This document shows, piece after piece, positions 1-64,000 of a stretch of DNA of 64,000 nt; position 1 is the first letter of the stretch, and each line of letters starts with the position of its first letter. Under the pieces are notes generated by a model, which had not been told where the DNA came from, did no database searches, and worked only from the letters and a program-made list of their open reading frames with translations. The position numbers and the translations under genes are program-made. Where the stretch lies: contig CAVUVW010000026.1 of NCBI GenBank assembly GCA_963745035.1, positions 32,001 to 96,000 on the forward strand, in the 5' to 3' direction. Origin of the DNA: an uncultured delta proteobacterium. GTDB lineage: Bacteria > Desulfobacterota > Binatia > UBA9968.

Positions 1-912
1 GCGGGCGCGGATGCGATTCTCTTGCTTGCGGTGATCGCGCCGTGGCATCCCGCTTCGGCCACGCCGTCGCCCGGCGCAACGGTGGCGATTCTCGATGAGA
101 ATCCACTGCGCCACGATATGCCCTACTACGGCTACCAGGCGGATCTCTGCTTGACGGGTGAGATCGAAAGTTCGCTCGAGGCGTTGCTTGCCGCACTCAA
201 AAAGAAAGTCTCCGCCAGTGACGCATCGCGCAAGCAGCGTGCGGAAGAAATCGGCAAGAAGAACAACGCGCAGAGAAAGGCGTGGCGCGATGAGGCACAG
301 GCGCTCGGCAGCCAAAAGCCGATGGACACCCGCTGGGTGGCCCACGAGCTGAGCCAGGTCTTGCCGGCCGACGCGATGGTCGTCGAAGAGACGATCACCC
401 ATCGTCTGGCGGTGCACCGCTATCTCGACGGCGTGAAGCCGGGATCCTATTTCGCCGGCTGCGTCGGCGGTTTGGGCACCGGCCTTTCGACCGCGCTCGG
501 CGTAAAGTCGGCCAATCCGAAGCGGCCGGTGGTCTGCCTGATCGGCGACGGCTCTTTCAATTACGACCCGGTGCCGGCGGTATACGGTGCGGCGCAGGAG
601 CACAACCTGCCGTTCCTCACGGTAATGTTCAATAATCAAGGCTATCTATCCCAAAAATCAGGTATTCCAAAATATTATCCGGATGGTTGGGCAGTCAAGT
701 CGAAGAATTTCTCCGGCCTGCACATCGCGCCTTGTCCGGAATACGCGCAGATTATGAAGGCCTTCGACGGTTACGGCGAGAAGGTCGAAGAGCCGGGCGA
801 AGTACGCAAGGCGATAGAGCGCGGCCTGCGTGCAGTTGCCGGCGGACAATCGGCGCTGCTCGATATTCGGTTGAAACCGGTCGAAGACATCGTCGAGCGA
901 GGCGAAGGATAA
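1..912 (+). CDS. Thiamine pyrophosphate-binding enzyme (acetolactate synthase/benzoylformate decarboxylase-like), 5'-truncated by window edge
   Basis: TPP-binding motif IGDGSFNY...VMFNNQGY and GGLGTG upstream. Confidence 0.9.
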   Translation, partial: AGADAILLLAVIAPWHPASATPSPGATVAILDENPLRHDMPYYGYQADLCLTGEIESSLEALLAALKKKVSASDASRKQRAEEIGKKNNAQRKAWRDEAQALGSQKPMDTRWVAHELSQVLPADAMVVEETITHRLAVHRYLDGVKPGSYFAGCVGGLGTGLSTALGVKSANPKRPVVCLIGDGSFNYDPVPAVYGAAQEHNLPFLTVMFNNQGYLSQKSGIPKYYPDGWAVKSKNFSGLHIAPCPEYAQIMKAFDGYGEKVEEPGEVRKAIERGLRAVAGGQSALLDIRLKPVEDIVERGEG

Positions 913-931
913 AGTCTTGATGCTGCGGATC

Positions 932-959
932 AAAAAGCCGGGCTTCGGCCCGGCTTTTT
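932..959. terminator. Bidirectional Rho-independent terminator
   Basis: AAAAAGCCGGGC-TTCG-GCCCGGCTTTTT perfect hairpin with A and T tails just after the TPP gene. Confidence 0.85.
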
Positions 960-997
960 AGTTTCGTGCATCGGAAGGACCAATTCGCGGAGTTCCC

Positions 998-1708
998 ATG
1001 GGTGGCAGCTTCCATGATCGATTGGTCGCGACGCGCGACAAAAACCACAGTAAGGACCATCCTTTCTTCAATTTATGGGCGGCGGGTAAACTGACCAAAG
1101 AGCAAACCGCCTTTTATTGCACGCAACATTTCCATTACGTCGGCGAATATCTGAACTGGCTCGCTTACGAGGCGTCGCAAATTCCCAAGCGCGACGTCAA
1201 AGCCTACTTGTTCGAGAACCTCGGCGACGAAGAAAATCCCGACGATCGCCACCTCGACATGTTGAAAGACTATGTCGCGGCGAGCGGCATGGATCGCGAC
1301 GGCGTGGAAACGTCGGTGGTTTTGCCGGGCACGGATCAGTTGCAGAACTGGGGCTGGCGCATGGTTTACCAGCAACCGTGGCAAGCGGCCGTGGCCGGCA
1401 TGTTCATCGGTTTGGAATCGCAGTTCCTGGACATCTGCAAGAAAATCGTACCCGCCTTGCACAAGCACTACGGCTACAAGCCGCACGCGCGCGAAACTCG
1501 CTTTTTCGAAGAGCATGTCTACGCGGATGAAATTCACGGATCCAAAGGATTCGCGATCGTGGAGAAATACTGCGACACTCCTGAGCTAAAGGAACTCGCG
1601 CTAAAACAAGTCGAAGAAGCAACCGTCCGCCGCTGGCGCTATATGAACAGCATCTACTGGTACGCCTTGCACGGCAAGTTGGATGACACGCCGATGCCGC
1701 AGACATAG
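998..1708 (+). CDS. Iron-containing redox enzyme (heme-oxygenase-like TenA/PqqC/CADD family)
   Basis: HPFF...W N-terminus, ENLGDEE...H and FFEEHVYADEIH diiron-type ligands. Confidence 0.8.
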   Translation: MGGSFHDRLVATRDKNHSKDHPFFNLWAAGKLTKEQTAFYCTQHFHYVGEYLNWLAYEASQIPKRDVKAYLFENLGDEENPDDRHLDMLKDYVAASGMDRDGVETSVVLPGTDQLQNWGWRMVYQQPWQAAVAGMFIGLESQFLDICKKIVPALHKHYGYKPHARETRFFEEHVYADEIHGSKGFAIVEKYCDTPELKELALKQVEEATVRRWRYMNSIYWYALHGKLDDTPMPQT

Positions 1709-1809
1709 GCTTTGATGCGGTCGATGTTCAATCCCCTCCCAACGAGAGATGAGGTAAGCCCAAGCCGTTTTGAATTTTCTTGCAGCAAAGCGGTTGAACG
1801 GCTTGAACG

Positions 1810-3012
1810 ATGACTGACCTTAAACACGGTCCTCTCGACGGCGTGCGTGTTCTCGATCTGACGCGCGTAGTCGCGGGCCCTTACTGTTCGATGTTCTTGG
1901 GCGATCTCGGCGCCGATGTCGTCAAAGTCGAGCAGCCGGGTTCCGGGGACGATACGCGCGGTTGGGGACCGCCGTTCACGGGCGGTGAAAGCGCTTACTA
2001 TCTTTGCATCAACCGCAATAAACAGAGCGTAACGCTCGATTTGAAGTCTCCGCGCGGGGTCGAGTTGCTGCGTGAATTGGCGAAAGCGGCTGACGTGCTC
2101 ATTGAAAACTTTCGCCCCGGCACCATGGAGCGCCTCGGTCTCGGCGAGAAGGAACTGCGCGCGCTCAATCCGCGGCTGATCTATGCGTCACTCACCGGTT
2201 TCGGCGCCGATGGGCCGATGAGCGACTGGCCCGGTTATGACTTGATCGTGCAGGCGTGGGGCGGACTCATGAGCATCACCGGCACTCCTGATGGCGAGCC
2301 GGTGAAGGTCGGCGTGGCGATCATCGATCTCGTCGCGGGACTGATGCTCGGCAAGGCGATTACCGCAGCGCTCTTCGCGCGCGAGAAAATCGGTGTCGGC
2401 CAGCGCATCGATACTTCCTTGCTCGAAGCCGAAGTCGCTTCACTGATCAACGCCGGCAGCAATTATCTCGTCGGGGGCAAGATCCCGACCCGCTGGGGCA
2501 ATGCGCATCCGAACATCGTGCCCTATCAAAATTTCAAGACGGCCGACGGCTATCTGGTCATCGGCGTCGCCAGCGAGGTGATCTGGAAGCGCTTCTGTGC
2601 CGCAGTCGGGCGAGAGGCATTGGCCGAGGATCCGCGCTTCCAAAACAATTCCCAGCGGGTCGAACATCGCGCCGAACTGATCGCGCTGCTGTCGGAAATG
2701 TTTATACAACGCGATAATGAAACTTGGTTTAAATTATTGACTGGAGCTGAGGTTCCATGCGCGCCGGTGCAAAGCATCGAGCAAGTTTTTCAAGCTCCGC
2801 AGGTCTTGCATCGCGACATGCTGTTGGAAGTCGATCATCCCACGGCAGGCAAAGTGCGCATGGCAGGGATCCCGGTAAAATTCTCCGAGACACCGGGGTC
2901 GGTTCGACGACCGCCACCCTTGCTCGGCGAGCACAACGAAGCCGTTCTCAAAGATTGGCTCGGCATGAGCGCAACGAAGATCGACGAGCTCAAGAGAGAT
3001 AAGATCATATGA
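1810..3012 (+). CDS. CaiB/BaiF family III CoA transferase
   Basis: PLDGVRVLDLTRVVAGP, NRNKQS, ENFRPG, GYDLIVQA motifs. Confidence 0.95.
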   Translation: MTDLKHGPLDGVRVLDLTRVVAGPYCSMFLGDLGADVVKVEQPGSGDDTRGWGPPFTGGESAYYLCINRNKQSVTLDLKSPRGVELLRELAKAADVLIENFRPGTMERLGLGEKELRALNPRLIYASLTGFGADGPMSDWPGYDLIVQAWGGLMSITGTPDGEPVKVGVAIIDLVAGLMLGKAITAALFAREKIGVGQRIDTSLLEAEVASLINAGSNYLVGGKIPTRWGNAHPNIVPYQNFKTADGYLVIGVASEVIWKRFCAAVGREALAEDPRFQNNSQRVEHRAELIALLSEMFIQRDNETWFKLLTGAEVPCAPVQSIEQVFQAPQVLHRDMLLEVDHPTAGKVRMAGIPVKFSETPGSVRRPPPLLGEHNEAVLKDWLGMSATKIDELKRDKII

Positions 3013-3467
3013 CGGGTAAAACTTTCGAGGAATTTCATGCCGGCGATCGCTACAGCACGGGGCGGCGGACGATCACGGAGCACGATATTTTGCAGTTCGT
3101 CACCCTCGTCGGACTCACAGAGCCGTTGTTTCAGGACATGGAGTATATCCGCAACGAAAGCCTTTATGGCGAGCGCATCGCGCCGGGCAGCCTGACCTTT
3201 GGCATGGCTGAAGGCTTGACCGTGCAGACCGGGCTCATTCACGGCACAGGCCTGGCGTTCGCGGGCCTCGACAAGATGCGCCTGTTCGGTCCCGTCAAAG
3301 TAAACGACACGATCAACGTCGAGATCGAAGTGCTTGATACCAAACCCATTCCGGCGCGCGGGGGCGGCATCGTGCGCTATCGCCAGTGGGTCAAGAACCA
3401 GCGCGGCGAAACGATAATGGAATACGACGTGGCACGGCTGATTCGGGGAAAACCAAGTAAGGAGTGA
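3009..3467 (+). CDS. MaoC-like dehydratase (hotdog fold)
   Basis: RRTITEHDI...PLF.D.EY...ERIAPG motif; ATGA overlap with the CoA transferase. Confidence 0.85.
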   Translation: MTGKTFEEFHAGDRYSTGRRTITEHDILQFVTLVGLTEPLFQDMEYIRNESLYGERIAPGSLTFGMAEGLTVQTGLIHGTGLAFAGLDKMRLFGPVKVNDTINVEIEVLDTKPIPARGGGIVRYRQWVKNQRGETIMEYDVARLIRGKPSKE

Positions 3468-3539
3468 CTCGTCAGTAGTTAGGAGCGCGGACTCAGAGGG
3501 CTAACTCCTCACTGCTCACTCCTGACTCCTAACTTCGTT

Positions 3540-4491
3540 ATGACAAAATTCGGTATTCTTCTGCCTACCCGCGAGGTAGTTCTCTCGGGTAGGGCCGATC
3601 CGAGCAGCATCTACGATCTCGCAGACCGCGCCGAGACGCTCGGATTCCATTCCGTTTGGGTCGGCGACAGTGTGGTCGCCAGGCCGCGTCTCGACGCGCT
3701 CACGACCCTTGCCGCCGTCGGCGCGCGTACCCGGCGCATCCGCCTCGGTACGGCGGTCTACCTCGCGGCGCTCAGAAATCCCGTGCTGGTCGCCCACATG
3801 GTCGGTACCGTCGATTGGCTGAGCCGCGGCCGCGTCGATCTCGGCATCGGCTACGCCCGCCCTAACGATCCCGTGCAGGAGCACGAATATAGAGTTCTCG
3901 GCCACGATCCCTCCAAACGGATCAAGATGAGCGAGGAACTGGTCCACATTATTCGCAAGCTGTGGCGCGAAAACGACGTGACTTACGCGGGCAGTTTTTC
4001 CAAATTCGAGCACATCACGGTAGAGCCCAAGCCGATCCAGCCGGGCGGCGTGCCGATCTGGCTCGCTTCGAACAACGTCGAGCCTGGTCTGAAACGGGTT
4101 GCGCGCATGGGCGACGGATGGCTCAACAACATCACCGATCCGAGAGTCTACAAAGAGTGTCTCGGAAAGATTCGAGCTTACGCCGCCGAGGCAGGTCGCG
4201 ACCCGGAAGCGATCGAGCCGGGACTCTATTTCACTCTTGCCGCGGGCGGCCAGCAGGCGATTGCGAAGGGCAGAAATTCTTATCCCAATACTACAACCGC
4301 CCTACGAATCCGTCGCCAAAGCGATGGTTTGTGTTATGGGAAGCTGGGAGCAAGTGCTGGATCACATGCAGGATTACATAGAGGCGGGAGCGCGTACCCT
4401 CGTGCTGCGCTTCGCGACCAGCGATCAAATCCGCCACTTAGAATCATGTGCCGAGCACCTATCTCGCCGCGGGTTCCTACCAGTTCCTTAA
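3540..4491 (+). CDS. LLM-class flavin-dependent oxidoreductase, frameshift near 4265
   Basis: GFHSVWVGDS, RIRLGTAV, LSRGRVDLGIG, PKPIQPGGVPIW; C-terminus (GSWEQVLDHMQDYIEAGA) in another frame. Confidence 0.85.
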
Positions 4492-4573
4492 TCGACTACG
4501 GTCTGCGGAAGTAGAGCTATGAAGGACCTCCGGCGCCAGCCAAAGAGTTCTGATCTGTCGCGACTCGTGTTTC

Positions 4574-4828
4574 CGTCATTCCGGTGCACGCCGGGCCTTA
4601 TCGTCACCCCGGTGAAAACCGGGGTCCATCCCCAATCTCTTTAATCTGGATACCGTTTTTCAACGGTATGCCGGGGCGCTATCCGCCACCTGGATGCCGG
4701 TTTCCACCGGCATGACGAATGCTCGCTGTGGCGCGAGTCCTACGGTTCTGACTATTTGCAGGGGAGATTAGACTCTTTAGCGAGGAATTTCGATGAATGT
4801 AGGGGCAGGTTTCAAACCTGCCCCTACA
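4574..4828. repeat. Cluster of REP-like intergenic palindromes
   Basis: GTCATTCCGG..., CACCCCGGTGAAAACCGGGGTCC, CTGGATGCCGGTTTCCACCGGCATGAC, TGTAGGGGCAGGTTTCAAACCTGCCCCTACA; similar units at ~8224-8306, 12240-12270, 12618-12648. Confidence 0.65.
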
Positions 4829-4844
4829 CGGGTGCAAGTCGGAT

Positions 4845-7073
4845 CTACGATTTGTTCAGGGCTCCATAAATCTTTTCCGACGTAAGCGGCAGATCGAGCA
4901 AGCGGACGCCGACGGCGTCCTGGATAGCGTTGGCGATAGCCGCCGCTGTCGGAACATTTGGAATTTCCGCGATCGCTTTGCCCTGATACGGCGTAGGCCC
5001 TACGGCGTCCTCCATCAGGACGGTCGTGAGCTTGGGCACGTCGGCGATGGTGGCCATTTTGAACTCGCCGAGATTGGCGGTGGGCATTTTCCCGTCTACC
5101 AGGGAATTGTCTTCCATTAAGGCGAAGCCGAGACCGGTGATCACGCCGCCGTCGATCTGTCCGGTATAGCTCAGATGGTTCAAGACGGTGCCGGAGTCGT
5201 GCACCGTGGTCAACTTTTTCACTCTGGCTTGGCCGGTGCCGGGATCGACTTCGACTTCCGCGACCTGCGCCGCAAACGAGGTGATCGGAGCGCGCGAGGG
5301 CTCGTAGACACTCAAGTGCGTGAGCACGCCGCCATTTTGCTCGACGGCGAGGCGCATCAGCTCCGTGAACGGCATCGCCTTTCGTTCGGGAGCCGCATAG
5401 CGGCCGTTTGCGGACTTTATATCTTCGGCGTTGCAGCCCAGGCTCGCTGCGGCAAGAGCGATGATCTTGCTCTTGATCTCCGTAACCGCCTGATAGGCGG
5501 CGGTGCCGACGCTGTTGGTCGACTTGCTGCCGCCGGTGCCGGAGTCGAATGGTGAGGTGTCGGTATCGGCGACGCGAACGTGCACGCGCGCCATCGGGAC
5601 ATCGAGTACCTCGCTGACGATCTGCTGGACGACGGTGTGAATGCCGGGTCCGACGTCGGGCACACCCAAATCCACATTCACATCGCCACCGGCTTCGATC
5701 GTGATCGCCGCGCCGGACTTGCCCGCGCCCGAAGGGCGCTCGTAGACGGCCACGCCGCGGCCGATATTTTTCCCCTTGGGTTTGATCCAGCCGGCGGTGT
5801 CGAGAGCTTTCTTGAGAGTCTCCTTGACGACGATGCCTTTGAGCTTTTGCCCGAACGGCGTCGGCTCGCCGTCGTCGAGTAAATTTTTCATGCGGAACGC
5901 CACCGGATCCATGCCCAGCTCCCCGGCGATGATATCCATGTGCGATTCGACGGCAAAGGTTGTCTGCGGGCTCCCCGGCGTGCGCGTCTGCGTGCACGGA
6001 ACCTGATTGGTGTAGGCGCAAAGGGTCTCGACCTGGATCGCCGGGATGCGGTAATAGCTCGCCGCGCGGCGCGGTCCCTGTACCGTCACTTCGGCGTTGG
6101 CTTTGAGCGCCGCGTAGCCGCCGCCGCTAAAGACCGCGCGCACCTGCATGGCGCAAAGCCTGCCGTCGCCGTCGACGCCGGTGCGCAGCGTGATGACCGC
6201 GGGATGGCGATGCGAGACGGCGGTGAGCTCCTCGGTGTATTCGAGAACCATGCGCACCGGCTTGCCGGTCTTCTTGGCGAGAAAATAGCAAATCGGCGCT
6301 TCGGTGACCGAGGTTTTGCCGCCGAAGTCGCCGCCCACCGGAAGAATATGGACTTTGACGTTCTCCTCTTCGAGGCCGAGATCGCGCGCGAAGCGGCTGC
6401 GCAGCGTAAACGGCGCTTTGTTCGACGCCCAGATTTCTACCCGGCCGTCGGCGTTGATCTGCACCGTGCAGGCGTGCGGCTCGATATAGCCGTGAAAGCC
6501 TAGCGGCGTGCGAAAAATATGCTCGAAGATTCGCGCGGCCTTTTGAAAACCGGCTTCGAGGTCGCCATTGGACCACTTGCCGTAGGACTGCACGTTGGGC
6601 AGCTCGATCTCTCGCTCCGGCGCGTTTTTGTAGCCGGCGGGATTCTCATGCAGAAGCGGCGTTCCGGGACGAATCGCTTCCAGCGGATCGGTGACGAAAG
6701 GAAGCTCTTGGTACTGCACATCGATGAGGCCCAACGCCTCCTCGGCGATATCATCGCTGTCCGCCGCCACCGCGGCGACGGGTTCGCCGGCGTAGCGCAC
6801 GCGCTCCTGCGCCAAAAGAGGCATGTCCTTCATTCGCAAGCCGACCATCACGCCCGCCACGTCGGCGCCGGTAATGATCCCGCGCACGCCCGGCAGCCTG
6901 GCGGCCTTGCTCGTGTCAATGCCGAGTATGCGCGCGTGAGGCAGTGAGGCGCGCAGCATCTTCGCCGAGAGCGCGGCGGGAAAGGGCAGGTCGGCGGCGT
7001 AGCGCATATTGCCGGAAACTTTGTCCGCGCCCTCGATGCGCGGCACTGCTCTGTTTACGCTTTTGTAGGCCAT
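4845..7073 (-). CDS. Xanthine dehydrogenase/CO dehydrogenase family molybdopterin-binding large subunit
   Basis: PRIEGADKVSG...YAADL, VGGDFGGK, GQIDGG...GLG.AL.E, KAIAEIP...AAAIANAI. Confidence 0.93.
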   Translation of the reverse strand: MAYKSVNRAVPRIEGADKVSGNMRYAADLPFPAALSAKMLRASLPHARILGIDTSKAARLPGVRGIITGADVAGVMVGLRMKDMPLLAQERVRYAGEPVAAVAADSDDIAEEALGLIDVQYQELPFVTDPLEAIRPGTPLLHENPAGYKNAPEREIELPNVQSYGKWSNGDLEAGFQKAARIFEHIFRTPLGFHGYIEPHACTVQINADGRVEIWASNKAPFTLRSRFARDLGLEEENVKVHILPVGGDFGGKTSVTEAPICYFLAKKTGKPVRMVLEYTEELTAVSHRHPAVITLRTGVDGDGRLCAMQVRAVFSGGGYAALKANAEVTVQGPRRAASYYRIPAIQVETLCAYTNQVPCTQTRTPGSPQTTFAVESHMDIIAGELGMDPVAFRMKNLLDDGEPTPFGQKLKGIVVKETLKKALDTAGWIKPKGKNIGRGVAVYERPSGAGKSGAAITIEAGGDVNVDLGVPDVGPGIHTVVQQIVSEVLDVPMARVHVRVADTDTSPFDSGTGGSKSTNSVGTAAYQAVTEIKSKIIALAAASLGCNAEDIKSANGRYAAPERKAMPFTELMRLAVEQNGGVLTHLSVYEPSRAPITSFAAQVAEVEVDPGTGQARVKKLTTVHDSGTVLNHLSYTGQIDGGVITGLGFALMEDNSLVDGKMPTANLGEFKMATIADVPKLTTVLMEDAVGPTPYQGKAIAEIPNVPTAAAIANAIQDAVGVRLLDLPLTSEKIYGALNKS

Positions 7074-7192
7074 TGATACTCCGTCACTTGGCTGTTGATG
7101 TTAGCGTCGCCGTGAAGGTCTCGGATTAGGGTCGAGGATAGAGGATGGAGGATCGGCGGCCAACGATCGTCTATCCTCGATCATCAACCCGT

Positions 7193-8173
7193 TTAAATCT
7201 TGACCTTCGTAAACACTTTCAACGGGTTCGTCTGAAAAATCTTCCGCTTGTCCTCAGCGCTCAAAAAAGCGAGGCCGTCGATCACCGGAATCATATCATC
7301 GGACGCCTTGCCGTTGTCGGGCCGGATCGCGCCGCCCGAGCCGGGCGATTCGGTGCCGAAGAGCATCTGATCGACGCCGCGCTGCTTGATGGCGGCTTCG
7401 AGATAGTGTTCGTCGTAGCAGCACGCGTCATAAAAGAGATTGCCGTTAAGACCAGCCTTGCCAACGTGGTGATCGGTGGGGATGAAGCGGTTCAAGCCGC
7501 CGCCGCAGTGGCAGATGACGATTTTCAACTTGGGAAACGCTTCGAAGACCTTGCTGTGCGAATAGAGCTGCATGGCGACGAACTCTTCGAGATAATTATT
7601 CATCTGATAATTCGCCGGAATGATTTCCAGGCGCTTGTCGTACGTAATCGATGGATGGATCATCAGCGGCACGTCGAGCTGGACGGCTTTTTCATAGAGC
7701 GGATACCAGTACTCCTCGTGCACGCCGGGCGTCTGCTTGTCGCCGGCGGGATCGGGATTGAGGTACGCGCCGACGAAGCCCAGCTCCTTCACGCATCGTT
7801 CCAACTCACCGACGCAGTTGCGCGTGTCTTTCTCCTTCGACTGCGGTAACTGCGCCATGCCGCGAAAGCGATCAGGATGGAGCTTGACGATGCGCGCAAT
7901 CACGTCATTGACCGTGCGGCACCAGAAGTCTTGCAGAAACGGCCGCATCCAGTGCCACATGGCGATAGGCCGCGGGCCGATGAGCTGAATATCGATGTCG
8001 CGGTCGTCCATGAATTTCAAATGGCGCTGCTGGGCATTATCCAGCTGCTCATCGGTCATATCGAGCTTGCGGCCGGGCGTGTTCTGCGCGACCGTTTCGG
8101 CGAGGAACTGGCGAAACGGCGCAGGCGTGGTCATGTGACCGTGCACGTCGACGACTTTGTATCCGTTGTACAT
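7193..8173 (-). CDS. Amidohydrolase_2 family protein (LigJ/4-oxalomesaconate hydratase-like)
   Basis: VVDVHGH, LNPDP.G, WYPLYEK...LDVPLMIH, HCGGG, LFGTESPG. Confidence 0.85.
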   Translation of the reverse strand: MYNGYKVVDVHGHMTTPAPFRQFLAETVAQNTPGRKLDMTDEQLDNAQQRHLKFMDDRDIDIQLIGPRPIAMWHWMRPFLQDFWCRTVNDVIARIVKLHPDRFRGMAQLPQSKEKDTRNCVGELERCVKELGFVGAYLNPDPAGDKQTPGVHEEYWYPLYEKAVQLDVPLMIHPSITYDKRLEIIPANYQMNNYLEEFVAMQLYSHSKVFEAFPKLKIVICHCGGGLNRFIPTDHHVGKAGLNGNLFYDACCYDEHYLEAAIKQRGVDQMLFGTESPGSGGAIRPDNGKASDDMIPVIDGLAFLSAEDKRKIFQTNPLKVFTKVKI

Positions 8174-8332
8174 GGTGCCTCCTTACTGTGGTAATTCTCA
8201 ATTTGTCCGAGTGTTCAAATTGTGTCATGTCGAGCGCAGCGAGAGATCTTTCTCCATTCTTTTAATCGGTTTCTAAGAAAGATTTCTCACTTCGTTCGAA
8301 ATGACAGGTCGGTCGTTATTCGCCGTTCTCAA

Positions 8333-9545
8333 CTAATCTTCCTCCGGCGCCGCCACTTGATGCTTTAGATAAATTTCCTTTCGTTCCTGCGCCGATTGCA
8401 TGAGCGCGAGACAGACCTCCAAGGTCGCCATGCCCCACGGGCCGGTATGGCGGATCGGTTTGTCGAGCACGACGGCATTGTAAAGCTCCATCAGCTCGCC
8501 GCGCCGCGACGGTCCGCCGCCGCCGATCAGCGGCACGTCCTTCGTGCCCTCGTCGCTGTGGACGAATAGACCGTACTGCGACTGGCGGATGTCGCCTTTC
8601 TCGCAGGTCGCGACGAGGATGCCGAGATCATTGGGCAGCCAGGGTTTGGCTTTGCTGCGGTCGCGGACCTCGCGCTCGTGCGCGCCGCCGATGCGCATTG
8701 CATCCTTGTCGGCGTTTTCGTTGCGCGTGCCGTCCAGGAGCGACTTTGCGGATCGCCGCGCGCTCGGCTTCGCTGTAGCGGCTGTTCTGCCCGCCCCAGG
8801 GGACAAGCTCCGAGGCGAGAAAGTAGCCATAGCCGTTGTGCATCAAAGTCGCCGGCGTGCCGTCTTCGAATTCCATAAAGCCGGAGTAGTAGCCTGGGAT
8901 CGGGCGGCCCTTGAACCATTTGCCCGTGGCACCCCGGACGCTGCGCACGAGACCGCCGCCGAGCAGGCGCAGGGTATCGATCTGATGCGGCCCCTGGCGG
9001 TAGGGCACACCGCCGCCCTGGTTGACGTCCAATTCCTCGGCCGTGCGCGGCCGCAGCATCCAATCGGTATATGCCCAGACGTGAAGCGCGCAGAGCGGGC
9101 CCAACTCGCCGGAGCGGATGAGCTTGCGCATGGTGCGGATATGCGGGCCGAAGCTCTGGGTGTGGCCGCAGAGAAGCTTGATTTTGTTTTTAATCGACGC
9201 CTCGATCATCTGCTCGGCTTCGCGCAGCGAAATCGCCATGGGCTTTTCGACGACGACGTGTTTGCCGGAGTTCGCGGCTATGATCGTGTGCGGCGCGTGA
9301 AATCGATTGGGCGTAGACACCCAGACCGCTTCCACGTCGGGGTCGGCGCAGAGCTTCTCGACGCTGTCATAAGTCTTGGCGCCATAGCGTTCCCGAAAAG
9401 TCTCCAGCACTCGCGGATTGACGTCAGCGGCGGCGACCAAGTCAAACTCCGGCATCTGCTCCATCGCCGGCAAGATCTCCGAGGCGCCGACGCCGATGCC
9501 GACGATGCCCAGCTTCAGTTTTCTTCCAGGCGTTGCCGTTTCCAT
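8333..9545 (-). CDS. Gfo/Idh/MocA oxidoreductase (phthalate dihydrodiol dehydrogenase-like), frameshift near 8740
   Basis: LGIVGIG, VVVEKPMA, GHTQSF, YTDWMLRPRTAEELD..GGGVPYRQGPHQID; C-terminus in ORF 8333..8830. Confidence 0.85.
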
Positions 9546-9746
9546 GGGTGAAATCCAGGCGATTGAGGTCCTACTTAATAAGGGAATGGGTCGTCCTGTC
9601 AAGCAATGAAAGTATGAAGTAATGGAGTATTGCAATATTGGAATGGCGAGGATTTTAACTGCTACCCCAACACTCCATTCTTCCACCCCTTTACCGGGCC
9701 AATGGCTTTGCGCTATGGAAAAGCCAGCGAGGTCTCAGGAGGCTTT

Positions 9747-10154
9747 ATGATCAAGACCACCGGCATTTATCATATGGGCATTCCCTGCAACGACGTCGGT
9801 CGGGCTGTCAAGTTCTATACCGAGATCTTGGGCATGACGATCGCCAAGCTCAACCACGATGATATGGGCAAGGGGCTCGATCGCGCCGATCTGCGCTGCG
9901 GCGAAGGCATGGTCGTCTTATTTCAGCGGCCCAAGCCGCTCGAAGGCGATTTCATCGAGCGAGAAGGGGCCACTCACCAGGCGTTCAGCGTCAGCCGCGA
10001 AGACTTCGAGCTTGCCAAGGTGAAGATGAAGCAAGCCGGCGTCAAGATTCATTCGGTGGCGAGCGTCGACCGGCCAAGCGGCAGCGGTTTTTATTTTTTC
10101 GACTCGGAAGGCAATCTGCTCCAGCTTTATGCGCCGCCGAAAAAGATCGCTTAA
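9747..10154 (+). CDS. VOC/glyoxalase family protein
   Basis: IYHMGIPCNDV.RAVKFY..ILG, HQAF, FYFFDSEGNLLQL; RBS AGGAGG before ATG 9747. Confidence 0.9.
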   Translation: MIKTTGIYHMGIPCNDVGRAVKFYTEILGMTIAKLNHDDMGKGLDRADLRCGEGMVVLFQRPKPLEGDFIEREGATHQAFSVSREDFELAKVKMKQAGVKIHSVASVDRPSGSGFYFFDSEGNLLQLYAPPKKIA

Positions 10155-10271
10155 GGGCAAACCGTCGAATATCGCGGGAGCATGGCTCTTGCCGCCGGCC
10201 GGGCGTCTTACGAGGAATTCAACGATTTGCTAGAGTTGGCTTCATCCAATTTGAAGAGAGTGAGAAGCACA

Positions 10272-10727
10272 GTGGGTCAAGCGCGCTATCTGGCGGCCGT
10301 GTTGTACGCAAGCGTTCTGCTGTTCGCCGTGTTCGTTCACGGCCAAGCCGTCGCTCCGGCGATTACAGTTTATCAGACGCCCACCTGAGGCTGTTGCTCC
10401 GCGTGGGTGGGTCACCTGCGAGCCAGCGGATTTAAGATCGACAAGAAGGATGTGTTCGGCAAGAAGCTTGCCGACATCAAGCACCAACTTGGAGTCCCCG
10501 AGCAGCTGCGCTCCTGTCATACCGCCTTGGTTGGCGGCTATGTGATCGAAGGGCATGTGCCTGCTGATCTGATCTACAAACTGCTAAAGGACAAGCCGCA
10601 GATTGTTGGCTTGGCGGTCCCGGGAATGCCCATCGGCTCGCCGGGCATGGAAGGCGGAAAACCGGAGCCGTATGACGTTTTCGCGTTCGACAAAAGCGGG
10701 CGCGCGACGGTTTACGCAAAGAGATAA
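10272..10727 (+). CDS. DUF411-family exported metal-binding protein with in-frame TGA (probable selenocysteine) at 10386-10388
   Basis: Signal peptide then VYQTPT-TGA-GCCSAWVGHL...SCHTA.VGGYVIEGHVPA...GLAVPGMPIGSPGME; TGA sits at the first Cys of the family PxCGCC motif; start codon approximate. Confidence 0.85.
10389..10427 (+). promoter_or_regulatory. Bacterial SECIS-like hairpin
   Basis: GCTG/CAGC, GCT/AGC, CGC/GCG, GGGTG/CACCT stems with GU bulge and GGU apical loop ~21 nt after the TGA. Confidence 0.65.
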
Positions 10728-10761
10728 GAGAAGAGTCCTCGTGCATTGGAGTGATGGATGT

Positions 10762-11754
10762 ATGAGAAAACTGGTTGCAATGATCGCCGGCGTGGTCCTC
10801 CTGGCTCTGACTGTCCCATCAATTTTTGCCCAGGAAAAGAAAAATCTGCGCATGGTGTTCGTGAGTCTTGCCTGGAACAGCGAAATTCCTTTTCGCGTGG
10901 CGCTGGCGCGCGGTTTTTTCAAGCAGCAGGGGCTGCAGGTCGAACCGATTCTGATCCGCGGCGGGCCGGCCGCGATCGCGGCGTTGGTTTCGGGCGAGGT
11001 CGATTATGCCGCCATCGGCGGAGCCCAGGCGGTCTTTCGCAGCCGCGCCCGCGGTTTGGATTTGTCGATCATCGGCTGCACGTCGAGCACGACCAACTAC
11101 ATTCTTCTCGGCAACAAGCAGACGCGCACGATAGAAGACCTCAAAGGCAAGACCATCGGCATCACCGGCGCCGGAACCTATTCCGAATTCGCCATGAAGG
11201 CCTTTCTCAAGAAATCCAATATCAATCCCGAAAAAGACGTCGTTCTGCGCGCCATCGGCGGCACCGTGCTGCGCGCCGCGGCCATCGAGAAGGGAATCAT
11301 CGCGGCGGCGCCGTTCTCGCCTGAAGACGGAGTGCGGCTGATCAAGGCCGGCTATTCGGTCATCAGCAACCTCAGCGAATCATTGGGCATCCCGCAGAAT
11401 ATTCTCGTCTCCCGGAACGAAGTCTTGGAAAAATATCCCGAGACTACCAAGCGCGTGCTCAAGGCCTACATCCAAGGAATCAATTTGGCGAAGTTCAACA
11501 AGAAGGAGGCGATCAAGGCGGGCTACGAGTCCGGTCTCCAGGGCGAACCGGACATCGTCAGCGCGGCCTGGGACCTGTACGCGCCGGGCCTCACTTCCGA
11601 CCTCTCGATCGCCACCGCCGGCCTGCAGCAGATGCTCGACGAAGATATTCGCGCCGGCCTGCTGGACAAGAACTTCACCCTGGACCGGGTGATCAACGAC
11701 CGCATTCTCAAGATCGCACAGCAGGAGCTGCGAGCCGAGGGACGGATCAAGTAA
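10762..11754 (+). CDS. ABC transporter substrate-binding protein (NitT/TauT/NMT1-like)
   Basis: Signal peptide, ARGFFKQQGL.VE.I, AALVSGEVD, IEDLKGKTIGIT. Confidence 0.9.
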   Translation: MRKLVAMIAGVVLLALTVPSIFAQEKKNLRMVFVSLAWNSEIPFRVALARGFFKQQGLQVEPILIRGGPAAIAALVSGEVDYAAIGGAQAVFRSRARGLDLSIIGCTSSTTNYILLGNKQTRTIEDLKGKTIGITGAGTYSEFAMKAFLKKSNINPEKDVVLRAIGGTVLRAAAIEKGIIAAAPFSPEDGVRLIKAGYSVISNLSESLGIPQNILVSRNEVLEKYPETTKRVLKAYIQGINLAKFNKKEAIKAGYESGLQGEPDIVSAAWDLYAPGLTSDLSIATAGLQQMLDEDIRAGLLDKNFTLDRVINDRILKIAQQELRAEGRIK

Positions 11755-11756
11755 GC

Positions 11757-12185
11757 ATGGGCGAGGAACGCGCTTTCGCGGCGCCGGCCCCGCAAATTGC
11801 GCTACGGCAGGTTGGAGCGGTCCGAGCTGGAGCGCTGGAGTACTGGACTGTTGGCTGGCAAGTGGAGAATACGGGAAAGCAGCCGCTCAAGATCTTGGCG
11901 GCGCGTTTACCGCACGGGCAATTCAAGGCGGAAGAGACGCGCTTTGAGCCGCCGCTCGATCTAGCGCCCCGCGCGCACCAACGATTTCAAACATCGGTGC
12001 GCTGCAATGAGCCGCGCGGACTGGTGACCGAGAACGCGTTCGTCATCTTCCATGTGATTTGGTCCGGCGAATCATGGCGCATTTTCGCGCGCCTGCGCGT
12101 TGAAGTTGATGGCGGCGGCATGCCGAAGGCGGCAACCGAATCTATTACCACGCAGAAAGTCGGGTTCTCGGGAGTAAGCTCGTAG
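11757..12185 (+). CDS. Hypothetical beta-rich protein
   Basis: 142-aa ORF starting 2 nt after the SBP stop, host-like codon usage. Confidence 0.65.
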   Translation: MGEERAFAAPAPQIALRQVGAVRAGALEYWTVGWQVENTGKQPLKILAARLPHGQFKAEETRFEPPLDLAPRAHQRFQTSVRCNEPRGLVTENAFVIFHVIWSGESWRIFARLRVEVDGGGMPKAATESITTQKVGFSGVSS

Positions 12186-12321
12186 TAGAAACATATCGCT
12201 TATTACACGACTTGCTGCACTCACAGCGCCGTTAGCCACGTCATTCCCGCATGCTTTAGCGGGAATCCAGGCGAGCTTTGATGAAATCCAAAGTGAATGT
12301 TCGGTGACATCGGGGATCAAA

Positions 12322-12543
12322 ATGGCTGACAAAGAAAAAGACCTTTACATCCTTCAGCGCATGCGCGGCTGACACAACAATTGAGGCGTCGGCTTCGAAG
12401 AGACCACGGGTATGGTCTCCAATGCGGTGAAGATGAGCGAGAAAGAAGTGATCGCGGCGCTCAAGCGCCTGCGCGCAGAGCACAGCGACGATCCGGAATA
12501 CAAGAAGCTGCGGAAAGATCTACCGAAGGAGTGGCCGATTTAA
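12322..12543 (+). CDS. 73-aa protein with two in-frame TGA codons (GUHNNUG), candidate double selenoprotein
   Basis: GGGGA RBS then MADKEKDLYILQRMRG*HNN*GVGFEETTGMVSNAVKMSEKEVIAALKRLRAEHSDDPEYKKLRKDLPKEWPI-TAA; TGA at 12370 and 12382. Confidence 0.75.
12400..12419 (+). promoter_or_regulatory. SECIS-like hairpin for the UxxxU gene
   Basis: GAGACCA-CGGGTA-TGGTCTC perfect 7-bp stem; loop 22 nt after the second TGA and 34 nt after the first. Confidence 0.6.
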
Positions 12544-12681
12544 GCCTTGGTGGTCAGTTGCCGGAGGGACGTAGTCAGTTCGGCTGGGCACAACAGCTTC
12601 CCCCAATTAAGCGCAGAATGTCATTCTGAGGCGGAGCCGAAGAATCTGCTTTTGATAGGGAAGCCGTTTTGCAAACCGCGC

Positions 12682-13440
12682 TTAGGTAGCGGAAAGCTTC
12701 ACTTTCGGCTGCCGCAGATTCAGATCCTTCACGCCGCCCCAGAATTCCCTCTTACCCGTCATCGCCTGAACGTGGCCGTCCCATTCCAACGTGAACGCGG
12801 TCAGGCCGAGCTTCACCGCGGCGCGTACTTTGTCTTGCGTCGCATCATCGATAGCCAGTTGCCGAATCGCGTCGATCTGCCTGCTGCCGTGGCCTTCGTC
12901 CTCCTCGGCATGGAGCTGGTAAGTTTCCGCGGCGCGCGGCGAAAAGCCGTAGTGGCCGGTAAGCTCGCGATAGACTTTTTCGGAAATTTTCCCGGCGCCG
13001 CCGAGCTGGCTCTCGACGAAAGCGAGCATGGCCACGCCTTCGAGGGCTGAGCGGCGCTGGCAGCAGCCGATGATCATTTCGATGGCCGCGAGTGTTCCCG
13101 GCGCCGGCTCGGCGTTGTCGGCATCCTCGCGCGAGATGCCGCCTTCTTCGAGAAACTGGAACATGATGTCCATGTGCGTTCGTTTGCCGCCCAGCTCTTC
13201 CATGAAGTTTTCCAGCACCGTGTCCATGACCGCGTACTCTTTCGCGGAGACGGCATTGACCGCCATATATCCGAAGAAGATCGGGTTGGTGCGCACTCTC
13301 AAGTAATGCTGCACTTCGCCGAGAATAATCTGCTCGCGGCTCCAGCGATGCTTGATGATGCCGTCGAACCAGGGATGCTGCTCCATCGGCACCTCGGCCG
13401 CATAGCCCCAAAGCTCGTCGATAAACTTCTCCGGCTTCAT
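12682..13440 (-). CDS. Iron-containing redox enzyme (TenA/PqqC/CADD-like)
   Basis: HPWF, ENFMEEL...H, YQLHAEEDEGHG ligand pattern. Confidence 0.8.
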   Translation of the reverse strand: MKPEKFIDELWGYAAEVPMEQHPWFDGIIKHRWSREQIILGEVQHYLRVRTNPIFFGYMAVNAVSAKEYAVMDTVLENFMEELGGKRTHMDIMFQFLEEGGISREDADNAEPAPGTLAAIEMIIGCCQRRSALEGVAMLAFVESQLGGAGKISEKVYRELTGHYGFSPRAAETYQLHAEEDEGHGSRQIDAIRQLAIDDATQDKVRAAVKLGLTAFTLEWDGHVQAMTGKREFWGGVKDLNLRQPKVKLSAT

Positions 13441-13591
13441 GGGCTAACGTCTAACGCAGTCGAAATGGAATGTCTACGACGGAAAAAGCCTCGGCGGTGC
13501 GCCGCCTTTTTGTCATTGGATTCAGCGAGCGTGACCAGGCGTGTTCGCTCGCAAGAGTCGCATTCGGCCGGTTCTCACTTCGACCAATTGT

Positions 13592-13620
13592 TTGACTTGA
13601 CCGAGCAATCTCGTTATTAA
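13592..13620 (+). promoter_or_regulatory. Sigma70-type promoter of the tRNA operon
   Basis: TTGACT-N17-TATTAA ending 16 nt upstream of tRNA-Lys. Confidence 0.55.
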
Positions 13621-13636
13621 ATTATGGTTCCGCCGC

Positions 13637-13712
13637 GAGCCGTTAGCTCAGTCGGTAGAGCATCTGCCTTTTAAGCAGAGGGTCGCCGGTTCGAATCCGG
13701 CACGGCTCACCA
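13637..13712 (+). tRNA. tRNA-Lys(TTT)
   Basis: Acceptor GAGCCGT/ACGGCTC, anticodon arm TCTGC-CTTTTAA-GCAGA, GGTTCGAATCC, CCA end. Confidence 0.97.
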
Positions 13713-13716
13713 GCAC

Positions 13717-13794
13717 GTCCCCGTCGTCTAGCTCGGCCCAGGACACCGGCCTTTCACGCCGATAACACGGGTTCAAATCCCGTCGGGGACGCCA
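13717..13794 (+). tRNA. tRNA-Glu(TTC), integration target
   Basis: Acceptor GTCCCCG/CGGGGAC, loop CTTTCAC, GGTTCAAATCC, CCA end. Confidence 0.96.
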
Positions 13795-13821
13795 AACAAT
13801 CAAGCACTTGCCGCTGATTCT

Positions 13822-14988
13822 TCACTCTCGGTTTTTTCTTGGGAGCAGTGTCGCGGAGAAACTTTGCAAAGCCGCTTTCAGGTCCGCCTTGGTGAGATTC
13901 TGATATTTTTTGTGATGACGCTACGCTTGAATGACCCGCAGCTAACATCGCGGCAGCGGTCGGCATGCCAGCGGTTGCCCAGCGAGAAATGCGGCAATGG
14001 CGCAGATCGTGGAAAATGAAGTCTTTGATTTTTGCTTCCCTGCACGCTTTGCGGAAGTGATATTCAAACTTCAACTTGTCCATCGGCTGACCGTCCATCG
14101 TTAGAACCGAGATCGCCGACATTCGGGAGCTCTGCGGCGCTCTGCCTGCAACTCCGCAATCAGCGCTTTCAGTTCGGGCGTGAAGACCGGGACTGCTTGC
14201 GGCGTCCCGGTTTTTCCGCGGCCGTTTTGTAGTTCAATGATTCCCTCGCGCAAATCGATTTCGCTCCAGGTCAGACGGAACAAATCCGAGCGGGACAACG
14301 CGGTTTCCCATGCGAGACAATGGCGTCTTCGAGCCACGTCGGGCATTTTTCCAGCAAGGTCGCGAAACTCTTTGTCGGTGAGCATCCGGTTCCGGTCGCT
14401 CTCTTTGTGCATCTCGAACTTCGTCACCTTGTGGACGAATCCCTTTGTCAGGGCGAAGCGCAGAAACTTTCGCAGCGTTCCGACTTCTTTGTTGATGGTC
14501 GTTTGTGAAACCACTTTCTCGGACTCTTCGCCGTGCTTGATGATTTTTTGCTTTGTTCGCTTTTCCCGATAGCCGATAACATCATCGTCACAGATTTGCG
14601 CGATTAGCTTTGAGCCGAAAAGCTTTTCCAGCGGCTTTAGGTGCCACGTCGAAACTGATTTCATTGACTCCGGGCATTGCGCAACGAACTTCGAGAACGT
14701 CATCCCCCTGGCGGTGCGCTTTTGCTTTATCTCATCGAAATCGACTTCATGGGAATTTTTCTTGTCAATGTCGATAGACCTTCTGAATAGGCTGCTTCTC
14801 ATTCTTCCCGAGCGCGAACTTCCGGCTGAACGTGTTGCCAGTCCGTGAATTGGCCGTAATAGCGCGTTCTCGGCTTTCCTGACGCCACGTAGCTGCGTCG
14901 AAACAAACGCGGGACGATATTCTCGTCCCCGTCGAAACGAATCCGTTCCGCCTTCTCCTTCATCGCTTTGCCCCTTTCCGTTGAGCAC
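13822..14988 (-). CDS. Tyrosine integrase of element 1 (several frameshifts; ends approximate)
   Basis: ETALSRSDLFRLTWSEIDL, FIFHDLRHCRISRW, AAGHSS; catalytic Tyr (HKKYQNL) lies in a shifted frame. Confidence 0.85.
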
Positions 14989-15012
14989 GCCTGTCTTGCT
15001 GCCCCTACCTAC

Positions 15013-15717
15013 TCACTTCAACGTTGCCGCCAACAAAATTTTTCGGTTGGCGTATTTGATTTCCTTCGCTAGCTCTCTTCGGTCGCGCTTTTCTTCGACT
15101 ATCTCCGCCAACAGCTTCGCGTCGAATCCGGGGAGCCGTGCCACAATCTCTGAGAACGGCAACCGTCGCCCTAGTGTTTGAAGCAGAAGCAGCTTGCCTT
15201 TGACTTCGTTCCAGCGCCTATTCGCCCGCGCTTGCTCGACTCGCTTCTGTGCTTGCGTGCTGTCGTGTTCCCGAAGACAAACATCGCCGCAGTAGCGCCT
15301 TTTTTGCTGGCGAGGAAAAAAGAACCGCGCACACTGCTTACAGCGCCTCAAGCGCCAAAACTGGTCGCGGTTGATGGCGTTGATGAGCGAGACAGCAACT
15401 CCGCTTTCCGGTCGCGAGGTGTTGTAAAGCATCTCGAACGAGCGGCGCTCAGAAGCGGGAGTCCACTCCACCACGTTCGCGTGCTTCTCGACGAACTCGG
15501 CGAGCGCGCCAGTGATTTTGCCCTGAGCGTGCGCGTCGAGAATCAGCTTTTGAATTTCTCCCGCTCGCTTTCGGCTCAAATAATTCAAGTAAAAGTCTAC
15601 CCGTCGCCCTTGTGAGCCGGACTTGCTGGCAAAGTCGGCGTTCATAAAATCGACGACGGTATTTAGGGCGCCTAGTTTTGTTTCTCGGTTCGTGCGCGCT
15701 TTCGTCATTGTTAACAA
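15013..15717 (-). CDS. Putative regulator with CGNR-like Zn finger
   Basis: LRRCKQCARFF.....RRYCGDVC; divergent from the replication operon. Confidence 0.6.
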   Translation of the reverse strand: MLTMTKARTNRETKLGALNTVVDFMNADFASKSGSQGRRVDFYLNYLSRKRAGEIQKLILDAHAQGKITGALAEFVEKHANVVEWTPASERRSFEMLYNTSRPESGVAVSLINAINRDQFWRLRRCKQCARFFFPRQQKRRYCGDVCLREHDSTQAQKRVEQARANRRWNEVKGKLLLLQTLGRRLPFSEIVARLPGFDAKLLAEIVEEKRDRRELAKEIKYANRKILLAATLK

Positions 15718-15824
15718 TCCGGAATTTGCTTCGCATCCGTCCTAGACTTTACCCGAAACATTGGACTAGTGTCAATACATTATGAAACACAAGCGAGCAT
15801 TAACGAAGGCGTCGCATGACGCAT

Positions 15825-15977
15825 ATGGCCATCCGAATGCCGCGAGGGTTGCGGGACTTGGTGAGAGCGGCGGCAGCGGCTCAGGAAATCAGTCAGAGCG
15901 ACTTCATGCGCCGAGCCGTCGAAGAGCGTGCGCAAAGCGTGCTCACGGCGAAAACTTTGCGGGCACCCGCAGCATGA
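15825..15977 (+). CDS. Small ribbon-helix-helix DNA-binding protein
   Basis: MAIRMPRGLRDLVRAAAAAQEISQSDFMRRAVEE; ATGA-coupled to the next gene; true start may be 15782. Confidence 0.6.
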   Translation: MAIRMPRGLRDLVRAAAAAQEISQSDFMRRAVEERAQSVLTAKTLRAPAA

Positions 15978-16571
15978 ATCCAGACCTCGTGGAAATCGTT
16001 CAGGCCGCTGGCGTTGCGCTCCGTCGGCAGGGCAAGGAATTTACCGGCCTGTGTCCGTTCCATGCGGACAAACATCCCAGCTTCGCCGTCAATCCCGACA
16101 AGCAGGTTTGGTTCTGCCACGCCTGCTCTGAGGGCGGCGACCCATTCGCTTTATCGAAAAATTTCATGGCGTCATGTTCAAGGAGGCGCTGGCGATTCTC
16201 GGAATCGACGGAGGGAAGAGGCCGCCGTGCTCGATGGCGCTCGATGCAAAGGCGCGAGAACTCGCAGGCTGGGTGAACGAACAGACGGCGAGGGCCGAAT
16301 ACCTGCTCCGCAAACTTGGCCAGAAAATTATCTCGCGCAGCAATGCGGAGATGCTGCCGTGCTCGACTCGTTCGAGCGCGAGTGGAGTGTGCTCGAAACT
16401 ATCGCCGAGGACCTGCAACACGAAGCGCACGCCGTCGAGATGTACGAGAGCCGCGAGGCCGTCGAGAGTGTCTTAGCAGAAGGTGTCGTTGAACCTTGGC
16501 CAGATTTCCCGCCGCTGACGCCTGAGTACCGGGCTTTCCTGCGTTCGCTCCCATACCCGGAGGTCCGATGA
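15974..16571 (+). CDS. CHC2 zinc-finger (primase N-terminal) protein, frameshifted
   Basis: GLCPFHADKHPSFAVNPDKQVWFCHAC..GGD. Confidence 0.8.
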
Positions 16572-17985
16572 GCCCCCAAACCGCGAAGCGCGCCATCGAA
16601 AAGGCAGAGCGCGCGCTTGCTGTGTTCCGTCCAAACGGATCCGCGACAAAAATCGAAGAGCCTCCGCACAACACGGACCTTGGAAGCGCGCAACGGTTCC
16701 GCCTGATGCATGGAGCTAACGTCCGCCATTCAACGCAACTCGGCTGGCTCATCTGGAACGGCAAGCGATGGGCGAGGGATACGACGCAGGAAATCGAGCG
16801 GCTGGCGCGTGAGACGGTGCGCGGCATCTATCGGGAAGCAGCGGACTGCCCGGATAAGGACGCCCGGCAATCCCTCGCAGAGTGGGCGGCGAAGTGTGAA
16901 TCGGTCCAGAAAATCAGCGCCATGCTGACGCTGGCGGAATCAGAGCCGGGAATCGCAGTCAATGCCGACATATTCGACAGGCACGAGTGGCTCATCAATC
17001 TCGCCAATGGAACGTTTGACGTCAAAGCCTGGAAGCTGCGGGACCATCAGCGCGGCGACTATCTCACAAAGATGATGCCCGTCGCATTTGACGACTAGCA
17101 GCCTCTGCCCCATGTGGGAAAAATTCGTGCTTGAGATTACCGGGGAAAATCTGGAGCTGTTCCGCTTCCTGCAAAAGGCGACCGGCTACTCCCTCATCGG
17201 CAGCACCCGCGACCAATGTTTCTTTCTCCTCTACGGCACAGGGTCAAACGGCAAATCGACTTACATCAAGACAATCAGCACCATGCTCGGCGACTATGCG
17301 GGCGCAACGCCGATGGAAAGCCTGCTCATCAAGCGCGGCGATGCTATCCGCAACGACGTTGCGCGGCTCGCCGGTCTGCGCTTCGTCTCGGCGGTCGAGA
17401 CCGAAGGCGGTCGAAGGCTCGCGGAGAGTCTCGTCAAGCAGCTCACCGGCGGCGACAAAATGACCGCGAGATTTTTGCATCATGAATTTTTCGAGTTCGA
17501 CCCGGCGTTCAAGCTTTGGCTCGCGGTGAATCACAAGCCGAAGATTGTCGGCACCGACAATGCCATCTGGCGGCGAGTGCGCCTGATTCCGTTCGAGGTG
17601 ACTATCTCGGACGCGGAGAAAGACCCGGACCTTGCCGAAAAACTCAAGGCGGAGCTGCCGGGGATTCTCAATTGGGCGCTTGAGGGACTGCAACGATGGC
17701 GACGCGAAGGACTCAAAGAGCCGGACGCGGTCAAGGCGGCGACGCGGGCCTACCGGAGCGAGATGGACGTTATCGGCAATTTTCTTGAGGACTGCTGCGA
17801 CACCGACGCGGAGGCGGAGGTCAACAAAGCGGCGCTCTACAAAGCTTATGCGGAGTGGGCGCACGAAGCGGGAGAGCGGACAGTCAGCAAGAACGACTTC
17901 GGGACAGCGATGCTGGAAGCGCGGGTTCACCGAAACGCGCAGCAAACGGGAGCGGTTTTGGGTCGGAGTGACCCTGCTGGACTAA
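16568..17985 (+). CDS. P4-family/D5-like primase-helicase (SF3), frameshifts near 17090 and 17920
   Basis: TDLGSAQRF, WLIWNGKRW, INLANG, LYGTGSNGKST, VKQLTGGD.MTARFL, NHKP...D.AIWRR. Confidence 0.9.
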
Positions 17986-17993
17986 GGGCAAAG

Positions 17994-18098
17994 GGTGACA
18001 CAGGTGACACAGGTGACACGGTTTTGGGGTTTTTTTCTATATACGCGCTCGCGTGAGAAAATATGAAAAACAGCGTCACCCTGTGTCACCGTGTCACC
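17994..18098. repeat. Iteron-type replication origin of element 1
   Basis: GGTGACAC at 17994, 18003, 18012; inverted (G/C)GTCACC-type copies at 18073, 18083, 18091; AT-rich spacer; directly after the helicase. Confidence 0.75.
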
Positions 18099-18146
18099 CG
18101 CAGCCAACAGTGCGGACGCCGGGATGCCATATAACAAGGTCGAGTC

Positions 18147-18419
18147 ATGAAGTGGTTATCCCCAGGCACGATCGCTGAGCTTTACGACATGTCGCCGAAG
18201 TCCGTGCACAGGATGATCGACCGTGGTGAGCTTCCGGCAGTGGTGTTTCCGAACGGAAAAAAGCGGGTGTCTGAGGAAGCGCTGGACAAACTGCTTCGAC
18301 GCGGTGCGCGCAAACAGAGACGCCCGCGCACCCTCGCCGACGAAGGGACCGAGAGCGGCGATTCCGTCGAGCACTCATCGGCCCTTCGGGCGAGTGAGCA
18401 CAAGCCGAAGTTCGCGTGA
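18147..18419 (+). CDS. Excisionase-like HTH protein
   Basis: WLSPGTIAELYDMSPKSVHRMIDRGELPAV. Confidence 0.75.
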   Translation: MKWLSPGTIAELYDMSPKSVHRMIDRGELPAVVFPNGKKRVSEEALDKLLRRGARKQRRPRTLADEGTESGDSVEHSSALRASEHKPKFA

Positions 18420-18425
18420 GAGCAG

Positions 18426-18936
18426 ATGAAAACTGAGACTGAGAATTTTGGGGAGCAGTCCGGGAGCAAAAACGCAACGCGCATGAGCGCCGCAGCAACG
18501 AAGCAAAAGCACCGGCGAGAGTATCGAAAGCACGGTGATGTTGCCCGGCAGAAGAAAGTTCGGAAGCACGGCTTCAACGCGATAGACGCACGAACGCGAC
18601 CGGGCAAGGCGGCAAGCGATTGGCGGCGGTATGCGTTCGAGCGGAAAGGCGGGCGAAGGCAATGTCCCGTTCACTTGAGAGAAAAAATCGAAAGCGCCGC
18701 GTTCTGCTTTGGCGAGCGCTGGAGCTGACGGGACTACATCATCGCGGACTGCAAAGAAGCGCGGCACTCCGCTGAATCGCAGGAGGGCGAAGCTTCCCGC
18801 GATAAACGAGCAGCACGATTCGCTGATGAGCCAGTGGCAGCGGATCAACGATGAACTCGAACTGGACAAGCGGCTTGGACCTGGCGCGGCGCTACATGGC
18901 CGAAGGGGGCAAGCGATAAGAAGTTTATCAGATTGA
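18426..18936 (+). CDS. TerS-like protein (frameshifted), homolog of 44895..45386
   Basis: KHG...AIDAR...KA...WR...GG shared with the element 2 gene; upstream of terL. Confidence 0.5.
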
Positions 18937-19563
18937 CGTCCGGCGCGGCTACGGCGTGACAACGAGCCAAGCCAGCCGCGCCAGAGCGTGAGCACTTACG
19001 AAATGCACGGCAAGCCGCAGGACCGAGCAGCCGTCATGGCGGAGAGCGTTAACGTCACGGAGATCGTGACGTTGCGAATCGGCGGGCGCTCTCTGCGCTA
19101 CAAGTACGAGCGATGGGGCAACGGGGGCGGGGCGCTCACCAGTGCAGCGGCAAAAGAACCAGTATTGACGATCAATACTGGTTTAGACGGGAGCACTGAA
19201 TGACTTGCAGATTTCAAGTTCAAATCGATTTGAAGTTGAAATTCGCCGCTGCCGTAACGTAACGCCGTAACGCGACCGTGACACTACCGGCGGGAGTTGA
19301 GCGATGAGATGCGCGAGGTCATGCGGCAGGAAGGCGCGGCACGGCTCCCGGATTTGCGAGACCTGCGCGGAGCGGCAAGTCGCGCGCGACGAAGAGAGAA
19401 ACCGCAGCGGCAAGCAGCGTAGTGAGAGCTGGAAGCGTTACGACCGCAGGCGAGGCCAAAGGTGAGCCACAAGCGCACCGGGATTGATTTAAACGGGATT
19501 AGCGGAACGGTGAAGGGTCCAGGTCCAACTGAGCCGCAGCGTTCGTTTTAGCCGTGTTGCAAC

Positions 19564-19806
19564 ATGGAAGAAGGGCATTCTCAACAGTGCGCGTCCCCGG
19601 TTTGCTCTGTCAGCTTCGAGCCGAGCGGGCCGAAGGTGAGGCCGAAGCAGTTCTGCTGTCAGCGGTGCGCGATTGAAGCGTCAATCATTCGCAGAGCGGC
19701 AAGACTGCTGGCGAAGCTGCCGGACGATGAAGCACTGAAAGCCTTACGAGAACGAGATGGAAAATGCCGTAACGAAATTCAATGTCCCGGAGTCGGAATT
19801 CGATGA
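19564..19806 (+). CDS. Small Zn-finger protein, homolog of ~44170..44400
   Basis: CASPVC...KQFCCQRC....IRRAARLLAK. Confidence 0.6.
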   Translation: MEEGHSQQCASPVCSVSFEPSGPKVRPKQFCCQRCAIEASIIRRAARLLAKLPDDEALKALRERDGKCRNEIQCPGVGIR

Positions 19807-20254
19807 ACGAAAACTGTCCCAGCGCTGCCCTTCAGATAGACGGCTCCGCAAGATTTGCACAGCATGGCTGTCGCTTTTTGAAGAACGATGTCAGTCCGTA
19901 CTTTGCTTGGAAGCTGCGCATATTCGAGATAATCCAGCGATCTTTGCGCTGCAACTCTGCATTTTGACGGGCAGTCACTTTCCATCTGTCGGGCTCCTGA
20001 TGGGATGAAGCAATGCTGAGGTGCCAAAAAGCAAAGGACGTTCCACCAAAGTGGGCCTTGAGCTTTTGAGAGGGCGCGATGAAACGTGAAGCCGTGACGG
20101 AAGCCGAGCGCGTTTATGTGCTCGCGTCGGCGCTGCTGGCCGAGAGTCCGGAGCATCGGCGCGGAGAAGGCCGTGAGGCTGGCGGTGCTGTTCATTCGGC
20201 TGTTCGAGGAGGTCGAGTTGTTCCGCTATCACCTGGAACTCTTGAAGGAGCACC

Positions 20255-21764
20255 ATGAGCGTCATTCAGTTCGCCGATGAGAACATGCCGTCGAACGAGC
20301 GCGGCAAGCCGTGGAACGTTGAGCCAGCATCAGCGCACGGTGCTTGCCCGCATGTACGCGCGGCACTACTCCATCCGGCTTGGAGCGAAACAAAAAGTCG
20401 GGAAAGACTTTTCTCGCCGCTGTCATTGCGATCTGGGAGGCGGTCACGAATCCGGACAGCGAGGTAGTGTGCTGCGCCAACGATGAAGAGCAGGCGGTGA
20501 GCCGGGTTTTCGCAACCGTCTGCGCGCTCATAAGGCACAACCCCGAGCTCGCGGCGTCGGCAACGGTGCTGGCAACGCAAATCAAGTTCACGAACGGCTC
20601 TGTGATTAAAGCTGTGAGCAGCGATTACAAGGGCCAAGCGGGAGGCCGGCAGCGGCTCACGATTTTTGACGAACTTTGGGCTTACGATTCGGAGCGTGCA
20701 ACGCGGCTCTTCGAGGAAATGACACCGCCTCCAACGGAAGAAGGCGCTTACATGCTGATTGTCTCCTATGCCGGATTCACTGGCGAAGGTGAATTGCTGG
20801 AAAATCTTTACAAGCGCGGACTCAAGGGCAGACGCGTTCACAAGTCGCTCGAGTGCTACCGGGCGCAAGGCCTGTTCATATTCTGGAGCCACAAGCCCCG
20901 CATGCCGTGGCAACTCGGAGCCGAGGGGCGCGCTACTACGAAGAGCAGAAGAAAATTCTCCGCCCCGGAACGTATCTCCGCCTGCATGAAAATCGTTGGG
21001 TGAGCAGCGAGGATAGATTCATCACCGATGAAGCATGGAGCGCTTGCGTTGACCCCGACCGAACGCCTGTTCTCTGCCGACAAGCGCCTTGATGTTTTTG
21101 TCGGCCTGGATCTTGGCATCAAGCACGATAGCACCGGGCGGGTTTGCGTCGCTTACGACCGGGCGGCGAACAAAGTTGTCATCGTCTCTCATCGGCTCTG
21201 GAGGCCGGGAAGGGGCCACAGCGTTTCTCTTGCCGATGTAGAGGCGGACTTGCTGGAGTTGAGAGAGAAGTTTCGCGTGAGGAAAATTCTCTGCGACCCG
21301 TGGCAGGCACTCGGCTTGATTGAGCGGCTCAAGCACGTCTTCGGCGATGCTATCGGGGAGTTCCCGCAGAGTGTCGGGAATTTGACCGCGTGCGGCGAGA
21401 CGCTCTACGACCTCATCCGCTCGCGCAACTTGGTCGAGCTATCCGGACCCGGACTTGAGAAGCCACGTGACGGCAGCGGTAGGCGTCGAGAGCGCGAGAG
21501 GCTTTCGGCTGTCGAAGGAAACGGCGAGCCGGAAAATTGACTTGTGCGTTGCTCTCTCAATGGCCTGCGTCGGCGCTTTGCAGAATTCCAAGCCGGTAGC
21601 AAACCCGAACGCGCAACCGATCGGCGTCGGTCGCGGCATTGGTCACGACTATACGCCGGGCGTTCGGCTCAACGTTGACGCAACCGTTCCCGGAGGCTCC
21701 ACTTCGGTCCCGCTCCGGACGAAGAGCGACCCGGCAAAGGAGGGGCTTGGCTGTACGGATTTAA
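20255..21764 (+). CDS. terL: Terminase large subunit of element 1 (several frameshifts; end approximate)
   Basis: KKSGKT Walker A, TIFDELW Walker B, SYAG coupling motif, FVGLDLGIKHD, ILCDPWQ, KIDLCVALSMA. Confidence 0.85.
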
Positions 21765-21857
21765 TTTTTACACCGAGAAAGAGTGAGGAGGCGATGAACG
21801 ATTTTACAATCACCATGATAGTCGAGTACGACAAAAATCATAGGAGGTATAAGGAGG

Positions 21858-22340
21858 ATGATGAAAAAAAACAAACCGAAGGCGCAACCAGTCGAAGCCG
21901 ACCCGCTCGCGAGAGCCGAGGCGTTGCTCAAGGAGTTCAAAGCCCAAGCTGACACCGCCATTCTGTCGGTCAATAGTGCTGTCGGCCGTGAGGCCCACAA
22001 TGCCGCAGTTGAGGAAGCCATACCTGTATGCCGTAGGTCCTACGCGTTTGGGTACGCGCTGTCACAAATAACAAGGAACACTCTTTACCGAGTCTCAGAC
22101 AAGCCATTAAGAGAACTGAAAATCCAATCCCGCTCGATAATGCTCCCACCAGCCGCATTGCCGGATGAGGCCCTCGAAGTTCTGGAAGCGCTCAAGACCA
22201 CAATGCCGCCGCCAAAAGTATTCGAGGGCGAGGCGGAATATCAGCAATGGCTCAAAGACAACGGAATGCACGAGGTTATCGAAGAGGACGAATACCGATC
22301 GCAAACTGCGCAGCGGAGCAAATTTCCGAGCACGGACTAA
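21858..22340 (+). CDS. Hypothetical protein
   Basis: 160-aa ORF after AGGAGG. Confidence 0.55.
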   Translation: MMKKNKPKAQPVEADPLARAEALLKEFKAQADTAILSVNSAVGREAHNAAVEEAIPVCRRSYAFGYALSQITRNTLYRVSDKPLRELKIQSRSIMLPPAALPDEALEVLEALKTTMPPPKVFEGEAEYQQWLKDNGMHEVIEEDEYRSQTAQRSKFPSTD

Positions 22341-22980
22341 ACTAGATGGGAGGTATTATATGAAAGCCCTCGATAGATTTGCCGAAGAGACTCGTAAGCG
22401 TGTTATTGCAGCGATAAACTGCAGAACAGAAGAGATCGCCCGCCGTGACAATCTCGATCTTAAACAGCCCAGCCGATCTTGTGAAGTGCATACTCAAGAG
22501 TTCTGCACTGAGGATCGGGGTTTGTATAATCTCTATCGGCGCGTGTTCAGCGTGCCTGTTCGGGAGGTTTCGTTGATTGAGTGAAACGGCTTCTCCCTAG
22601 AGGTGCTAGTCTTGCCTGCTGTTCGACGTATCGTTGAACTGACGCGTCGTTCAGTTCAAAGCAATGAAACAAATTTATTGCGAGTGCACGCGCAATGTCA
22701 GTGCTAGTGGGCAACTTGATTCGGAATCAAGTACATTCCGATGCGTCGGGAATCAAGCCAACGCCTACGCCGGAGCTTCCGCTTGAGCGCCAGCCAATGC
22801 GATCTCTTCTCGACAGACCATAACCACGTCTTGCGGGTTTATTTCGTCATTCCTGCAAAGAACCCGACACAGGTCAGCGGGTGGTGCCCAGCGTGCGATG
22901 TTGTTCTGGAGAAAAATCGCTTGTGTACGTCGCGACTCCCGCCAAAAGATTCTGTCTAGGCCGCGTTATTTAGCCGCCTG

Positions 22981-24471
22981 CTAAAGCGGAGGCTGCTTTG
23001 GCGTCACCGTATCGGTCAGCGTCTTTAAGTATGACACGAGCGCTGCCTCTTCGTTTGCAGTGAGCCCAAGGTTTCCCAGCAGGCCGAAATTCCCAGCTTG
23101 ATTAGGGGTATCAAACTCTGGAGCCGGCCAGCAGTTTCGCGACATTGCCTGGGCTGCCGACGTACCCGCTGGGCAAGCCAAGGGATCCCGTAACAACGTT
23201 GCCGTATTGTAGAAATGCACGACTTGCTCCAGTGACTTGAAGTAGCCGTTGTGCATATAGGACTTCGGAAACACGTTGCCGCGGCGCTTGTCTACATTGC
23301 GCAGCGTCGGAGTTTTGACATGCCCAGCAAATGGGGTCGCGTTAGGGTTAGCAGAATTGAATACAGCATCAGGATCCGTATGGCCGAGCAATCCGGTGTC
23401 CGGATCGTTCCGATCGAAGTTTTCTATTTCGAAATTGGCCGGCAACCCGATGTGGTGATACGCAAAATCGGAATAAATCTGATTTAGTTCATTACCAACG
23501 GAAGCGGCGCCATGGCTGTTGTGGCAGGCGGCGCAGCCTGCATTCTTTGGGACGAGGGCACCCTGACCATTGTCGACAAGTCTGTTCAGCTTTGAATCAT
23601 TCTTGCCGTGAAATAGGTCACGTCCTAGATTCTCCAGGTTGGTTAAGTTGGGGAGAGGGAAAACTCCGCCTTTCCTGATTCCCTGATCGCGTTTGGAGCT
23701 GAACGAGTTGACTTCATCGGAATGCTGCCAGGCTGCAATCGCCAGAGCGATGCGCTTAAAGCTGATGGCCACATTGGCTGCGCCACAGTCGATCGCCTCG
23801 CCCCAAGCTTTTGTAAAAAGCTCGGCGTACTTCGCCGACTGGACATGCCGACAGACAGCTCCGGCCCCGGGCAGTCCACCATCGTTTCCGTCAGGAACAT
23901 TCTGCTCGACATCGTTAGGAAACGGCCCTAGCGCTTGGTCCGCGACCGGCCCGATGAAACCACCGTAGGCCGACTTTTGTGCCTCGGTATCGAAGATGTC
24001 AACACCGACATGCGCCGTTGCTCCTGTTCCCGTGACGTTCGGGAGAGCAATCAAGGCAGTCGCGTTGCCTTCGGCGCGACCGTCCCAAAAAACGCCGCCA
24101 AAACACGCAAATCCTAAACCTTGCCTACAAGAGTCGACGGGGTCGGGGACATTCGGGTTGGTCGCAGGCCGGGTGCCAAACGGCGGACTGAAGCTTGCGT
24201 ACGCATTGCTGGGCGGCTTACGTCCGCCGACGGTGTGAGGGTTGGCGCCCGGTATGGCCACACCTTTCTTGTTGATGGCGGCGACTCCGCCAGTCCAGCC
24301 ATTGTCCGGTACGTGACAGGTTGAACACGACTGGCGCGGCGGATTAGAAATATTGTCGAAGAAAACACGCTTGCCTAAATCTTGTAGGGCCGGGATGTCC
24401 TGCGCCATGGCAGACCCATTCAACAGCAGTAACAACACACCAGCAGATACGCCGAGTCTCGCGCTGTTCAT
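22981..24471 (-). CDS. Di-heme cytochrome c peroxidase/MauG family protein (cargo)
   Basis: Signal peptide, CSTCH and CAACH heme motifs, FWDGRA, KTPTLRNV, YMHNGYFKSL. Confidence 0.9.
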   Translation of the reverse strand: MNSARLGVSAGVLLLLLNGSAMAQDIPALQDLGKRVFFDNISNPPRQSCSTCHVPDNGWTGGVAAINKKGVAIPGANPHTVGGRKPPSNAYASFSPPFGTRPATNPNVPDPVDSCRQGLGFACFGGVFWDGRAEGNATALIALPNVTGTGATAHVGVDIFDTEAQKSAYGGFIGPVADQALGPFPNDVEQNVPDGNDGGLPGAGAVCRHVQSAKYAELFTKAWGEAIDCGAANVAISFKRIALAIAAWQHSDEVNSFSSKRDQGIRKGGVFPLPNLTNLENLGRDLFHGKNDSKLNRLVDNGQGALVPKNAGCAACHNSHGAASVGNELNQIYSDFAYHHIGLPANFEIENFDRNDPDTGLLGHTDPDAVFNSANPNATPFAGHVKTPTLRNVDKRRGNVFPKSYMHNGYFKSLEQVVHFYNTATLLRDPLACPAGTSAAQAMSRNCWPAPEFDTPNQAGNFGLLGNLGLTANEEAALVSYLKTLTDTVTPKQPPL

Positions 24472-24746
24472 ATTCTCTCTCCCTTCTTTGCGACTCTAGC
24501 CTTTGATAAAGACCGAAACAAGCGCGATTCGATCTGTCAGAGATAAAATCTATTCGATTTTTAAGCGGGATTTTTGACCGACAAGTAATGGCAAAGCTAA
24601 ATGGTCTTCACGCCTGAAATGAACTCAGAACACCTGGGGTGACGCCTTGTCTCAGGAGCATGGCTCAGCATCGGTCCGTTGCCATTGTTTTGAAGACTCA
24701 CGCACAACCCAGGGCTATCGTTCGAGGCCGGAGAGTGGATCGCGGG

Positions 24747-25022
24747 TTAAATGTCCAGATTACCTAGTTCATGCAGGGTCATCTTCGGTTTTTGTTCGAT
24801 CATCCGTATTGCTTGATCTAAAAGGTGCGGACCGATGTCCAGCAAGGAACGACACTCCGACCCACCGGTCTTCTTCAGGGTAATTACGATGCACTCTATG
24901 GCGCCGTGCTCTCGTTTGGCGCTGATAACGATGTCGCTTAACCCCGGCTGTACGTCACTGTCGCGGGCTGAGCTTGGGACCGCGTATGGCGGCCAAAATC
25001 CTACTCGGTGCTTTAGCTTCAC
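24747..25022 (-). CDS. Hypothetical protein (MKL..WPP family)
   Basis: Paralog of 25133..25453 and 37346..37621. Confidence 0.55.
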   Translation of the reverse strand: MKLKHRVGFWPPYAVPSSARDSDVQPGLSDIVISAKREHGAIECIVITLKKTGGSECRSLLDIGPHLLDQAIRMIEQKPKMTLHELGNLDI

Positions 25023-25132
25023 AGATGTGGCCGCTAAACGCGGATTTCAAATAAATGGCCCTTGAAAGCTCGCAACTCTCAGAGACTGAAAATCCAAAAC
25101 GTCTACCATGTTCCATCGGAAAGCCCACGTTC

Positions 25133-25453
25133 TCATGCTATCAGCGTATTGCTAATGCTAGGGTCATCAGGCAAGTCAAGCTCGCCGATCTCACCTATAG
25201 GCTTACCAATGTTCTTTTGAAGCACGGCATAAATTGTCCGGCAAACATTGGGATTTTTGCACAACAGGGTGCCCATGTAGGTTTCATCACCGATTTGAAC
25301 CATAAGATAACAAATCATGATTGGATTAAGCCGAGAGAGCTCGATTTCTATCAGCGTGGCAGAATCTGGGAGTGCTTTTTTCTCATGTGATCCCGACATT
25401 GAGAGCCAGATAGGCGGCCACGCGCGTAGTCCAGGGTGTTTTCGTAGTTTCAT
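25133..25453 (-). CDS. Hypothetical protein (MKL..WPP family)
   Basis: MKLRKHPGLRAWPPIW...IGKPIGEIGELDL. Confidence 0.6.
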   Translation of the reverse strand: MKLRKHPGLRAWPPIWLSMSGSHEKKALPDSATLIEIELSRLNPIMICYLMVQIGDETYMGTLLCKNPNVCRTIYAVLQKNIGKPIGEIGELDLPDDPSISNTLIA

Positions 25454-25959
25454 TACGCGCCGATTAGCAAAAATCACGCGCGGGTGTCAAGAGATGCGGA
25501 AATTATCACAAACCCGACAATAGGTAGCTAAAGAATTTGGCGGGGAACCAGAGAATTGTTGAAAGACTATCGCGAAATTGTCGCGAACATAATGTTTTCG
25601 TAAAGAGTCAAACCTGACATCGCGTATAGCAGCGCCGCTTCTAGTTTATATCGACAACGACAACAGGAGGGCGCGCGTCATGGAAACCTTTTGCAAAGCC
25701 GTCCTAGCCACCCTTACATTCCTGCATTCAATGGCTACGATGTACGGCGGCGTTAGCTGGTGGGCGGAGCGGGGAGCTACGATCGGCCGGCGAACCTACG
25801 AGACGGAGCTAAAATCCAAGCCGTGCTCACTGACTTCGTCAGTCGGACATTTGTCAAATTCAGACGGGCCGCACACCGTCAACAGTTGATCATTTAGGCT
25901 TTGGCCAGGTGCCATGAAAATCATGTCGGCGAGTTGATATTCAATCTCTCTTGCCTCAT

Positions 25960-26693
25960 CGGAAGAAACGCTGATTGACGGCGAAGTCGTCGCGATCGGC
26001 GCCGACGGCAAGGTGTCGTTCAATGCGCTGCAGCACAGCCAAAGCGGAGCGCACCTGCAATTCTATGTTTTCGATCTTTTGGTTGACCGCGGTGAAAGCA
26101 CTCTACGGCTGCCGCTGGAGAAACGCCGGGAACGGCTAGAGGCCGCGCTCGCCAAGGTCGAATACCCTGTGATCCAGTCGAGTCCGTTCGACGCCAAGCC
26201 CGCCGATCTCATCCGCGCGGCGCACCAGCTCGGCATGGAGGGCGTTGTCGCCAAGCGCAAAGGATCGCTCTATGAGCCGGGCCGGCGCAGCGGCGCATGG
26301 CTCAAGTACAAGATCAATAAAAGCCAGGAGTTTGTCATCGGCGGGTATACCCACGGTCATCCCTTCGACGCGCTCATCGGCGGAGTCTACGAGGGCGGCG
26401 CGCTCAAGTTCGTGGAGAAGGTACGCGCCGGCTTTGTCGGCCGCATGCGCGCCGATCTCCACGCGTTGATGAAGCCCCTCGTGATCGAGACGTGCCCCTT
26501 CGTGAACCTGCCCGAGAAGCGGCGCACAGCGTGGTCACTTACCGCTGAAGAAATGAAAAACTGTTGCTGGGTGCGCCCCGAGCTCGTCGCCCAGATCGAG
26601 TTCAACGAATGGACGCCCGACGGGCATCTCCGTCACTCAAGTTTTGTCGGTGTGCGCGAAGACAAAGACCCGCCCACCGTTGTGCGGGAATAG
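25960..26693 (+). pseudogene. ATP-dependent DNA ligase (LigD ligase/OB domain), N-terminally truncated
   Basis: LIDGEVVA, FYVFDLL, EGVVAKR..S.YEPGRRS..WLKYK, EWTPDGHLRHSSF; adenylation KxDG motif not found. Confidence 0.8.
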
Positions 26694-26806
26694 GTGTAGC
26701 TTCGTAGCCTACCCCAGTTTACGGCCGGCGAGCATTCACGATTTTTCCCGCAAGGGTGTGCCCCGCCACCCTCCCGGCAGAAGTTCTTGTTGCATAACAA
26801 CGAAAA

Positions 26807-27106
26807 ATGAAAACACGCCTCGCGGCCGCGTTTGAAGATGCCCGTCTGGAATCTCCCGAGCGCGCATTGTGGAGTGCCGTTATCGAGCAGGCGCTCATGG
26901 ATCAAAACTCCATCAACGAGAAAGTGAAGGATGCGGCGCGGCGCTGGCTCCGCTCAAATCAAACGCACCCCGGCTCTTTTGCGTGGTGCGCCGATATGCT
27001 CGGCCTGAATTGCGGCGCCGTGCGGAAGGCTCTCAGCGAAAAACATTCCAAACGCATTTATTCAATCGGTCGAGTCCACACCGGCGAGCCGAGAGCGTCG
27101 CTTTAA
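26807..27106 (+). CDS. Hypothetical protein
   Basis: PERALWSAVIEQALMD...ARRWL...SFAWCADMLGL. Confidence 0.6.
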   Translation: MKTRLAAAFEDARLESPERALWSAVIEQALMDQNSINEKVKDAARRWLRSNQTHPGSFAWCADMLGLNCGAVRKALSEKHSKRIYSIGRVHTGEPRASL

Positions 27107-27740
27107 ATTGCATAAAAGACGCCAGAGCGGGCGTTCTCAACGGGGCGCTATGCCTACTTTTGCCTGCAAGCCTAAGCGCGGTTCACTTCCTTCGGCTTAA
27201 GAAAATTTCTATTACGTCAGTCTTTTCTACCTTTGTGTGAGTCAGACGGACATACATAGGTAGGGCCTAAGTCTTTCTGTGTTGCAGCCTCCATGTCCTT
27301 CTTGAGCTCATCCGTCATCGGGGGCAACGCGCCAAGCGGATAATAATTACCGACCATCACGCCGTCCGGCGGGTCACGATCGTTCTGATAGAATGGTTTG
27401 ATTGAAAGGCCAAACCCCGTCGAAGTGTCCAAGCCAAAAACCATGCTTCCGGTGTCAAACTTGTGCGATTTTGTTGTCCAGCCGGGAGCAAAAAATTGTT
27501 TAGACACCGTCTCCCACTGTGGCTTGGTCAGGCTGAAGACATAATCTACTTCTTTCTTGCTTATAATGTTCTCTTGGGCACGGCTCACACCTGCGGCGGC
27601 GGCAAAAAAAACACCGAAGAAAAGAACAAAAGCGATTACGTAGGCAGAAAGCGCGCCCGGCAATTGCTGTTTCGTTTCGAAAATTAGTAGGTGTCCCTCT
27701 ACCAATTTTCGGTCTACCAGCTTTCTCTGTTTGAATGGTG

Positions 27741-27995
27741 TCAATAGCAAACCGCCAGGATCGCCGTCAGCGGACAGAAGAACGTCGCGCCTTTTTCCTG
27801 CCAGGTTGCCCCAGTGGCGCAGATTCCACCTTGGCCGCCGCCGTGTAGTACATCGTCGGCCTTGCCTTCGTGCCCTTGAATAAACTCGTAGGCATCCAAA
27901 CTGAAAGAGCTAGTACTGCCGCTGAACTCCACTTCGTGCCAGCCGTCGGCGAGCAACACCTGCGTCACGCGGTCAACGTCAATTGCCAGACTCAT
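27741..27995 (-). CDS. Hypothetical protein
   Basis: ATG after GGAGG; MSLAIDVDRVTQVLLADGWHEV. Confidence 0.55.
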   Translation of the reverse strand: MSLAIDVDRVTQVLLADGWHEVEFSGSTSSFSLDAYEFIQGHEGKADDVLHGGGQGGICATGATWQEKGATFFCPLTAILAVCY

Positions 27996-28188
27996 GTTTT
28001 TAAGCCCTCCGGTTGTTTCGTCCTGGACATTTCCTTGGGAGCAGCTCGGGAGCAATTTTCGGTGTCCCGAATGTCCCGAGCGTCCCGCTTGTCCTATCAA
28101 ACTGTGAGCTAAAAAAGTAGAAAAAACGGGAGCCTCCGAAGAAACTCCCGCTTTTCAGTGACTTGCGGAAAAGCCGCTCAGTTGCCTT

Positions 28189-29305
28189 TCACGCCGATAA
28201 CACGGGTTCAAATCCCGTCGGGGACGCCAAACTATTCAACGGCTTAGCGGGCGACTTGGCGAACACTTGGCGAGCTTCGTTCTTGTCCGGGTCCAGTTCG
28301 AGCTTCGCCGAGTAATGTTGCTCGATCATTGCAACCGACGTTCCGACATAGTCGCCGATCTCTTTCAGGTTGATGCCCCTTCTCACCATCTCCGTGATGA
28401 ACGTGTGGCGCGTGGCGTAAAATTTCCGTTTGGGAATTTCTAGCGCGGTCAAGATCCGGTCCCAGTAATCCAATCTGAAAAATGCAGCGTTGAGCGGCTC
28501 GCCGTGTTTGTTGAGGAAAACTTTGTCGGCATCGCTCGACCACGGGTGGCGCAGCGTTTCGATTACGTCCATCAATGCGCGGCTAATCGTTAGGGTGCGC
28601 CCGCTCTTGGTGGTCTTGGGATGGTCGCTGTCCTCGCCCATGTAACGAGATTTATTTATGCGCGCCGTTCTCGTCTCGACGTTGATGTCCGCCCATGTAA
28701 GCGCCACGGACTCGGACGGCCGAGCGCCGGTGTCGAACTGGAAGCGCACGAACGGGTAATAAAACGGCTCGTGCTCCAGGAACGCCTCCAGGATTTGCTC
28801 CTTCTCTTCGGCTGTCAAAGGGTAGGGCGGCTCGTGCTTCACCTTCGGCCAGCGCACGTCGATGAACGGGTCCTTGCCTTCCAGATCGCCGCCGATCTCC
28901 ACCCGGGCGTCACGAAACATGGCCCGGAAGCTCCCGTCGATGATGTTGCGGCAAGTCTTAATCGCGAGCCCCTTCTTGAGCAGGTCGGCCTGGAATGCGG
29001 TCAGCTCCTTGGTGCCGATATTGGACAGGCGATGCGTTTTTGAAGCGCGGCAGAATATAGGCGCGGAACGCTTGCTTGTAATCTCTCACCTGGGAGTGAC
29101 GCACCAGCGGCGGAACTTTCTTTTCAATCCATTCATCATAGAACTTTTCGACCGTGGGAGTCGGCCTCATGTCGAACTTGCCTTCGTTGTACTGCCGGAG
29201 GCGGGCCTCGGCCTCGCGCTTCGTTTTAGTCTTGAGCGACTTCTTGTAATAGCCGTCAATGAGATAATAAACGCCGTACTCGTTCGGCTTGATGTGTGCT
29301 GGCAT
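28189..29305 (-). CDS. Tyrosine integrase of element 2, frameshift near 29030
   Basis: FDTGARPSE..ALTWADI, KFYATRHTFIT, VGTSVAMIEQHY; reads through the att repeat. Confidence 0.9.
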
Positions 29306-29306
29306 G

Positions 29307-29444
29307 TTACTTCTTCCTCCGTCGCCGCTTCCTCTCCCTCGCCTCGACCATCGCCCGCGCCTGCTCAGGCGTCAAGGTGTGCGTTGCCTTCTTGCCGCCC
29401 TTGCTCCCAATCTTGGCCATGTACTCACGGATCTTTTTATCCAT
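29307..29444 (-). CDS. 45-aa basic KGG-motif protein
   Basis: MDKKIREYMAKIGSKGGKKATHTLTPEQARAMVEARERKRRRRKK; abuts the integrase start. Confidence 0.6.
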   Translation of the reverse strand: MDKKIREYMAKIGSKGGKKATHTLTPEQARAMVEARERKRRRRKK

Positions 29445-29474
29445 GCCATAACAGGTATCACAAGCCGCTTGCGC

Positions 29475-29735
29475 TTACAATGCCTTTTTTATGTCGATCA
29501 CTTCCGCCGATTCTGCTGGCTTTGACTTCGGCATTCCGACAATCAACTCCTGCTCGCTTATACCGAGTCCCCGGCAGATCCGCTGCAAGGCATCGAGCCT
29601 CGGCAGTTCGCCTCTGGCGAGCTTGGCGAAGTTCTTCGGCGACGTTCGGCAAATAGCGCTGGCATCGTTAAAGCCGTGACAACCCTTCTCACGGATTTTC
29701 TGCAGCACCAAGCCGATGTTGATGATCGCGTTCAT
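29475..29735 (-). CDS. XRE-type HTH protein
   Basis: ASAICRTSPKNFAKLARGELPRLDALQRICRGLGIS. Confidence 0.6.
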   Translation of the reverse strand: MNAIINIGLVLQKIREKGCHGFNDASAICRTSPKNFAKLARGELPRLDALQRICRGLGISEQELIVGMPKSKPAESAEVIDIKKAL

Positions 29736-29999
29736 TGCGGTAGGCCATCGGCGGCCATCAATGCCTTTGCCTCTTCCGGTGTGAGGATCCGACCACCGCC
29801 AAAGACGCGGAGCACATCGGCCGGCGTGATTCCTGGTATTGCGTCGGCCAACTGGCGAGCCCGGCAGCGGTCCTCGTCGGTCAATGGACGGCCATCGCGC
29901 CGGCGAGCTTGTGCACGGCCATCCGGAAACTTTCGGACTTCCAAATACAGATCATCATTCACGGCAAAAACTCCCACTCTTTTTTGGCGTCCCGGATTC

Positions 30000-30160
30000 G
30001 TGTCCCAGTACCTTCAAAAAACGATTCAGGTCCATTCGTGTCCCGTTCTAGTCCCGAACGCTTGGGACTAGAATTTTCCTGTTGTTTTTTCGTCGCTTGC
30101 GATGCATTTTTTGATTCGTGTCCCACGATTCCCCCTCTCATACTCTCCCCCTGGGACTAG
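30000..30160. repeat. Probable origin of element 2
   Basis: GTGTCCC x3, CTAGTCCC and TGGGACTAG x2 around AT-rich tracts directly downstream of the helicase. Confidence 0.55.
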
Positions 30161-31892
30161 AATGCTCTGAATGGCCATTTGGGAAGGACAGTTCACTGGC
30201 CAATCCGTAGCGGAATGGTCGATTCTTTTTTCCTTCTCCGTAGCGCTCAACTTCACCCGCTTTGTGCATCTGCCGAAGCACCTTGCTAACAACGATGGCC
30301 TTCACCGGAATGGCTGCGCGGATCTGCTTTTCGGTTAACTCTCCCTCTTCGCTTTCGAGCAGTTCGCGTAGCTGTGGTTTGGTGTCCTCGATTTCAGCAT
30401 CTTCGCGGTTGCTTTTAATTTCGAGCCATCCGAACCGGTCAAAGCCAATCGCCAGTTCCGGGAAGTTGCCTTTGCCGTGTCGCTGATCGGTTCGGAAGAT
30501 GCGCCGCGTCGATCCTGGTAAAAGCTTCAGGCGAAGATAGCTTTGCGCCTGCCCACGAATGGCTGTTGAGCCGATGGCGGAATCCAGGTCGCCGCGGTCT
30601 CCCTTGCCGGCGTGCAAAAAGAGCAGATGAACGTCTTTCGCCGAAGCAGCGTCGAGCATTGGCGCGCTTTTGTTCACCACTTCGGAGTAATCGTTAATGT
30701 TCTGAATTTTGAAAAATTTCTGGAAGGTATCGAGCACAATGAACTTGATTCTATGCACTTCGACTTGCGCCATTATCCAACGTAATTGCTCGGCGCCGGT
30801 CCGGTGCAGATAAAAGCGGGATCGGTTCTTTTGAGCCCGAGCGCCTTGAAGGCGTCTTTGATCTCCCGCGGCGGTCCGTCAAGATAGGCGTAGGCAACGG
30901 CGCATTGCTGGGTAGGACGGTCGAGGAACGGCAGCCCGCGCGCAATTGCCAGTGCAAGATTCGCGGCAAAAGTCGTTTTCCCTATTTTCGGCGGCGCTAC
31001 CAGGACTGACGAACCGGCTACGGGTAAGCATTCATTCCACCGCCACGCCATTGGGTCGTCTAGTTCGTCAAGAATCTGCTCGGCTGACTGAAACTCCGGC
31101 CAAATCTCAGCCTGTTTCTGTTGTGATGGTGATGGCTGCTTCGGCTCATATCGCCGGAAAGCGCTTTCGACTTTCTCCAAGGCGTTTCGCTCCGGAAATG
31201 GCGGTTCGCAATTTTTGGCGGCCTCGAGGATTAACGACTCGGCCATGTCGCGCGGCACATCGGCACGAGCGGAGCTTGCAGGCGAGTCTGAAAAGGGTGT
31301 CATCCCGCTCGCCCTCGGCTACACCCTGGAGCGCTTGGGCGGTGTTGAAGTGTTCGCGAAAGCCGTTGCTATTGATCGACGGAGACGGCGAGGAAACCAG
31401 ATTGAACAGCTCTGGCGGTAAATTGGGAAGCCCGGCGCTGATCGGCACTTCCCATACGTAGCTTTTCCCGGTCTCGTGAACGGATGGCGCCGTAACAACA
31501 TAGCCGCCATCGGCACGCACGTCGGTCTTGGGCAGGATTCCCGCGCGGGTTTGAATACTCCCGCCTGGATGCTTGAAAAACAGATGATAGCCGCCGCGGC
31601 CCGTTCTCACTCTCGGGACCGCTCCAAGGTCATAGTTCGGGACTAAAGCCTTGATTTTTTCTTTGGCTTCCGCGCTATCAAGGTCGATCACAACGGCATC
31701 CGAAACGGCGCCGGTAACTATGCCGACATTCGCAGTTGGCCAACTTTCAAACCAGTGCCGGATCATCGCTTCTGCCGGCGGCTCTTTTTGGTAGGACTCC
31801 CAGCTGATCAAAGGCTTTTTGTCCTTGGGCTTGATGGGGATGACGGAGAAGCCTTTACGGCGATATGCAAGGGCCTCGTCGAGGATCATCAC
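30138..31892 (-). CDS. Bifunctional Prim-Pol + PriCT + AAA_25 helicase, frameshifted
   Basis: GFSVIPI...KKPL..W, NVGIVTG, VIDLD, RTGRGGYHLFF, DVRADGGYVV.APS; EGERDDTLF; APPKIGKTT; IVLDT. Confidence 0.88.
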
Positions 31893-32146
31893 AAACCAGC
31901 GCGCACGGCTGTGAGGACGATTCGATACCGCCAGGTCGACAACACGCCGCCCTCGAAGAGTAGTCCAATGGCGTCATCGAGGAGTTTCTCGGCCTGCATG
32001 GGATCGCCACCGGCCGCGTAGAGAAAGATAAAGGCTATGTCGTCGAGCTTGCGGAGTTCGCGCAGGTGTTGGGCTTCCTGCTCGCGGGCTATTTCACGAT
32101 ACTCTTGGTCTTGCGGGGGAAATTGAAAAGCGCTATTAGCTTGCAT
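31889..32146 (-). CDS. Hypothetical protein
   Basis: 85-aa ORF coupled to Prim-Pol. Confidence 0.55.
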   Translation of the reverse strand: MQANSAFQFPPQDQEYREIAREQEAQHLRELRKLDDIAFIFLYAAGGDPMQAEKLLDDAIGLLFEGGVLSTWRYRIVLTAVRAGL

Positions 32147-32211
32147 CAGTTAAATCCTTTCGGAGTCGCGCTGGCGTATCCTGCCCAGGTTTCGCCACCG
32201 GCCCCTAATTT

Positions 32212-32415
32212 TTACGCCGCGTGCGGTCCTTCCGAGTCGTTTACAAAACAGTCCACACCCAAGGTCAGCTTCAACCGCTCCCGCTCTTCTGGCGTCGGGT
32301 CGCGATGGCCCTGCACTATTCGACTCAATTTTGATTCCTCGATGCGTAGCGGCTTAGCCGCGCGGATCTGAGAACCAAACCGACGAATCAAAGCCATCTT
32401 CAGTTCCACGTTCAT
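32212..32415 (-). CDS. Cro-like HTH protein
   Basis: FGSQIRAAKPLRIEESKLSRIVQGHRDPT; first gene of the leftward operon. Confidence 0.7.
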   Translation of the reverse strand: MNVELKMALIRRFGSQIRAAKPLRIEESKLSRIVQGHRDPTPEERERLKLTLGVDCFVNDSEGPHAA

Positions 32416-32525
32416 TTGGCTCTACCTCTCTTGGGTCAACAACAATTCTGCTATTGTATTTCTCATATGTCCCGCGTATTGTCTATAAATGCTTGGGACA
32501 GAGCATAGGAGGGATTTTTCAAGAA

Positions 32526-33446
32526 ATGCACCATACAAACAGCGAAGAGCTGACCAACCTTGCTAATTTTTTGAATCTGAGGCTTACCCAAAACTTTGAT
32601 GTGGTATCTGGGCCAACCGACCGAGCTATCAAGTTCATGCGGACCTACGGCGACTTTATCCGTACCAATGGCGATCCACTGCCCGAGCTGGTTGAGACCC
32701 AACGGGAGATTGCGTTTTTTCTGAAAGCCGCTCTTCAGCCCGAGGTCTTGGTAAAATCTTATCCGCGGCGGCGAAAGTTCAAACGTAGGGGAAAGGTCCC
32801 TATCGATGATTTTTCGACGAACTTCAAGGCCCAAAACGCGCAGATGGTCGCCAATTTTAAAGCCGATCCCGGCCATTTCCTTCACCCGCTTATCGAAAGA
32901 ATTAATGAGGCAGAGCGCCGCGCGCAGTGGATAGCTGAAGAATCGCCGCCAGCAACGGCCTGGAATCTCTCCATCCGGGACAAGCGCTGGTCACTGAAAA
33001 GAAACCCGTACGGCGGCCCAGGGACGGTCCTTCACTGGCTCGCACGGGTTTTGGAGCAGAACGAGCTTTCAAAACTAGGGTGCTGCCATGTTTGCCGGCG
33101 GTTTTTTGTTTTGGAGCGCCACTGGCAAGTTTACTGCGGCGAGAAGTGCCGCACCAAATACAGCAACTACACTTCAGCGTTCAGAAAAGCTGACAATCGG
33201 GCAACAAAGAAGAGGGCCGAAGCTGCGAAGCGGCTTGCGAAGCAACGACAGGAGAGCAAGGACAAGCTCCTTTCCAAGTTAAAGTCGCTCGCCTTTTTAA
33301 ACCGGTTGCCCGGTGGCCCAAATCAAAAACACACCAGACAAGCCCAGCTCATCACACTCTTTGAATCGGCTAAGACCGTTGAGGCATTTAGAGCCAACTG
33401 TGATCCTAACCTCCAGCGCTTGCTAGATGCGGTGATTGAAGAATAA
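32526..33446 (+). CDS. Putative regulator with CGNR-like Zn finger (counterpart of 15013..15717)
   Basis: LGCCHVCRRFF......VYCGEKCR; divergent from the replication operon. Confidence 0.6.
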   Translation: MHHTNSEELTNLANFLNLRLTQNFDVVSGPTDRAIKFMRTYGDFIRTNGDPLPELVETQREIAFFLKAALQPEVLVKSYPRRRKFKRRGKVPIDDFSTNFKAQNAQMVANFKADPGHFLHPLIERINEAERRAQWIAEESPPATAWNLSIRDKRWSLKRNPYGGPGTVLHWLARVLEQNELSKLGCCHVCRRFFVLERHWQVYCGEKCRTKYSNYTSAFRKADNRATKKRAEAAKRLAKQRQESKDKLLSKLKSLAFLNRLPGGPNQKHTRQAQLITLFESAKTVEAFRANCDPNLQRLLDAVIEE

Positions 33447-33512
33447 GGATCGGAGTTCGGGCGAAAGATCGGGCCTTGACCTATCCCGACCATTGGTCTA
33501 TATCACTGCTCA

Positions 33513-33686
33513 GTGAGCGCAAAAGAATTTAAGTTGCTACGTGAGCGCCGCGGCTATTCGCAAGCGGAGCTGGCGCGGCTTCTCAAGGTGACCGTGCGAA
33601 CTATTTCCCGCTGGGAAAATGGTCAGCGGAAAGTTCCGCACATTGCCATCATGGCGCTGCAAGGATTGAAACCGAAGAACAAATGA
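33513..33686 (+). CDS. 57-aa XRE HTH regulator
   Basis: MSAKEFKLLRERRGYSQAELARLLKVTVRTISRWENGQRKVP; upstream TTGACC-N17-TATATC with GACCA-T-TGGTC palindrome. Confidence 0.75.
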   Translation: MSAKEFKLLRERRGYSQAELARLLKVTVRTISRWENGQRKVPHIAIMALQGLKPKNK

Positions 33687-33787
33687 CAGGCCGAAATTAA
33701 AGCGGCCGGCTCTTGCAAACCTTCCATGACGTGCGGTAAGCGCCTGCGGCGAGATTCACGAGACGAACCTGCGGGTCAGTCCAACTC

Positions 33788-34639
33788 TTACGCTTCGAAT
33801 GGGATTCCCGGTGACTTTTTTCTTATAGTGTAATCGAAAGACGCTATCAGTCGATTGGTGTTTTCACACTCGGCTGCCTTGTGATAACAGCTCGGTTCCT
33901 CAGCGAAAATAGTTCCCCTTCTGCCCAGAATGGTCTCCATCCTGTTGCCGTACAGTTGGCTCGCAACATCATCGCTGAGCCACAAGTTGCTGATCTCCTT
34001 GAGCGACTTGCGCTTGTGTGTTCCTCGTATAAACAAATGGGGTCCTGAATCTAAGTTAACGTCGGTGAGGTATATGAAAATCGTCAGAGATTTGAAGTCA
34101 TGGCTGTCATAATGGAAATCGTGATAGTTGTAGCCGACCATCCTGCGCCTGAGTTCCCGATTGCTGTTCCGAATATCCTCCCGGCTAAATGTCCACCGTA
34201 GTTGCGTCGTGCCCAACTGCGGCTCGGCCCCAATGTATTTTCGCGCGATTGCCAGGAAAGTTTTGTTTCGCGAGAGGCGATCGATGACGCCACAAGTGAG
34301 GTGTGGATTCCAGTAAGAAATTCGATTGTGCTCCGCACAGTAGGCGAGGATTTGGTCGGTGTACTGGGCTGGGAGGCACCCGATCTTTGCCGCGCCGTTT
34401 TTCTCGATCTCGGCAACGATCTGGTCTATGTCGATTTGGGCAAACTCTGGATGTGTCTCCGCTTGCAGTGGCTTAGACCTACTTAATGTTCGATAAAAAC
34501 CAAGTAGAGGTCTCTGCAGTGGGCCGAACATTATCATGGCGCGAGTTGTCCGAGCCCATCGGAGTAACCGGGGATCGTTTCGAATATACTGTTTCAGCCA
34601 CTGCATGTGTTCGAGCCGGGTGTCTTGCCCTACAATCAT
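33788..34639 (-). CDS. PhyH-like Fe(II)/2OG dioxygenase (cargo)
   Basis: FHYDSHD, IFIYLTDV..DSGPH.FIRGTH, G.IFAEE...YHKA. Confidence 0.75.
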   Translation of the reverse strand: MIVGQDTRLEHMQWLKQYIRNDPRLLRWARTTRAMIMFGPLQRPLLGFYRTLSRSKPLQAETHPEFAQIDIDQIVAEIEKNGAAKIGCLPAQYTDQILAYCAEHNRISYWNPHLTCGVIDRLSRNKTFLAIARKYIGAEPQLGTTQLRWTFSREDIRNSNRELRRRMVGYNYHDFHYDSHDFKSLTIFIYLTDVNLDSGPHLFIRGTHKRKSLKEISNLWLSDDVASQLYGNRMETILGRRGTIFAEEPSCYHKAAECENTNRLIASFDYTIRKKSPGIPFEA

Positions 34640-35701
34640 GCAGGGGTTGAGCTTTTGTATGTCCAGTTAGCCATTCAAATAACCTCCAGCCGGACGCGCT
34701 GTAGAGCACGGATTATGCCGGGGCGTTTTGGAGGAACTACGAGAATCTATGGAAACGAAGTATTCGCAGGAGCGGCGGCATTTATGCCCGGCGTGGTAAC
34801 AGGCAGAGGAAACTCAGGCGAGGATCTCTTGCCGTAAAGGTGGAAAGCGCGCATTCAAACAGTCATCCGCGGGCATAGGGATTGTTTTAAATCGCGAATG
34901 CGATAGAAGCGCATCTTGGAGGGTCAAACGATGGCCAGTAGCAAAAAAGGTGAACTAGCTCTGCTTTTTCTGCTCGTCTTTCCAAGCCTTCCTGCGCTCG
35001 AACTCGATGTTTACCATTGTGCAGCCGTGGCCGCGGTTTAAGATCTCGTAGACCGTGAGTTTCATAAATTTGGACATGCTATCGACCAGCTTGACAGCTT
35101 CGTCCTCTTTATCTTTGAGGTGGACCGGGGCGATCATCTAACTTTCTTTTCATCCACTGGATACTAAACACACGGTTTCCAATGCCTTAACCGCTGAAGA
35201 AGATTTGCAACGAATACGCCAGCACCCTGAAGTGGGCCACGACTACCACTGGCGCCAAAGATTGGCGGTAACGCCGGAGTTTAAATGCCCGAAAAAAGAA
35301 AGTGATTATCCTATACGGGCGCGCGGTGCGATCGGCGCCCGGTTCTGCTATTTAGGGGCGGTCATGACAGAGGAGAAACCACTCACAGAACAGGAGAAGC
35401 GCTATCTCGGCGCGCTGAAATTATTTATGGAGAGCAGCGAGGATCCGAAGCATCACGACGCTGGCAAAGTGCTCGACGAAATGTCAGCGGAAGAGCAACG
35501 CCGCATCATCGCTACATATCATTTTGGCCTGGAAAATCCGCAGGCGTTTTTGCTCGCTAACAAAATCATGGGTTGGATCTCGCCAATACTTCACCCTTGG
35601 AAGACTATTAGGGATATCCTTCGCAATTTTTTATAATTACCAAAGCGGGCGCGAATCACCGCACCCGCCGCACATCGTAGCCAGTGTTAATGCCCTTGAA
35701 C

Positions 35702-35878
35702 TCATTTTTTTCCTGGGAACATTTGGGATTCGAGCCTAACGCATTCTTCGCAAACGCGCTCGCCGGCGGGGAGCTGTCCAAACTGGACCTGAATATAATT
35801 TGTCTCCGGCCAACCCGGACATTTAGTATGGAAGTGCCAGCGGGAACCGTCTTTGCGCTTACGGTAAACTACGATCAT
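35702..35878 (-). CDS. 58-aa Cys/His-rich protein, copy 1
   Basis: MIVVYRKRKDGSRWHFHTKCPGWPETNYIQVQFGQLPAGERVCEECVRLESQMFPGKK. Confidence 0.65.
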   Translation of the reverse strand: MIVVYRKRKDGSRWHFHTKCPGWPETNYIQVQFGQLPAGERVCEECVRLESQMFPGKK

Positions 35879-36006
35879 CTTTTAATTTTATCTCGACTGA
35901 AGACCGGTGCAAAGTTTTTTTCCACGGGTCGCGAGGAGCCGGCGAGTAGAATCCGGAAGGGTGAAGAGCACGCACAGCAACACGCATCTTAGATGCTTAA
36001 CTGGCG

Positions 36007-36228
36007 TTATCTCCGCCCGTCAACCCAATTTATGGCAAACCGCAGAGCTTCTTTTTCCGCTTCCTCGTAAGTGCCAAAGTTTTCAGCGAAGTGCCATCCC
36101 ATCCAAAGCCTAACGCGTTCCTTGCCGTCCTCGTTCCAGTTAACTTGCGCAATGGGTTTAAATCCGATGGCGTTCCGAAGTGCTGCAGCAGTCGCCCGGA
36201 TTAGATATTGTTTGTAAACTTCTTCCAT
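36007..36228 (-). CDS. Hypothetical protein
   Basis: 73-aa ORF, MEEVYKQYLIRA...EAEKEALRFAINWVD. Confidence 0.55.
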   Translation of the reverse strand: MEEVYKQYLIRATAAALRNAIGFKPIAQVNWNEDGKERVRLWMGWHFAENFGTYEEAEKEALRFAINWVDGRR

Positions 36229-37345
36229 TCTTTTTCTATAATCCGGAGCTCTTACAGATTCTGTCCAATAGTGAACCCTTTTTCACTAGCACTGTTGCGT
36301 TAACGCTTTATGTTGAGATAGAAGCGCGGATATGGCGACAGTCGAAGAAGCAAACCGCCTTGCCAAACTCTACAAAGATCATACGGGCAGCGCTTCTTGT
36401 TTTTTTGGAAAACAAAGATGCGGTGTCCTCAGCGGTGTAGAGTAATCGTGTGAGTTTCCGGCAAGCGCTCCGCTGGATCATCATCGCGGTGCTAGCCGTC
36501 GTTCTGTGGGCGGTTTATCTCTACTCCTAGCCGACATACCCACAGCAAACCTCACCCACGGGCAATAGCGTCAGTACGGATCTCTAACTTTTCGGGAACA
36601 TGGCCGCGTCGAGCTTTGCGCATTCGTCGCAGATGCGCTCATCTTCAGCGAGAACTATAAATCGCACTTGGATGTAATCTGATTCAGGCCAGCGCGAGCA
36701 TTGCCGTATGGAAACCGACAACGGGAGGGCGCACCATGAAAATCTTCTGCAAAGCTGTCCTAGCCGGCCTTACATTTCTGCTGTGTTTTTATTCAACAAC
36801 GATTGCGATGAGCGTCATGTCCGCCCTGGACTCGGCACCGCTGGCGTTTTGAATCGTTGTGAATGGGTACGAACCGGCTACTCGCCGTCCCGCGGTTTTG
36901 GTTTGCTGACTGTTTCGAGAACCTTCTGGATTTCGAGGATTACTTTTTCCTGTTTCTCTGAAAGCTTTTTGGACTGCTCTAACAGCCTGCGACTACTTTT
37001 TAACAGTTTCTTTACTTCCTTCGGCATTCGGACATGATACTATCTCGGGTTTGGTCAGCCAAGTCTCTTACGCGCGGAAGGGACAATAAAGCTATGGACC
37101 GGGGGATATGGACATTGAGATGCCAGAAGTGCCGGGAGACGTTCGAGGTTGAATTGAAGCCCGGCGAAAGAATCATCCAATACGCCAGAGAAGCAGCTTG
37201 CCCACACTGCCAGAATAAGCCAGACGGTGAAACCGTGCCTTGGCACCATATCACCACTTTCAAAAATACTTAGAACCGAATCCACTTGAATCAAGCCATG
37301 AAGCGCTTCCGCTTATCTGGCGGACCGCGTGAAAGGTAAAAGACG

Positions 37346-37621
37346 ATGAAACTTGGCGAGCAACCTTGGTGGCCGAGAAAATGGAGAAGGCCACCAATGT
37401 ACGAAAATATTCCGGCCGAGGAGATCAGAAAAGACGGCATTTTTGTAGACTGCGACCTATTTCCGAGCGATCTCATGATCCGGGTTAATTACAAGGGCAT
37501 GGATGTTAGCGGCCGGATCGCTAGTGGGAATTTGAATGCACCCGCAAATCTACAGCTTATGGATCTCCTTTCCGACTACACCGGAAGTTCAATGCAAAGT
37601 ATCGAGGATCTGGTATTTTGA
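37346..37621 (+). CDS. Hypothetical protein (MKL..WP family)
   Basis: MKLGEQPWWPRKW...GSSMQSIEDL. Confidence 0.55.
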   Translation: MKLGEQPWWPRKWRRPPMYENIPAEEIRKDGIFVDCDLFPSDLMIRVNYKGMDVSGRIASGNLNAPANLQLMDLLSDYTGSSMQSIEDLVF

Positions 37622-37674
37622 CTCACGGTCACCGCACCTGCCGCACATCGTAGCCGGGGTTAATGCCCTTGAAG

Positions 37675-37851
37675 TCATTTTTTCCCCGGGAACATTTGGG
37701 ATTCAAGCCTGACGCATTCTTCACAAACGCGCTCGCCGGCGGTGAGCTGTCCAGACTGGACCTGAATATAATTAGTCTCCGGCCAACCCGGACATGCAGT
37801 ATGGAAGTGCCAGCGGGAGCCGTCTTTGCGCTTGCGGTAAACGACGATCAT
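37675..37851 (-). CDS. 58-aa Cys/His-rich protein, copy 2
   Basis: Near-identical to 35702..35878 with mostly synonymous changes. Confidence 0.65.
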   Translation of the reverse strand: MIVVYRKRKDGSRWHFHTACPGWPETNYIQVQSGQLTAGERVCEECVRLESQMFPGKK

Positions 37852-38439
37852 CTTTTCATCTTATCCCGCTTGAAGATCGGTTCAAAGTTTTTTTCCACGA
37901 GAGCCGGCGAGTCGAAATCCGGAACGTGAAAAACAGGCACGGCAAAACACACGCGCGGGTTTGACTGGTTTTTCTCCGGACGCTGGGATAGAAGCTGATG
38001 ATGGATAAAAAATTGGAAGGGCTTCAGCAGGACATCGAAACCCTGCTTCAACAGTTCACAAATGAGACCGGCCAAGTTGTTCTAAAAATTGACGTCAGTA
38101 ACAGCGATGTGCAGGCCAATAACATCAAGGTAAGCCGAGTTCGATACGCTGCCAAGGTTGTCTTGAAGGGAGATATTGGCCTGCCTGCCACATCATGAAG
38201 AGCACGCACAGCCACTCACATCCGCGGGCTTAAAGCCGGGCGGCATCCTTGAGGTTGCGCCCGCTAACGCCTCCATCAGTGTAGTCGAACCTGTCTCACC
38301 TTTGAAACAGCGCCCCGCTATCAATCCCAAATTTCAGAGGTACATGGGAAAAATTTAGAGATTTTATTAGCTGGCCTTCGCCTTCCCAGTGGCACGTATA
38401 CTGCGTTGCTATCGGTAGTCCGCCTCATTGTGAGGCATT

Positions 38440-38952
38440 ATGGTACACGCCAGCTCACTAAGAGTTATCGGTCAGGCATTAGAAGTGGCCGACGTTTGTG
38501 CTTTCGAACTTGAGAAACACGGCCAATACTATGTCGTCTGGAGCGATTCGCTGGCAAATACAGAAAAGTGGATTTCTGACTTGGCGCTCACTGCGGATTG
38601 TTGTGCCGCAGGCGCTCGGCAGGACAAGGCAAACTGCTCTTTGTGTTTCAGCCGGTCCGATATAATTCGTCTGGATCATAAGGCCAGTAAACGTAGGCAC
38701 AGCGCGTCATCATCCCATACCCAGGGCAACAAGCTTCCTCAATTACTGCGTACCGTGGGCGAACACCTAGACCGGAATGCAGTTGGTGCATTTCGTCTTT
38801 CTTGGACGCCGGAGGACGCAAGAGTTTCGATCCTACCTACCAATGACTTAATGCTTGAAAAAATAACATTCACCCAAGAGAAGCTTCGGCAGCTCTCGTT
38901 GCATACTCGACTCCGACGATCAAAGCCGCACGGTCTCCAGTTAATCCACTAA
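38440..38952 (+). CDS. Hypothetical protein, paralog of 53036..53575
   Basis: SLRVIGQALE...FEL.K...Y; LLRTVGEHLD. Confidence 0.65.
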   Translation: MVHASSLRVIGQALEVADVCAFELEKHGQYYVVWSDSLANTEKWISDLALTADCCAAGARQDKANCSLCFSRSDIIRLDHKASKRRHSASSSHTQGNKLPQLLRTVGEHLDRNAVGAFRLSWTPEDARVSILPTNDLMLEKITFTQEKLRQLSLHTRLRRSKPHGLQLIH

Positions 38953-39069
38953 AATGAGCTTTGCGGCACGCTACGTCACCGCCAGCTTACGGGCTTTCTC
39001 GAGCGAGCCGAAGCCGTCGGCGTGACGAAGATGCGGGCCGCCCTGACGGAGCGGCCGTCGCCGATGCTC

Positions 39070-39699
39070 TCAAAGATACTGGGCTAACTTTGCCAATCCC
39101 TTGATGAGAATCGGATGATTCCCGAGCCCGGTGCGCTCAAGCTCTTTTGTTAGCCGCGCGACTTCTTCGGGTGTGCCGAATGATTCGAGCACCTCGCGCG
39201 CCTGGGATAGCGTCTCATCACTGTTCGCGCCGCCGAACTCCGGATCGTTTTGAAATTCCTGTTTCCAGCTCATCACTTCGTCGTAACGCTTCTCGCCGAT
39301 CTCTTGGTATTCGGCAACCTGCCGGGCAGAGTCTCCAATGGCGCGCAAATGCAGATCGGCAAAGCGCTGCATCTGCTCAGCCGTGAAACCGTGCTCACGG
39401 CCAAGCTTGGTGAAGTCGCGCATCAAACCGTCGTCGACAATGGCGCCGTCGGGAAGCTTCAAATCGTAGAGATCCGCGGCGGCGGCATCCTCGGCCAGCT
39501 TATTAAGGTAATTTTTGCCGTCGGCCTTGTCGCTCGGCTCAGCCTTCGGCGCTTCCTTCGTGTTTTCCTTGGCCGGTTCCTTCCCGTACAGCACTTCCGC
39601 TAAAGGCCGCTCTGCGCTGCCTGACTTGCTTGCCGGCGCGCTCTCCGTGGTCTGCGACGGATACAGTACATCCGCCGCGCTTCGTTCTGATGTTTCCAT
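39070..39699 (-). CDS. Podovirus-type (BPP-1/epsilon15-like) capsid scaffold-like protein
   Basis: Low-complexity N-terminus, YDLKLPDG, EQMQRFAD, W...DPEFGG, FGTP, TGLGNHP; AGGAGG RBS. Confidence 0.65.
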   Translation of the reverse strand: METSERSAADVLYPSQTTESAPASKSGSAERPLAEVLYGKEPAKENTKEAPKAEPSDKADGKNYLNKLAEDAAAADLYDLKLPDGAIVDDGLMRDFTKLGREHGFTAEQMQRFADLHLRAIGDSARQVAEYQEIGEKRYDEVMSWKQEFQNDPEFGGANSDETLSQAREVLESFGTPEEVARLTKELERTGLGNHPILIKGLAKLAQYL

Positions 39700-39953
39700 G
39701 CCTACCTCCTCGCCGGATCGTTTATCGCGTTCGGCAGCGCGCAATTCGAGTAACAGAATGACGGAAAAGTCGACGAGCCTTGGCTCCTGAACCTCGTCAT
39801 CAGACAATCGTCCTTATGCTTGCAACCCTCCGGTGGCTGCGTTCGCGGCTGCACGCCCGCAATAATTTCATCGTCACGCTTGTGCTGCTCCCGGTAGATT
39901 TCTGATTGATCCATGTTTCGTTTTCTCCTTCTTGGTTGTGGGTTAGTAATCGG

Positions 39954-40391
39954 TCACATAGCCACGAAATTTTTCGGGTAAGTGTGTGATAGCTGCGTAT
40001 CAGCCGCGATCCTCGCCGAGACCTTTCCGGCGGTCATCGGACCGGTAGTCACCGTGTAAACCAACCCGAGATAGCGCTGGATCGTACGCTCTGGAACTTG
40101 AAGCACGATTGGCGTTCGGCCTACGGCTAAATCGGCGAGAGTGAGCGTCACCCGAGCCAGAAGCGTCGGCGTATCCAGAGACTCATTATCGGCCGTCGCT
40201 GTGGCTATCTGGAGTGTTGCCGCACCGTCGGCGGTGAAGCTCTCGGTCACGATGACCACAACATCTAGTATATCGACCGCGGACCCGCGAATATTCGGTG
40301 CGACGACACCGAGGTCGATCACGTTGGTAGAGTCCCGCGTCACGGTGATTGCCGCGTTTTCATCGAAGCTATTTTGTTTGTCGAAGATCAT
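39954..40391 (-). CDS. Bbp16-like capsid cement/decoration protein
   Basis: MIFDKQNSF....AIT...DSTNVIDLG...V.VTESF...GAATL...RYLGLVYTVTTGPMTAGKVSA. Confidence 0.75.
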   Translation of the reverse strand: MIFDKQNSFDENAAITVTRDSTNVIDLGVVAPNIRGSAVDILDVVVIVTESFTADGAATLQIATATADNESLDTPTLLARVTLTLADLAVGRTPIVLQVPERTIQRYLGLVYTVTTGPMTAGKVSARIAADTQLSHTYPKNFVAM

Positions 40392-41092
40392 TTTTCCCTC
40401 TTTGGTTGTGGGTTAATAGGCGGTCGCTTCGGTTTGATACTTAGCTATGCAATCACCACCCTTCGCGATACGGGTCGTATTCGCTGACAACGTTTTCCAA
40501 TTCCCGCACCCGGGTAAAAGCCACGATTTTTGCTGGCTCAGGCGGCCGTAAACCGCACACCCAAAAGCAGTACGGGTCCATCCCAACGCGACGGTTAACT
40601 ACTCTGCCCATCGGGCACTTCTCGGCTTTGCACTCAGCCATTGAGTCTCCGCTCTTGCTCCTTGGCTCTTTCAAACGGGTCGTAGTCGGTTTGGACTTTC
40701 CCGACACCGCTAAGCCCGTGATGGTGTTGGGTGTAGAGCTGGCGGAGATACCACTCGATTGTGTTCTCAATATCCAGCGGGTTCTCCGGCGTCGGCTTCC
40801 AGATTTTATGGCTCACCAGCCACAACTTATCCGCCTCTTTATCCCACGCCACGGCAACCACGGCTGCGCAGTCATGCTTGATGCCGGCATCCACGCCGAC
40901 GAAAAGCCCGGTTGTCTTGCCGCGCTCGATTGCGGCACAGCACGCCATCGCCAGCGCAACAATGGCGTCAATTTTCTTCGATGCCTTTTCCTTCGCGATC
41001 CTCCAGCCGCGGGGATGCTCGACGGCAATCGTGCTTAGCGCCTGGCTCCGTAGATCATCGGCCGGATACATCACCAGATTGCGACCGTTGAG

Positions 41093-42519
41093 ACTTGTAT
41101 GATGGATGTCGGCTCTGAACCGGGAGTGCTCTGCTACAATGCCCGAAACGCCAAAGGCATTGTGCAAGGAGGCACTCAGCATGGGACACAAAGCGTTTAT
41201 ACCACAAGAGTACGATGTGTTTGCGGGCTTGGACGTAGATAAAAGAAGCATCTCGGTGACCTTTAGCAACCATCAGCAAGGATTTGTCCGATCGTTGCAC
41301 ATGCCGTACAGCGTGGAGCACTTGCTCAAGCACGTACGCAAGCATTATCCCGATCAGAAGGTTGCGTTTGTCTATGAAGCTGGACCGACGGGGTATGGAT
41401 TGTATGATGGGCTTTCGGCCCAGGGGTATAACTGCTTGGTGGCGGCACCTTCGATGATCCCTCGAGCTCCCGGGCAAAGAGTCAAAACCAATCGCCTCGA
41501 TAGCCGAGGGTTGTCGGAGAGCTTGCGCGGTGGACAGTTGAAGAGCATTCACGTGCCTTCGCCCATTTATCGAGAGCTTCGCCATCTCACTCAGCTGCGC
41601 GACACCTTGGTCAGTGAAGTGGCGGGGATGAAGCAGCGGATTCAATCGCTGTTGCTGTTTGAGGGGATCGCTTTCCCAGCGGCTCCCGCTGGGAGCCGCT
41701 GGTCTTTGAAAGTGAAGAGCCAACTGAGGAAACTTCAGTGCTCTAAGAGCATGCGCTTTAAACTCGATCAGTTGCTCGACAACGTGGAGTTTTCTGAGAA
41801 GCAGGTCGTGAAAGTGACCAAAGAGATTCGCAAGCTCTGTCAGAACGATCCTGAACTGGCGCAGTGCATGAAGTATATGATGAGCGTTTGTGGCATCGGC
41901 TGGATTGTGGCCAGTCAGCTCCTGGCTCGTATCGGTGATTGGCGGGAACTTAAAAACGTGCGTCAGCTGGCAGGGTTTTTGGGGCTGGTTCCGAGTGAGG
42001 ACTCTACGGGAGAGAAAACCGATCGAGGCTCGATCACCCGCACGGGACATGGCCGCCTGAGGAGTAAACTCATCCAAGCGGCCTGGTCGGCGATTCGCCA
42101 AGATGGTGAACTTCGGGAGTTTTACAGTTCGGTATGCCGCAGACACCCGCGGCATATGGGTCCGCGAGTCGCCATCGTCGCCGTGGCGCGCAAGCTCAGC
42201 ACCCGGATTGCTGCGGTGTTGATGGAACAACGGCCCTATGTGATGAGACAAAAAGTTCATTCAGCTCCTTTGACCCAAGAGGAGACATCGCCCCAGGGAA
42301 CGGCTCGACGACTTTGAGAACCGGGAGAAACAAACTCCTGACGGTTCGATCCTTGAGACAGAGATCCCGGGGCTTTGTGCCTTAGAGAGGGGCGCATTTT
42401 AAGTCAGTGTGACGGCCGGGTGCCGTGCCACGCATAGCAGCAAGTCTCTCTTGGCCGGGAAAGAAGAAGGGATAAACTAAGAGCATTCGCGGTGTAGCGA
42501 CTTGACATCCACATAGCAG
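41093..42519 (+). mobile_element. IS110-family, IS1111-type insertion sequence
   Basis: AG core at both junctions, subterminal IR TGGATGTC/GACATCCA, ~200-bp non-coding region downstream of the transposase. Confidence 0.9.
41181..42317 (+). CDS. IS110-family transposase/recombinase
   Basis: FAGLDVDK, YEAGPTG, KTNRLDS (DEDD-like), GLVPSEDSTG conserved serine. Confidence 0.95.
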   Translation: MGHKAFIPQEYDVFAGLDVDKRSISVTFSNHQQGFVRSLHMPYSVEHLLKHVRKHYPDQKVAFVYEAGPTGYGLYDGLSAQGYNCLVAAPSMIPRAPGQRVKTNRLDSRGLSESLRGGQLKSIHVPSPIYRELRHLTQLRDTLVSEVAGMKQRIQSLLLFEGIAFPAAPAGSRWSLKVKSQLRKLQCSKSMRFKLDQLLDNVEFSEKQVVKVTKEIRKLCQNDPELAQCMKYMMSVCGIGWIVASQLLARIGDWRELKNVRQLAGFLGLVPSEDSTGEKTDRGSITRTGHGRLRSKLIQAAWSAIRQDGELREFYSSVCRRHPRHMGPRVAIVAVARKLSTRIAAVLMEQRPYVMRQKVHSAPLTQEETSPQGTARRL

Positions 42520-43563
42520 CAAGTCGAAGAGAGTTTGCCCCATGAGCGTGCAGTTCGCTTGCGTCTGGGGAAATTCCTTGATCGGGATGCTGGCGTTCTT
42601 GAGCGTCGTGATCGATCTGTGCAGCTGATAGGGGTCGGCCACAATCTGCTGCACGGGGCCCGTAAAGGCCGGCAGCGGGGTACGAACGATGCACGGATCC
42701 CAAAGACTGGCGGAAATAAAAATCTCTTCCGCGCTCGCCCACTTGTTTTCGTGAAGACGGAGATACGTACCGGGGCGGAGAACGCGCTTCTGGCTCGCGT
42801 AGTAAGCTTCAGTCTGCCACGGCATGCGCGGCTCATGGTCCCAGTAGGCAAACAGCCGGGCTTCGCGATTGGCATAGATCGGCAAATCGGGATGAAGCCG
42901 CTCGCCTTGTCCCTCCGGGTGCTCATCGGGGCTCACCACCTGCTTGTAAAGATCCATGAGGAGCTCGCTCTCGCCCTCAAAGCCGGCATAGGTCCGTGAT
43001 GAACCGGATGGAATTTCTGCGGGTCGGCACCGGGGTTAACTCTTCCCATAGCCGCCGGCTGGATTCAGAGACATAGGCCCAAAGCTCGTCATAACTCACA
43101 AAGCCATGATTCGAGCCCGCGGCGCCGGCATAGTCGCCGCTGATCGCCGTCACTGTCGTACCGTTGGCCAGATAAATCGTCTTGCTCTGGACCTCGGCCT
43201 CGCGGCGCAATTCGGGATGGTGCTGAATGATGCCTTCCATCGTGCGATAGACGCGCGCCAGTGTTTGCTCAAGGTCATTTGCCAGGATTAGTATTTCGTT
43301 CGGCGCTTCCTGAGTGAATCCCCAGCCAAGCGTTATGGCGCCATTCAGCGTGGTTTTGCCGCTCTTCTTGATGCAGGAATAAAGAATCGTATCCCACGGT
43401 AGGCGGCCGTCCTGATCGAAGGCGAAGGCGAGACGGAGAACCTCCCGCTGGTGATCGCTGAGCCCGAAGGGCTGGCCAAGCTCGTTTTTCTTAACCAGCT
43501 TGTCGATAAATGTCATCGGGTGAATCAGTTTGGTCATGGCCCTTCGATCCTGTGATATAATCA

Positions 43564-44166
43564 GTGGTCACTGTGTTTGATTCTTGCCTGCATTGCGGCA
43601 GTCATAGCTTCGAGCGCTCTCATCGCAGCCGCTGGGAACGTTTGTTGAGCACCCCCATAAATGCACGCCTGTTTAGCTGCCGTGATTGCAACTCCCGCTA
43701 TTGGGTAAGTCCAAACGGCATTTGGGGACGTGGCTTTCTTCATCTTCTTTGGTTGCGGTTCATGCGCTGGTTCTCAGTTCTCTTGTGGATGGCTGTTATT
43801 TTCGTTCTTTCGACGGAACATTTTTCTTCGGCACGAACCCCTATCCCAAAGGAGCTCATGGAATTGGGCTTCGATCAATTTTTGGTTCGCAAAGTTGCTC
43901 ATTGGACCGAATACTTCATACTTGGATTCCTGTTAATGCGCGCTCTCAGCGCGAACTCCGATAAGCTCATATTCAAACGCCACATCGTTTTAAGCGTGAT
44001 CGTCGCTGCTGTTTATGCAGTGACCGATGAGTGGCATCAGTCGTTCGTCCCAAATCGGGACGCTAAAATGAGCGATGTCGCCCTCGACGCTGTGGGAGCT
44101 TGTTGCGGTACATGGTTATGGTCGCGGGTGCGAACCCTTTGTTGGATGAGTTGGATAATTCGATGA
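43564..44166 (+). CDS. VanZ-family membrane protein with N-terminal Zn ribbon
   Basis: CLHCGS...CRDC; VRKVAHWTEYFILG, YAVTDEWHQSFVPNR...DVALD. Confidence 0.85.
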   Translation: MVTVFDSCLHCGSHSFERSHRSRWERLLSTPINARLFSCRDCNSRYWVSPNGIWGRGFLHLLWLRFMRWFSVLLWMAVIFVLSTEHFSSARTPIPKELMELGFDQFLVRKVAHWTEYFILGFLLMRALSANSDKLIFKRHIVLSVIVAAVYAVTDEWHQSFVPNRDAKMSDVALDAVGACCGTWLWSRVRTLCWMSWIIR

Positions 44167-44169
44167 AAT

Positions 44170-44400
44170 TCATACTTCATCCAGCAAGGCATGAAACCTG
44201 ATGATGCCCACCTTGGCGAGCAGTGCCTTTGCCCTCTTCAAAGCGTAACCGTCCATCCGGCAGTGATCAGAGCAATAGCGTTTGCCGCGCTGTGATTTGA
44301 TCGTGATGGGCTTAGCGCACAACGGGTTCGCGCAGCGTTCAGGATTGGCGTTATTGGTAGCCGTTAACGGCTCATTCTCGCATTCTCCGGGCTCGGTAGG
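44170..44400 (-). CDS. Small Zn-finger protein (start uncertain)
   Basis: RCANPLCAKPI...KRYCSDHCRMDGYALKRAKALLAK, homolog of 19564..19806. Confidence 0.6.
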   Translation of the reverse strand, partial: PTEPGECENEPLTATNNANPERCANPLCAKPITIKSQRGKRYCSDHCRMDGYALKRAKALLAKVGIIRFHALLDEV

Positions 44401-44894
44401 GGTGAGCCTTCACTCTCAAAGGTGCGAGTTGTTAACGCCTTCATTGGTCTTTCAGTTGCTACCTCCTAGTAGCGTGACTCTGAGAGACATGGCTATGGGC
44501 GACTCAAATGTCCCAGACAGTGCGCTATCGGAAACCAAAGGGCACTCGATTCTCGCGAGTTTACCCAGATCTCTTCCAAAGCACGGGCGGAAATTGCGCT
44601 TCTCAAAAAAACTGCGGTGCTGTGTGAATCGTGCGGTTGTGTCTATGGGGATTGCGGCGATGAGACAGTTTGCTTGGAACGGTTGCCAGTAGCCGGACAG
44701 TCCTAAACGGATTACCGCGAGGTGGGCCGTGAGCACGAAAAATGTTCTGGATTCGGTACTACTGCTTCTTGTCGCATCCGCAATGATGTTTCTCTGGTGC
44801 CGGAGCGACCCTCGCGCGCCGCACAGGGACGAAAGTTTCTTAGCGTCTCTAGCTCGCATGCGCTGATCAAAGCGACTCCGACGGGTTAGCGCGG

Positions 44895-45386
44895 TCATTG
44901 GCGGGTGTCGGCTTGGGGCTGCTCGGTATCGCCGTTGAGAAGGTCGGTAACGGTTTTCACTTTGTGCCGGCGCTCAAGGCCGAGCATGTTGAGATACTTG
45001 GCGAGTCCATCGGCTAGCTGTTGGCGCTGAATGACCACAGGCATGATGGTTTTTGCCTTCCTGCGTCCGACGATCAGCGTGTCTTGGGTGAGCAGCCAAC
45101 CGTCTATACTATCGAGCAGAAACTTGGACTTGCAGGCTAAATCGATGATGGCGTGCTGCTGGGTTGAGAGATTCTCTTGGCCGCCAAGATCGGCGATTAA
45201 TTCCAGCCGCCACCGCTTAAGCGCCTTAGCCACGGCAGAGCGGCCGTCGATGGCGCGCTTACCAAGTACTAAGACTGCTCTTTTAAGCGTGTGGAAGCCG
45301 TGCTTTTCGGCGTAGCGGTTTCTTTTTGGTGCCGGGTAAATCGGGGTGCCGCCATCGCCTATGCCACAAGGTTTCGTGGGTTCCAT
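44895..45386 (-). CDS. TerS-like protein
   Basis: NRYAEKHG, AIDGRSA.AK....WR.ELIADLGG..NLS.QQ...I, L..LGLERR; upstream of terL. Confidence 0.55.
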   Translation of the reverse strand: MEPTKPCGIGDGGTPIYPAPKRNRYAEKHGFHTLKRAVLVLGKRAIDGRSAVAKALKRWRLELIADLGGQENLSTQQHAIIDLACKSKFLLDSIDGWLLTQDTLIVGRRKAKTIMPVVIQRQQLADGLAKYLNMLGLERRHKVKTVTDLLNGDTEQPQADTRQ

Positions 45387-45529
45387 AAAGTCGGGCTATT
45401 CAGGATCACTTCTCGAAAACTTCACGATAGATGATGCACAAAGTCGAAACTTAGCCAACTTTGCGCTCCCTGAGTTTGTAATAATCTCGGATAGTTAGAA
45501 GATGTTGGAGATTGTTGGAAGATTGTTGA

Positions 45530-45559
45530 ACGGGTTCAAATCCCGTCGGGGACGCCAAA
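45530..45559 (+). repeat. att site: 30-bp copy of the tRNA-Glu 3' end
   Basis: ACGGGTTCAAATCCCGTCGGGGACGCCAAA; preceded by tandem GA(T)TGTTG repeats. Confidence 0.9.
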
Positions 45560-45587
45560 TTCTCTCGTCATTTTCCGCGTTGCAAAA

Positions 45588-45790
45588 TCACCCTCTGAAA
45601 TTTCCGTTTCCATTTCCGTTTTTTTGCTCGAGCTCGGCCATCATCCGCGCGCCGAAGTCGCTGCTCATGTAGCGACCGTAGTGCTGCTCGATCATCTGCG
45701 CCGAGCTGCCGCACTGTTCTGCGATCGCCTTGATGTTCTCGCCGGCGGTAAGCGCCAAGCTGATGAACGTGTGTCTTGTGCAGTAGAGCG
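45588..45790 (-). pseudogene. C-terminal remnant of a third tyrosine integrase fused to unrelated sequence
   Basis: LYCTRHTFISLALTAGENIKAIAEQCGSSAQMIEQHYGRY next to the att site. Confidence 0.8.
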
Positions 45791-46578
45791 CTACTGAAAG
45801 ATTGTCGTTAGGCATGATGCCGACGGCGTTGAGCGCAGCACCGAAGAGGAGGAGAGCAGGGCCCAAATACACTTCCATGATTTGCTTTGCCGCTCCGTAA
45901 GACGCACCTGCTGATACAAGACGCTTGTAGTTGTCCATCCTTTGCAGAATATCTGCCAATTCCGAAAAGTTGGGTCGCCATTTGGGATGGCTATCCTGGA
46001 TTGCTGCCGCTAGGCCTCGAAGTTGTAAGATCGTATTTGCTGGGTAGCCGGTTTGGTCTACAAATACTGCCTCGTATTCGGATTCGAGTACCGTGTGCTT
46101 CATGTCCTCTGCTAAGGCCGATTCTGGATCTCTTTCAGGATCTCGTGAAGATAGGAATTTAACGTGCTGATCTGAATATAAATACCCCAGATGAATAAAG
46201 TTATAACGAATCCAAGGCCGCCAACGGGCAATGCCTGTCGTGCGGTTATTGGTTTGCTTGGATCGTAATCAATGGCAAAGCGGAAGGAAGCATTAAATGG
46301 CCGACGAAGCTAAAGACCAAAAGGTGAGTCTCGAACAGCCCATGGTAAGCACTCTCGCGATGACGGATGCGTCGCAAAGCTGCTGATCGCCAAGGGCATC
46401 ATCACGGATGCGGAGTCCAAAGCGCGTGGCAGCGCGGAAGGGGCGAACTCTCTCGCCGTGCTGAAGCGGCTGCAGTGCCCCCTTAGCTGTCTAAACCGGC
46501 TAAGCCTTCACAGCGTCGACGGGTGAATATTCGAGCCAGAGTCGCTTGCGTACCGAAGCAAGTACCGCTGTGGGCTGG

Positions 46579-46794
46579 TCAGAACATGAGCCAATCTAAC
46601 AAAAGAGCCGTAAGCGCAGCTAGAGCGAAGGTGATTACGCTGGTAATGAGCTTCATCGCGCCTAGAGCTTGATAGAAAAGAAAGGCGCCGGCGACTGCGG
46701 TCAGGGACGTGAGAGGGTGATGGAGCACCATACGCATAGTGTAATCAAACCAGTAGGTGAGATCACTCATGATTTGGTTCATGTTCATGTTCAC
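46579..46794 (-). CDS. Small membrane protein
   Basis: Hydrophobic 71-aa ORF after GGAGG. Confidence 0.55.
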   Translation of the reverse strand: MNMNMNQIMSDLTYWFDYTMRMVLHHPLTSLTAVAGAFLFYQALGAMKLITSVITFALAALTALLLDWLMF

Positions 46795-47797
46795 CCCTCC
46801 CTAGTTTGCCGTATATACCAATCAGCCAAAGAGTAGACAAGCGGCGATAAACTTGAAGTCGGAGCAGACTTGTAAGTTTGTCATTGCTTCATCGATCATA
46901 CGGGGGAGAAAAAATGAAAAACAGTAAGTTCTGCTCGCCGCGGCTGTCTTGGTTATTTTCGCTCTAGGAAGGATGCGCAACCGTTAAGAGGCACTTCGAA
47001 GGAGCGGGCATGCTCAATGCGCTGAAGGTCGTGAATGAGGGCGATAATATTTTAGAGGTGCGCGCGATTCTCGATTACTATCGCGACCTGTACCGGCAGG
47101 AGGGGAGACACTGAGGGCAATTCCCACACCTTAGCGGATGTCCTCGAAAACAATGCCGATATATTTCACGATCCTTCCCGCGCTTTTTTCCGCGCGTCCG
47201 CTTTCGTGGGAACGGTACGGCGAGAGCCAGACGGGTCGGCTCATGAGCGTGCTCATGGTCGAGTTCGCAGCCGATTTCATATGACGCCAAGCGCGGATCT
47301 AGAGTGAGATAAAAGTCGAGCACGAGAGAGGACAAGCATGCGAGGCGCAGCGTTACTATAGCGAAAAAGGCGGTCGGGTGGCGTCCGGCCTTTCTTTCGC
47401 GGGTGCGGCAGCAACACAGACCGGTTTTCGATGCGATGCCACAGGCACACCGGCACAGGTTGTCGAATTTGATGTTACAGTCACCGCAGCGGAAGGAACG
47501 GAGACAAAAGGCGAAAAGGCGGCATCGGTGTTTTTGTGGTGCAATCGAGCTCGGCTCTCACGGGAAATCGGAGTCTTCGAACACCTCTGTAGGCCGAATC
47601 AAATTCTCAGTTCCGATTTTGCTATATATTGACATCTCCACGAGCCGCGCTGTATGTACGCAGTCACAGCGCCAATCTCATCACATGGCGCGCCCCGCCC
47701 GCTTGACTTTGAACTTACTCGGGTTGGGGTGGAGGAAATGCATCAACTAGAAACGTCGCCACAAACGTACAATGATAGTTCAAATGGAGGATGCATT

Positions 47798-48589
47798 ATG
47801 ATTACGCTGAGCCAGTATAAGGCTGGAGAAGTTATTGTTCAAGAAAACGACTTTGGCGAAACGGCTTACGTCATCGCACAAGGGCAGGTTGAAGTAACTA
47901 AGGGACTACATGGGCAAAATGTCCATTTGGCTTACCTTGGGGCCGGAGAAATCTTTGGCGAAATGAGCATGATTGATGAGAGGCCACGCAGTGCAACCGT
48001 AACAGCCGTTACCGAGATTTTGGTAAATGAGATCCGGCGGGACGACTTTTTCAACAGCTTTCAGACAGACCCCAAAGTAGCGCTCCAACTCTTAAAAGTT
48101 CTCTTTGAGCGTTTGCGTTTGGCGGATTCCATGATTTTGCAGCTCCAAAAATCGGACCCCCAGCACGCGCTGGTCCCGAAGGAATCGTTGGCCGCAGTCC
48201 CGCCTCCGGGAGAGCCCACGATTACGCTGGAAGGGGTAACCGCGCGAGCTGACACCGCTCTACCGGTGACGCCTTTTCAGATCACACAATTCCCCTTTCG
48301 TATTGGCAGAGAGAGTCCGGATCCGCTTGTCTACAATGATCTGATGCTTCCCGACTCTGTGCCGATGCAAGTCTCTCGGCATCATCTTGCTTTCATCGCA
48401 CACGAAGGCTGCGTAGGGGTCGTGGACCGAGGTAGTACCCTGGGTTCATGGGTAGATGGTCAACAAGTTGGCGGCCCAGCCGGCTTATCTGGCCCCGTGT
48501 TTTTTACTGGGTCAGAAGGGCTTCTTGTGTTAGGCACTCGGGAATCCCCCTTCAGATATCGCGTCAGCCTTCGCCCTAGCGTTTCGTGA
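47798..48589 (+). CDS. cNMP-binding + FHA domain signalling protein
   Basis: AYVIAQGQVEV, GEIFGEMSMIDERPRSATVTA; FRIGR...VSRHH...DRGSTLGSWVDG. Confidence 0.88.
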   Translation: MITLSQYKAGEVIVQENDFGETAYVIAQGQVEVTKGLHGQNVHLAYLGAGEIFGEMSMIDERPRSATVTAVTEILVNEIRRDDFFNSFQTDPKVALQLLKVLFERLRLADSMILQLQKSDPQHALVPKESLAAVPPPGEPTITLEGVTARADTALPVTPFQITQFPFRIGRESPDPLVYNDLMLPDSVPMQVSRHHLAFIAHEGCVGVVDRGSTLGSWVDGQQVGGPAGLSGPVFFTGSEGLLVLGTRESPFRYRVSLRPSVS

Positions 48590-48694
48590 GACTCTCGAAA
48601 TTTTCGACATTCTTCCGCGCTGCGTCCACCTGCGACTGGAAACGAAAGATCTGATCGGCATCGATCGGCCCGCGGTGCCGATTCTTGAAAAAGT

Positions 48695-48811
48695 CCGAGC
48701 TCGTCGGTGCAAATTGCGTTTGCCGAGTGGACGCCCGACGGGCACCTCCGGGACTCGAGCTTTGCGGGTCTGCGCAACGATAAAGCCCCCCGACATATTG
48801 TGCGGGAGTAG
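48695..48811 (+). pseudogene. 3' fragment of an ATP-dependent DNA ligase
   Basis: EWTPDGHLRDSSFAGLRNDK...IVRE*, similar to 26578-26693. Confidence 0.7.
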
Positions 48812-49094
48812 CTTGCTCCCCGCATCAAACCCCGGGTGATCGAACCGATGCGTCGTTCAGTTCAATCCTGCGGGGAACTTTGCAATGGTCTGGCCGAAAT
48901 AAGCCGCCATTCGTTAGGAAGATAACCCGCCGCCCTGGCAGGTTTTGTCGGAAACGAAACGTTGACAAACTACGGAGCTGGCGGATATTGCATCTATTTG
49001 GATTTTATTGTCGGAGCCACTGCCGAGATAAACCGACCAGTAATTGTCGGTCGCTACGGCGGCTCACTTAATAGTTAGCGTGCAGAGGCGAACT

Positions 49095-49538
49095 ATGGCG
49101 AAGGTCAAGGAGTTACACGATGCGGTGAAGCGTGGGGATTTGGCTCTGGTGAAGGCGCTCCTTGACGAAGACCGTGCTCTCACGAACGCCGTGACCACGA
49201 CAGACGCGCGAGGCACGTATCCCCTCCATGTGGCGGCCGAGTTCGGTCAAGCCGAGGCTGCGCGCATCCTCCTGGGCTTTGGAGCGGACGTGTCGCTGCT
49301 CGATGCGGAGAATTATGCCATCGCCCTGGGGTGGGCAGCGTTCTTCGGCCGGCCAGAGGTTGTCGCGGTCCTTCTGGAAGTAGGATCGGAACCCAGCCAA
49401 CGCAACAAGCATGGTTTGACACCGCTTGCCTGTGCGGTGGGCGGGACGCAGGGGAGATGGAAACACTTCTCCAACGCGACTGTCGAGGAGTGGCAGCGGG
49501 CGGCAGACTTGATTCGTTCTCACGGAGGCATCGAGTAA
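49095..49538 (+). CDS. Ankyrin-repeat protein (integron cassette 1)
   Basis: LHDAVKRGDLALVKALL, YPLHVAAEFG, ALGWAAFFG, TPLACA. Confidence 0.9.
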   Translation: MAKVKELHDAVKRGDLALVKALLDEDRALTNAVTTTDARGTYPLHVAAEFGQAEAARILLGFGADVSLLDAENYAIALGWAAFFGRPEVVAVLLEVGSEPSQRNKHGLTPLACAVGGTQGRWKHFSNATVEEWQRAADLIRSHGGIE

Positions 49539-49556
49539 GCGCTCCGGTTCCATGCG

Positions 49557-49642
49557 CGCTAACAACGGCGTTGAGCGGTCGCGCTGATGGTTGGCGACCA
49601 CACTGTCGTTGGTGCCCGCGCCGCCCACGCCTATCGTTAGAC
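49557..49642 (+). other. Integron attC site
   Basis: CGCTAAC...GGCGTTGAGCGG...CCGCCCACGCC...GTTAGAC; CGCTAAC is the exact reverse complement of GTTAGCG at 49074. Confidence 0.8.
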
Positions 49643-49694
49643 CACTTAAACGACTACCGTTCCGATGACAGCAACTCAATAAAGGAGAATACCG

Positions 49695-50009
49695 ATGAAA
49701 TACATGATCAGCTGGTTCGAACGTCCGCAAGGATCGCCTACGGAATACGAGAATGCCCAGAAGCGAATACTGGAGGTTTTCACCCAATGGAAGGCGCCCG
49801 CCAATTTCAATATCGAGTTATTCGTGGTGCGGGTAGGCGATTGGGGCGGGTATATGATGGTGGACTGCGATGATCCGTTGACCGTTCACAAGTTCTGCTC
49901 GACCCTTCCTTCTTTTGTATTCGAAGCACGGCCAGTGGTTCCCGTTATGGACGCTGTCCGGGTGGAGCTAGAAGCGATTGCCTTTCGTGATGGGCTCAAA
50001 GGCAAGTAA
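49695..50009 (+). CDS. DUF3303-like small protein (integron cassette 2)
   Basis: MKYMISW.ERP.GS..EYENAQKRIL..F..W...GGYM.VDCDDP; AAGGAG RBS. Confidence 0.75.
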   Translation: MKYMISWFERPQGSPTEYENAQKRILEVFTQWKAPANFNIELFVVRVGDWGGYMMVDCDDPLTVHKFCSTLPSFVFEARPVVPVMDAVRVELEAIAFRDGLKGK

Positions 50010-50084
50010 CATTCGAGAGGATCGAATCGCATTTGCCGAGTCGGCGAAAGATGTATTCACGACGAGTTTGATAAACACCGTGTG

Positions 50085-50177
50085 GCCTAACCATGCGCTG
50101 CAAGCGAACCCGGCCATCGCGCTCCGGTTGCACCGGACGCCCTCGTGGGCCGGGTCGCTGAGCTTGGGTCGTTAACC
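50085..50177 (+). other. Integron attC site
   Basis: GCCTAAC-CATGCGCTGCAAGCGAACCCGGC...GCCGGGTCGCTGAGCTTGGGTC-GTTAACC. Confidence 0.8.
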
Positions 50178-50384
50178 TACGATTGAACTGAATTCTCCAT
50201 CAACGCAGTCTCGCGTGAGATCACATTGAAGCGACGGAAATTTGGGTTCCCCTTGACGAATACTGTCAAAGGTATGGGCCGCGGGGACGTCTGATATTCA
50301 GTCAGCGTGCTTCTCAGTTCGATGTCCGCTCGCCCTCTCATAAACGGCTTGCTTGATCGCCGCAGGTCGTCAGGGGGCCACCCA

Positions 50385-51197
50385 TCAGAAGGTTGCATGC
50401 GTGTCCTGCCATCCGAGTCCGTTCCAAAACACTATTTCGAGCAATCGCCTTATTTTCCGACTTGGAAGATTGCGAAAGATCCCATTGTTCGGCCCTACCA
50501 TGCGGTAATCCAAATGAATCCGCCGGTAATCCCATTTGACACGGTCAAGCGGTCGCCATTCGCCGGGGGCCTCCTCGCCGAACAGCCCGCTTGAGCCGCC
50601 TTCAAACCGATGGTCGACGAAAATGCCCTCTCTTGCCGGGTTGGGGCATCGTTGCTCAGTAATAGTGAGTTGTGGGACAATCTTGAATCTCGTGTATCCC
50701 AGCTGATCGAGCAGCTGCAGTTGCGTGAACGTGTCCTTGATCGACGTCGCGCTTGCCTCCACCGAAATATACTTCGGCTTCTTCTCTACGCTGAGCAGAC
50801 CTTCGAGGCATACGGAATCCATTCCCTCGATATCTACTTTCATGTAGTACGGCACACCGAATTTTAGGATGACGTCCTTGATCGTAGTCGCCTCGACCTT
50901 AACCGGATGACTCTTGAATCCTCGCGCATCGTTTCTTTTGACCCACTCGGGGTTTGCTGTCCCCCATATGCTGACTTGCTCGTTGACAAAAAAATCGATG
51001 GTTCCGACGGTATGACTGATTGCCTTGTTGATGATCTGTAATTGGCCAGAGCCGATCGCTGCCGAGAATTTGTGTGCGCACTCCTCGCAGAGTTGGGCAT
51101 TCGCCTCGATTCCGACGACCCGAAATCCTTTTCTGAGATAGAACTCCGTGTCTTCTCCTGTATGCATTCCAACGTCATAGATTAAGTCGTCTCGCAT
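50385..51197 (-). CDS. FkbM-family methyltransferase
   Basis: LIYDVGMHTGEDT.FYL.KGFRVVGIEAN, YMKVDIEGMD. Confidence 0.9.
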   Translation of the reverse strand: MRDDLIYDVGMHTGEDTEFYLRKGFRVVGIEANAQLCEECAHKFSAAIGSGQLQIINKAISHTVGTIDFFVNEQVSIWGTANPEWVKRNDARGFKSHPVKVEATTIKDVILKFGVPYYMKVDIEGMDSVCLEGLLSVEKKPKYISVEASATSIKDTFTQLQLLDQLGYTRFKIVPQLTITEQRCPNPAREGIFVDHRFEGGSSGLFGEEAPGEWRPLDRVKWDYRRIHLDYRMVGPNNGIFRNLPSRKIRRLLEIVFWNGLGWQDTHATF

Positions 51198-51894
51198 CTC
51201 GTAATCTCCAGGGTTATGAATACGCGCCGATCTGTGTCTCGAAAGATCGTCATCGCTTCGGGCACAACGGCGCTTTTCGACTCAACGATGGGTCCGAAAC
51301 CCGTCTGCTCTGGTTCTGTGCCAACCAGAGCAGAACAAACACCTCCCATTGTCTAACACCCGGGAGGTGAACATTAAATAATTGGATTTTTTCGTTGATG
51401 TTCCGCTCTGGTTTGGCCCCGACTTGACTCTTAATCAGCGGGTCCGGGGGTGTTCTGGATGCTAGGATTGAACTGAATTCTCCATCAACTTTGAGTGCGG
51501 TGGTACTGCTTACTGTTGCGGTCGTCGCCGAGGCGCAACAGCCTAAGAAAATCCATCGAATAGGTTATCTATCGCTGATCGACCCAGCTCTTGGACAAGC
51601 AGATTGAATGGCAGCAGCAGTATCCGGGACACGATATCTATTTCCCGCAGAGCGCTGCCGCTCAGCTTAAAATCAGCGCTGGTGCAATGGAAAGAATCAT
51701 CACGTTTAGAATGCTCGTGGTCCACCGATGTCATTCACTGACGAACACCGAACTGTTCACCAGCGATCAGCAGATGTTCACGAGTGGATAGCCCCCCAAT
51801 TACTATTAAGATTACTAAGAGAATTATTATTTAGATAAATACTAATGGTGTCCGCGACGATTCGTGGTCCACTGAGAACGTTCTGCCTTGGTCG

Positions 51895-52290
51895 TCACGG
51901 CTGGGATTCCGAATACGCTCCAACACGATAGATCGTGATAGCAATACTCAACCCCAATGTTGCCGCCTGTCGGAGCACCGCTTCAGGAAGCTGGAAGGTC
52001 TGAGACTCTGGTTCCGTTCCGCCCTCGAAGGCTAGATCCACCACACGTCGAGTGCATCCCTCCCAGAGTGCCTTCGATTCACCCGTTAGCTTCTCAAGCA
52101 ATGAGCAGTAAAACGATACGGCATCAGCTGCCGTTGTGTCGGTGTCGGCAAGACCTACCGACACACGATAGACGTCGCCAACCCAGTCGTTGAGATGAAT
52201 GATAATGCTGTTGCCGAACTCAGCCGCTAGCGCCGAAAGATTGCGTTCTGAGTCGCATTGCAGGTCCGTGGTGATGTACGAGATAGCCAT
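51895..52290 (-). CDS. Hypothetical protein
   Basis: 131-aa ORF. Confidence 0.55.
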   Translation of the reverse strand: MAISYITTDLQCDSERNLSALAAEFGNSIIIHLNDWVGDVYRVSVGLADTDTTAADAVSFYCSLLEKLTGESKALWEGCTRRVVDLAFEGGTEPESQTFQLPEAVLRQAATLGLSIAITIYRVGAYSESQP

Positions 52291-52293
52291 GCT

Positions 52294-52560
52294 TTAGCTG
52301 CTCCGGTTGAGCGCCGTATCATCGCCCATTTCGGCGATGATTTCCTGAAGCGATTCGGTTTTCCCCGCCTTCTCGAACCCAAACCGCTGAAGATTACCAG
52401 CCAAGCTATTCACCACGCCGCGTTTACACCCGTCCAGCGTGTGCAGCGCCTTCGGATTGTTCCGCGCCTTTGGTTTTGATTCCATCACGCCGTCAATTGC
52501 TCGGTTCACGGCAGCCAACCAAGCCGCGTCACTGGCGATGACCTCGGGGAGCACGCGCAT
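52294..52560 (-). pseudogene. Possible TerS-like remnant of a further satellite
   Basis: SLAGNLQRFGFEK..KTESLQEII resembles the C-terminus of 44895..45386. Confidence 0.4.
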
Positions 52561-53035
52561 GGCCGTGCTGATCTGAGACTCGCCGCCCTTGTCGGTGATT
52601 AAGCCGTTAAGGAGTTCTTCCCGGATGGACTGCTCTGCTGGTGTGAGGGCGCCGTTTACCCGGCGTTGTGCAACCCCCCGCTGGACCGTGTCTGAAAGCG
52701 TTCTGGTTGCCTGGTGGGCCGGATTTCCCGCATATGCCTGCCATGAGCACAGGATAGCGGAGACAGCGCTATTTTGCCTGTGAATAGCGCGATTCGATCT
52801 GTCAGACGAGATTCTATTCGATTCTAGATGGGATTTCTGACCGACAAAGTAATGGCAAAGCCAAGAAATTCCTCTTTGTTCTCTGCTGGTTAGAGGTGCT
52901 ACGAGAATCCATAGTCCTCGTGTCGGGTGGTATTGGTTTCGCTAGTTCGTGCCCATCGATAGGCAGGGGATAGTCGAGCGTCTATGCGCCGAACCTGATT
53001 TGGCGGACTAGCTTCGGCGCGAACTTCCGCTCCAG

Positions 53036-53575
53036 TCAGACCTCCGCAGATACATCTGCACGCTCGTGCACGTCGCGGTCGTATAGGTTTTGTGTCGTGA
53101 AATCTTGAACCCTGTGAATTCCGTTGGGAGTCTGGTATTGAACCATCACCAAATCGGGTGACCACGTAATGGAAAACGTGACGGCCTGTTTTTCATCTAA
53201 GAAGTCACCGATCATGCGCAAAGACAACGAGAAATTGGCAGTACGCGACAGCCTACCTGAAGCGCTGCCGCGTCGGGAACGTCCCTCAGTGTCTAAGCGA
53301 TCAATATCGGAGCTTGTTATAAGAATCCCTTTTAGATCCAAAGCATGTCGCATGGATTGGTCTACACGGCCCCAGAGTTTTTCAGTGATGGCCTTTCGCT
53401 TTCTTGCGAATGCGCTGCGTGTCGGTATTAGAATGTAATCCGCGCTGTTTTTGCGTAATTCGAAGGAATTGAGCCGAAGCGCGTCCAATGCCTGACCAAT
53501 GGCCCTAAGCGATTGTGCATACGAGAGGGTTTCTGCCACCGGGGGATGATTTTTAACGTTCGACTGATTCTGCAT
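53036..53575 (-). CDS. Hypothetical protein, paralog of 38440..38952
   Basis: YAQSLRAIGQALD...FELRK; LRMIGDFLD. Confidence 0.65.
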   Translation of the reverse strand: MQNQSNVKNHPPVAETLSYAQSLRAIGQALDALRLNSFELRKNSADYILIPTRSAFARKRKAITEKLWGRVDQSMRHALDLKGILITSSDIDRLDTEGRSRRGSASGRLSRTANFSLSLRMIGDFLDEKQAVTFSITWSPDLVMVQYQTPNGIHRVQDFTTQNLYDRDVHERADVSAEV

Positions 53576-55182
53576 TGTGTACTTCCTATAGGAAATCCCC
53601 TCTCGGCATTGAGAAACGCCACTTTTGCCGGGATTAGGTTCGATAAAGAGCGGCGCGCGATTCAAAGTTATTGACGTCGAGACCACTGAGAAGCGGGCGC
53701 TGAGCTGGGGCCCTTGCACCGCTGGAATAATATGAAAAGAGCGCTCTCTCTGCTAGAAAGCAGAAGTTGGAGAACGACATCAGGGAGCTGGACGCGTTAA
53801 TAAGTCTGTACAAGCTACCCACGGGATATCGAAGCTTACAAAATTCAACGTCCCATCTCCGCGAAATTGTCTCCGGATAACATGGGCCATTATAAAAACT
53901 CCGAGAATACGGGTAACGCACTGCCACCCTTCTTGACTATTTCCGGCGCGAATTAGGGAATTGTCATTCCCCTCCATGTGTTTTGTCTTGCAGCTTCTGG
54001 AGATCCTCTAAGCACTGCTCTGGCTCGGCATTTACAACATGCCATTATAGAGACCGATACCTCTCAACAGTCCGAACAATTTAAGTGGCCACAGAGTAAA
54101 CATTTCACTTTAAAAGTGGCCACTCTGGTCGCTTGCTCATTCCTGATCCGGCTCTCTTTGGTTTCATTGTCGTTGAGGTTGAGCGGTCATCGCGGGAGGT
54201 AGACCCGAAATTTACGCCGCCGACTTGAGGGCCGCGCTGTTTCTTTTGCCTCGGGTAGGATTTGGGTTGTAATGAATTCGGGATGTGCTCTCTTAATCTC
54301 TTCTGATAGACCTGCTTTAGCTGTAGCGATTTCTTTGGCTTTTCTAATAACATGGGGTTTCAAATCGGAGGACCTCATCGGAATTTCTCCTCCTAATTGC
54401 TCATGGGTCAGCCAAATACCAGTGGGACCGCTATTTTTCTCTCTAAAAGATTTCATCAAAGCACTCCGCCAACAATGGATCGCCTTTACCGCAAAGATGA
54501 TGCCGCGTAAAGTCGTCATGTCTTGTACGGAAGTAGCTCTAGATGGAAAGCTTTTCTACTATGTCTCGCCAGTCGTGGGGGATATGCTTGGCAAATTGAC
54601 AAAAGCCAGGGCTCGAAGATCGAATTCAATTCTCCCCGGTATGGTAGTAGTGTCTGCTTCTATCGTATTTTGGCCTCCAAAACCCTATGGAGAGGAGAAT
54701 TGAAATGACTAGAACAACGACTGGCCGACACGTCCGCGTACCGGATCATGTGTTAACATCTCGCGAAGTGACTTTAGAAAATTACTTGCCGCCAGCTTGG
54801 ATGATGCACAGCTGATCATGGCAGGTGAGCACATCGATAGGGAGTTTAACGAAGAGATCGACAAGGCACGGCGCGACGAGGGACGCGAACGGGAGAAGAA
54901 AAGCGGACAGACACACCTACTACTGTTCAACTTTCTCACTTGAAAAAAGATTTGAAGTGGTGTTGGGATTTCGTGGTTAGCGCGCGGTCGCTTTTACACC
55001 CGGTGAACAATTTTACCGGTTTGGAGTTCTACTTTCCGAAACTGGCTTCGTTGGTTTTGACAACCTTTGACAGCGGTCAAATCCTAAAGCGCTCGCACGT
55101 TCGTCTGTGGCTTGCGGCATTTTTTTGCGTTATCATCGATGTTGCTCATCGGCATTGTCATTGGCTCGGAAAGGAAGAGGGG

Positions 55183-55763
55183 ATGCCACTGCCATACCAT
55201 ACCTTATTGCCTTGTCGGACATTTCTCGCTCTCCTACTAGTGACGGGTTGCGCACCTGAAATTAGGACTCCAAAGTCGACAGCGCTGAACTGGACGGCAG
55301 AAAACCCACTCGTGTCTACAGGCGTCTCAGAAGGATCGAACGCGGTATCCAGAGTTCTTAGCCCGTCTAGTCTTGAGGCGCTGCGAAGAGGAGAAAGCAC
55401 TTCGACACCGCCATCGAGTCCCCTTACAGACATTTATTTTGCATTTGATCGATACGACCTTCGAGTGGATGCTCGCGAAACTCTCGATGCGAATGCGAAA
55501 TGGCTTAAGGAGAATCCTTCGGTCCGGGTGGAGATCGAGGGACACTGCGATGAGCGTGGTACAAGCGAATACAATTTGGGATTGGCCGCCAAGCGAGCAC
55601 AGGCGGCCAGGGATTACTTAGTATCGGTGGGAATAGTGGGCCTCGATTATCCACAGTAAGTTACGGCGAGGAAACTCCAATGTGCACGGAACACACGGAA
55701 TCCTGCTGGCAGAAAAATCGCCGGGAGCGCTTTGTCATTGCTTCGGCACTTCCGACGCTTTAA
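55183..55763 (+). CDS. pal: Pal/OmpA-family peptidoglycan-associated lipoprotein, frameshift near 55640
   Basis: LVTGC lipobox, IYFAFDRYDL, IEGHCDERGTSEYNLGL; SYGEE.P...NRR in shifted frame. Confidence 0.85.
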
Positions 55764-55768
55764 ATCAC

Positions 55769-56292
55769 CTAATAGATTTCGCCAAAACCTATAGCTGCTT
55801 TTTTGGCGTTGATATAAACGTCTACCTCATAATTGCCAATAGCCCATTTTCCCGGGTCGAAACTTCCAGCGTTGACAACATGGCTAGACGAAGTCCAATC
55901 TGGTCCAATTCGGTTGTCGACTTCTTCAATGCGGACGGTCCTTCCGTTACGGCGAAAATCAAGTCTAATGGGAAAATGGATACTGGTTTTGGTTCGAGGA
56001 TAGTCAAGACTAATGTCGGTATAAACGGTCCTGCCTATCTTCATTGCAAACCTGGTTTCATATTGTCGATGCACAAATGCTACTTTAGATCGTTCACCTT
56101 CGAAAAACTGGACTTTCGTAACACGTGCGTTCACGGATGGACTTAAGGCGATTGGCTCCTCGACAATCATGGCGTCACGCACCGTGGAGCCCGAGCGAGT
56201 TTCCAACGTACGCGTAGCGCTACAGGCCGTGATCGACAGAAAAAAAAGGCAACCAATGGTAGGCCAGGCGATTGTTTTAGGTCGAAGAACAT
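55769..56292 (-). CDS. Hypothetical probable lipoprotein (start uncertain)
   Basis: ITAC lipobox-like segment followed by a beta-rich domain (GKWAIGNYEVDVY). Confidence 0.5.
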
Positions 56293-56588
56293 CACTCCCT
56301 CCTCGCTTTAACCCTTAGAACAATCAAAATGCCAAAATGGAAAGGGCTATAAATTGTATTGTTCTACACGGATTGTGTCGTGGCAGACCAACAGTGTTTA
56401 CACAACTGGCCCAATATGACCAAACTTGATACCTGGTGCTGGGTCCCGGCTCGTCACGGATTGAGCCACTGCGAGAGATGTCTGGTACATTTCGCACCTC
56501 GTTCGTGAGAGCTGATATTGTTGTCGGAGCACTCAATTGTTAAACCCGGCACTCTGCCTCTCGTTCTTCCGTTTTTCGAAGATCACGC

Positions 56589-56927
56589 TTAGGTTTTGTA
56601 AAACTCGCCCAATCTCGCAGAGGAGACGCACTTGGAATTTGTGTAAAGGCGTAATAGCAGTGTGAGTTCTCGCGCCGTTTCTACCGGTGCGCTGTGATCC
56701 TCGCCCCTAAGTTCACGTCGTTCCTTGTCCAACTGCTGTATTAACGACGATCGACGATCGTTACACTGCCGGGCAGTTGCGAATGACTCAAGCGGCATCC
56801 ATTTGTTCGTGGCTGGGAGTTCCTCGGTGATGGTGAACTCTGGAGCGATTAGTATCCAACTGGTCCCGAACGAATTTGCTGGTGCGGATAAAAAGGATAC
56901 GAGAAGAAGGGCTATCGAAATTTTCAT
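56589..56927 (-). CDS. Hypothetical secreted protein
   Basis: Signal peptide; W.LIAP...W...ESFAT..QC...KCVSS. Confidence 0.6.
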   Translation of the reverse strand: MKISIALLLVSFLSAPANSFGTSWILIAPEFTITEELPATNKWMPLESFATARQCNDRRSSLIQQLDKERRELRGEDHSAPVETARELTLLLRLYTNSKCVSSARLGEFYKT

Positions 56928-57956
56928 AGGCTTGTGATGGTAACGGTTTATGAGCTATCCATCCAAGCTTTATCTTTACCTCGGGCTCTGGTACGGATTT
57001 TGACCGTCGTCGCCGGTCGATGGCTGGAGCTTTCAATGCTTACAAGGTCGGAGCGTTTGGTGTGGCCTATGGCGTTGCCATGGTTTTCGTTGGAGGTGAT
57101 TGTTTGGGCGAAAGACCTTGTAATGGAATACAAAAGCAACACGGCTCAGGCTCTAAGCGTTCCTGACAATTGCAACTTTCTGCGTTCCCTGAACTCCGCG
57201 GTACACCATCCGATAACAAATCCTGACATTGCAACTACGATTATTGATGTGATCGTGAAAGCTTCCATTTGTTACCTCCCTACTTCGCAAAAAAGCCACA
57301 ATGTAAATGGTTGCCGTCCGGTAGACGGAGCCCGACTCAGCAAAGATCGTGCTCGGAGTTTCTGCGGATTACTGCGAGCCTGGGAGGAAGGCACCTAGGA
57401 CGATCTGCCCAGCAGCAGAACAGATTTGACGTGGTGAACTGGCAGACCCGCATGTCTCGCGGTTCTACTTCACTTCGGGAACCCGAGGCAAATGGCACCC
57501 GTTCATCCCTCTCTACACAGGATCCGAACCATGTAACGCGCGGTTAAAGAGTAGTAAGAGCTCGAGCGTTGGCGCCCTGACCAGGGTGAACGCGATCTGC
57601 GCAACGAGGAGCAGCTTCAGCCAACGGGAGTGCCACATCTACTCCGTCGCAAGCGAGTAGAAGGAAGGGTTCTTTCGCTTGCCCGGCAGATTTCGTGCAA
57701 GGCCATTGCGCCCAAATTCAGGCAGGCGGGATCATGTGCGGCGCACGCAGCTGCTACAGTTTGCTCGGTGTGATCTCTGGGCAACTCTCGGGAGTTTTTG
57801 GCAACTCACCTATCTTTTTGATTGCTCGCTCTCTACACCGACAGCAAGCAACTGTAGAAGTCGAGATTTCGCGACATTCACGACAACTGCGGTGGCCGCA
57901 TAGTGCGCACGTTACTTCAAAAAGAGGCCACTCGGCATGTTTGATCATTTTTGGCA

Positions 57957-58540
57957 TCACCGCTCGATAACCATCAGTTCCCGCGAGCGGATCATCTGAG
58001 AGCAAGCTCGATGCCTCGCATTCATGTCATGTAGCGTGTCGGATTGAAGGTATTTGAACAATGTTGTCTGTGCCTGTTGACGGCACAATGACGTGCGACT
58101 GGCACAATGTTCTGCGCTACCTCTGACGCTAAGGTAGTAGCACTGGGTTACCATCCCCCATACGTCGGGATTCATTTCGCCGGATAATATACGGTCCACA
58201 TTCTTGCCAAGGGCATCAATATCGATGCACAACAACTCGTGCCCGGTCTCCTCTGCACAGAACCGCCGAAAATACCCGGAAAGAAAATACCCGGAAACCG
58301 TTCATCCCTGGTTGCGAGTTGATCTGCCGCAGCCGTCAAATACCTGGGCGTATGCTTTACAAGGTAATAGGTTTCTCGTAGGTACGCCAGATAGTGGAAG
58401 CGGGTGAAATCGCCGGCGGCGAGTCGCGTGAAGATCGGATGAGGATCGAGAGTATTTTCTTTGTACGACCTAAGGTCAGTGAGAAGCTCCGAAATCACGG
58501 CTACCTCATACGTCGAAAAATGAATCCGTGTGGGACAAAG
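57957..58540 (-). pseudogene. Degraded heme-oxygenase-like (iron-containing redox enzyme) gene
   Basis: HPIF......FTRFHYLAYLRETYYLVKHTP; multiple frameshifts. Confidence 0.55.
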
Positions 58541-59823
58541 TATACCACCGGTGCTTGATCGCTCTGGGTAGTGCAGGAATTTTTCGTGGCGGAGGCGAGT
58601 TAAGCACAATCGAGAACTTCGGCGAGGATGAGAGCCAAAGTGGAGTGCGGCGGTCGGATTCACACCGTGCTCTCTCACATGGAGATAAAATGATACGTTT
58701 CACGGCGGTAAGCGTGATTCTTCTTTTCACCCCGTGCATCGGTTGCAGCGCGCAGGTCGTGGAGCGCCCGAAGCAACTGGAGGCAAGCCGACCCAAGCAG
58801 GAAGAAGATCGGAAGTCTTCCTCAACGCCTACATTCACGTATCGCCCAGGTGCTGGTCTGATAATCGAGGGGCGCTAAGGAGCCCTGATCGAGCGTTCTG
58901 CTGTAGTTTATCAACTCAGCATGATCGTTGGGCCAGAGTAATTCTCGGATCGCAGCGCCACGGTCTGTGCTCCCCGGCTTTTTCGAGATGGACTCCCGGC
59001 GTGTCGCCTGGTTTCACTTGTGGCGCGTACATTCGGGTCCGGTTTGGCTAATGGTTTAACCCGTTCTTCGATTCACTACAGAGCGGGAATAGAGAAATTT
59101 GAATTTCGGCTTGCCCTCGTAGCGATAAACGGCAGCAGGCGAGCGGTTCTCGTTGAACTCTTTCCTCATTGCCCCTTGCACCTCCATGTTTGAGGAGCGC
59201 TACGGACTCAGTAAATCTCGTAGCGGAGGTGATAATGAAAAATTTCTCTCTGTAGCCGTTCTCCTCGTGACTGCTCCACAAGGAAAGAAGTTGACGGGCC
59301 TCGAATACGGGGAGTGCGGCTTTAGTCTGACTGTGGCGCTCCAACTCGGTACCGGGTTAACTGATGAAGAAAATCTATTTCACGGGGTTAAAGAACTAAT
59401 CTGAAAAATCATCTTGATCCCCACGCGACAACTATGTCAGAAGTTTTTTCCTGTCACGCAGTTTCTTCTCGGCCACGATTTCCAAAGCCGACAAGATTAC
59501 ACCCCAGGCATCAAGCGGCTGCCTTTCATTGCCCTGGTACAGTTGTTGCCTATTTACCGAGTCGACGTTGATGCTACGAACTGACCACCCCAGATGGTCA
59601 CCATGGGTGTCAGGGAGCAAATGGTGAAACCGCCAACGGTCGCGATCGCTTTTTTTGCCTCCCCGCAGCCTGCTGACTCTTTCTCGGTAATCAGTCCGTA
59701 ATCTGCACAACAAGCGACAACATTGGCAAAACTCGGCCGACTCGGTTCGCTGGAGCGATTGAAGGACCGAAACGGCAGAGAGAACATTTGGTTATCGGAG
59801 CGGTGATCGTGAGGCAAAACTCA

Positions 59824-60237
59824 ATGAGAACATTCCTTTTGTCCGGAGTCATTTTCGTCTTTTTGAATGGCTGCGCTGCTCCGTTGGCTCTGACTCTTCT
59901 TGGCGTAGGTGCCGGCGTAACGACGGGTACAGCAGTCTCATACACGATGGACGGGATTGCCTACCGAACCTTTACAGCGCCGCTTCCACAGGTCGAGCGG
60001 GCCACGCTGACAGCGCTAAATGATATGGGAATGGAAGTCGAGAGCGCAGAGAAAACTGACAACGGGAAAGCAATCAAAGCCAAGGGAGTCGACCGTCGGA
60101 TCGAGATAGAATTGCAGGCAATAAGCTCGAAGGCAACCCGAATCCGCACGGTTGCCAAGGACGGGGTGTTTTTCAAGGACCGGGCGACCGCTACGGAAAT
60201 CATTTTACAGACCGAAAGAATTCTTGGCAAAGCGTAA
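59824..60237 (+). CDS. DUF3568-like lipoprotein
   Basis: LNGC lipobox, GVGAG, V.RAT..AL.DMG, IEIEL......T.I. Confidence 0.7.
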   Translation: MRTFLLSGVIFVFLNGCAAPLALTLLGVGAGVTTGTAVSYTMDGIAYRTFTAPLPQVERATLTALNDMGMEVESAEKTDNGKAIKAKGVDRRIEIELQAISSKATRIRTVAKDGVFFKDRATATEIILQTERILGKA

Positions 60238-60255
60238 CCACAAGGGGGGTTATTT

Positions 60256-61101
60256 ATGAAGAAAGTACCGTACGTGTTCTTTATCGGTGTTTCGCTATTA
60301 ATCTTGGCGGCGGCTCCGGCGCAGAACTTTGCTCAGACAACTTCTGCGAGTAGCACGCCAGCTACCAACATCAGCAATGACTACAGTTACTTTCTTAAAA
60401 ACGTCAACTCACAGCAAGTCGTAAACGACCTTAGAAACGGGCAGTGGACCACCACTGTTACAGACCCTAAGACAAATGCGACAACTACTACCACCGAGGC
60501 TCTTCCAACCGGGAAGATGGGATTCGGCAATGTGAAGATTTCCTTGGGTCTAGCCCAGGAGAGCCTAAGGCAGCAAGGCATCCTACAGCCCACAACTGAG
60601 CAGCTTCACACGGCCATGGTGGGCGGGCAAATGGTTCCGGGCGACCCCACGACCACGACCAATGGCATTCTCCAGATGCGCGCCGATGGAATGGGTTGGG
60701 GACAAATTGCCCAAAAGTATGACGTCAAACTCGGTCAGCTCATGAGTGGCAAGCAGCCCGCCTCGACAACAACGACCAGCACGACGAGTACTAGTACGAC
60801 CAGCAAAGGTATCACTACCGGCAACGGAAAGTCGTCGACAACCTTCACGGGTAAAGGGAATGGCAAAGCCTTTTCAGGAAGTGAATCTCAGGAAAGCGGA
60901 ATCGTCAGCGCCTCGGGCCGAACCTCCGGTACATCCTCTGGTTCCGTAAGTCACGGCGGGCGTGGCATTGTGAGCGGGTCCGGTCGATCCATAGGTCATA
61001 CGAGCGGCATCGTTACGGGCGGGGGCAACGGGCATCAATATGGCGCATCGGGAGGCGGTCACGGTAATAGTGGGGGAAATGGAAAAGGTCATTCTAAATA
61101 G
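60256..61101 (+). CDS. Secreted Thr/Ser/Gly-rich protein
   Basis: Signal peptide, MGFGNVKISL.LA, ILQMRADGMGWGQIA, low-complexity tail. Confidence 0.75.
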   Translation: MKKVPYVFFIGVSLLILAAAPAQNFAQTTSASSTPATNISNDYSYFLKNVNSQQVVNDLRNGQWTTTVTDPKTNATTTTTEALPTGKMGFGNVKISLGLAQESLRQQGILQPTTEQLHTAMVGGQMVPGDPTTTTNGILQMRADGMGWGQIAQKYDVKLGQLMSGKQPASTTTTSTTSTSTTSKGITTGNGKSSTTFTGKGNGKAFSGSESQESGIVSASGRTSGTSSGSVSHGGRGIVSGSGRSIGHTSGIVTGGGNGHQYGASGGGHGNSGGNGKGHSK

Positions 61102-62080
61102 GCCCATGACCGACAGTCCGATCTGTATTTTTGAGTAATGAAAAATGGAACAACGTCAGAATTGTAATCACGAAAAAAGATCACACTCGTCAGAAAGCTG
61201 TGCTTCCGATTGCGTTACCTGTCGGCCCGCGAACGCGCCCATATTTCTCAATAGCATCTCGACAGGAGAAGACATTTCAGAGCAGATTGCGCGCCTGCGC
61301 AGATTCGAGCCGTCGCCGATGAACTTGACGCGTAATCTGCTCTGACCGGACATCCTGCTCATCAGCAGTTAGATCAGCCTCGCTGCGTCGGCGCTGAATT
61401 GTGGAAAGTCCATGCCGGAATCCGGTCTGATTGAGACGGTGTATAGTCATTAAAAACTAGGAGACAAACTTATGAGCGGAAAGGTGATTGGGCTTCTACT
61501 GGCTCTTGCGCTCATATGGTGGCTTTACAGTTTCTGTGGAGGAGATCCGAGATGCCCGGCGACGGACTACGCGATACGATCACCGATCCGTTGGCTTTTC
61601 TAACGACTTAAGCAACAGCTAATGCGGGGTCATCAGCGCCGGTACTCTGGGGATGGGTGATGATTGCGTGCAATACGGGAGCTTCAGCGCTGGTGGGATG
61701 GGAAGAATCATCACCCTAAGAATGCTCGTGGTCCTGCTAGACAGTAGATGCCGTTCACTGGTGAACACCAAACTGTTCACCGGCGATCAGCAGATGTTCA
61801 TGGGTGAATAGCCCCCCAATTACTTTTAAGATTACTAAGATCGTCCGCTCCTTGGTTATTCCACCTCTGTATTTTTAGCCCAACACCCAATCGTCTCCCG
61901 CTTCCAACTTCAAGTCGCGATCAAAACTCCAAGCCTTCGCGTCGATATCGCGGGGTCTCGCCTCGTGTATGTCACGAGTTTTCCAACTACGAATCAAGGT
62001 GACGATACCTGGAAGGATACAAAAAGATACGCTGGGTGTGATGATGAGTATGAGAGCTAGACTGTGCACGTTTCTAACTA

Positions 62081-63551
62081 GTTCTCACTGAAAAAGTAGG
62101 GTTGAGACCGGATTGGAGATCATCAGCGACTGAATCGGTTTTTCAAATGGGAACAATCTTTAGAGTTGATCATCACTCAGGTTCTTTGCCACAGGTTGTA
62201 AGAGAAGATCGCCCATCCTGTCCAGATAGCCGTTCCTGCAGAGCCCTTGGCCAGCACTCGACCCAAGCCGAACTTGCGTTTCAGCATACTGATGGAGGCT
62301 TCTATGCCGCAGCGAAACCGTTGCAATTGTCTGAACCACTTCTTTCTTTGATGAGTCCTTTCACGGCTGCTCAAGCGGCCCACTTTCGGGATGCCGACTT
62401 TCTCAATCCCGGCCTGGCTGAGTTTCAGCACGTTATCGCGACTGTAGTAACCTCGATCCGCGGCCAGTTCCGTAGGTTTTATCCCCACAGCGGTTTTTGC
62501 CTGTCGCAGTACCGAAAGCAGTTCGGTCCTATCGCTGGGGTTGCCTCTGTGAACCTCGTAGTGAACGATGACTCCACAACTGTCCTGCACCAGCTGCAGC
62601 GTACGCCCAAACTCCACCGCCTTATTAAGTTTCCCTTTGCGAATCGGCCGCACCTCAGGGTCGTGGAAGGAAACGATCCGCTGCGGGATTGATTTTTGTC
62701 CCGCAAGCTTTTGCTCGGTCTGGCTCAGAATAGTTTGAGCCCGCTCGATTTGATCCAAAAACTTTCCCTTGAGCTTTGCACACTGATCCGACACCGATGG
62801 AAACGCCCGGCGGCTCTGTCGAACGGTGTGTTGGACAAGCTTGGCCACTTTCTTGAGGATTTTTCTTCCCTTCCTTTGACGCTCTTTGGGCTTGCCCTTG
62901 GCCGACTGACTCCAACTGAAAAGCGCCCGCTTGGTGGCCCGTACGTGGCTGGTGATCTTTTGACCCAAAGAGCGCGCCGTACGGGTAAGCGTTTTGATCG
63001 CCTGGTGCATCACTCCAACATCGTTGGGATAGCTGATGTGAGCCTCCAGGGTGGTGGAGTCGATGCGAATCCGGCGCGGCTTAATCGATCGACTCTTGAT
63101 CAACTGCTTGACCAAATGCTTATTGAGACCGCTGATCCGATCTTGGCCAAATCTTTGATTGAGCTTGATCAAAGTCGTAGCGTCGGGGACGGGGTCCATC
63201 AGGGAAAGATGGCAAAAATACCGCCACGGCAGCCTCTCTCGAACTTCCCGCTCCACTTCTTCGTAGCTCAAGCCCCAGCGAAATTTCAGGTACATCATCC
63301 GCAGATAGATCCCCACCGCCGTGCCGGGACGGCCCAGACTCGGATCGAAAACCTCCTCAAAGGGTCTGAGCAAAGGCGCATTGGACAAAAGCTCATCGAC
63401 CTTTTTAAGCTCTTCATCCAACTCGTAGAGCGAGGCATCGACAAAACCATCGCCAAAACTCATTTGCTGGGATATGGGTCTGCGCATGATTTACTCTTTA
63501 CACGATACTACTGCTCAGACCCAAGACAATTTGTACTTTTTCAGTGAGAAC
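62081..63551 (-). mobile_element. IS5/ISNCY-like insertion sequence
   Basis: Perfect terminal IR GTTCTCACTGAAAAAGTA / TACTTTTTCAGTGAGAAC, flanked by TA on both sides. Confidence 0.9.
62177..63487 (-). CDS. DDE transposase (IS5-like)
   Basis: GRPG, LSYEE, VPDATTL, RIDST, IVSFHDPE, ADRGY, RCGIEASISMLKR. Confidence 0.93.
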   Translation of the reverse strand: MRRPISQQMSFGDGFVDASLYELDEELKKVDELLSNAPLLRPFEEVFDPSLGRPGTAVGIYLRMMYLKFRWGLSYEEVEREVRERLPWRYFCHLSLMDPVPDATTLIKLNQRFGQDRISGLNKHLVKQLIKSRSIKPRRIRIDSTTLEAHISYPNDVGVMHQAIKTLTRTARSLGQKITSHVRATKRALFSWSQSAKGKPKERQRKGRKILKKVAKLVQHTVRQSRRAFPSVSDQCAKLKGKFLDQIERAQTILSQTEQKLAGQKSIPQRIVSFHDPEVRPIRKGKLNKAVEFGRTLQLVQDSCGVIVHYEVHRGNPSDRTELLSVLRQAKTAVGIKPTELAADRGYYSRDNVLKLSQAGIEKVGIPKVGRLSSRERTHQRKKWFRQLQRFRCGIEASISMLKRKFGLGRVLAKGSAGTAIWTGWAIFSYNLWQRT

Positions 63552-63723
63552 TAATTACTACTGGATCGGTTTCACGTACTAAAAGCCGCGGTCGGATTCT
63601 CCATCAATCCGATATTCGCAGCAATCCAACTAAAGCGTCGTACAGGTCAATCCTAAAGATATCTGGGATTGGTTTGCCTGGATACACCGCAGCCTGATAT
63701 CTGGATACACCAAGGGAGCACGT

Positions 63724-64000
63724 ATGTTCGAAGTCGCAGAGGCATATGAAGTAATGATGGGGCGGTGGAGCCGGCAGTTGGCGCCGTTGTTTGTGGCCTT
63801 TGTCGGTGTCCGGGATGGTGAGAGTGTGCTCGACGTAGGATGTGGCACGGGCTCGCTATCAATGACTTTGGCCAGAGTCACTGGAGCTTCGAAGATTGTT
63901 GGTATCGATCCTTCCAGCGGTTTTGTCGAATACGCCCGGACGCAAAATGCCGATCCGCGTGTGACCTTCGAGGTCGGCGACGCGCAGGCCTTGCCTTACT
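63724..64000 (+). CDS. Class I SAM-dependent methyltransferase, 3'-truncated by window edge
   Basis: AYEVMMGRWSRQLA, VLDVGCGTGS, GIDPS, GDAQALPY. Confidence 0.9.
   Translation, partial: MFEVAEAYEVMMGRWSRQLAPLFVAFVGVRDGESVLDVGCGTGSLSMTLARVTGASKIVGIDPSSGFVEYARTQNADPRVTFEVGDAQALPY

What the first reader, a model, noticed from the sequence alone, without database searches (positions are those of the whole stretch)
12322..12543. Hidden 73-aa protein with two in-frame TGA codons (UxxxU) and a SECIS-like hairpin
Seen: RBS plus ATG, then MADKEKDLYILQRMRG-TGA-HNN-TGA-GVGFEETTG..., with 52 further host-like codons to TAA. A 7-bp stem with a CGGGUA loop lies 22 nt and 34 nt after the two TGAs. Established: bacterial SECIS elements sit inside the CDS just 3' of UGA with G/GU in the apical loop. 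Inference: an unannotated tiny selenoprotein with two Sec residues spaced UxxxU rather than CxxU/UxxC, perhaps both decoded from one SECIS. I recognise no family for it, and the ORF track misses it entirely.
Basis: partly seen in the sequence, partly recalled or inferred. Interest (0 to 1): 0.88.

Follow-up and report, generated by a model that had tools for sequence, protein, structure and literature searches.

The report
Small protein with two selenocysteines
A 73-codon gene that gene finders miss because it holds two in-frame UGA codons is conserved across a whole order of soil bacteria and almost certainly encodes an uncatalogued selenoprotein with two selenocysteines one helix turn apart.

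Summary
Window 12322-12543 (+) is a 73-codon ORF with TGA at codons 17 and 21. A profile of it finds a match in 100 of 123 genomes of the same order, and every match spanning both positions has TGA at both. It also occurs in 9 of 301 sampled genomes of a second phylum. More distant homologues, about 71 aa long, carry Cys at both positions (CxxxC). selA, selB, selD and tRNA-Sec are all present in the genome. In the TGA form only, synonymous sites are frozen over about 40 nt after the second TGA. The frozen sites outline two adjacent hairpins, and the Cys form shows neither the constraint nor a consensus structure. TGA also ends this same gene in 38 of 100 distinct copies. There is no Pfam or NCBIfam model. 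The 119-family inventory in a 2026 review lists no UxxxU motif. The predicted fold is a four-helix domain, not thioredoxin-like. The gene is co-inherited with an upstream beta-sandwich gene and lies next to a haem-oxygenase-like iron enzyme gene. Its function is inferred, not shown.

The parts
12322..12543 (+). Coding sequence of the 73-aa two-selenocysteine protein (ATG to TAA), with Sec at codons 17 and 21
   Evidence: Conserved with both TGAs in 100 of 123 genomes of the order. Cys homologues are colinear over the full length.
12312..12316 (+). Shine-Dalgarno-like GGGGA, 5 nt before the ATG
   Evidence: GGAG/GGAGG-type motifs stand before the conserved start in orthologues. Inferred, not tested.
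12370..12372 (+). First in-frame TGA (Sec17)
   Evidence: TGA in 103 of 103 distinct Sec-type sequences. Aligns with the invariant Cys of the CxxxC homologues.
12382..12384 (+). Second in-frame TGA (Sec21). Also the 5' base of hairpin 1.
12381..12398 (+). Hairpin 1: stem U-UGAGGC / GCUUCG-A, loop GUCG. The stem is constrained; the loop is free to vary.
   Evidence: MFE fold. The six core pairs are kept in 96-103 of 103 distinct sequences, with one-sided changes only. The loop has 13 variants. Present in the RNAalifold consensus.
12400..12419 (+). Hairpin 2: stem GAGACCA/UGGUCUC, loop CGGGUA. Best candidate for the SelB-binding SECIS.
   Evidence: Seven pairs are kept in 102-103 of 103 sequences. 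The loop is CGGGNA, with the four-fold-degenerate G at loop position 2 invariant in 103 of 103. It resembles the hairpin after the TGA of this genome's fdh-like gene, a 7-bp stem with loop GGUCU.
11757..12185 (+). Upstream 142-aa gene, predicted all-beta sandwich, no family. Co-inherited partner.
   Evidence: Present in 78 of 78 Sec-type loci with enough flank. Found in 100 of 123 genomes of the order, 98 of them also holding the small gene, while 21 lack both. AF2 pLDDT 92, eight strands. No Pfam or NCBIfam hit.
12682..13440 (-). Convergent 252-aa haem-oxygenase-like / TenA-PqqC superfamily iron enzyme gene
   Evidence: PF14518 at 1.1e-16 and PF03070 at 2.8e-8. Weak CADD and BesC matches below their cut-offs. 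Present in 69 of 75 Sec-type loci with enough flank.

Best explanation
This is a genuine bacterial selenoprotein gene that automatic annotation misses. Both in-frame UGA codons (codons 17 and 21) are read as selenocysteine by the genome's SelA/SelB/SelD/tRNA-Sec system. Decoding is directed by RNA structure in the ~40 nt that follow the second UGA. I take hairpin 2 (12400-12419) to be the SelB-binding SECIS for both UGAs, because a synonymous G in its loop is invariant. I take hairpin 1 (12381-12398), which contains UGA2 and has a free loop, to be an auxiliary structured spacer. That assignment is inferred, about 0.45 against 0.35 for one SECIS per UGA. The product is a 73-aa four-helix protein. 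The two Sec residues sit one turn apart (i, i+4) at the C-terminal end of helix 1, next to invariant Phe-Glu-Glu-Thr. It is the Sec form of an uncharacterised CxxxC small-protein family. The most likely role, inferred from context only at about 0.4, is a diselenol/dithiol redox or metal-handling centre. It would work with the co-inherited upstream beta-sandwich protein and with the neighbouring haem-oxygenase-like (TenA/PqqC/CADD-type) iron enzyme.
For: Shown by tools:

(1) The profile finds a match in 100 of 123 genomes of the order. Every match that spans both positions has '2 TGA' (single-sequence search). None turned up in 400 other evenly sampled genomes of the phylum. In a second phylum 9 of 301 sampled genomes match, 8 with 2 TGA and 1 with Cys/Cys.

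(2) Of 100 distinct nucleotide sequences, 98 are TGA/TGA, 1 is TGT/TGT and 1 is TGC/TGA. Distant homologues have invariant Cys at both positions.

(3) selA scores 592 bits, selB 347 bits, selD 385 bits (with its own TGA), and tRNA-Sec 76.7 bits, all in G000. selA is over its cut-off in 110 of 123 genomes of the order.

(4) Synonymous entropy is ~0 at codons +5, +7, +8, +10, +11, +12 and +15 after the first TGA. Examples are ACC 103/103, GAG 103/103 and GTC 102/102. Flanking codons show 1-2.2 bits. The same residues in 68 distinct Cys-type genes show 1.8 bits. The sites that do vary (+6, +9, +13, +16) fall in loops or between stems.

(5) RNAalifold gives both hairpins for the Sec type (-13.19) and no structure for the Cys type (0.0). 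Mean MFE is -18.3 against -11.2 kcal/mol.

(6) TGA is also the terminator of this gene in 38 of 100 distinct copies, so TGA is not reassigned genome-wide.

(7) Three 2-TGA carriers in the second phylum have selA and tRNA-Sec. In the Cys/Cys carrier neither was found.

(8) Conserved start and RBS lie 14-16 codons before the first TGA.

(9) One 223-nt contig from a soil RNA library covers 12342-12564, across both TGAs, with one synonymous difference. This is a weak hint of transcription.

(10) The AF2 model of the natural Cys form has pLDDT 94.6 and four helices, with Cys17/21 at the end of helix 1.

(11) Context. For the Sec type, the upstream 142-aa gene is present in 78/78 loci and the HO-like gene in 69/75. 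For the Cys type, a TenA/PqqC-like gene lies directly downstream in 59/60 and a Ta0938 gene in 51/53. The small gene and the upstream gene co-occur in 98 genomes and are both missing from 21.
Against: - No selenium incorporation, protein or peptide has been observed.
- The hairpins are almost invariant. Support is therefore constraint plus one-sided changes (G-U to A-U, G-C to G-U, A-U to G-U), with no two-sided compensatory change.
- On the single sequence the fold is unremarkable (z = -1.01).
- Hairpin 2 starts 15 nt after UGA2 and 27 nt after UGA1, against 12 nt in this genome's fdh-like gene. The U of its loop 'GU' is not conserved (U 75, C 23, A 4, G 1).
- 23 of 123 genomes of the order lack a match, although most have selA.
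- The one Cys/Sec variant (L164) lies on a 2.9-kb contig of a genome in which neither selA nor tRNA-Sec was found. This may reflect mis-binning or incompleteness.
- The RNA evidence is one contig of one run, and RNA libraries can contain DNA.
- The functional reading rests only on gene neighbourhood and a predicted fold. Structure searches gave no significant match.
- Related genomes are not independent, so the counts overstate the number of independent observations.
Confidence: 0.86

Rival explanations
1. It is the same selenoprotein, but with a tandem SECIS. Hairpin 1 directs Sec insertion at the first UGA and is then melted by the ribosome. Hairpin 2 directs insertion at the second UGA.
For: Both stems are under synonymous-site constraint. 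Hairpin 1 begins 9 nt after UGA1 and hairpin 2 begins 15 nt after UGA2. These bracket the 12 nt seen in this genome's fdh-like gene. In this window the hairpin-1 loop is GUCG and so contains GU.
Against: The hairpin-1 loop is not conserved: 13 variants, and 69 of 103 are CUCG without GU. That is unlike a protein-recognition loop. Hairpin 1 is kept in the one variant where the first position is Cys (L164). Its loop starts 15 nt after UGA1, just outside the 16-37 nt range of the bacterial SECIS consensus (range recalled from memory, not checked here).
Confidence: 0.35
2. The TGAs are true stops. The real product is the 43-aa ORF from Met31 (12412-12543). The upstream conserved stretch is a leader peptide plus a regulatory RNA structure.
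For: Gene callers predict exactly this 43-aa product many times. Table 11 lists ORF 12412-12543. Hairpins in a 5' leader can be regulatory.
Against: Residues 22-30 (GxGFEETTG) lie in no ORF under this reading, yet they align residue for residue with full-length Cys homologues. The N-terminal 16 codons are homologous to helix 1 of those homologues. Both TGAs align with invariant Cys. The frame is kept without gaps from the first TGA to the stop in all sequences extracted. The AF2 model needs residues 5-35 for helices 1 and 2.
Confidence: 0.04
3. The UGAs are read through without selenium, by a code change or by near-cognate or suppressor decoding (Trp, Cys, Gly).
For: The frame is open if TGA is read as any residue.
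Against: TGA terminates this same gene in 38 of 100 distinct copies. The full Sec machinery is present. No homologue has Trp, Gly or Arg at these sites. The RNA constraint follows the UGAs only in the TGA form.
Confidence: 0.03
4. Alternative function: the protein is a small helix-turn-helix-like DNA-binding redox or metal sensor that regulates neighbouring genes, not an enzyme partner.
For: The structure look-alikes are HTH domains such as GerE/LuxR, sigma region 4 and DtxR/MntR N-domains. Scores are TM 0.55-0.65 in the Atlas and Z 5-6.4 by VIA-align. There is a weak Pfam NirDL-like HTH hit, E = 0.038.
Against: All matches are below the levels that the tools themselves call meaningful for helical domains. 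In the Cys type the gene is followed after about 20 nt, or overlapped, by the enzyme gene. That arrangement suggests co-translation of partners rather than a regulator.
Confidence: 0.15

Closest known systems
Predicted bacterial selenoproteins with two Sec in a UxxU motif (NF041115 metal-binding protein, FmdB-family regulatory protein, Prx-like oxidoreductase), listed in Table 1 of PMC13188914
   Same: Two closely spaced UGA codons in a bacterial gene, with Cys-containing homologues and a presumed redox or metal role (passages, section 7 part 1).
   Different: The spacing here is UxxxU, which does not occur in that paper's text. The predicted fold is a four-helix domain, not a thioredoxin-like or zinc-ribbon fold. 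NCBIfam, which holds those models, gives no hit at E <= 10.
TsoB, the rhodanese/DsbD fusion-like selenoprotein with UxxxxU (NF045694; Table 1 of PMC13188914)
   Same: Two Sec residues separated by more than two residues (passage).
   Different: It is a large multi-domain protein of another family, with a different spacing. No sequence match.
Classical bacterial SECIS, as in formate dehydrogenase genes (E. coli fdhF recalled from memory; this genome's own fdh-like gene examined here)
   Same: A GC-rich hairpin of about 7 bp with G residues in a 5-6-nt apical loop. It lies inside the coding sequence a short distance 3' of the UGA.
   Different: There are two adjacent constrained hairpins and two UGAs. 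The second UGA is part of the first stem. The spacing to hairpin 2 is 15 and 27 nt, against 12 nt in the fdh-like gene.
The uncharacterised CxxxC small-protein family (about 71 aa; consensus MGNCYxACHxDFExTVxMV...LRxRLPxEFP) found in soil and peat metagenomes
   Same: Homologous over the full length. The invariant positions are shared: both Cys/Sec, Phe25, Thr28, Met31, Arg64, Pro68 and Pro72. Both forms neighbour a TenA/PqqC/haem-oxygenase-like gene.
   Different: Cys replaces Sec and there is no SECIS constraint. The enzyme gene lies directly downstream on the same strand, has an N-terminal zf-C2H2_9 domain and is followed by a Ta0938 gene. The 142-aa upstream gene is absent (1 of 65 loci).
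Eukaryotic selenoprotein L (UxxU diselenide), recalled from memory and not checked here
   Same: Two Sec residues close enough to form a diselenide or a chelating pair.
   Different: It is eukaryotic, with a 3'-UTR SECIS, a thioredoxin-like fold and UxxU spacing.

Membership tests
Bacterial SECIS/SelB-dependent selenoprotein gene | In-frame TGA conserved among orthologues | tested here: met
   Both TGAs are present in every match that spans them, in 100 of 123 genomes. 103 of 103 distinct Sec-type sequences have both.
Bacterial SECIS/SelB-dependent selenoprotein gene | Homologues with Cys aligned to the TGA position(s) | tested here: met
   Cys is invariant at both positions in 21 aligned homologues and 33 more. 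One close relative is TGT/TGT and one is TGC/TGA.
Bacterial SECIS/SelB-dependent selenoprotein gene | Stem-loop within the CDS shortly 3' of the UGA, with G in the apical loop | tested here: met
   Hairpin 2 lies 22 and 34 nt (to its loop) after the UGAs and has loop CGGGNA. The synonymous-site freeze is specific to the TGA form. RNAalifold gives a consensus structure. No dedicated bSECIS predictor was available. The numeric consensus range is recalled from memory.
Bacterial SECIS/SelB-dependent selenoprotein gene | selA, selB, selD and tRNA-Sec in the same genome | tested here: met
   All four score over their curated cut-offs in G000.
Bacterial SECIS/SelB-dependent selenoprotein gene | Selenium actually incorporated (75Se labelling or mass spectrometry) | not testable with these tools
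   Experimental. The only related datum is one RNA-library contig covering the ORF.
Any curated protein family (Pfam-A, NCBIfam 20.0, including its selenoprotein models) | Score over the family's curated cut-off | tested here: not met
   For the Sec form read with Cys, NCBIfam gives 0 families at E <= 10 and Pfam's best is PF22451 at 14 bits against a cut-off of 27. Ten Cys homologues give nothing over cut-off.
Thioredoxin-fold redox selenoproteins (the commonest kind) | Thioredoxin-like alpha/beta fold with a UxxC/CxxU motif at a helix N-terminus | tested here: not met
   The AF2 model is all-helical (H5-21, H25-35, H40-54, H58-66; pLDDT 94.6). The pair is UxxxU at a helix C-terminus.
Helix-turn-helix DNA-binding domains (GerE/LuxR, sigma-70 region 4, DtxR N-domain) | Significant structural or sequence match to an HTH family | tested here: inconclusive
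   Foldseek's best is E = 1.1. VIA-align gives Z 5-6.4, below the level the tool calls meaningful for helical domains. The Atlas gives TM 0.55-0.65.

The most novel reading that the evidence does not exclude
One SelB-binding hairpin serves two UGA codons 12 nt apart by means of a 'collapsible spacer'. When UGA1 is in the A site, hairpin 1 (which contains UGA2) is folded. Hairpin 2 is then separated from UGA1 by only 9 + 2 = 11 unpaired nucleotides. Four codons later the ribosome has melted hairpin 1, and hairpin 2 lies 15 nt from UGA2. A structural helper hairpin would thus equalise the SECIS spacing for two successive recoding events. This would be a new way for bacteria to insert adjacent selenocysteines. 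The resulting i, i+4 diselenol on a helix would be a new kind of selenoprotein active site.
Probability: 0.3. Interest if true: 0.8.

Novelty: new member of a known kind. Interest (0 to 1): 0.64.

Why it matters
Bacterial selenoproteins are missed systematically by annotation. Here a gene present in about four fifths of the sampled genomes of a whole order of soil bacteria is recorded in databases only as a 43-aa fragment. Record titles of the relatives read mostly 'Candidatus Binatia' or 'delta proteobacterium'.

The gene adds a family that is absent from NCBIfam 20.0 and whose UxxxU motif does not occur in the 119-family inventory of a 2026 review. The family is unusual in three ways:
- It has two Sec residues rather than one.
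- Its predicted fold is a small helical domain, not a thioredoxin-like fold.
- Two adjacent constrained hairpins follow the UGAs, and the second UGA lies inside the first stem.

That arrangement makes an open mechanistic question directly testable with reporter constructs: how a position-dependent bacterial SECIS handles two UGAs 12 nt apart.

The conserved linkage of both the Sec and Cys forms to haem-oxygenase-like iron enzymes points to an unrecognised small redox or metal partner for that enzyme superfamily.

Tried and rejected
**Predicted binding.** Complex prediction on the Cys-type small protein (A4) with its downstream TenA/PqqC-like enzyme (A5) returned 'no answer', score 0.00. It is neither support for binding nor evidence against it.

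**Structure searches for the small protein.**
- Foldseek against PDB gave no match at E <= 0.001; the best was E = 1.1.
- VIA-align wide gave a best Z of 7.5 to a de novo designed helical protein. HTH domains scored Z 5-6.4. All are under the level the tool calls meaningful.
- The Atlas feature search found no usable hit.

**Structure search for the upstream 142-aa protein.** Foldseek returned only generic beta-sandwich hits (archaeal pilin, Asf1, ApaG, TRAP) with TM 0.28-0.48. No function can be drawn from them.

**Sec machinery against gene presence.** selA is in 110 of 123 genomes of the order, so this comparison is uninformative within the order.

**Promoters and terminators.** The scan of 12100-12750 found none.

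**RNA runs.** Three of the four runs laid did not cover the ORF. Absence of cover proves nothing.

**Rfam.** The gathering-threshold search found only two tRNAs and a riboswitch elsewhere in the window.

**Literature.**
- 'selenoprotein' + 'Binatia': 0 papers.
- 'selenocysteine' + 'UxxxU': 0 papers.
- The 'Ta0938'/'TenA' search was badly framed and returned irrelevant papers.
- Of PMC13188914 I saw find-passages and section 7 part 1 of 3.
- Of PMC12013277 I saw find-passages only.
- Other papers appeared only in the listing.
- Supplementary files, such as Table S2 of the deep-Sep paper, were not opened and could list further candidate families.
- The claim 'not catalogued' rests only.

- The search for homologous proteins with P0002 gave only the name 'hypothetical protein'.

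**Unpublished genomes.** G005, G035, G485 and G488 are among the genomes counted. Loci from G005 and G035 (L027, L050, L091) were among the sequences tallied.
Full report
**1. The observation**

ATG lies at 12322, five bases after a GGGGA. TGA lies at 12370-12372 and at 12382-12384. 52 further codons lead to TAA at 12541-12543. Read with TGA as U, the product is MADKEKDLYILQRMRG-U-HNN-U-GVGFEETTGMVSNAVKMSEKEVIAALKRLRAEHSDDPEYKKLRKDLPKEWPI.

The hairpin GAGACCA-CGGGUA-UGGUCUC is at 12400-12419. Its loop begins 22 nt after the second TGA and 34 nt after the first. The MFE fold also contains a second hairpin at 12381-12398 (U-UGAGGC GUCG GCUUCG-A), whose 5' arm is the second TGA itself. On this one sequence the folding energy is ordinary: z = -1.01, and 29 of 200 shuffles fold at least as well. 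The hairpin alone would therefore prove nothing.

Under table 11 only the 43-aa tail ORF 12412-12543 is listed.

**2. Conservation of the frame and of both TGAs**

- The translated ORF finds a single copy in its own genome.
- A 16-row profile (A1) finds a match in 100 of 123 genomes of the same order, across three families and 22 of 27 genera.
- Every match that spans both positions is reported with '2 TGA'. The only rows without are two partial ones, G020 (residues 22-73) and a second fragment in G478.
- Identity to the window falls to 45-50% in the most distant family.
- In 400 other genomes drawn evenly from the phylum there were only two marginal hits (E about 0.007) to parts of unrelated huge ORFs.
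- A scan of named genome records found 184 relatives. The best 80 were kept. Their titles are mostly 'Candidatus Binatia bacterium', 'uncultured delta proteobacterium' or 'Deltaproteobacteria bacterium', with a minority labelled Chloroflexota or Limnocylindria and a few others on short contigs.
- In the phylum of one of the Chloroflexota-labelled genomes, 9 of 301 sampled genomes have the gene: 8 with two TGAs and 1 with Cys/Cys.

Orthologues keep an ATG or GTG with a GGAG-type motif 14-16 codons before the first TGA. They are ungapped from the first TGA to the stop. The codons before the first TGA vary mostly at third positions, as coding sequence does.

**3. Sec/Cys pairs**

Among 100 distinct nucleotide sequences with the FEET motif, 98 are TGA/TGA, one is TGT/TGT (L140, which encodes P0002) and one is TGC/TGA (L164).

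An exhaustive profile search of 1.84 billion representative proteins gave 125 hits. Most are 43-aa fragments starting at Met31, that is, miscalled versions of this gene. 21 full-length hits of about 60-133 aa were aligned, and all have Cys at both positions, giving a CxxxC motif.

A metagenome scan with the Cys alignment found 120 more, of which 80 were kept. All 80 have CxxxC.

The invariant columns are the same in both forms: the two Sec/Cys, Phe25, Thr28, Met31, Arg64, Pro68 and Pro72. No homologue has Trp, Arg or Gly at either site.

**4. Decoding machinery**

G000 holds selA (592 bits), selB (347 bits) and selD (385 bits, itself with one in-frame TGA in a GUAAK motif). These cluster on contig C17, and a tRNA-Sec (76.7 bits) lies on the same contig. 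All score over their curated cut-offs.

selA is over its cut-off in 110 of 123 genomes of the order.

Five carriers outside the order were tested. The three with two TGAs have both selA and tRNA-Sec. In the Cys/Cys carrier neither was found. In the Cys/Sec carrier (a 2.9-kb contig in a 2.7-Mb assembly) neither was found either, which may reflect mis-binning or incompleteness.

TGA is not reassigned. It terminates this very gene in 38 of 100 distinct copies, against TAG in 39 and TAA in 22.

**5. The RNA element**

In 103 distinct Sec-type sequences, the synonymous sites of codons +5 to +15 after the first TGA are frozen:

| Codon | Count |
|---|---|
| GGC (+5) | 85/85 |
| GGC (+7) | 95/95 |
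| TTC | about 98% |
| GAG | 103/103 |
| ACC | 103/103 |
| ACG or GCG | third base G in 103/103 |
| GTC | 102/102 |

Flanking codons of the same genes show 1-2.2 bits. The sites that do vary (+6 CTN, +9 GAR, +13 GGN, +16 TCN) fall exactly in the two loops, between the stems, or just after the second stem.

As a control I used 68 distinct Cys-type genes. The same conserved residues there use all their codons: Thr 1.84 bits, Val 1.84 bits, Phe 0.89 bits.

- RNAalifold gives both hairpins for the Sec type (-13.19) and no structure for the Cys type (0.0).
- Mean MFE of the 45-nt region is -18.3 against -11.2 kcal/mol.
- Pairs are kept in 96-103 of 103 sequences (hairpin 1) and 102-103 of 103 (hairpin 2).
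- All changes are one-sided (G-U to A-U, G-C to G-U, A-U to G-U). There is no two-sided covariation, because there is almost no variation.
- This genome's fdh-like gene has a TGA followed, after 12 nt, by GGUCGCC-GGUCU-GGCGGCC. That is a classical SECIS shape close to hairpin 2.

**6. Which hairpin does what (inference)**

Hairpin 2 has a constrained loop, CGGGNA, with an invariant G at a four-fold-degenerate site. The hairpin-1 loop has 13 variants, and only its stem is kept. A recognition loop should be conserved and a purely structural hairpin need not be. I therefore take hairpin 2 as the SelB-binding element for both UGAs.

Hairpin 1 cannot be folded while UGA2 is being decoded, because UGA2 is part of it. 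When it is folded, it leaves 9 + 2 = 11 unpaired nucleotides between UGA1 and hairpin 2. When it is melted, 15 nt lie between UGA2 and hairpin 2. This 'collapsible spacer' reading is my most novel one, at about 0.3. The alternative, one SECIS per UGA, is about as likely at 0.35.

The spacing rules I compare with are recalled from memory and were not checked here. They are 11 nt in E. coli fdhF, and 16-37 nt to the loop with G among the first loop bases in the bacterial SECIS consensus.

**7. Expression**

One 223-nt contig of a soil RNA library matches 12342-12564 across both TGAs. Its single difference, at 12510, is synonymous. The other three RNA runs laid did not cover the ORF. This is a weak hint of transcription, because RNA libraries can contain DNA.

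**8. The protein**

AlphaFold2 on the natural Cys form with 21 homologues gives a confident four-helix model (pLDDT 94.6; H5-21, H25-35, H40-54, H58-66). Positions 17 and 21 lie on the last turns of helix 1, one turn apart, just before the invariant F-E-E-T.

There is no significant structural neighbour. Foldseek's best is E = 1.1. VIA-align's best is Z = 7.5 to a designed helical protein. HTH domains score Z 5-6.4. Atlas look-alikes have TM 0.55-0.65.

No Pfam or NCBIfam family reaches its cut-off for the Sec form or for ten Cys forms.

**9. Context**

For 83 distinct Sec-type loci:
- A 142-aa gene stands directly upstream on the same strand in 78 of 78 loci with enough flank.
- A convergent 252-254-aa gene of the Haem_oxygenas_2 / TENA-THI4-PQQC superfamily lies downstream in 69 of 75. 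Its matches to CADD and BesC are weak and below cut-off.

For 78 Cys-type loci:
- A 298-aa TenA/PqqC-like gene with an N-terminal zf-C2H2_9 domain follows on the same strand in 59 of 60, after about 20 nt or overlapping.
- A Ta0938-family gene comes next in 51 of 53.

The TenA-like protein keeps Glu and His columns, consistent with a metal site. That they form a di-iron site is my inference.

The 142-aa protein is a confident eight-stranded beta-sandwich (pLDDT 92) with only generic structural neighbours. Across the order it is found in 100 of 123 genomes:
- 98 of them also have the small gene.
- 2 have only one and 2 only the other, at least two of these four at contig ends.
- 21 lack both.

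Related genomes are not independent, but the pair behaves as one module.

Both the Sec and Cys forms keep a haem-oxygenase-like iron enzyme next door. The only invariant reactive residues are the Sec/Cys pair. My best functional guess, at about 0.4, is therefore a diselenol/dithiol redox or metal-handling partner for that enzyme, acting with the beta-sandwich protein. A small HTH-like sensor is the main rival at about 0.15.

**10. Comparison with what is known**

A 2026 review compiles 119 prokaryotic selenoprotein families and subfamilies and states that only a small subset have 2-3 Sec (section 7 part 1). Its text contains UxxU families (NF041115 metal-binding protein, FmdB family, Prx-like) and one UxxxxU (TsoB), but no UxxxU. 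NCBIfam 20.0, which holds those models, does not match this protein.

Two full-text searches found nothing: 'selenoprotein' + 'Binatia', and 'selenocysteine' + 'UxxxU'. Supplements were not seen.

I therefore class it as a new family of a known kind, a bacterial SECIS-dependent selenoprotein. Its unusual features are two Sec at i, i+4 on a helix, a non-thioredoxin fold, and a double hairpin that includes the second UGA.

**11. Verdict**

- Genuine two-Sec selenoprotein gene: about 0.86.
- Hairpin 2 as the common SECIS: about 0.45.
- Redox or metal partner of the neighbouring enzyme module: about 0.4.
- Interest: 0.64.

Noticed in passing
window 12242-12267 and 12622-12646: Two short hairpin-forming elements flank the small gene: CATTCCCGC...GCGGGAATC and CATTCTGAG...GAAGAATC. 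Each occurs once in the window. In four soil RNA runs, many otherwise unrelated contigs match only these ~35-nt pieces (12239-12275 and 12615-12652), with differing loose ends. They look like widespread dispersed mini-repeats. The downstream one may act as a terminator between the convergent genes.
   Followed up: partly
window 13637-13794 (+) and 14101-14988 (-): tRNA-Lys(UUU) and tRNA-Glu(UUC) lie in tandem. They are followed by an ORF with a weak phage-integrase match (PF00589, E = 2.7e-4, below cut-off). This could be an integration hotspot.
   Followed up: no
window 59560-59644 (+): c-di-GMP-II-GAG riboswitch aptamer, 50.1 bits, over the gathering score.
   Followed up: no
G000:C17:315264-319742 and C17:371273-371363: selA, selB and selD are clustered. 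selD is itself a selenoprotein (one in-frame TGA, GUAAK motif). tRNA-Sec lies about 50 kb away on the same contig.
   Followed up: partly
L175 (G000:C14:603556-606399): A formate-dehydrogenase-like gene has one in-frame TGA, followed after 12 nt by a classical SECIS hairpin GGUCGCC-GGUCU-GGCGGCC. Another molybdopterin-enzyme match on C8 also reports one TGA.
   Followed up: partly
L191-L270 (metagenome loci): The Cys-type small gene forms a tight three-gene set with a zf-C2H2_9 + TenA/PqqC-like enzyme and a Ta0938-family Cys-rich protein (59/60 and 51/53 loci). I recognise no described function for this operon.
   Followed up: partly
L164 / G524: The only Cys/Sec (TGC...TGA) variant lies on a 2.9-kb contig titled Nocardioidaceae, in an assembly where neither selA nor tRNA-Sec was found. 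It is probably a mis-binned contig.
   Followed up: partly
window 10603-11754 (+): An NMT1/THI5-like, SsuA-family substrate-binding protein gene lies upstream of the module. It is present in 30 of 64 Sec-type loci with enough flank.
   Followed up: no

Follow-up and report, generated by a model that had tools for sequence, protein, structure and literature searches.

Two neighbouring islands in the genome of an uncultured delta proteobacterium carry terminase genes and raise the question of whether a mobile element can live as a satellite that brings its own packaging motor to the proheads of a helper phage. A sequence-only reading of the 64,000-nucleotide window analysed here had proposed such a class, which it took to lack portal, major capsid and tail genes.

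The span claimed for the two islands, 13749..45559, begins and ends on att repeats, with copies of the tRNA-Glu 3' end at 13749, 28184 and 45512 (Table 1). The 52-nt tRNA-Glu 3' end (13749-13800) matches 28184-28235 at 98%, and its core recurs at 45512-45563. The 25-nt core has three exact occurrences in the window against none expected (100 shuffles), and a fourth att copy lies at 98939-98964 of the contig (C26), ~2.9 kb past the window end. These repeats give sizes of 14.4 kb for island A and 17.3 kb for island B. From 13.7 to 64 kb the window contains three islands in tandem, the product of successive integrations at one tRNA-Glu att site. No att-to-att joint was found in contigs of four public runs, in which rare forms are invisible.

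Table 1. Features of the tRNA-Glu island array (window positions).
Feature	Position	Strand	Evidence or remark
tRNA-Lys(ttt)	13637-13712	+	ARAGORN
tRNA-Glu(ttc), integration target	13717-13794	+	ARAGORN
att copy 1, tRNA-Glu 3' part, left end of island A	13749-13800	+	
Island A tyrosine integrase, pseudogene	13757-15012	-	two frames (13757-14233, 14104-15012); PF00589 in both
Island A Zn-finger protein (CxxC...C..C), divergent from primase	15016-15741	-	
Island A P4/D5-type primase-helicase, pseudogene	15770-18053	+	at least three reading frames
Iteron-like repeats, 3' end of island A primase	17994-18100		GGTGACACA x3, GTCACCCGT x2.9
Island A HTH_17/excisionase-AlpA-like regulator	18135-18416	+	PF12728 2.9e-10; phrog_66
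Island A TerS-like gene remnant	18420-18725	+	tblastn, L004 TerS-like query: 37% over 59 aa, E 7e-6
Island A small Zn-ribbon protein, CAxPxC type	19552-19803	+	
Island A HK97-type TerL, pseudogene	20323-21949	+	PF03354; phrog_9
Unexplained ORF 3' of TerL A	21822-22337	+	21858..22340 in the sequence-only reading
MauG/MbnH-like di-haem cytochrome c peroxidase, island A cargo	22984-24495	-	intact; PF03150 8e-23
LigD-type ATP-dependent DNA ligase	25938-26690	+	N-terminally truncated
att copy 2, island A/island B junction	28184-28235	+	
Island B tyrosine integrase, pseudogene	28192-29371	-	PF00589 5.9e-18 and Phage_int_SAM_3 in different frames
Repeats just past island B helicase 3' end	29996-30124		ATTCGTGTCCC x3, all exact
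Island B PrimPol-AAA_25 primase-helicase, pseudogene	30018-31973	-	frames -3, -1, -3
Island B NinG-like/Zn-finger protein, divergent from PrimPol	32358-33443	+	PF05766 1e-4, below cut-off
phrog_458 'protease' homologue	39073-39813	-	5e-27
Homologue of BPP-1 capsid cement protein Bbp16	39957-40412	-	PF21190 3.1e-23; phrog_427
Island B TerL, 3' fragments	40733-41101	-	L004 TerL residues ~314-371 and 421-475, out of order
IS110-family transposase within TerL B	41103-42314	+	PF02371 1.7e-21; PF01548
Island B TerL, 5' part, residues 11-430	42469-43567	-	frameshift ~42994
VanZ-family gene, antisense, Zn-ribbon/TerL interval	43561-44163	+	PF04892 4.5e-15; NF037970 3.6e-26
Island B small Zn-ribbon protein (CANPLC...YCSDHC)	44173-44409	-	
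Island B TerS-like protein (KHG...AIDGR)	44898-45395	-	open ORF by TerL
att copy 3, island B/third island junction	45512-45563	+	
Third-island integrase fragment	45591-46268	-	third island without terminase; cargo genes reach window end

Both islands encode an integrase, a primase-helicase and a TerL that Pfam and PHROGs recognise, albeit frame-broken, and the cassette of TerS-like protein, CAxPxC Zn-ribbon protein and TerL is found in each. TerL A contains Walker A (KKSGKT) and Walker B (DELW) motifs. Relatedness between A and B is weak (TerS-like, 34%, E 0.002; Zn-ribbon, 27%, E 1e-5; integrase, 28%, E 3e-7; TerL, 41-46%). Their replicons are non-homologous, as had been claimed: the island A protein combines Zn_ribbon_DnaG (1.7e-19), D5_N (2e-27) and DUF5906/Pox_D5 (Pfam), and that of island B Prim-Pol and AAA_25. 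In each island the proposed iterons correspond to three short direct repeats at the replication gene's 3' end; two copies of GGTGACACA (17994-18020) are exact and the third has one mismatch. The label 'CGNR-like' given to the Zn-finger regulator finds no support in Pfam; the island A protein matches nothing in Pfam, PHROG or NCBIfam. It does resemble the C-terminal part of the island B NinG-like protein (28%, E 4e-5), which has a homologue in the related island L004. LigD-type ligase genes also occur in related islands L004, L007 and L044.

Portal, major capsid and tail families matched none of the 202 six-frame ORFs of at least 75 aa (Pfam), nor any of a 94-ORF subset of these (PHROGs). Neither PF04860 (portal) nor PF05065 (capsid) was found in the whole genome, which is 92.6% complete. 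The island B TerL is adjoined by homologues of Bbp16, described as the capsid cement protein of BPP-1 (PMC3863775), and of the scaffold/protease-like phrog_458. The latter has no Pfam match, but its nearest atlas clusters are viral, and a T7 capsid-assembly family is found in 31% of the members of one of them. At the level of Pfam and PHROGs, the claim that portal, major capsid and tail genes are missing stands, but island B is not free of capsid-related genes. The ORF at 21858-22340, which had been singled out as a possible capsid gene, gave only a sub-threshold DNA_Packaging_2 match (22 bits, cut-off 27.5), and searches of PHROGs, NCBIfam and the protein atlas returned no match, so that a capsid identity is not supported.

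When intact homologues served as queries, the large genes all proved to be broken: the two integrases, the two primases and the two TerLs contain frameshifts, a state overlooked when the two elements were first read as satellites. Frame breaks were placed at 14095, 17076, 20960-21440, 29020, 30787, 31263 and 42994. In island A the integrase match (tblastn) moves from frame -2 to -1 and primase homology switches from frame 2 to frame 3; TerL homology (20392-21592) can be followed only through three or more changes of frame and meets a stop at 21001-21003. For the island B primase, frames were assigned by a tblastn search in which the L004 homologue, intact at 641 aa, was the query. TerL B is also split by the IS110 insertion and has lost its 3' end, including a 230-aa C-terminal extension.

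Alternatively, both islands could be truly intact, with errors of assembly or consensus calling in a mixed population producing the frameshifts. The assembly is of metagenome type (28 contigs, 92.6% complete, 5.8% contamination), consensus errors are common in mobile, multi-copy regions, and the islands have 4-5x the left flank's density of homopolymers of at least 6. However, the break points examined fall outside long homopolymers, and the IS110 insertion, the lost TerL 3' end and the truncated ligase are not indel errors. Long ORFs are normal in flanking host genes, and their coverage is ~0.75 genome-wide, against 0.2-0.4 over contig positions 48-104 kb; the assembly as a whole is therefore not frameshift-ridden. 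Short public contigs match parts of island B at 0 differences, a comparison made without regard to the breaks. We consider assembly or consensus error a very improbable explanation. Judged from their sequence, islands A and B are pseudogenised fossils and the system appears defunct in this genome; that the locus consists of tandem att-delimited islands with pseudogenes is very likely.

The TerL proteins match the ATPase and nuclease families of HK97-type terminases (PF03354 and PF20441). Unlike those systems, the TerS-like family (88 homologues) has no Pfam, PHROG or NCBIfam match and no PDB sequence match, and B-type TerLs carry a conserved, unexplained C-terminal extension (about 200 aa). 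The predicted structure of the island B TerS-like protein is all-helical (AF2, pLDDT 73). Its best structural match is the HK97 small terminase (PDB 6z6e and 8pop), at Z 8.9 and 8.8 and an rmsd of 3.0-3.2 over 89 residues, against Z 7.5 for the next unrelated row, although a Z of 8.9 lies inside the chance range for helical proteins. Among BFVD models, several labelled 'terminase small subunit' match it at probability 0.84-0.93, with Foldseek E-values that are not significant. The gene lies directly upstream of TerL and is TerL-adjacent in all cases. Position and modelled structure make a role as a putative small terminase plausible.

We identified relatives of the window TerLs at 58 genomic loci in soil lineages (Binatia, Acidobacteriota, Nitrospira, Chloroflexota and Alphaproteobacteria). 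Most belong to small islands that are integrated at tRNAs and carry integrase, primase and TerS-like genes but no portal, and the recurring order is integrase, primase, TerS-like, TerL. Flanking direct repeats, mostly at tRNAs, delimit 15 loci, with att-to-att spans of 7.6-16.7 kb. A large ORF after TerL (same strand, at least 400 aa, starting within 2.5 kb) is present at 9 of 48 genomic loci versus 53 of 56 IMG/VR loci. Among these nine are a clear portal (L020) and a phage-like gene (L012); the others are serine recombinases, a methylase/transposase, a DnaB-like helicase and unknowns. A portal-sized, portal-like gene is retained in only 2 of 48 loci. In a TerL tree (FastTree only), the genomic island TerLs and both window TerLs form one 49-row clade, in which TerL B pairs with L004 at 100 and TerL A is a long branch. 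Islands A and B are, with good confidence, members of a portal-less, TerL-bearing island family.

Several observations bear on where this family comes from. The closest viral TerLs (L063-L065, 53-54% identity) lie within a full head module that encodes portal-MuF, S78 protease, a 530-aa capsid protein and an adaptor 3' of TerL. Head-related pieces also follow TerL at 11 of ~50 genomic loci: cement and protease (L002), S78 protease (L010, L036), ClpP-like protease (L042), Mu-F (L034), Neck1 (L017, L019), a baseplate piece (L060), and portals or portal fragments (L020, L021, L056), split in L021 and L056. This minority of islands makes descent from capsid-forming elements by deletion likely. Many 250-360-aa proteins 3' of TerL match no family and could be divergent capsid proteins.

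The same pieces would fit a reading in which islands A and B and most related loci lead no independent life and are decaying deletion remnants of capsid-forming PICIs (cf-PICIs) or small HK97-like prophages. Pseudogenisation affects both islands of the window and the majority of copies in the genus (full-length TerL in only 2 of about a dozen places), and even in L004, counted as intact together with L026, L028, L038, L047 and L051, the ligase and the integrase are split. Independent decay, however, would not be expected to yield the narrow att-to-att range or the recurrent order with TerS-like and then TerL last, and portal-like genes are rare. In at least 42 of 56 genomic loci TerL is one uninterrupted ORF of at least 440 aa; these open 500-700-aa frames keep their catalytic residues across several phyla at 40-80% identity. 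Among 27 sequences, Walker A G-K-T and one of the three nuclease Asp never vary, and the K-K-S before G-K-T, the E and W of Walker B and the other two Asp hardly vary. We regard wholesale decay as unlikely, though less so than assembly or consensus error. The contrast in large post-TerL genes and the 15 att-delimited loci make satellites with their own terminase plausible as a class. The survey of content and size thus favours the class originally proposed, while the window copies themselves are dead and island B has capsid-accessory genes.

The terminase genes might instead serve phage-packaging interference, in defence or competition, or resolve concatemers of island replication. The islands encode no portal or capsid partner, the genome lacks PF04860 and PF05065, and the extension of B-type TerLs is unaccounted for. 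Satellites are described as redirecting or competing for phage packaging (PMC10085698, PMC10690885), and one as manipulating a phage packaging motor (PMC11417361). Yet the ATPase and nuclease motifs of TerL are both conserved and a TerS-like partner always lies beside it, a full packaging set beyond what interference needs. A role other than packaging the island itself seems improbable.

Our literature search found no description of a terminase-carrying, portal-less island family. Classical PICIs (SaPI/EcCICFT073 type), as described in PMC10085698, are likewise small att-flanked islands with an integrase, an AlpA/MerR-type regulator, a primase-replicase, a small-terminase-like gene at the far end and no tail genes; their median size is 9.5 kb (de Sousa et al. 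2023, SatelliteFinder models). The islands here differ in bearing a full-size HK97-type TerL and in their soil hosts, the PICIs of that account being from Enterobacteria or Firmicutes. cf-PICIs are reported to carry their own HK97-type TerS and TerL (10.1101/2022.09.08.507074, PMC10085698, PMC10690885), and L063-L065 show a cf-PICI-like order of helicase, small gene, TerL, portal, protease, capsid and adaptor. In contrast to cf-PICIs so described, portal, major capsid and head-tail adaptor/connector are absent from A, B and ~46 of 48 related loci, some of which keep only accessory pieces (cement, protease/scaffold-like).

Island A shares with satellite P4 a P4/D5-type primase-helicase and a tRNA-site integrase, whereas island B replicates with a PrimPol. 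P4 has no terminase of its own and uses that of its helper via cos; Psu, a decoration protein, and Sid, an external scaffold, remodel or stabilise the capsid. PMC10690885 mentions both Sid and reliance on the P2 terminase.

On balance we favour the explanation that islands A and B are dead copies of a portal-less, terminase-bearing, satellite-like family. Whether members of that family are satellites that depend on a helper and use their own terminase for packaging is, from gene content, about an even call. A member combines a tyrosine integrase, an excisionase/AlpA-like HTH protein and an exchangeable primase-helicase with iterons with a cassette of TerS-like protein, small Zn-ribbon protein and HK97-type TerL, and lacks portal, major capsid and tail. 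Upon arrival of a helper phage, the element would excise at its tRNA att site and replicate from the iterons. Its TerS would then bind the element's own packaging site, and its TerL would dock onto the helper portal and load helper-made proheads. In some members accessory head genes may remodel or stabilise helper capsids, and the cement-like and scaffold/protease-like genes of island B would be putative functional analogues of Psu and Sid.

We identified three successive islands (A, B and C) at a single tRNA-Glu gene. Copies of an att repeat delimit them (see table). The 25-nt att core occurs exactly three times in the window versus none in 100 shuffles, and a fourth copy lies ~2.9 kb past the window end (the window is C26:32001-96000). 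The first three copies each have an integrase gene or integrase fragment immediately to their right. Three islands thus lie in tandem at one tRNA-Glu att site, and the element limits proposed in the sequence-only reading coincide with these copies. Island C contains a truncated integrase and cargo only (a cNMP-binding/FHA protein, an FkbM methyltransferase, an OmpA-domain protein, DUF3568 and an IS with a DDE transposase), without a terminase. Contigs from 20 public runs contain parts of 27000-30000. Four public runs on 13000-32999 yielded short contigs of low depth, with island A almost uncovered and no joint between att copies, and are neutral on excision.

Features of the tRNA-Glu array in window coordinates. 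Genes follow their order in each island, those on the minus strand of island B from 45.4 kb leftwards
Feature	Position	Strand	Size	Remarks
tRNA-Lys	13637-13712			ARAGORN
tRNA-Glu	13717-13794			ARAGORN
att copy 1	13749-13800		52 nt	around the tRNA-Glu 3' end
att copy 2	28184-28235		52 nt	98% identity to copy 1
att copy 3	45512-45563			shorter core only
att copy 4	C26:98939-98964
Island A	13749 to 28184		14,435 bp
A: integrase				in two frames
A: Zn-finger protein			242 aa	divergent from the replication gene
A: P4/D5-type primase-helicase				Zn_ribbon_DnaG 1.7e-19, D5_N 2e-27, DUF5906/Pox_D5; in at least three frames
A: repeats at primase-helicase 3' end				GGTGACACA x3; two exact, one with a mismatch
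A: HTH_17 excisionase/AlpA-like gene	18135-18416
A: TerS-like				remnant only
A: Zn-ribbon (CAxPxC)				
A: TerL				PF03354, phrog_9; at least three frame changes; conserved LHENRW motif out of frame with flanking ORFs; stop at 21001-21003
A: ORF after TerL	21858-22337		160-172 aa	function unexplained
A: MauG/MbnH-like di-haem peroxidase	22984-24495	-	496 aa	intact
A: VanZ fragment	24958-25151
A: LigD-type ligase				truncated
Island B	28184 to 45512		17,328 bp
B: integrase				in two frames
B: repeats				ATTCGTGTCCC x3; all exact
B: PrimPol-AAA_25 primase-helicase				in frames -3, -1, -3
B: NinG-like Zn-finger				divergent from the primase-helicase
B: small multi-copy ORFs	35142-38949
B: duplicated segment, copy 1	35656-35941		286 nt	89% identity to copy 2
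B: duplicated segment, copy 2	37629-37914		286 nt
B: multi-copy ORF	38434-38949		172 aa
B: TerS-like		-
B: Zn-ribbon		-
B: VanZ-family gene	43561-44163	+		antisense between Zn-ribbon gene and TerL
B: TerL		-		frameshift near 42994; split by insertion of an IS110 transposase; 3' fragments out of order; C-terminal part lost
B: Bbp16 homologue		-		PF21190 3e-23
B: ORF		-	80 aa
B: phrog_458 'protease' homologue		-		5e-27
Island C	45512 to ~66939 (~C26:98964)		~21 kb

Islands A and B share a PICI-type frame, with an integrase beside the left att and lengths of 14.4 and 17.3 kb. Between the two islands, identity is 41-46% for TerL, 28% for the integrase (E 3e-7), 27% for the Zn-ribbon protein (E 1e-5) and 34% for the TerS-like protein (E 0.002). 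By these alignments, the shared modules are distant relatives. The replicons are non-homologous, as proposed earlier: P4/D5-type in island A versus PrimPol-AAA_25 in island B.

We scanned 202 stop-to-stop ORFs of at least 75 aa, in six frames across 12.5-47.5 kb, against Pfam, and subsets of 94 and 28 of them against PHROGs and NCBIfam, respectively. Neither the Pfam scan nor the PHROGs scan of 94 ORFs matched a portal, major capsid, tail, head-tail adaptor or connector family in island A or B, although divergent portals could escape such profiles. Sid/Psu/Delta-type genes were likewise unmatched in these general scans. Across the source genome, searches for the PF04860 portal and the PF05065 capsid were both negative. 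By these profiles, the packaging genes come without a match to portal, major capsid or tail families; island B does encode capsid-accessory genes. In the capsid of Bordetella phage BPP-1, Bbp16 is described as a jellyroll cement protein and as essential for particle production (PMC3863775). The phrog_458 homologue resembles viral clusters labelled protease, and its nearest Pfam-bearing atlas cluster has a T7 capsid-assembly family in 31% of members, which we treat as a lead only. The ORF that follows TerL in island A had no usable match in a protein atlas.

The MauG/MbnH-like peroxidase is the sole long undamaged gene within island A and may be cargo still under selection. VanZ occupies the same position in the copies of the island B cassette on contigs C6 and C7 of this genome (L001 9021-9227; L003 8758-9093) as in island B, and looks like a recurring cargo of terminase islands. 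The small ORFs of 35142-38949 are members of multi-copy families. For one of them (172 aa, no family match), the genome has ~16 additional relatives, 27-93% identical and spread over seven contigs. The ORFs at 36678-38949 were considered as the island B terminase and rejected, as they belong to unrelated multi-copy small-ORF families.

The integrases, primases and TerLs of both islands are broken, at points that we located with intact homologues as queries. Break points lie outside long homopolymers. Stop-free frames of at least 250 aa make up ~0.75 of the source genome (7.4 Mb in 28 contigs, 92.6% complete, 5.8% contamination) versus only 0.2-0.4 of C26:48-104 kb, and the host genes left of the tRNAs are intact. 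On these grounds the breaks most probably reflect genuine decay, and consensus error keeps only a small probability. Islands A and B are dead, fossil copies. In practice, this tRNA-Glu hotspot is occupied by three decayed islands, and their terminase, primase and integrase genes are unfit for annotation as functional.

Other copies of the B-type cassette occur on C6, C13 and C7 of the genome, and C20 carries a short fragment; all are damaged to some degree. Within the genus, we found matches in 4 of 24 sampled genomes. Only two of about a dozen places in the genus, the window's genome included, encode a full-length TerL (G003:C32, 707 aa; G024:C410, 691 aa). The first of these, locus L004, is a near-intact model of island B. 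It is bounded by a tRNA-Arg and, 12,722 bp from it, a 33-nt repeat, and encodes, in order, a TerS-like protein, a Zn-ribbon protein, the 707-aa TerL, a 282-aa protein without assignment, a split ligase, a NinG-like protein, MerR, a 641-aa PrimPol-AAA_25 protein, HTH_17 and a split integrase. Adjoining this terminase island is a 2.6-kb insertion (L004 6093-8722) that duplicates the 5' part of the tRNA-Arg, with 52-nt repeats at 6093 and 8671, and contains one 512-aa gene with a choice-of-anchor Q domain.

Using the C6 TerL as query, we identified 1,370 database proteins, the closest of which are 670-690 aa long and named no further than 'phage terminase large subunit-like'. The same query matched 58 loci in species-representative genomes, with titles that name Binatia or 'delta proteobacterium' MAGs, Acidobacteriota, Nitrospira, Planctomycetota, Chloroflexota, Verrucomicrobiia and Alphaproteobacteria. 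We clustered all ORFs of the related loci. Recurring TerL neighbours are a tyrosine integrase, a P4-type or PrimPol primase and a few small genes without assignment. A gene of 125-230 aa recurs directly upstream of TerL, and nothing in these clusters is conserved downstream. In fifteen loci, direct repeats of 26-59 nt, mostly at a tRNA, flank TerL and span 7.6 to 16.7 kb. Two loci (L032 13139-14771 and L003 10745-11197) have additional genes downstream of the island TerL, for a ParB-methyltransferase and for a small terminase of phrog_83 (E 3.6e-52 in L032). These genes may belong to a second, different satellite-like element in tandem.

TerLs of this family resemble HK97-type large terminases (Terminase_1) in having a Walker A/B ATPase and an RNase H-like nuclease domain with catalytic Asp. 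The TerL of island A matches PF03354, homologues match PF20441, and both window copies are frameshifted. Across 27 B-type TerLs, the Walker A G-K-T and one nuclease Asp are invariant. Near-invariant positions are the K-K-S before G-K-T, E and W in DELW, and two more Asp. This conservation argues that both the ATPase and the nuclease would be under selection where TerL is intact. B-type TerLs reach 670-707 aa through a conserved C-terminal region of ~200 aa (L004 11138-11806, TerL residues 485-707; homologues P0003-P0023). This region matches nothing in Pfam or PHROGs; the C6 copy has it frameshifted, and island B lacks it. An AF2 model of these L004 residues from a 10-row alignment (pLDDT 42.8) was too poor for structure search; its predicted beta-beta-beta-alpha-beta-alpha order would fit an RNase H-like fold. 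Apparent stand-alone homologues of the region were rejected as truncated gene calls that start inside the TerL nuclease domain.

For the island B TerS-like protein, databases gave 88 homologues, each annotated as 'hypothetical' and none with a Pfam family. An AF2 model of this protein (31-row alignment, pLDDT 73) is all-helical, with four long helices. VIA-align ranks the HK97 small terminase first, as 6z6e_C (Z 8.9) and 8pop_A (Z 8.8), over 89 residues at rmsd 3.0-3.2, and the next unrelated row has Z 7.5. Several BFVD models named small terminase match with probability 0.84-0.93. Foldseek against PDB and BFVD gave no match at E of 0.001 or below (E above 1). By sequence profile against PDB, this family had no match and a second TerS-like family had chance-level matches only; profile-profile comparison left a relationship between the two families unsupported (probability 0.2). 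The first rank of the HK97 small terminase in the fold comparison and the fixed place directly upstream of TerL make TerS a likely but tentative assignment for this small helical protein.

We applied an annotation-free size criterion, a same-strand ORF of at least 400 aa that starts within 2.5 kb after TerL. The contrast is sharp: of the genomic loci with sufficient sequence, 9 of 48 have such an ORF, versus 53 of 56 IMG/VR loci. The tabulation of content and att-to-att size across the related loci supports the class-level idea of the sequence-only reading. Among the nine, L020 has a clear portal (PF04860, 1.4e-20) and L012 is phage-like; the rest encode three large serine recombinases, a methylase/transposase, a DnaB-like helicase and proteins without assignment. 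A PHROGs scan covered another 130 downstream ORFs on the same strand, drawn from 46 loci, and separate scans covered others. Head-related matches follow TerL in 11 loci: a cement protein and a protease in the C13 copy (L002), an S78 protease (L010, L036), a ClpP-like protease (L042), Mu-F (L034), a Neck1-like gene that is restricted to two relatives (L017, L019), a portal or portal fragments (L020, L021, L056) and, in L060, which is very distant, a baseplate piece. After TerL, the only matches to major capsid families were protease-capsid fusion PHROGs, which align over their protease part. Many proteins of 250-360 aa without a family follow TerL and are the main gap in the 'no capsid' claim, which relies on sequence profiles.

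A search of IMG/VR with the single L004 TerL returned no relative, and an alignment-based search returned 144, from which 80 loci were kept (TerL identity 30-54%). The closest viral loci (L063-L065) encode a helicase, a small gene, TerL, a portal-MuF fusion (682-724 aa), an S78 protease, a 530-aa capsid protein and a head-tail adaptor, which is how a cf-PICI or small phage is laid out. Most others, a large group of uncultured phages (L067-L138), encode TerL, a ~620-aa protein with a weak SPP1_portal match (E 0.0025), a ~300-aa protein and a polyvalent protein of 2,000-2,350 aa with an ART-PolyVal ADP-ribosyltransferase domain. The ~620-aa proteins were rejected as homologues of the TerL C-terminal extension; BLAST gave no link, and they had entered the TerL cluster via fused reading frames in a few loci.

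We built a quick FastTree phylogeny of 101 TerLs, with long branches flagged. One 49-row clade (support 95) includes all genomic island TerLs and both window TerLs, together with portal-bearing L063, L064, L105 and L020. Within it, TerL B joins L004 and L005 (support 100), with L063/L064 as sister, and TerL A is a long branch in a 39-row subclade (support 96). This deep clade is thus mostly portal-less, and its closest relatives carry portals. The pattern fits an origin by head-gene loss, which would have been followed by persistence.

Known satellites are described as using the helper terminase, sometimes re-aimed by their own TerS or Rpp, or as carrying a whole head with terminase, as in cf-PICIs (PMC10085698, PMC10690885). 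In the same accounts, classical PICIs have an integrase, a regulator, a primase-replicase, sometimes a capsid-morphogenesis gene, and terS; cf-PICIs are defined by terL, portal, capsid, protease and connectors; and P4 packages with the helper terminase (PMC10085698, PMC10690885). Islands A and B resemble classical PICIs in their att-adjacent integrase, their size within ~7-20 kb, the AlpA-type HTH_17 regulator (A) and their primase modules, P4-type in A and PrimPol-AAA_25 in B, with replication genes all broken. Whereas PICIs have terS or Rpp only, A and B add a TerL of full-length type, and B also the Bbp16 homologue. Like cf-PICIs, they have their own HK97-type TerL and a putative TerS; unlike cf-PICIs, they matched no portal, capsid, adaptor or connector family, although B has the phrog_458 'protease' homologue. 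The D5_N/DUF5906 SF3 primase of island A recalls P4, in contrast to the PrimPol/AAA_25 of island B, and P4-like satellites lack the terminase that both islands carry. A full-text literature search that covered few subscription journals returned no description of satellites with TerS and TerL but without portal or capsid.

The observation of two terminase-bearing islands is real and well delimited, and a class of satellites with its own packaging motor is plausible from the genomic comparisons. At somewhat short of even chances, we suggest a new satellite class of 8-17 kb in soil bacteria of several phyla, with its own complete terminase cassette (TerS-like, Zn-ribbon protein, HK97-type TerL) and without portal or capsid. 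With the terminase kept and portal and capsid absent, such satellites would parasitise the helper as the motor attaches to the portal of the prohead. In some lineages, that of island B among them, cement- and scaffold-like genes would be added and would reshape the stolen capsid, and the class would be intermediate between classical PICIs and cf-PICIs. In the window, two distantly related members with exchanged replicons would then have invaded the same tRNA-Glu site independently. If this is true, a motor-only element would be a third satellite strategy, and a foreign TerL would be able to work on the portal of another phage, which bears on packaging specificity. It would also bear on the origin of satellites from phages via stepwise loss, extend satellites to little-studied soil lineages, and provide a simple genomic signature for finding the class: integrase, primase, TerS-like, TerL, island end.

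Follow-up and report, generated by a model that had tools for sequence, protein, structure and literature searches.

The window, the whole 64,000-nucleotide stretch analysed here, most probably contains an inactivated gene from a genuine, heritable lineage of HK97-type large terminases (TerL) with a circularly permuted C-terminal RNase H-like nuclease. The observations themselves are that the nuclease segments stand in exchanged order, that the same order returns in independent reading frames which have diverged and stay open, that the acidic residues are conserved and that a confident fold prediction has the elements swapped. As a topological variant of a familiar enzyme, the permuted TerL is both real and new. 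The gene belongs to the second of two elements in the window and runs from 43537 to 40634 on the minus strand. Its layout was determined by three-frame translation and tblastn, using segments of an intact homologue, P0004, as queries to place the pieces. Segment A comprises beta1-beta2-beta3-alpha1 of the nuclease, and segment B runs from beta4 to the catalytic helix. The features are as follows.

42995 to 43537, minus strand: TerL ATPase domain, part 1, with start codon 43537-43535 and Walker A KKSGKT
about 42994 (approximate site), minus strand: one-base frameshift, from translation against P0002, P0001 and P0005
42655 to 42993, minus strand: rest of the ATPase/lid and inter-domain linker (...WDPCIVRTPLPAFTGP), from translation and tblastn
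42517 to 42654, minus strand: nuclease segment B, part 1, with beta4 and the EFPQ motif, up to LFDLL; E 1e-21
41093 to 42517, plus strand: IS110-family insertion sequence of about 1425 bp, interrupting B between LFDLL and NGRNLV
41106 to 42317, plus strand: transposase gene of the insertion sequence, 403 aa, DEDD / IS110 type, from Pfam
40907 to 41092, minus strand: nuclease segment B, part 2, with the beta-hairpin region and catalytic helix KKIDAIVALAMA; E 2e-30
40721 to 40906, minus strand: nuclease segment A, with beta1 (LFVGVDAG), beta2, beta3 and alpha1 (...EWYLRQLYTQHH); E 2e-32
40634 to 40720, minus strand: C-terminal tail after A (new junction 3), with stop codon 40636-40634
20255 to 21800, plus strand: TerL of element 1, in canonical order, with A at 21094-21276 and B at 21277-21595

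The first part of the ATPase domain is 77% identical to residues 2-180 of P0004, and the following piece is 69% identical to residues 181-292. Together, 43531-42995 and 42993-42658 reached a joint E of 3e-130 in tblastn, and the translation carries both the KKSGKT motif and the DELW region of a TerL ATPase. A preliminary description of this DNA had claimed that B precedes A in this gene and that both joins are in frame, and three-frame translation and tblastn bore this out. At new junction 1 (42655/42654) the linker runs straight into B, and at new junction 2 (40907/40906) A comes after B, which ends in a new loop, ERGKTTG; each join is continuous in one frame. The tblastn match to segment A covers 40906-40727. 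Positions 259-283 of the Pfam TerL_nuclease profile match the catalytic helix KKIDAIVALAMA of the window. Pfam gave no match on the window's own element-2 TerL fragments and nothing meaningful on isolated fragments of 46-62 aa, and TerL_ATPase was matched on element 1 (5e-7). The element 1 TerL, a pseudogene with at least three frameshifts, serves as an internal comparison, and tblastn on the plus strand placed its A (21094-21207) before its B (21277-21592), as had also been described.

The C-terminal tail usual for the family comes after A (40720-40637); in canonical relatives the homologous tail stands behind the catalytic helix, so the architecture is linker-B-A-tail as against linker-A-B-tail. 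The similarity of the window copy's own tail to the canonical tail is weak. A relic of a second beta4 was also considered for this stretch and was rejected, since its scores were weak and the P0004 tail is strongly homologous to that of canonical P0090 (score 66, reached by 0 of 2000 shuffles).

The window copy itself is dead, inactivated by a frameshift and an IS110-family insertion that were both acquired later than the permutation. At the frameshift the first part of the ATPase domain loses its reading frame at the 3' end, and homologues read through the site without a break (SIRFITTYAGFE). The insertion sequence lies inside segment B, at neither new junction, and is no part of the permutation: P0002 and P0001 read LFDLLNGRNLV without an insert. 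It is flanked on each side by a 2-bp CT in the minus-strand reading, and duplication of this dinucleotide makes the upper end of the insertion share one base with the last B codon. Its open reading frame (41106-42317) matched PF01548 at 2.1e-14 and PF02371 at 1.7e-21. Like the IS110 family, it combines a DEDD transposase with a Transposase_20 domain, shows no noticeable long terminal inverted repeats and has one long non-coding end. RNA folding of its 3' end gave no signal (z = -0.57), and Rfam matched no family on 40400-43700. The insertion had been seen in the preliminary description; the ATPase frameshift near 42994 and the C-terminal tail had gone unnoted.

To place the window gene among its relatives, other proteins with B before A were sought, as the preliminary description had suggested. 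Segment-wise phmmer sorted 321 collected proteins into 283 canonical, 11 permuted and 27 partial ones, and three partials (P0141, P0274 and P0279) also showed the permuted junction, giving 14 permuted protein clusters. All 14 come from other metagenome contigs, which vary in length and derive from two sources, and all share both junctions with the window copy at 51-94% identity. Five of them (P0003, P0004, P0005, P0009 and P0270) are full-length open frames of 479-491 codons, 67-75% identical to P0004, that is, at 25-33% protein divergence. When the 152-aa piece from the end of B into A was searched by BLASTP, a single collinear alignment spanned 66-100% of the piece in 8 of the 120 listed proteins (89-100% in six of these), and canonical proteins covered 27-59%. 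With a permuted profile, the best 7 of 1731 matches were all permuted. With 14 clusters set against at least 1731 matches, the permuted clade accounts for less than 1% of the family. The new loop between B and A reads ERGKxxG in one subclade and DYGQT plus 2-4 residues in the other.

These homologues bear directly on whether the B-A order is a private accident of this contig, arising from misassembly or from random rearrangement in a decaying prophage remnant. Such an origin would fit a pseudogene with a frameshift and an insertion sequence, lying near another broken TerL, particularly as insertion sequences promote rearrangements, and two in-frame joins would arise by chance in roughly 1 of 9 cases. 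However, the same two junctions recur at the same residues in the 14 clusters from other assemblies. P0002, which matches the window copy at 94% identity across 323 aligned columns, has both junctions and no insertion sequence, and the divergence of the homologues excludes a single chimeric template. A private accident is thus extremely improbable, and the B-A homologues found elsewhere stand in for read support of the window junctions. The natural circular permutation proposed in the preliminary description is supported by these diverged clusters with the same junctions.

The relationship to the canonical form was clearest in the comparison with the closest canonical relative, P0006. BLASTP of P0004 against P0006 gave three blocks with the positions of A and B exchanged, at identities of 69% for the N block (E 1e-159), 80% for B (E 9e-56) and 65% for A (E 1e-26). 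Two homologous segments are therefore exchanged within one frame with no part lost, as in a circular permutation, and the usual chain order, with beta1-beta2-beta3-alpha1 before beta4...helix, is absent from the permuted TerL, which is filed as a topological variant of the family and not as a standard member.

A structure prediction had also been proposed, and the AlphaFold2 model of P0004 folded confidently (mean pLDDT 85.0, pTM 0.66, segment A at 84-90), with the expected elements in swapped order: beta4...helix first, then beta1-beta2-beta3-alpha1. The secondary structure of its segment A was E401-408, E413-422, E427-436 and H446-460. The model of canonical P0006 (pLDDT 86.3) showed the same elements in the usual order. 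HK97 TerL (6z6d) was the best PDB match of both models, and the Foldseek E-value to it fell off from 2e-22 for P0006 to 2e-13 for P0004. The isolated nuclease-domain structures 5m1f, 2wc9, 5tge and 4dkw were matched by the canonical model only, which is what a permutation predicts, as the aligner is order-dependent; the ATPase-domain structures of P74-26 and T4 gp17 were among the fold matches of P0004. The permuted and canonical nuclease cores would be equivalent in three dimensions, with the acids presumably meeting in the active site; a pLDDT value is no proof of packing. A sequence search of the PDB with P0006 gave no match, and a BFVD fold search returned ordinary TerLs at 8-16% identity and no obvious permuted twin, which this aligner is unable to show.

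In profile searches, P0004 matched phrog_9 (7e-37) and phrog_4914, and phrog_9 aligned in one stretch to about residue 470 in canonical proteins but in two stretches in P0004. PF20441 TerL_nuclease matched P0004 at 1.8e-5, above the cut-off, and P0009 fell just below it. In P0004 the profile positions 180-283, corresponding to B, lay at residues 293-393, straight after the linker, whereas in canonical P0006 the positions matched straight after the linker were 59-118. ESM Atlas features for P0004 residues 285-489 fell in TerL nuclease clusters at 0.95-0.96 and are silent on topology.

We next considered whether the permuted nuclease still works. The preliminary description had claimed that all catalytic acids are retained, and four conserved Asp were indeed found in the window copy, on beta1 (codon 40891-40889), in the KHD motif (40873-40871), on beta4 (42636-42634, motif ADPYQ) and on the catalytic helix (40969-40967). 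Conserved acids on beta1, beta4 and the C-terminal helix are those of an RNase H-like nuclease, and from their positions and known TerL structures, we take these Asp to be the catalytic ones. In the same order, Asp is present at the four positions in 9/9, 9/9, 9/9 and 8/9 of the permuted rows, and in 56/57, 57/57, 56/57 and 57/57 of the canonical rows. The permuted TerL would probably be catalytically active and cut concatemeric DNA like any TerL.

It is also conceivable that the lineage is real and its nuclease does not work for packaging, being inert, decaying or repurposed in a satellite-like or domesticated element that depends on a helper. Disruption is frequent, as the window copy and 5 of the 14 permuted clusters (P0002, P0102, P0279, P0141 and P0263) carry frameshifts or degenerate stretches, which may mean that the permuted lineage is often found in elements undergoing decay or else that the breaks are sequencing errors. 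Between permuted and canonical proteins A and B also diverge more than the ATPase domain predicts (59.6% identity in A and 69.3% in B at N 80.8%, compared with 78.5% and 81.6% for canonical pairs at N 82.6%). Within the permuted clade, however, A and B show the same degree of conservation as in canonical pairs: at an ATPase-domain identity of 72-80%, 14 permuted pairs showed 73.0% in A and 77.2% in B, and 185 canonical pairs 70.5% and 74.0%. The conserved acids, the intact ATPase motifs of the permuted alignment and the five frames still open at 25-33% protein divergence, which would be hard to square with neutrality, likewise speak against a non-working nuclease, and we regard it as quite unlikely.

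The genomic setting bears on the same question. The window TerL is followed downstream by a Bbp16-like gene and a phrog_458 'protease' gene, with no recognisable portal nearby; the window copy is not an intact gene in a packaging module with TerS, portal and capsid nearby. Among species-representative genomes, a collection that does not include the window's own genome, no permuted TerL was found, and the five loci returned (L001-L005) were all canonical. These canonical loci belong to small elements that encode a primase/helicase and an excisionase or HTH protein, plus an integrase in L001, and none has a recognisable portal beside TerL, which could be read in favour of helper-dependent elements. 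Across 50,697 phage records, the piece from the end of B into A had no tblastn match, and P0004 matched only distant TerLs at no more than 32% identity over the ATPase part and part of B; no cultured phage relative of the permuted TerL was found among them. The lack of permuted copies in these two collections, the frequent disruption and the small size of the clade weigh against the preferred reading of a heritable TerL lineage with a permuted nuclease.

In mechanistic terms, the canonical order is linker, A, B and tail, and the permuted order is linker, B, a short new loop, A and tail. Three connections are exchanged cyclically, with linker to beta1, alpha1 to beta4 and helix to tail becoming linker to beta4, helix to beta1 and alpha1 to tail. 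The fold may tolerate this because beta1 and beta4 are neighbouring parallel strands. Majorek et al. 2014 (PMC3985635) describe the C-terminal helix of terminases as opposite in direction to beta1. This strand and helix geometry would put all three connection points on one face of the domain, so that the fold and the acidic metal-binding cluster could be kept.

The permutation probably arose by intragenic tandem duplication of A-B, or by insertion of a second A behind the helix, and redundant parts would then have been lost in frame. Duplication followed by loss is the usual route proposed for natural circular permutations. No A-B-A or B-A-B intermediate was present in a set of 269 proteins, nor was one, or any duplicated segment, in the 321 proteins, which gives the proposed route no backing from intermediates. 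Whether this happened once was examined in trees, and an origin on more than one occasion, or a single reversion, is possible but doubtful. The trees need at least two label changes. Canonical P0006 lies inside permuted subclade I, an eight-row clade at 98/98 on ATPase+A+B, with the same placement at 97/93 on the nuclease alone, subclade II (P0009, P0035, P0270, P0273 and P0141) forms a long branch of its own within a polytomy, and the permuted rows formed one clade in 0 of 200 bootstrap trees. On the other side, the three breakpoints match within a residue or two in both subclades with the same linker plan, and the AU test did not reject a single clade of all permuted rows (p 0.245). The placement of P0006 inside rather than beside the subclade depends on branches at 86/86 and 91/74, and the ATPase and nuclease nearest neighbours differ, so recombination could blur the tree.

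A bolder reading is that a living tailed-phage or satellite TerL lineage packages DNA with the permuted nuclease and that the two forms interconverted more than once, through two origins or a reversion in P0006. We consider this unlikely. If true, the RNase H-like fold would be open to natural rewiring by way of a duplicated intermediate while staying functional, and matched natural pairs at about 70% identity would be available to examine the effect of chain topology on folding and motor-nuclease coupling.

Few viral motors have been studied as well as large terminases, and their nuclease has been taken as one canonical RNase H-like fold; the structures matched by our models cover HK97, Sf6, D6E, T4, P74-26, G20c, SPP1, P22 and HSV pUL15. 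A permuted form with a close canonical sister, a rare pairing of the two versions of one enzyme, suggests that the fold tolerates moving the entry point from beta1 to beta4, which bears on how translocation and cutting are signalled through the ATPase-nuclease linker and the C-terminal tail, and it offers a natural test case for circular-permutation models. Profile and order-dependent structure searches under-score the permuted TerL, as Pfam barely passes and the Foldseek E-value loses nine orders, so permuted terminases can be missed or mis-split by annotation pipelines. In the literature searched, no report of a permuted nuclease was found for terminases or the RNase H-like superfamily, and 'permut' occurs 0 times in the main text of Majorek et al. 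2014.

Compared with HK97-type TerL (6z6d; PF03354 and PF20441; phrog_9), the permuted lineage shares the N-terminal ASCE ATPase with Walker A and, at the C terminus, the RNase H-like nuclease whose conserved acidic positions are unchanged, but has the halves of the nuclease swapped. Its canonical sisters (P0006, P0016, P0023, P0090 and the loci L001-L005) show 65-80% block identity with the permuted proteins and share their linker; P0006 also shares the ERGK end of the catalytic helix, and P0090 a homologous tail. Some canonical members, of 670-690 aa, have a C-terminal extension of about 200 aa with no equivalent in the permuted proteins. Natural permutations are also known from classes of DNA methyltransferase, from saposin/swaposin and from certain glucanases. 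PMC7824862 mentions phage adenine methylases that are circularly permuted. With other permuted enzymes the permuted TerL shares an unchanged fold and catalytic residues in an altered chain order. It differs from them in that an RNase H-like nuclease is permuted inside a two-domain motor protein, and in that the permutation is internal, with linker and tail unmoved and both forms coexisting at about 70% identity.

Translation of the element-2 large terminase (TerL) gene of the window, together with tblastn searches using three segments of an intact homologue, placed its minus-strand segments as N, B, B, A (E 1e-21 to 3e-130), in which N is the ATPase part, A is the nuclease segment beta1-beta2-beta3-alpha1, and B runs from beta4 to the catalytic helix. 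This confirmed that segment B precedes segment A, with both new joins in frame, as noted in the preliminary description. The same three segments showed the order N, A, B in element 1.

Features of the element-2 TerL gene and its insertion
43537 to 40634, minus: whole TerL gene by translation, ATG at 43537, stop codon 40636-40634
43537-42995, minus: ATPase domain
near 42994, minus: one-base frameshift, at a point where the homologues are uninterrupted
42993-42655, minus: rest of the ATPase/lid and inter-domain linker, ending ...WDPCIVRTPLPAFTGP
42654-42517, minus: segment B, part 1, with beta4 and its Asp codon 42636-42634
about 41093-42517: insertion of about 1.4 kb in segment B
41106-42317, plus: IS open reading frame with DEDD_Tnp_IS110 and Transposase_20 domains (Pfam)
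41092-40907, minus: segment B, part 2, with the catalytic helix, Asp 40969-40967, ending ...AAIERGKTTG
40906-40721, minus: segment A, with beta1 Asp 40891-40889 and KHD Asp 40873-40871
28 residues after segment A, minus: tail

The insertion is an IS of the IS110 family and has no relation to the permutation. It splits segment B between LFDLL and NGRNLV, a stretch that is unbroken in the homologues P0002 and P0001, and neither new junction is touched by it. The 14 nt of the IS/TerL junction (42512-42525), which combine 6 nt from the TerL flank and 6 nt from the IS end with CT between them, recur exactly at 42433-42446, inside the 200-nt non-coding end of the IS (blastn-short E 0.03). Such a copy is presumably reminiscent of the target-binding guide in IS110-family bridge RNAs; Rfam gave no match over 40400-43700, and the RNA fold z-score of the IS 3' end was -0.57.

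We searched for the B-A order in homologues with a 152-aa piece running from the end of B into A, limited to the longer entries among 5.8 billion proteins. There were 300 matches at E <= 0.001 among 2348 candidates, and eight of the 120 listed (P0001-P0005, P0009, P0035, and P0102; identity 61-82%) formed a single collinear alignment over 66-100% of the piece, six of them over 89-100%. The remaining listed matches covered 27-59%, that is, one segment of the two only. An exhaustive HMMER search of a representative library (1172 matches at E <= 0.001, 150 listed) added the permuted fragments P0141 and P0263. A profile built from six permuted proteins, with 8000 scored candidates, gave 1731 matches at E <= 1e-20, and among the 120 listed the top seven were all permuted; this search added clusters P0270, P0273, P0274, and P0279. 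When the 321 collected proteins were classified by segment-wise phmmer, 283 were canonical (A then B), 11 permuted, and 27 partial, and inspection found the permuted junction in three of the partials (P0141, P0274, and P0279), which brought the permuted clusters to 14.

Permuted clusters by state of the reading frame
Full-length open frames (479-491 aa): P0003, P0004, P0005, P0009, P0270
Cut by contig ends: P0001, P0273, P0035, P0274
Frameshifted or with degenerate stretches: P0002, P0102, P0279, P0141, P0263

Over 323 aligned columns, P0002 and the window copy agreed at 94% identity; P0002 carried both junctions without the IS. A misassembly or a private scar was ruled out, because permuted clusters occur in independent assemblies. 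The finding of 14 other permuted clusters supported the proposed interpretation as a natural circular permutation, and the element-2 TerL of the window is a dead member of this permuted lineage. Element 1 TerL (about 20255-21800, plus) has the canonical order, yet it too is a pseudogene, broken by three or more frameshifts and spanning at least four frames; the terminases are thus broken in both phage-like elements of the window.

The segment swap was directly visible in an alignment of nine permuted proteins with 18 canonical ones that have short tails (A3), and in BLASTP of P0004, the intact permuted reference, against P0006, its closest canonical relative.

Blocks shared by P0004 and P0006 (BLASTP)
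P0004 2-298, P0006 4-300: ATPase and linker, 69% identity
P0004 292-397, P0006 358-463: B, 80% identity
P0004 396-464, P0006 294-361: A, 65% identity

The P0004 tail aligned with the one following the catalytic helix of P0090, a canonical protein (score 66, reached in 0 of 2000 shuffles); other tail pairs were too short and diverged to reveal homology. The stretch after A in permuted proteins is the normal C-terminal tail of the family, and the change is therefore from linker-A-B-tail to linker-B-A-tail, with three connections exchanged. All three breakpoints, located in P0006, come after a [G/N]-[R/K] dipeptide (NGR, RNR, RGK). The new loop reads ERGKxxG-LF in subclade I (the window copy and P0001-P0005), and DYGQTxx-LF or two residues longer in subclade II (P0009, P0035, P0141, P0270, and P0273).

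Structure prediction, proposed earlier as a check, gave confident elements for P0004 in an order swapped relative to P0006. The AlphaFold2 model of P0004 (alignment A3; mean pLDDT 85.0, pTM 0.66) predicted, after the linker, E294-299, H305-313, E318-320, H325-340, E344-346, and H350-357, then a hairpin E360-364/E367-370 and helix H381-395, and lastly E401-408, E413-422, E427-436, and H446-460. Residues 401-460 had block pLDDT of 84-90, and the tail was disordered. The control model of P0006 (alignment A4; mean pLDDT 86.3, pTM 0.71) showed these elements too, arranged in canonical order: E297-304, E311-319, E324-333, H343-357, and E359-365 to H447-462. With Foldseek, an order-dependent aligner, the best PDB match for both models was HK97 TerL 6z6d (E 2e-13 permuted, 2e-22 canonical). 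Isolated TerL nuclease domains (5m1f with target TM 0.65, 2wc9, 5tge, 4dkw, and 4iox) were matched by the canonical model only; none appeared for the permuted model among the matches listed (ranks up to 50, E up to 2.4e-3), as a permuted topology predicts. Strands beta1 and beta4 lie side by side and parallel in the RNase H fold. The C-terminal helix of terminases runs opposite in direction to beta1, according to the terminase passages of Majorek et al. 2014 (PMC3985635), so the helix end would fall near the beta1 start. Given both features, the three-way exchange of connections would be sterically simple.

The claim that the catalytic acids are retained was in keeping with a 66-row alignment, in which the Asp of beta1, KHD, beta4, and the catalytic helix were conserved in 9/9, 9/9, 9/9, and 8/9 permuted rows (the sole exception being the degenerate P0002) and in 56/57, 57/57, 56/57, and 57/57 canonical rows. 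Leaving out P0102, P0002, and element 1 from the means because they are frameshifted, permuted pairs at 72-80% ATPase-part identity (n = 14) averaged 73.0% in A and 77.2% in B, and canonical pairs in the same range (n = 185) 70.5% and 74.0%. Five frames of about 480-490 codons were still open, with their proteins diverged by 25-33% from P0004, which would be incompatible with neutral decay. We consider it likely that the permuted lineage is real and maintained by selection. Running against this evidence, the nuclease halves were diverged beyond ATPase-part prediction between permuted and canonical proteins (21 pairs: N 80.8%, A 59.6%, B 69.3%), compared with canonical pairs at N 82.6% (97 pairs: A 78.5%, B 81.6%). 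Such an excess could stem from accelerated change once the rewiring had happened, or from recombination between domains. In its ATPase part the window copy shared about 81% identity with P0023, P0047, and P0072, all canonical, and less (73-80%) with other permuted proteins, and the mismatch between ATPase and nuclease identities hints at the same two processes.

A tree of concatenated ATPase, A, and B columns (30 rows, careful search) contained a 22-row clade (100/99) that was a polytomy of four groups: subclade I including canonical P0006 (98/98), subclade II (100/100), P0016 (canonical), and a set of 11 canonical rows. This tree required at least two changes between the canonical and permuted labels. 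Monophyly of the permuted rows as a whole was not rejected by the AU test (p 0.245). In a tree of the nuclease alone (28 rows, without P0102 and P0002), P0006 again fell with subclade I (97/93). Proteins resembling P0006 therefore seem to be either the canonical parent of subclade I or its sister. For subclade II, the 321 proteins offered no close canonical counterpart. Duplication and loss would be the textbook route to the permutation rather than an observed one, because a duplicated A or B was seen in 0 of the 321.

This TerL family is HK97-like (Pfam PF20441; phrog_9, phrog_2699).

Other genes noted in the window
39954-40391, minus: Bbp16-like gene (PF21190 3e-23; phrog_427), directly after the broken element-2 TerL
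39070-39807, minus: phrog_458 'protease' gene, after the Bbp16-like gene
43564-44166, plus: VanZ-like membrane protein gene (PF04892, 4.5e-15), immediately upstream of the element-2 TerL start, on the opposite strand
45588-46103: integrase fragment
16568-18056: split primase of element 1

No portal gene was recognised next to element-2 TerL in the window, and the element-2 head module looks truncated. The MAGs that hold the five canonical genome loci carry the labels delta proteobacterium, Verrucomicrobiia, and Nitrospira, and no recognisable portal was seen beside TerL in these loci. Those of L001-L004 are small elements. Primase/helicase genes lay near TerL in L001-L004, excisionase or HTH genes in L001 (10001-21386) and L004 (4764-13323), an integrase near TerL in L001, and a protease/major-head gene in L004. 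The TerL-bearing elements may be satellite-like. Many canonical members (P0023, P0042, P0047, P0048, and others) are 670-690 aa, being extended by about 200 aa on the C-terminal side of the nuclease; loci for such long members are L001 10001-12070 and L002 615-2687.

Among the papers returned by full-text literature searches there was no report of a permuted TerL nuclease, only circularly permuted genomes or other proteins; a passage of PMC7824862 deals with permuted methylases. The main text of the RNase H-like superfamily survey (Majorek et al. 2014, PMC3985635) contains 0 occurrences of 'permut'. On the basis of these searches and this survey, we rate the permuted TerL as a new topological variant within a known enzyme family.
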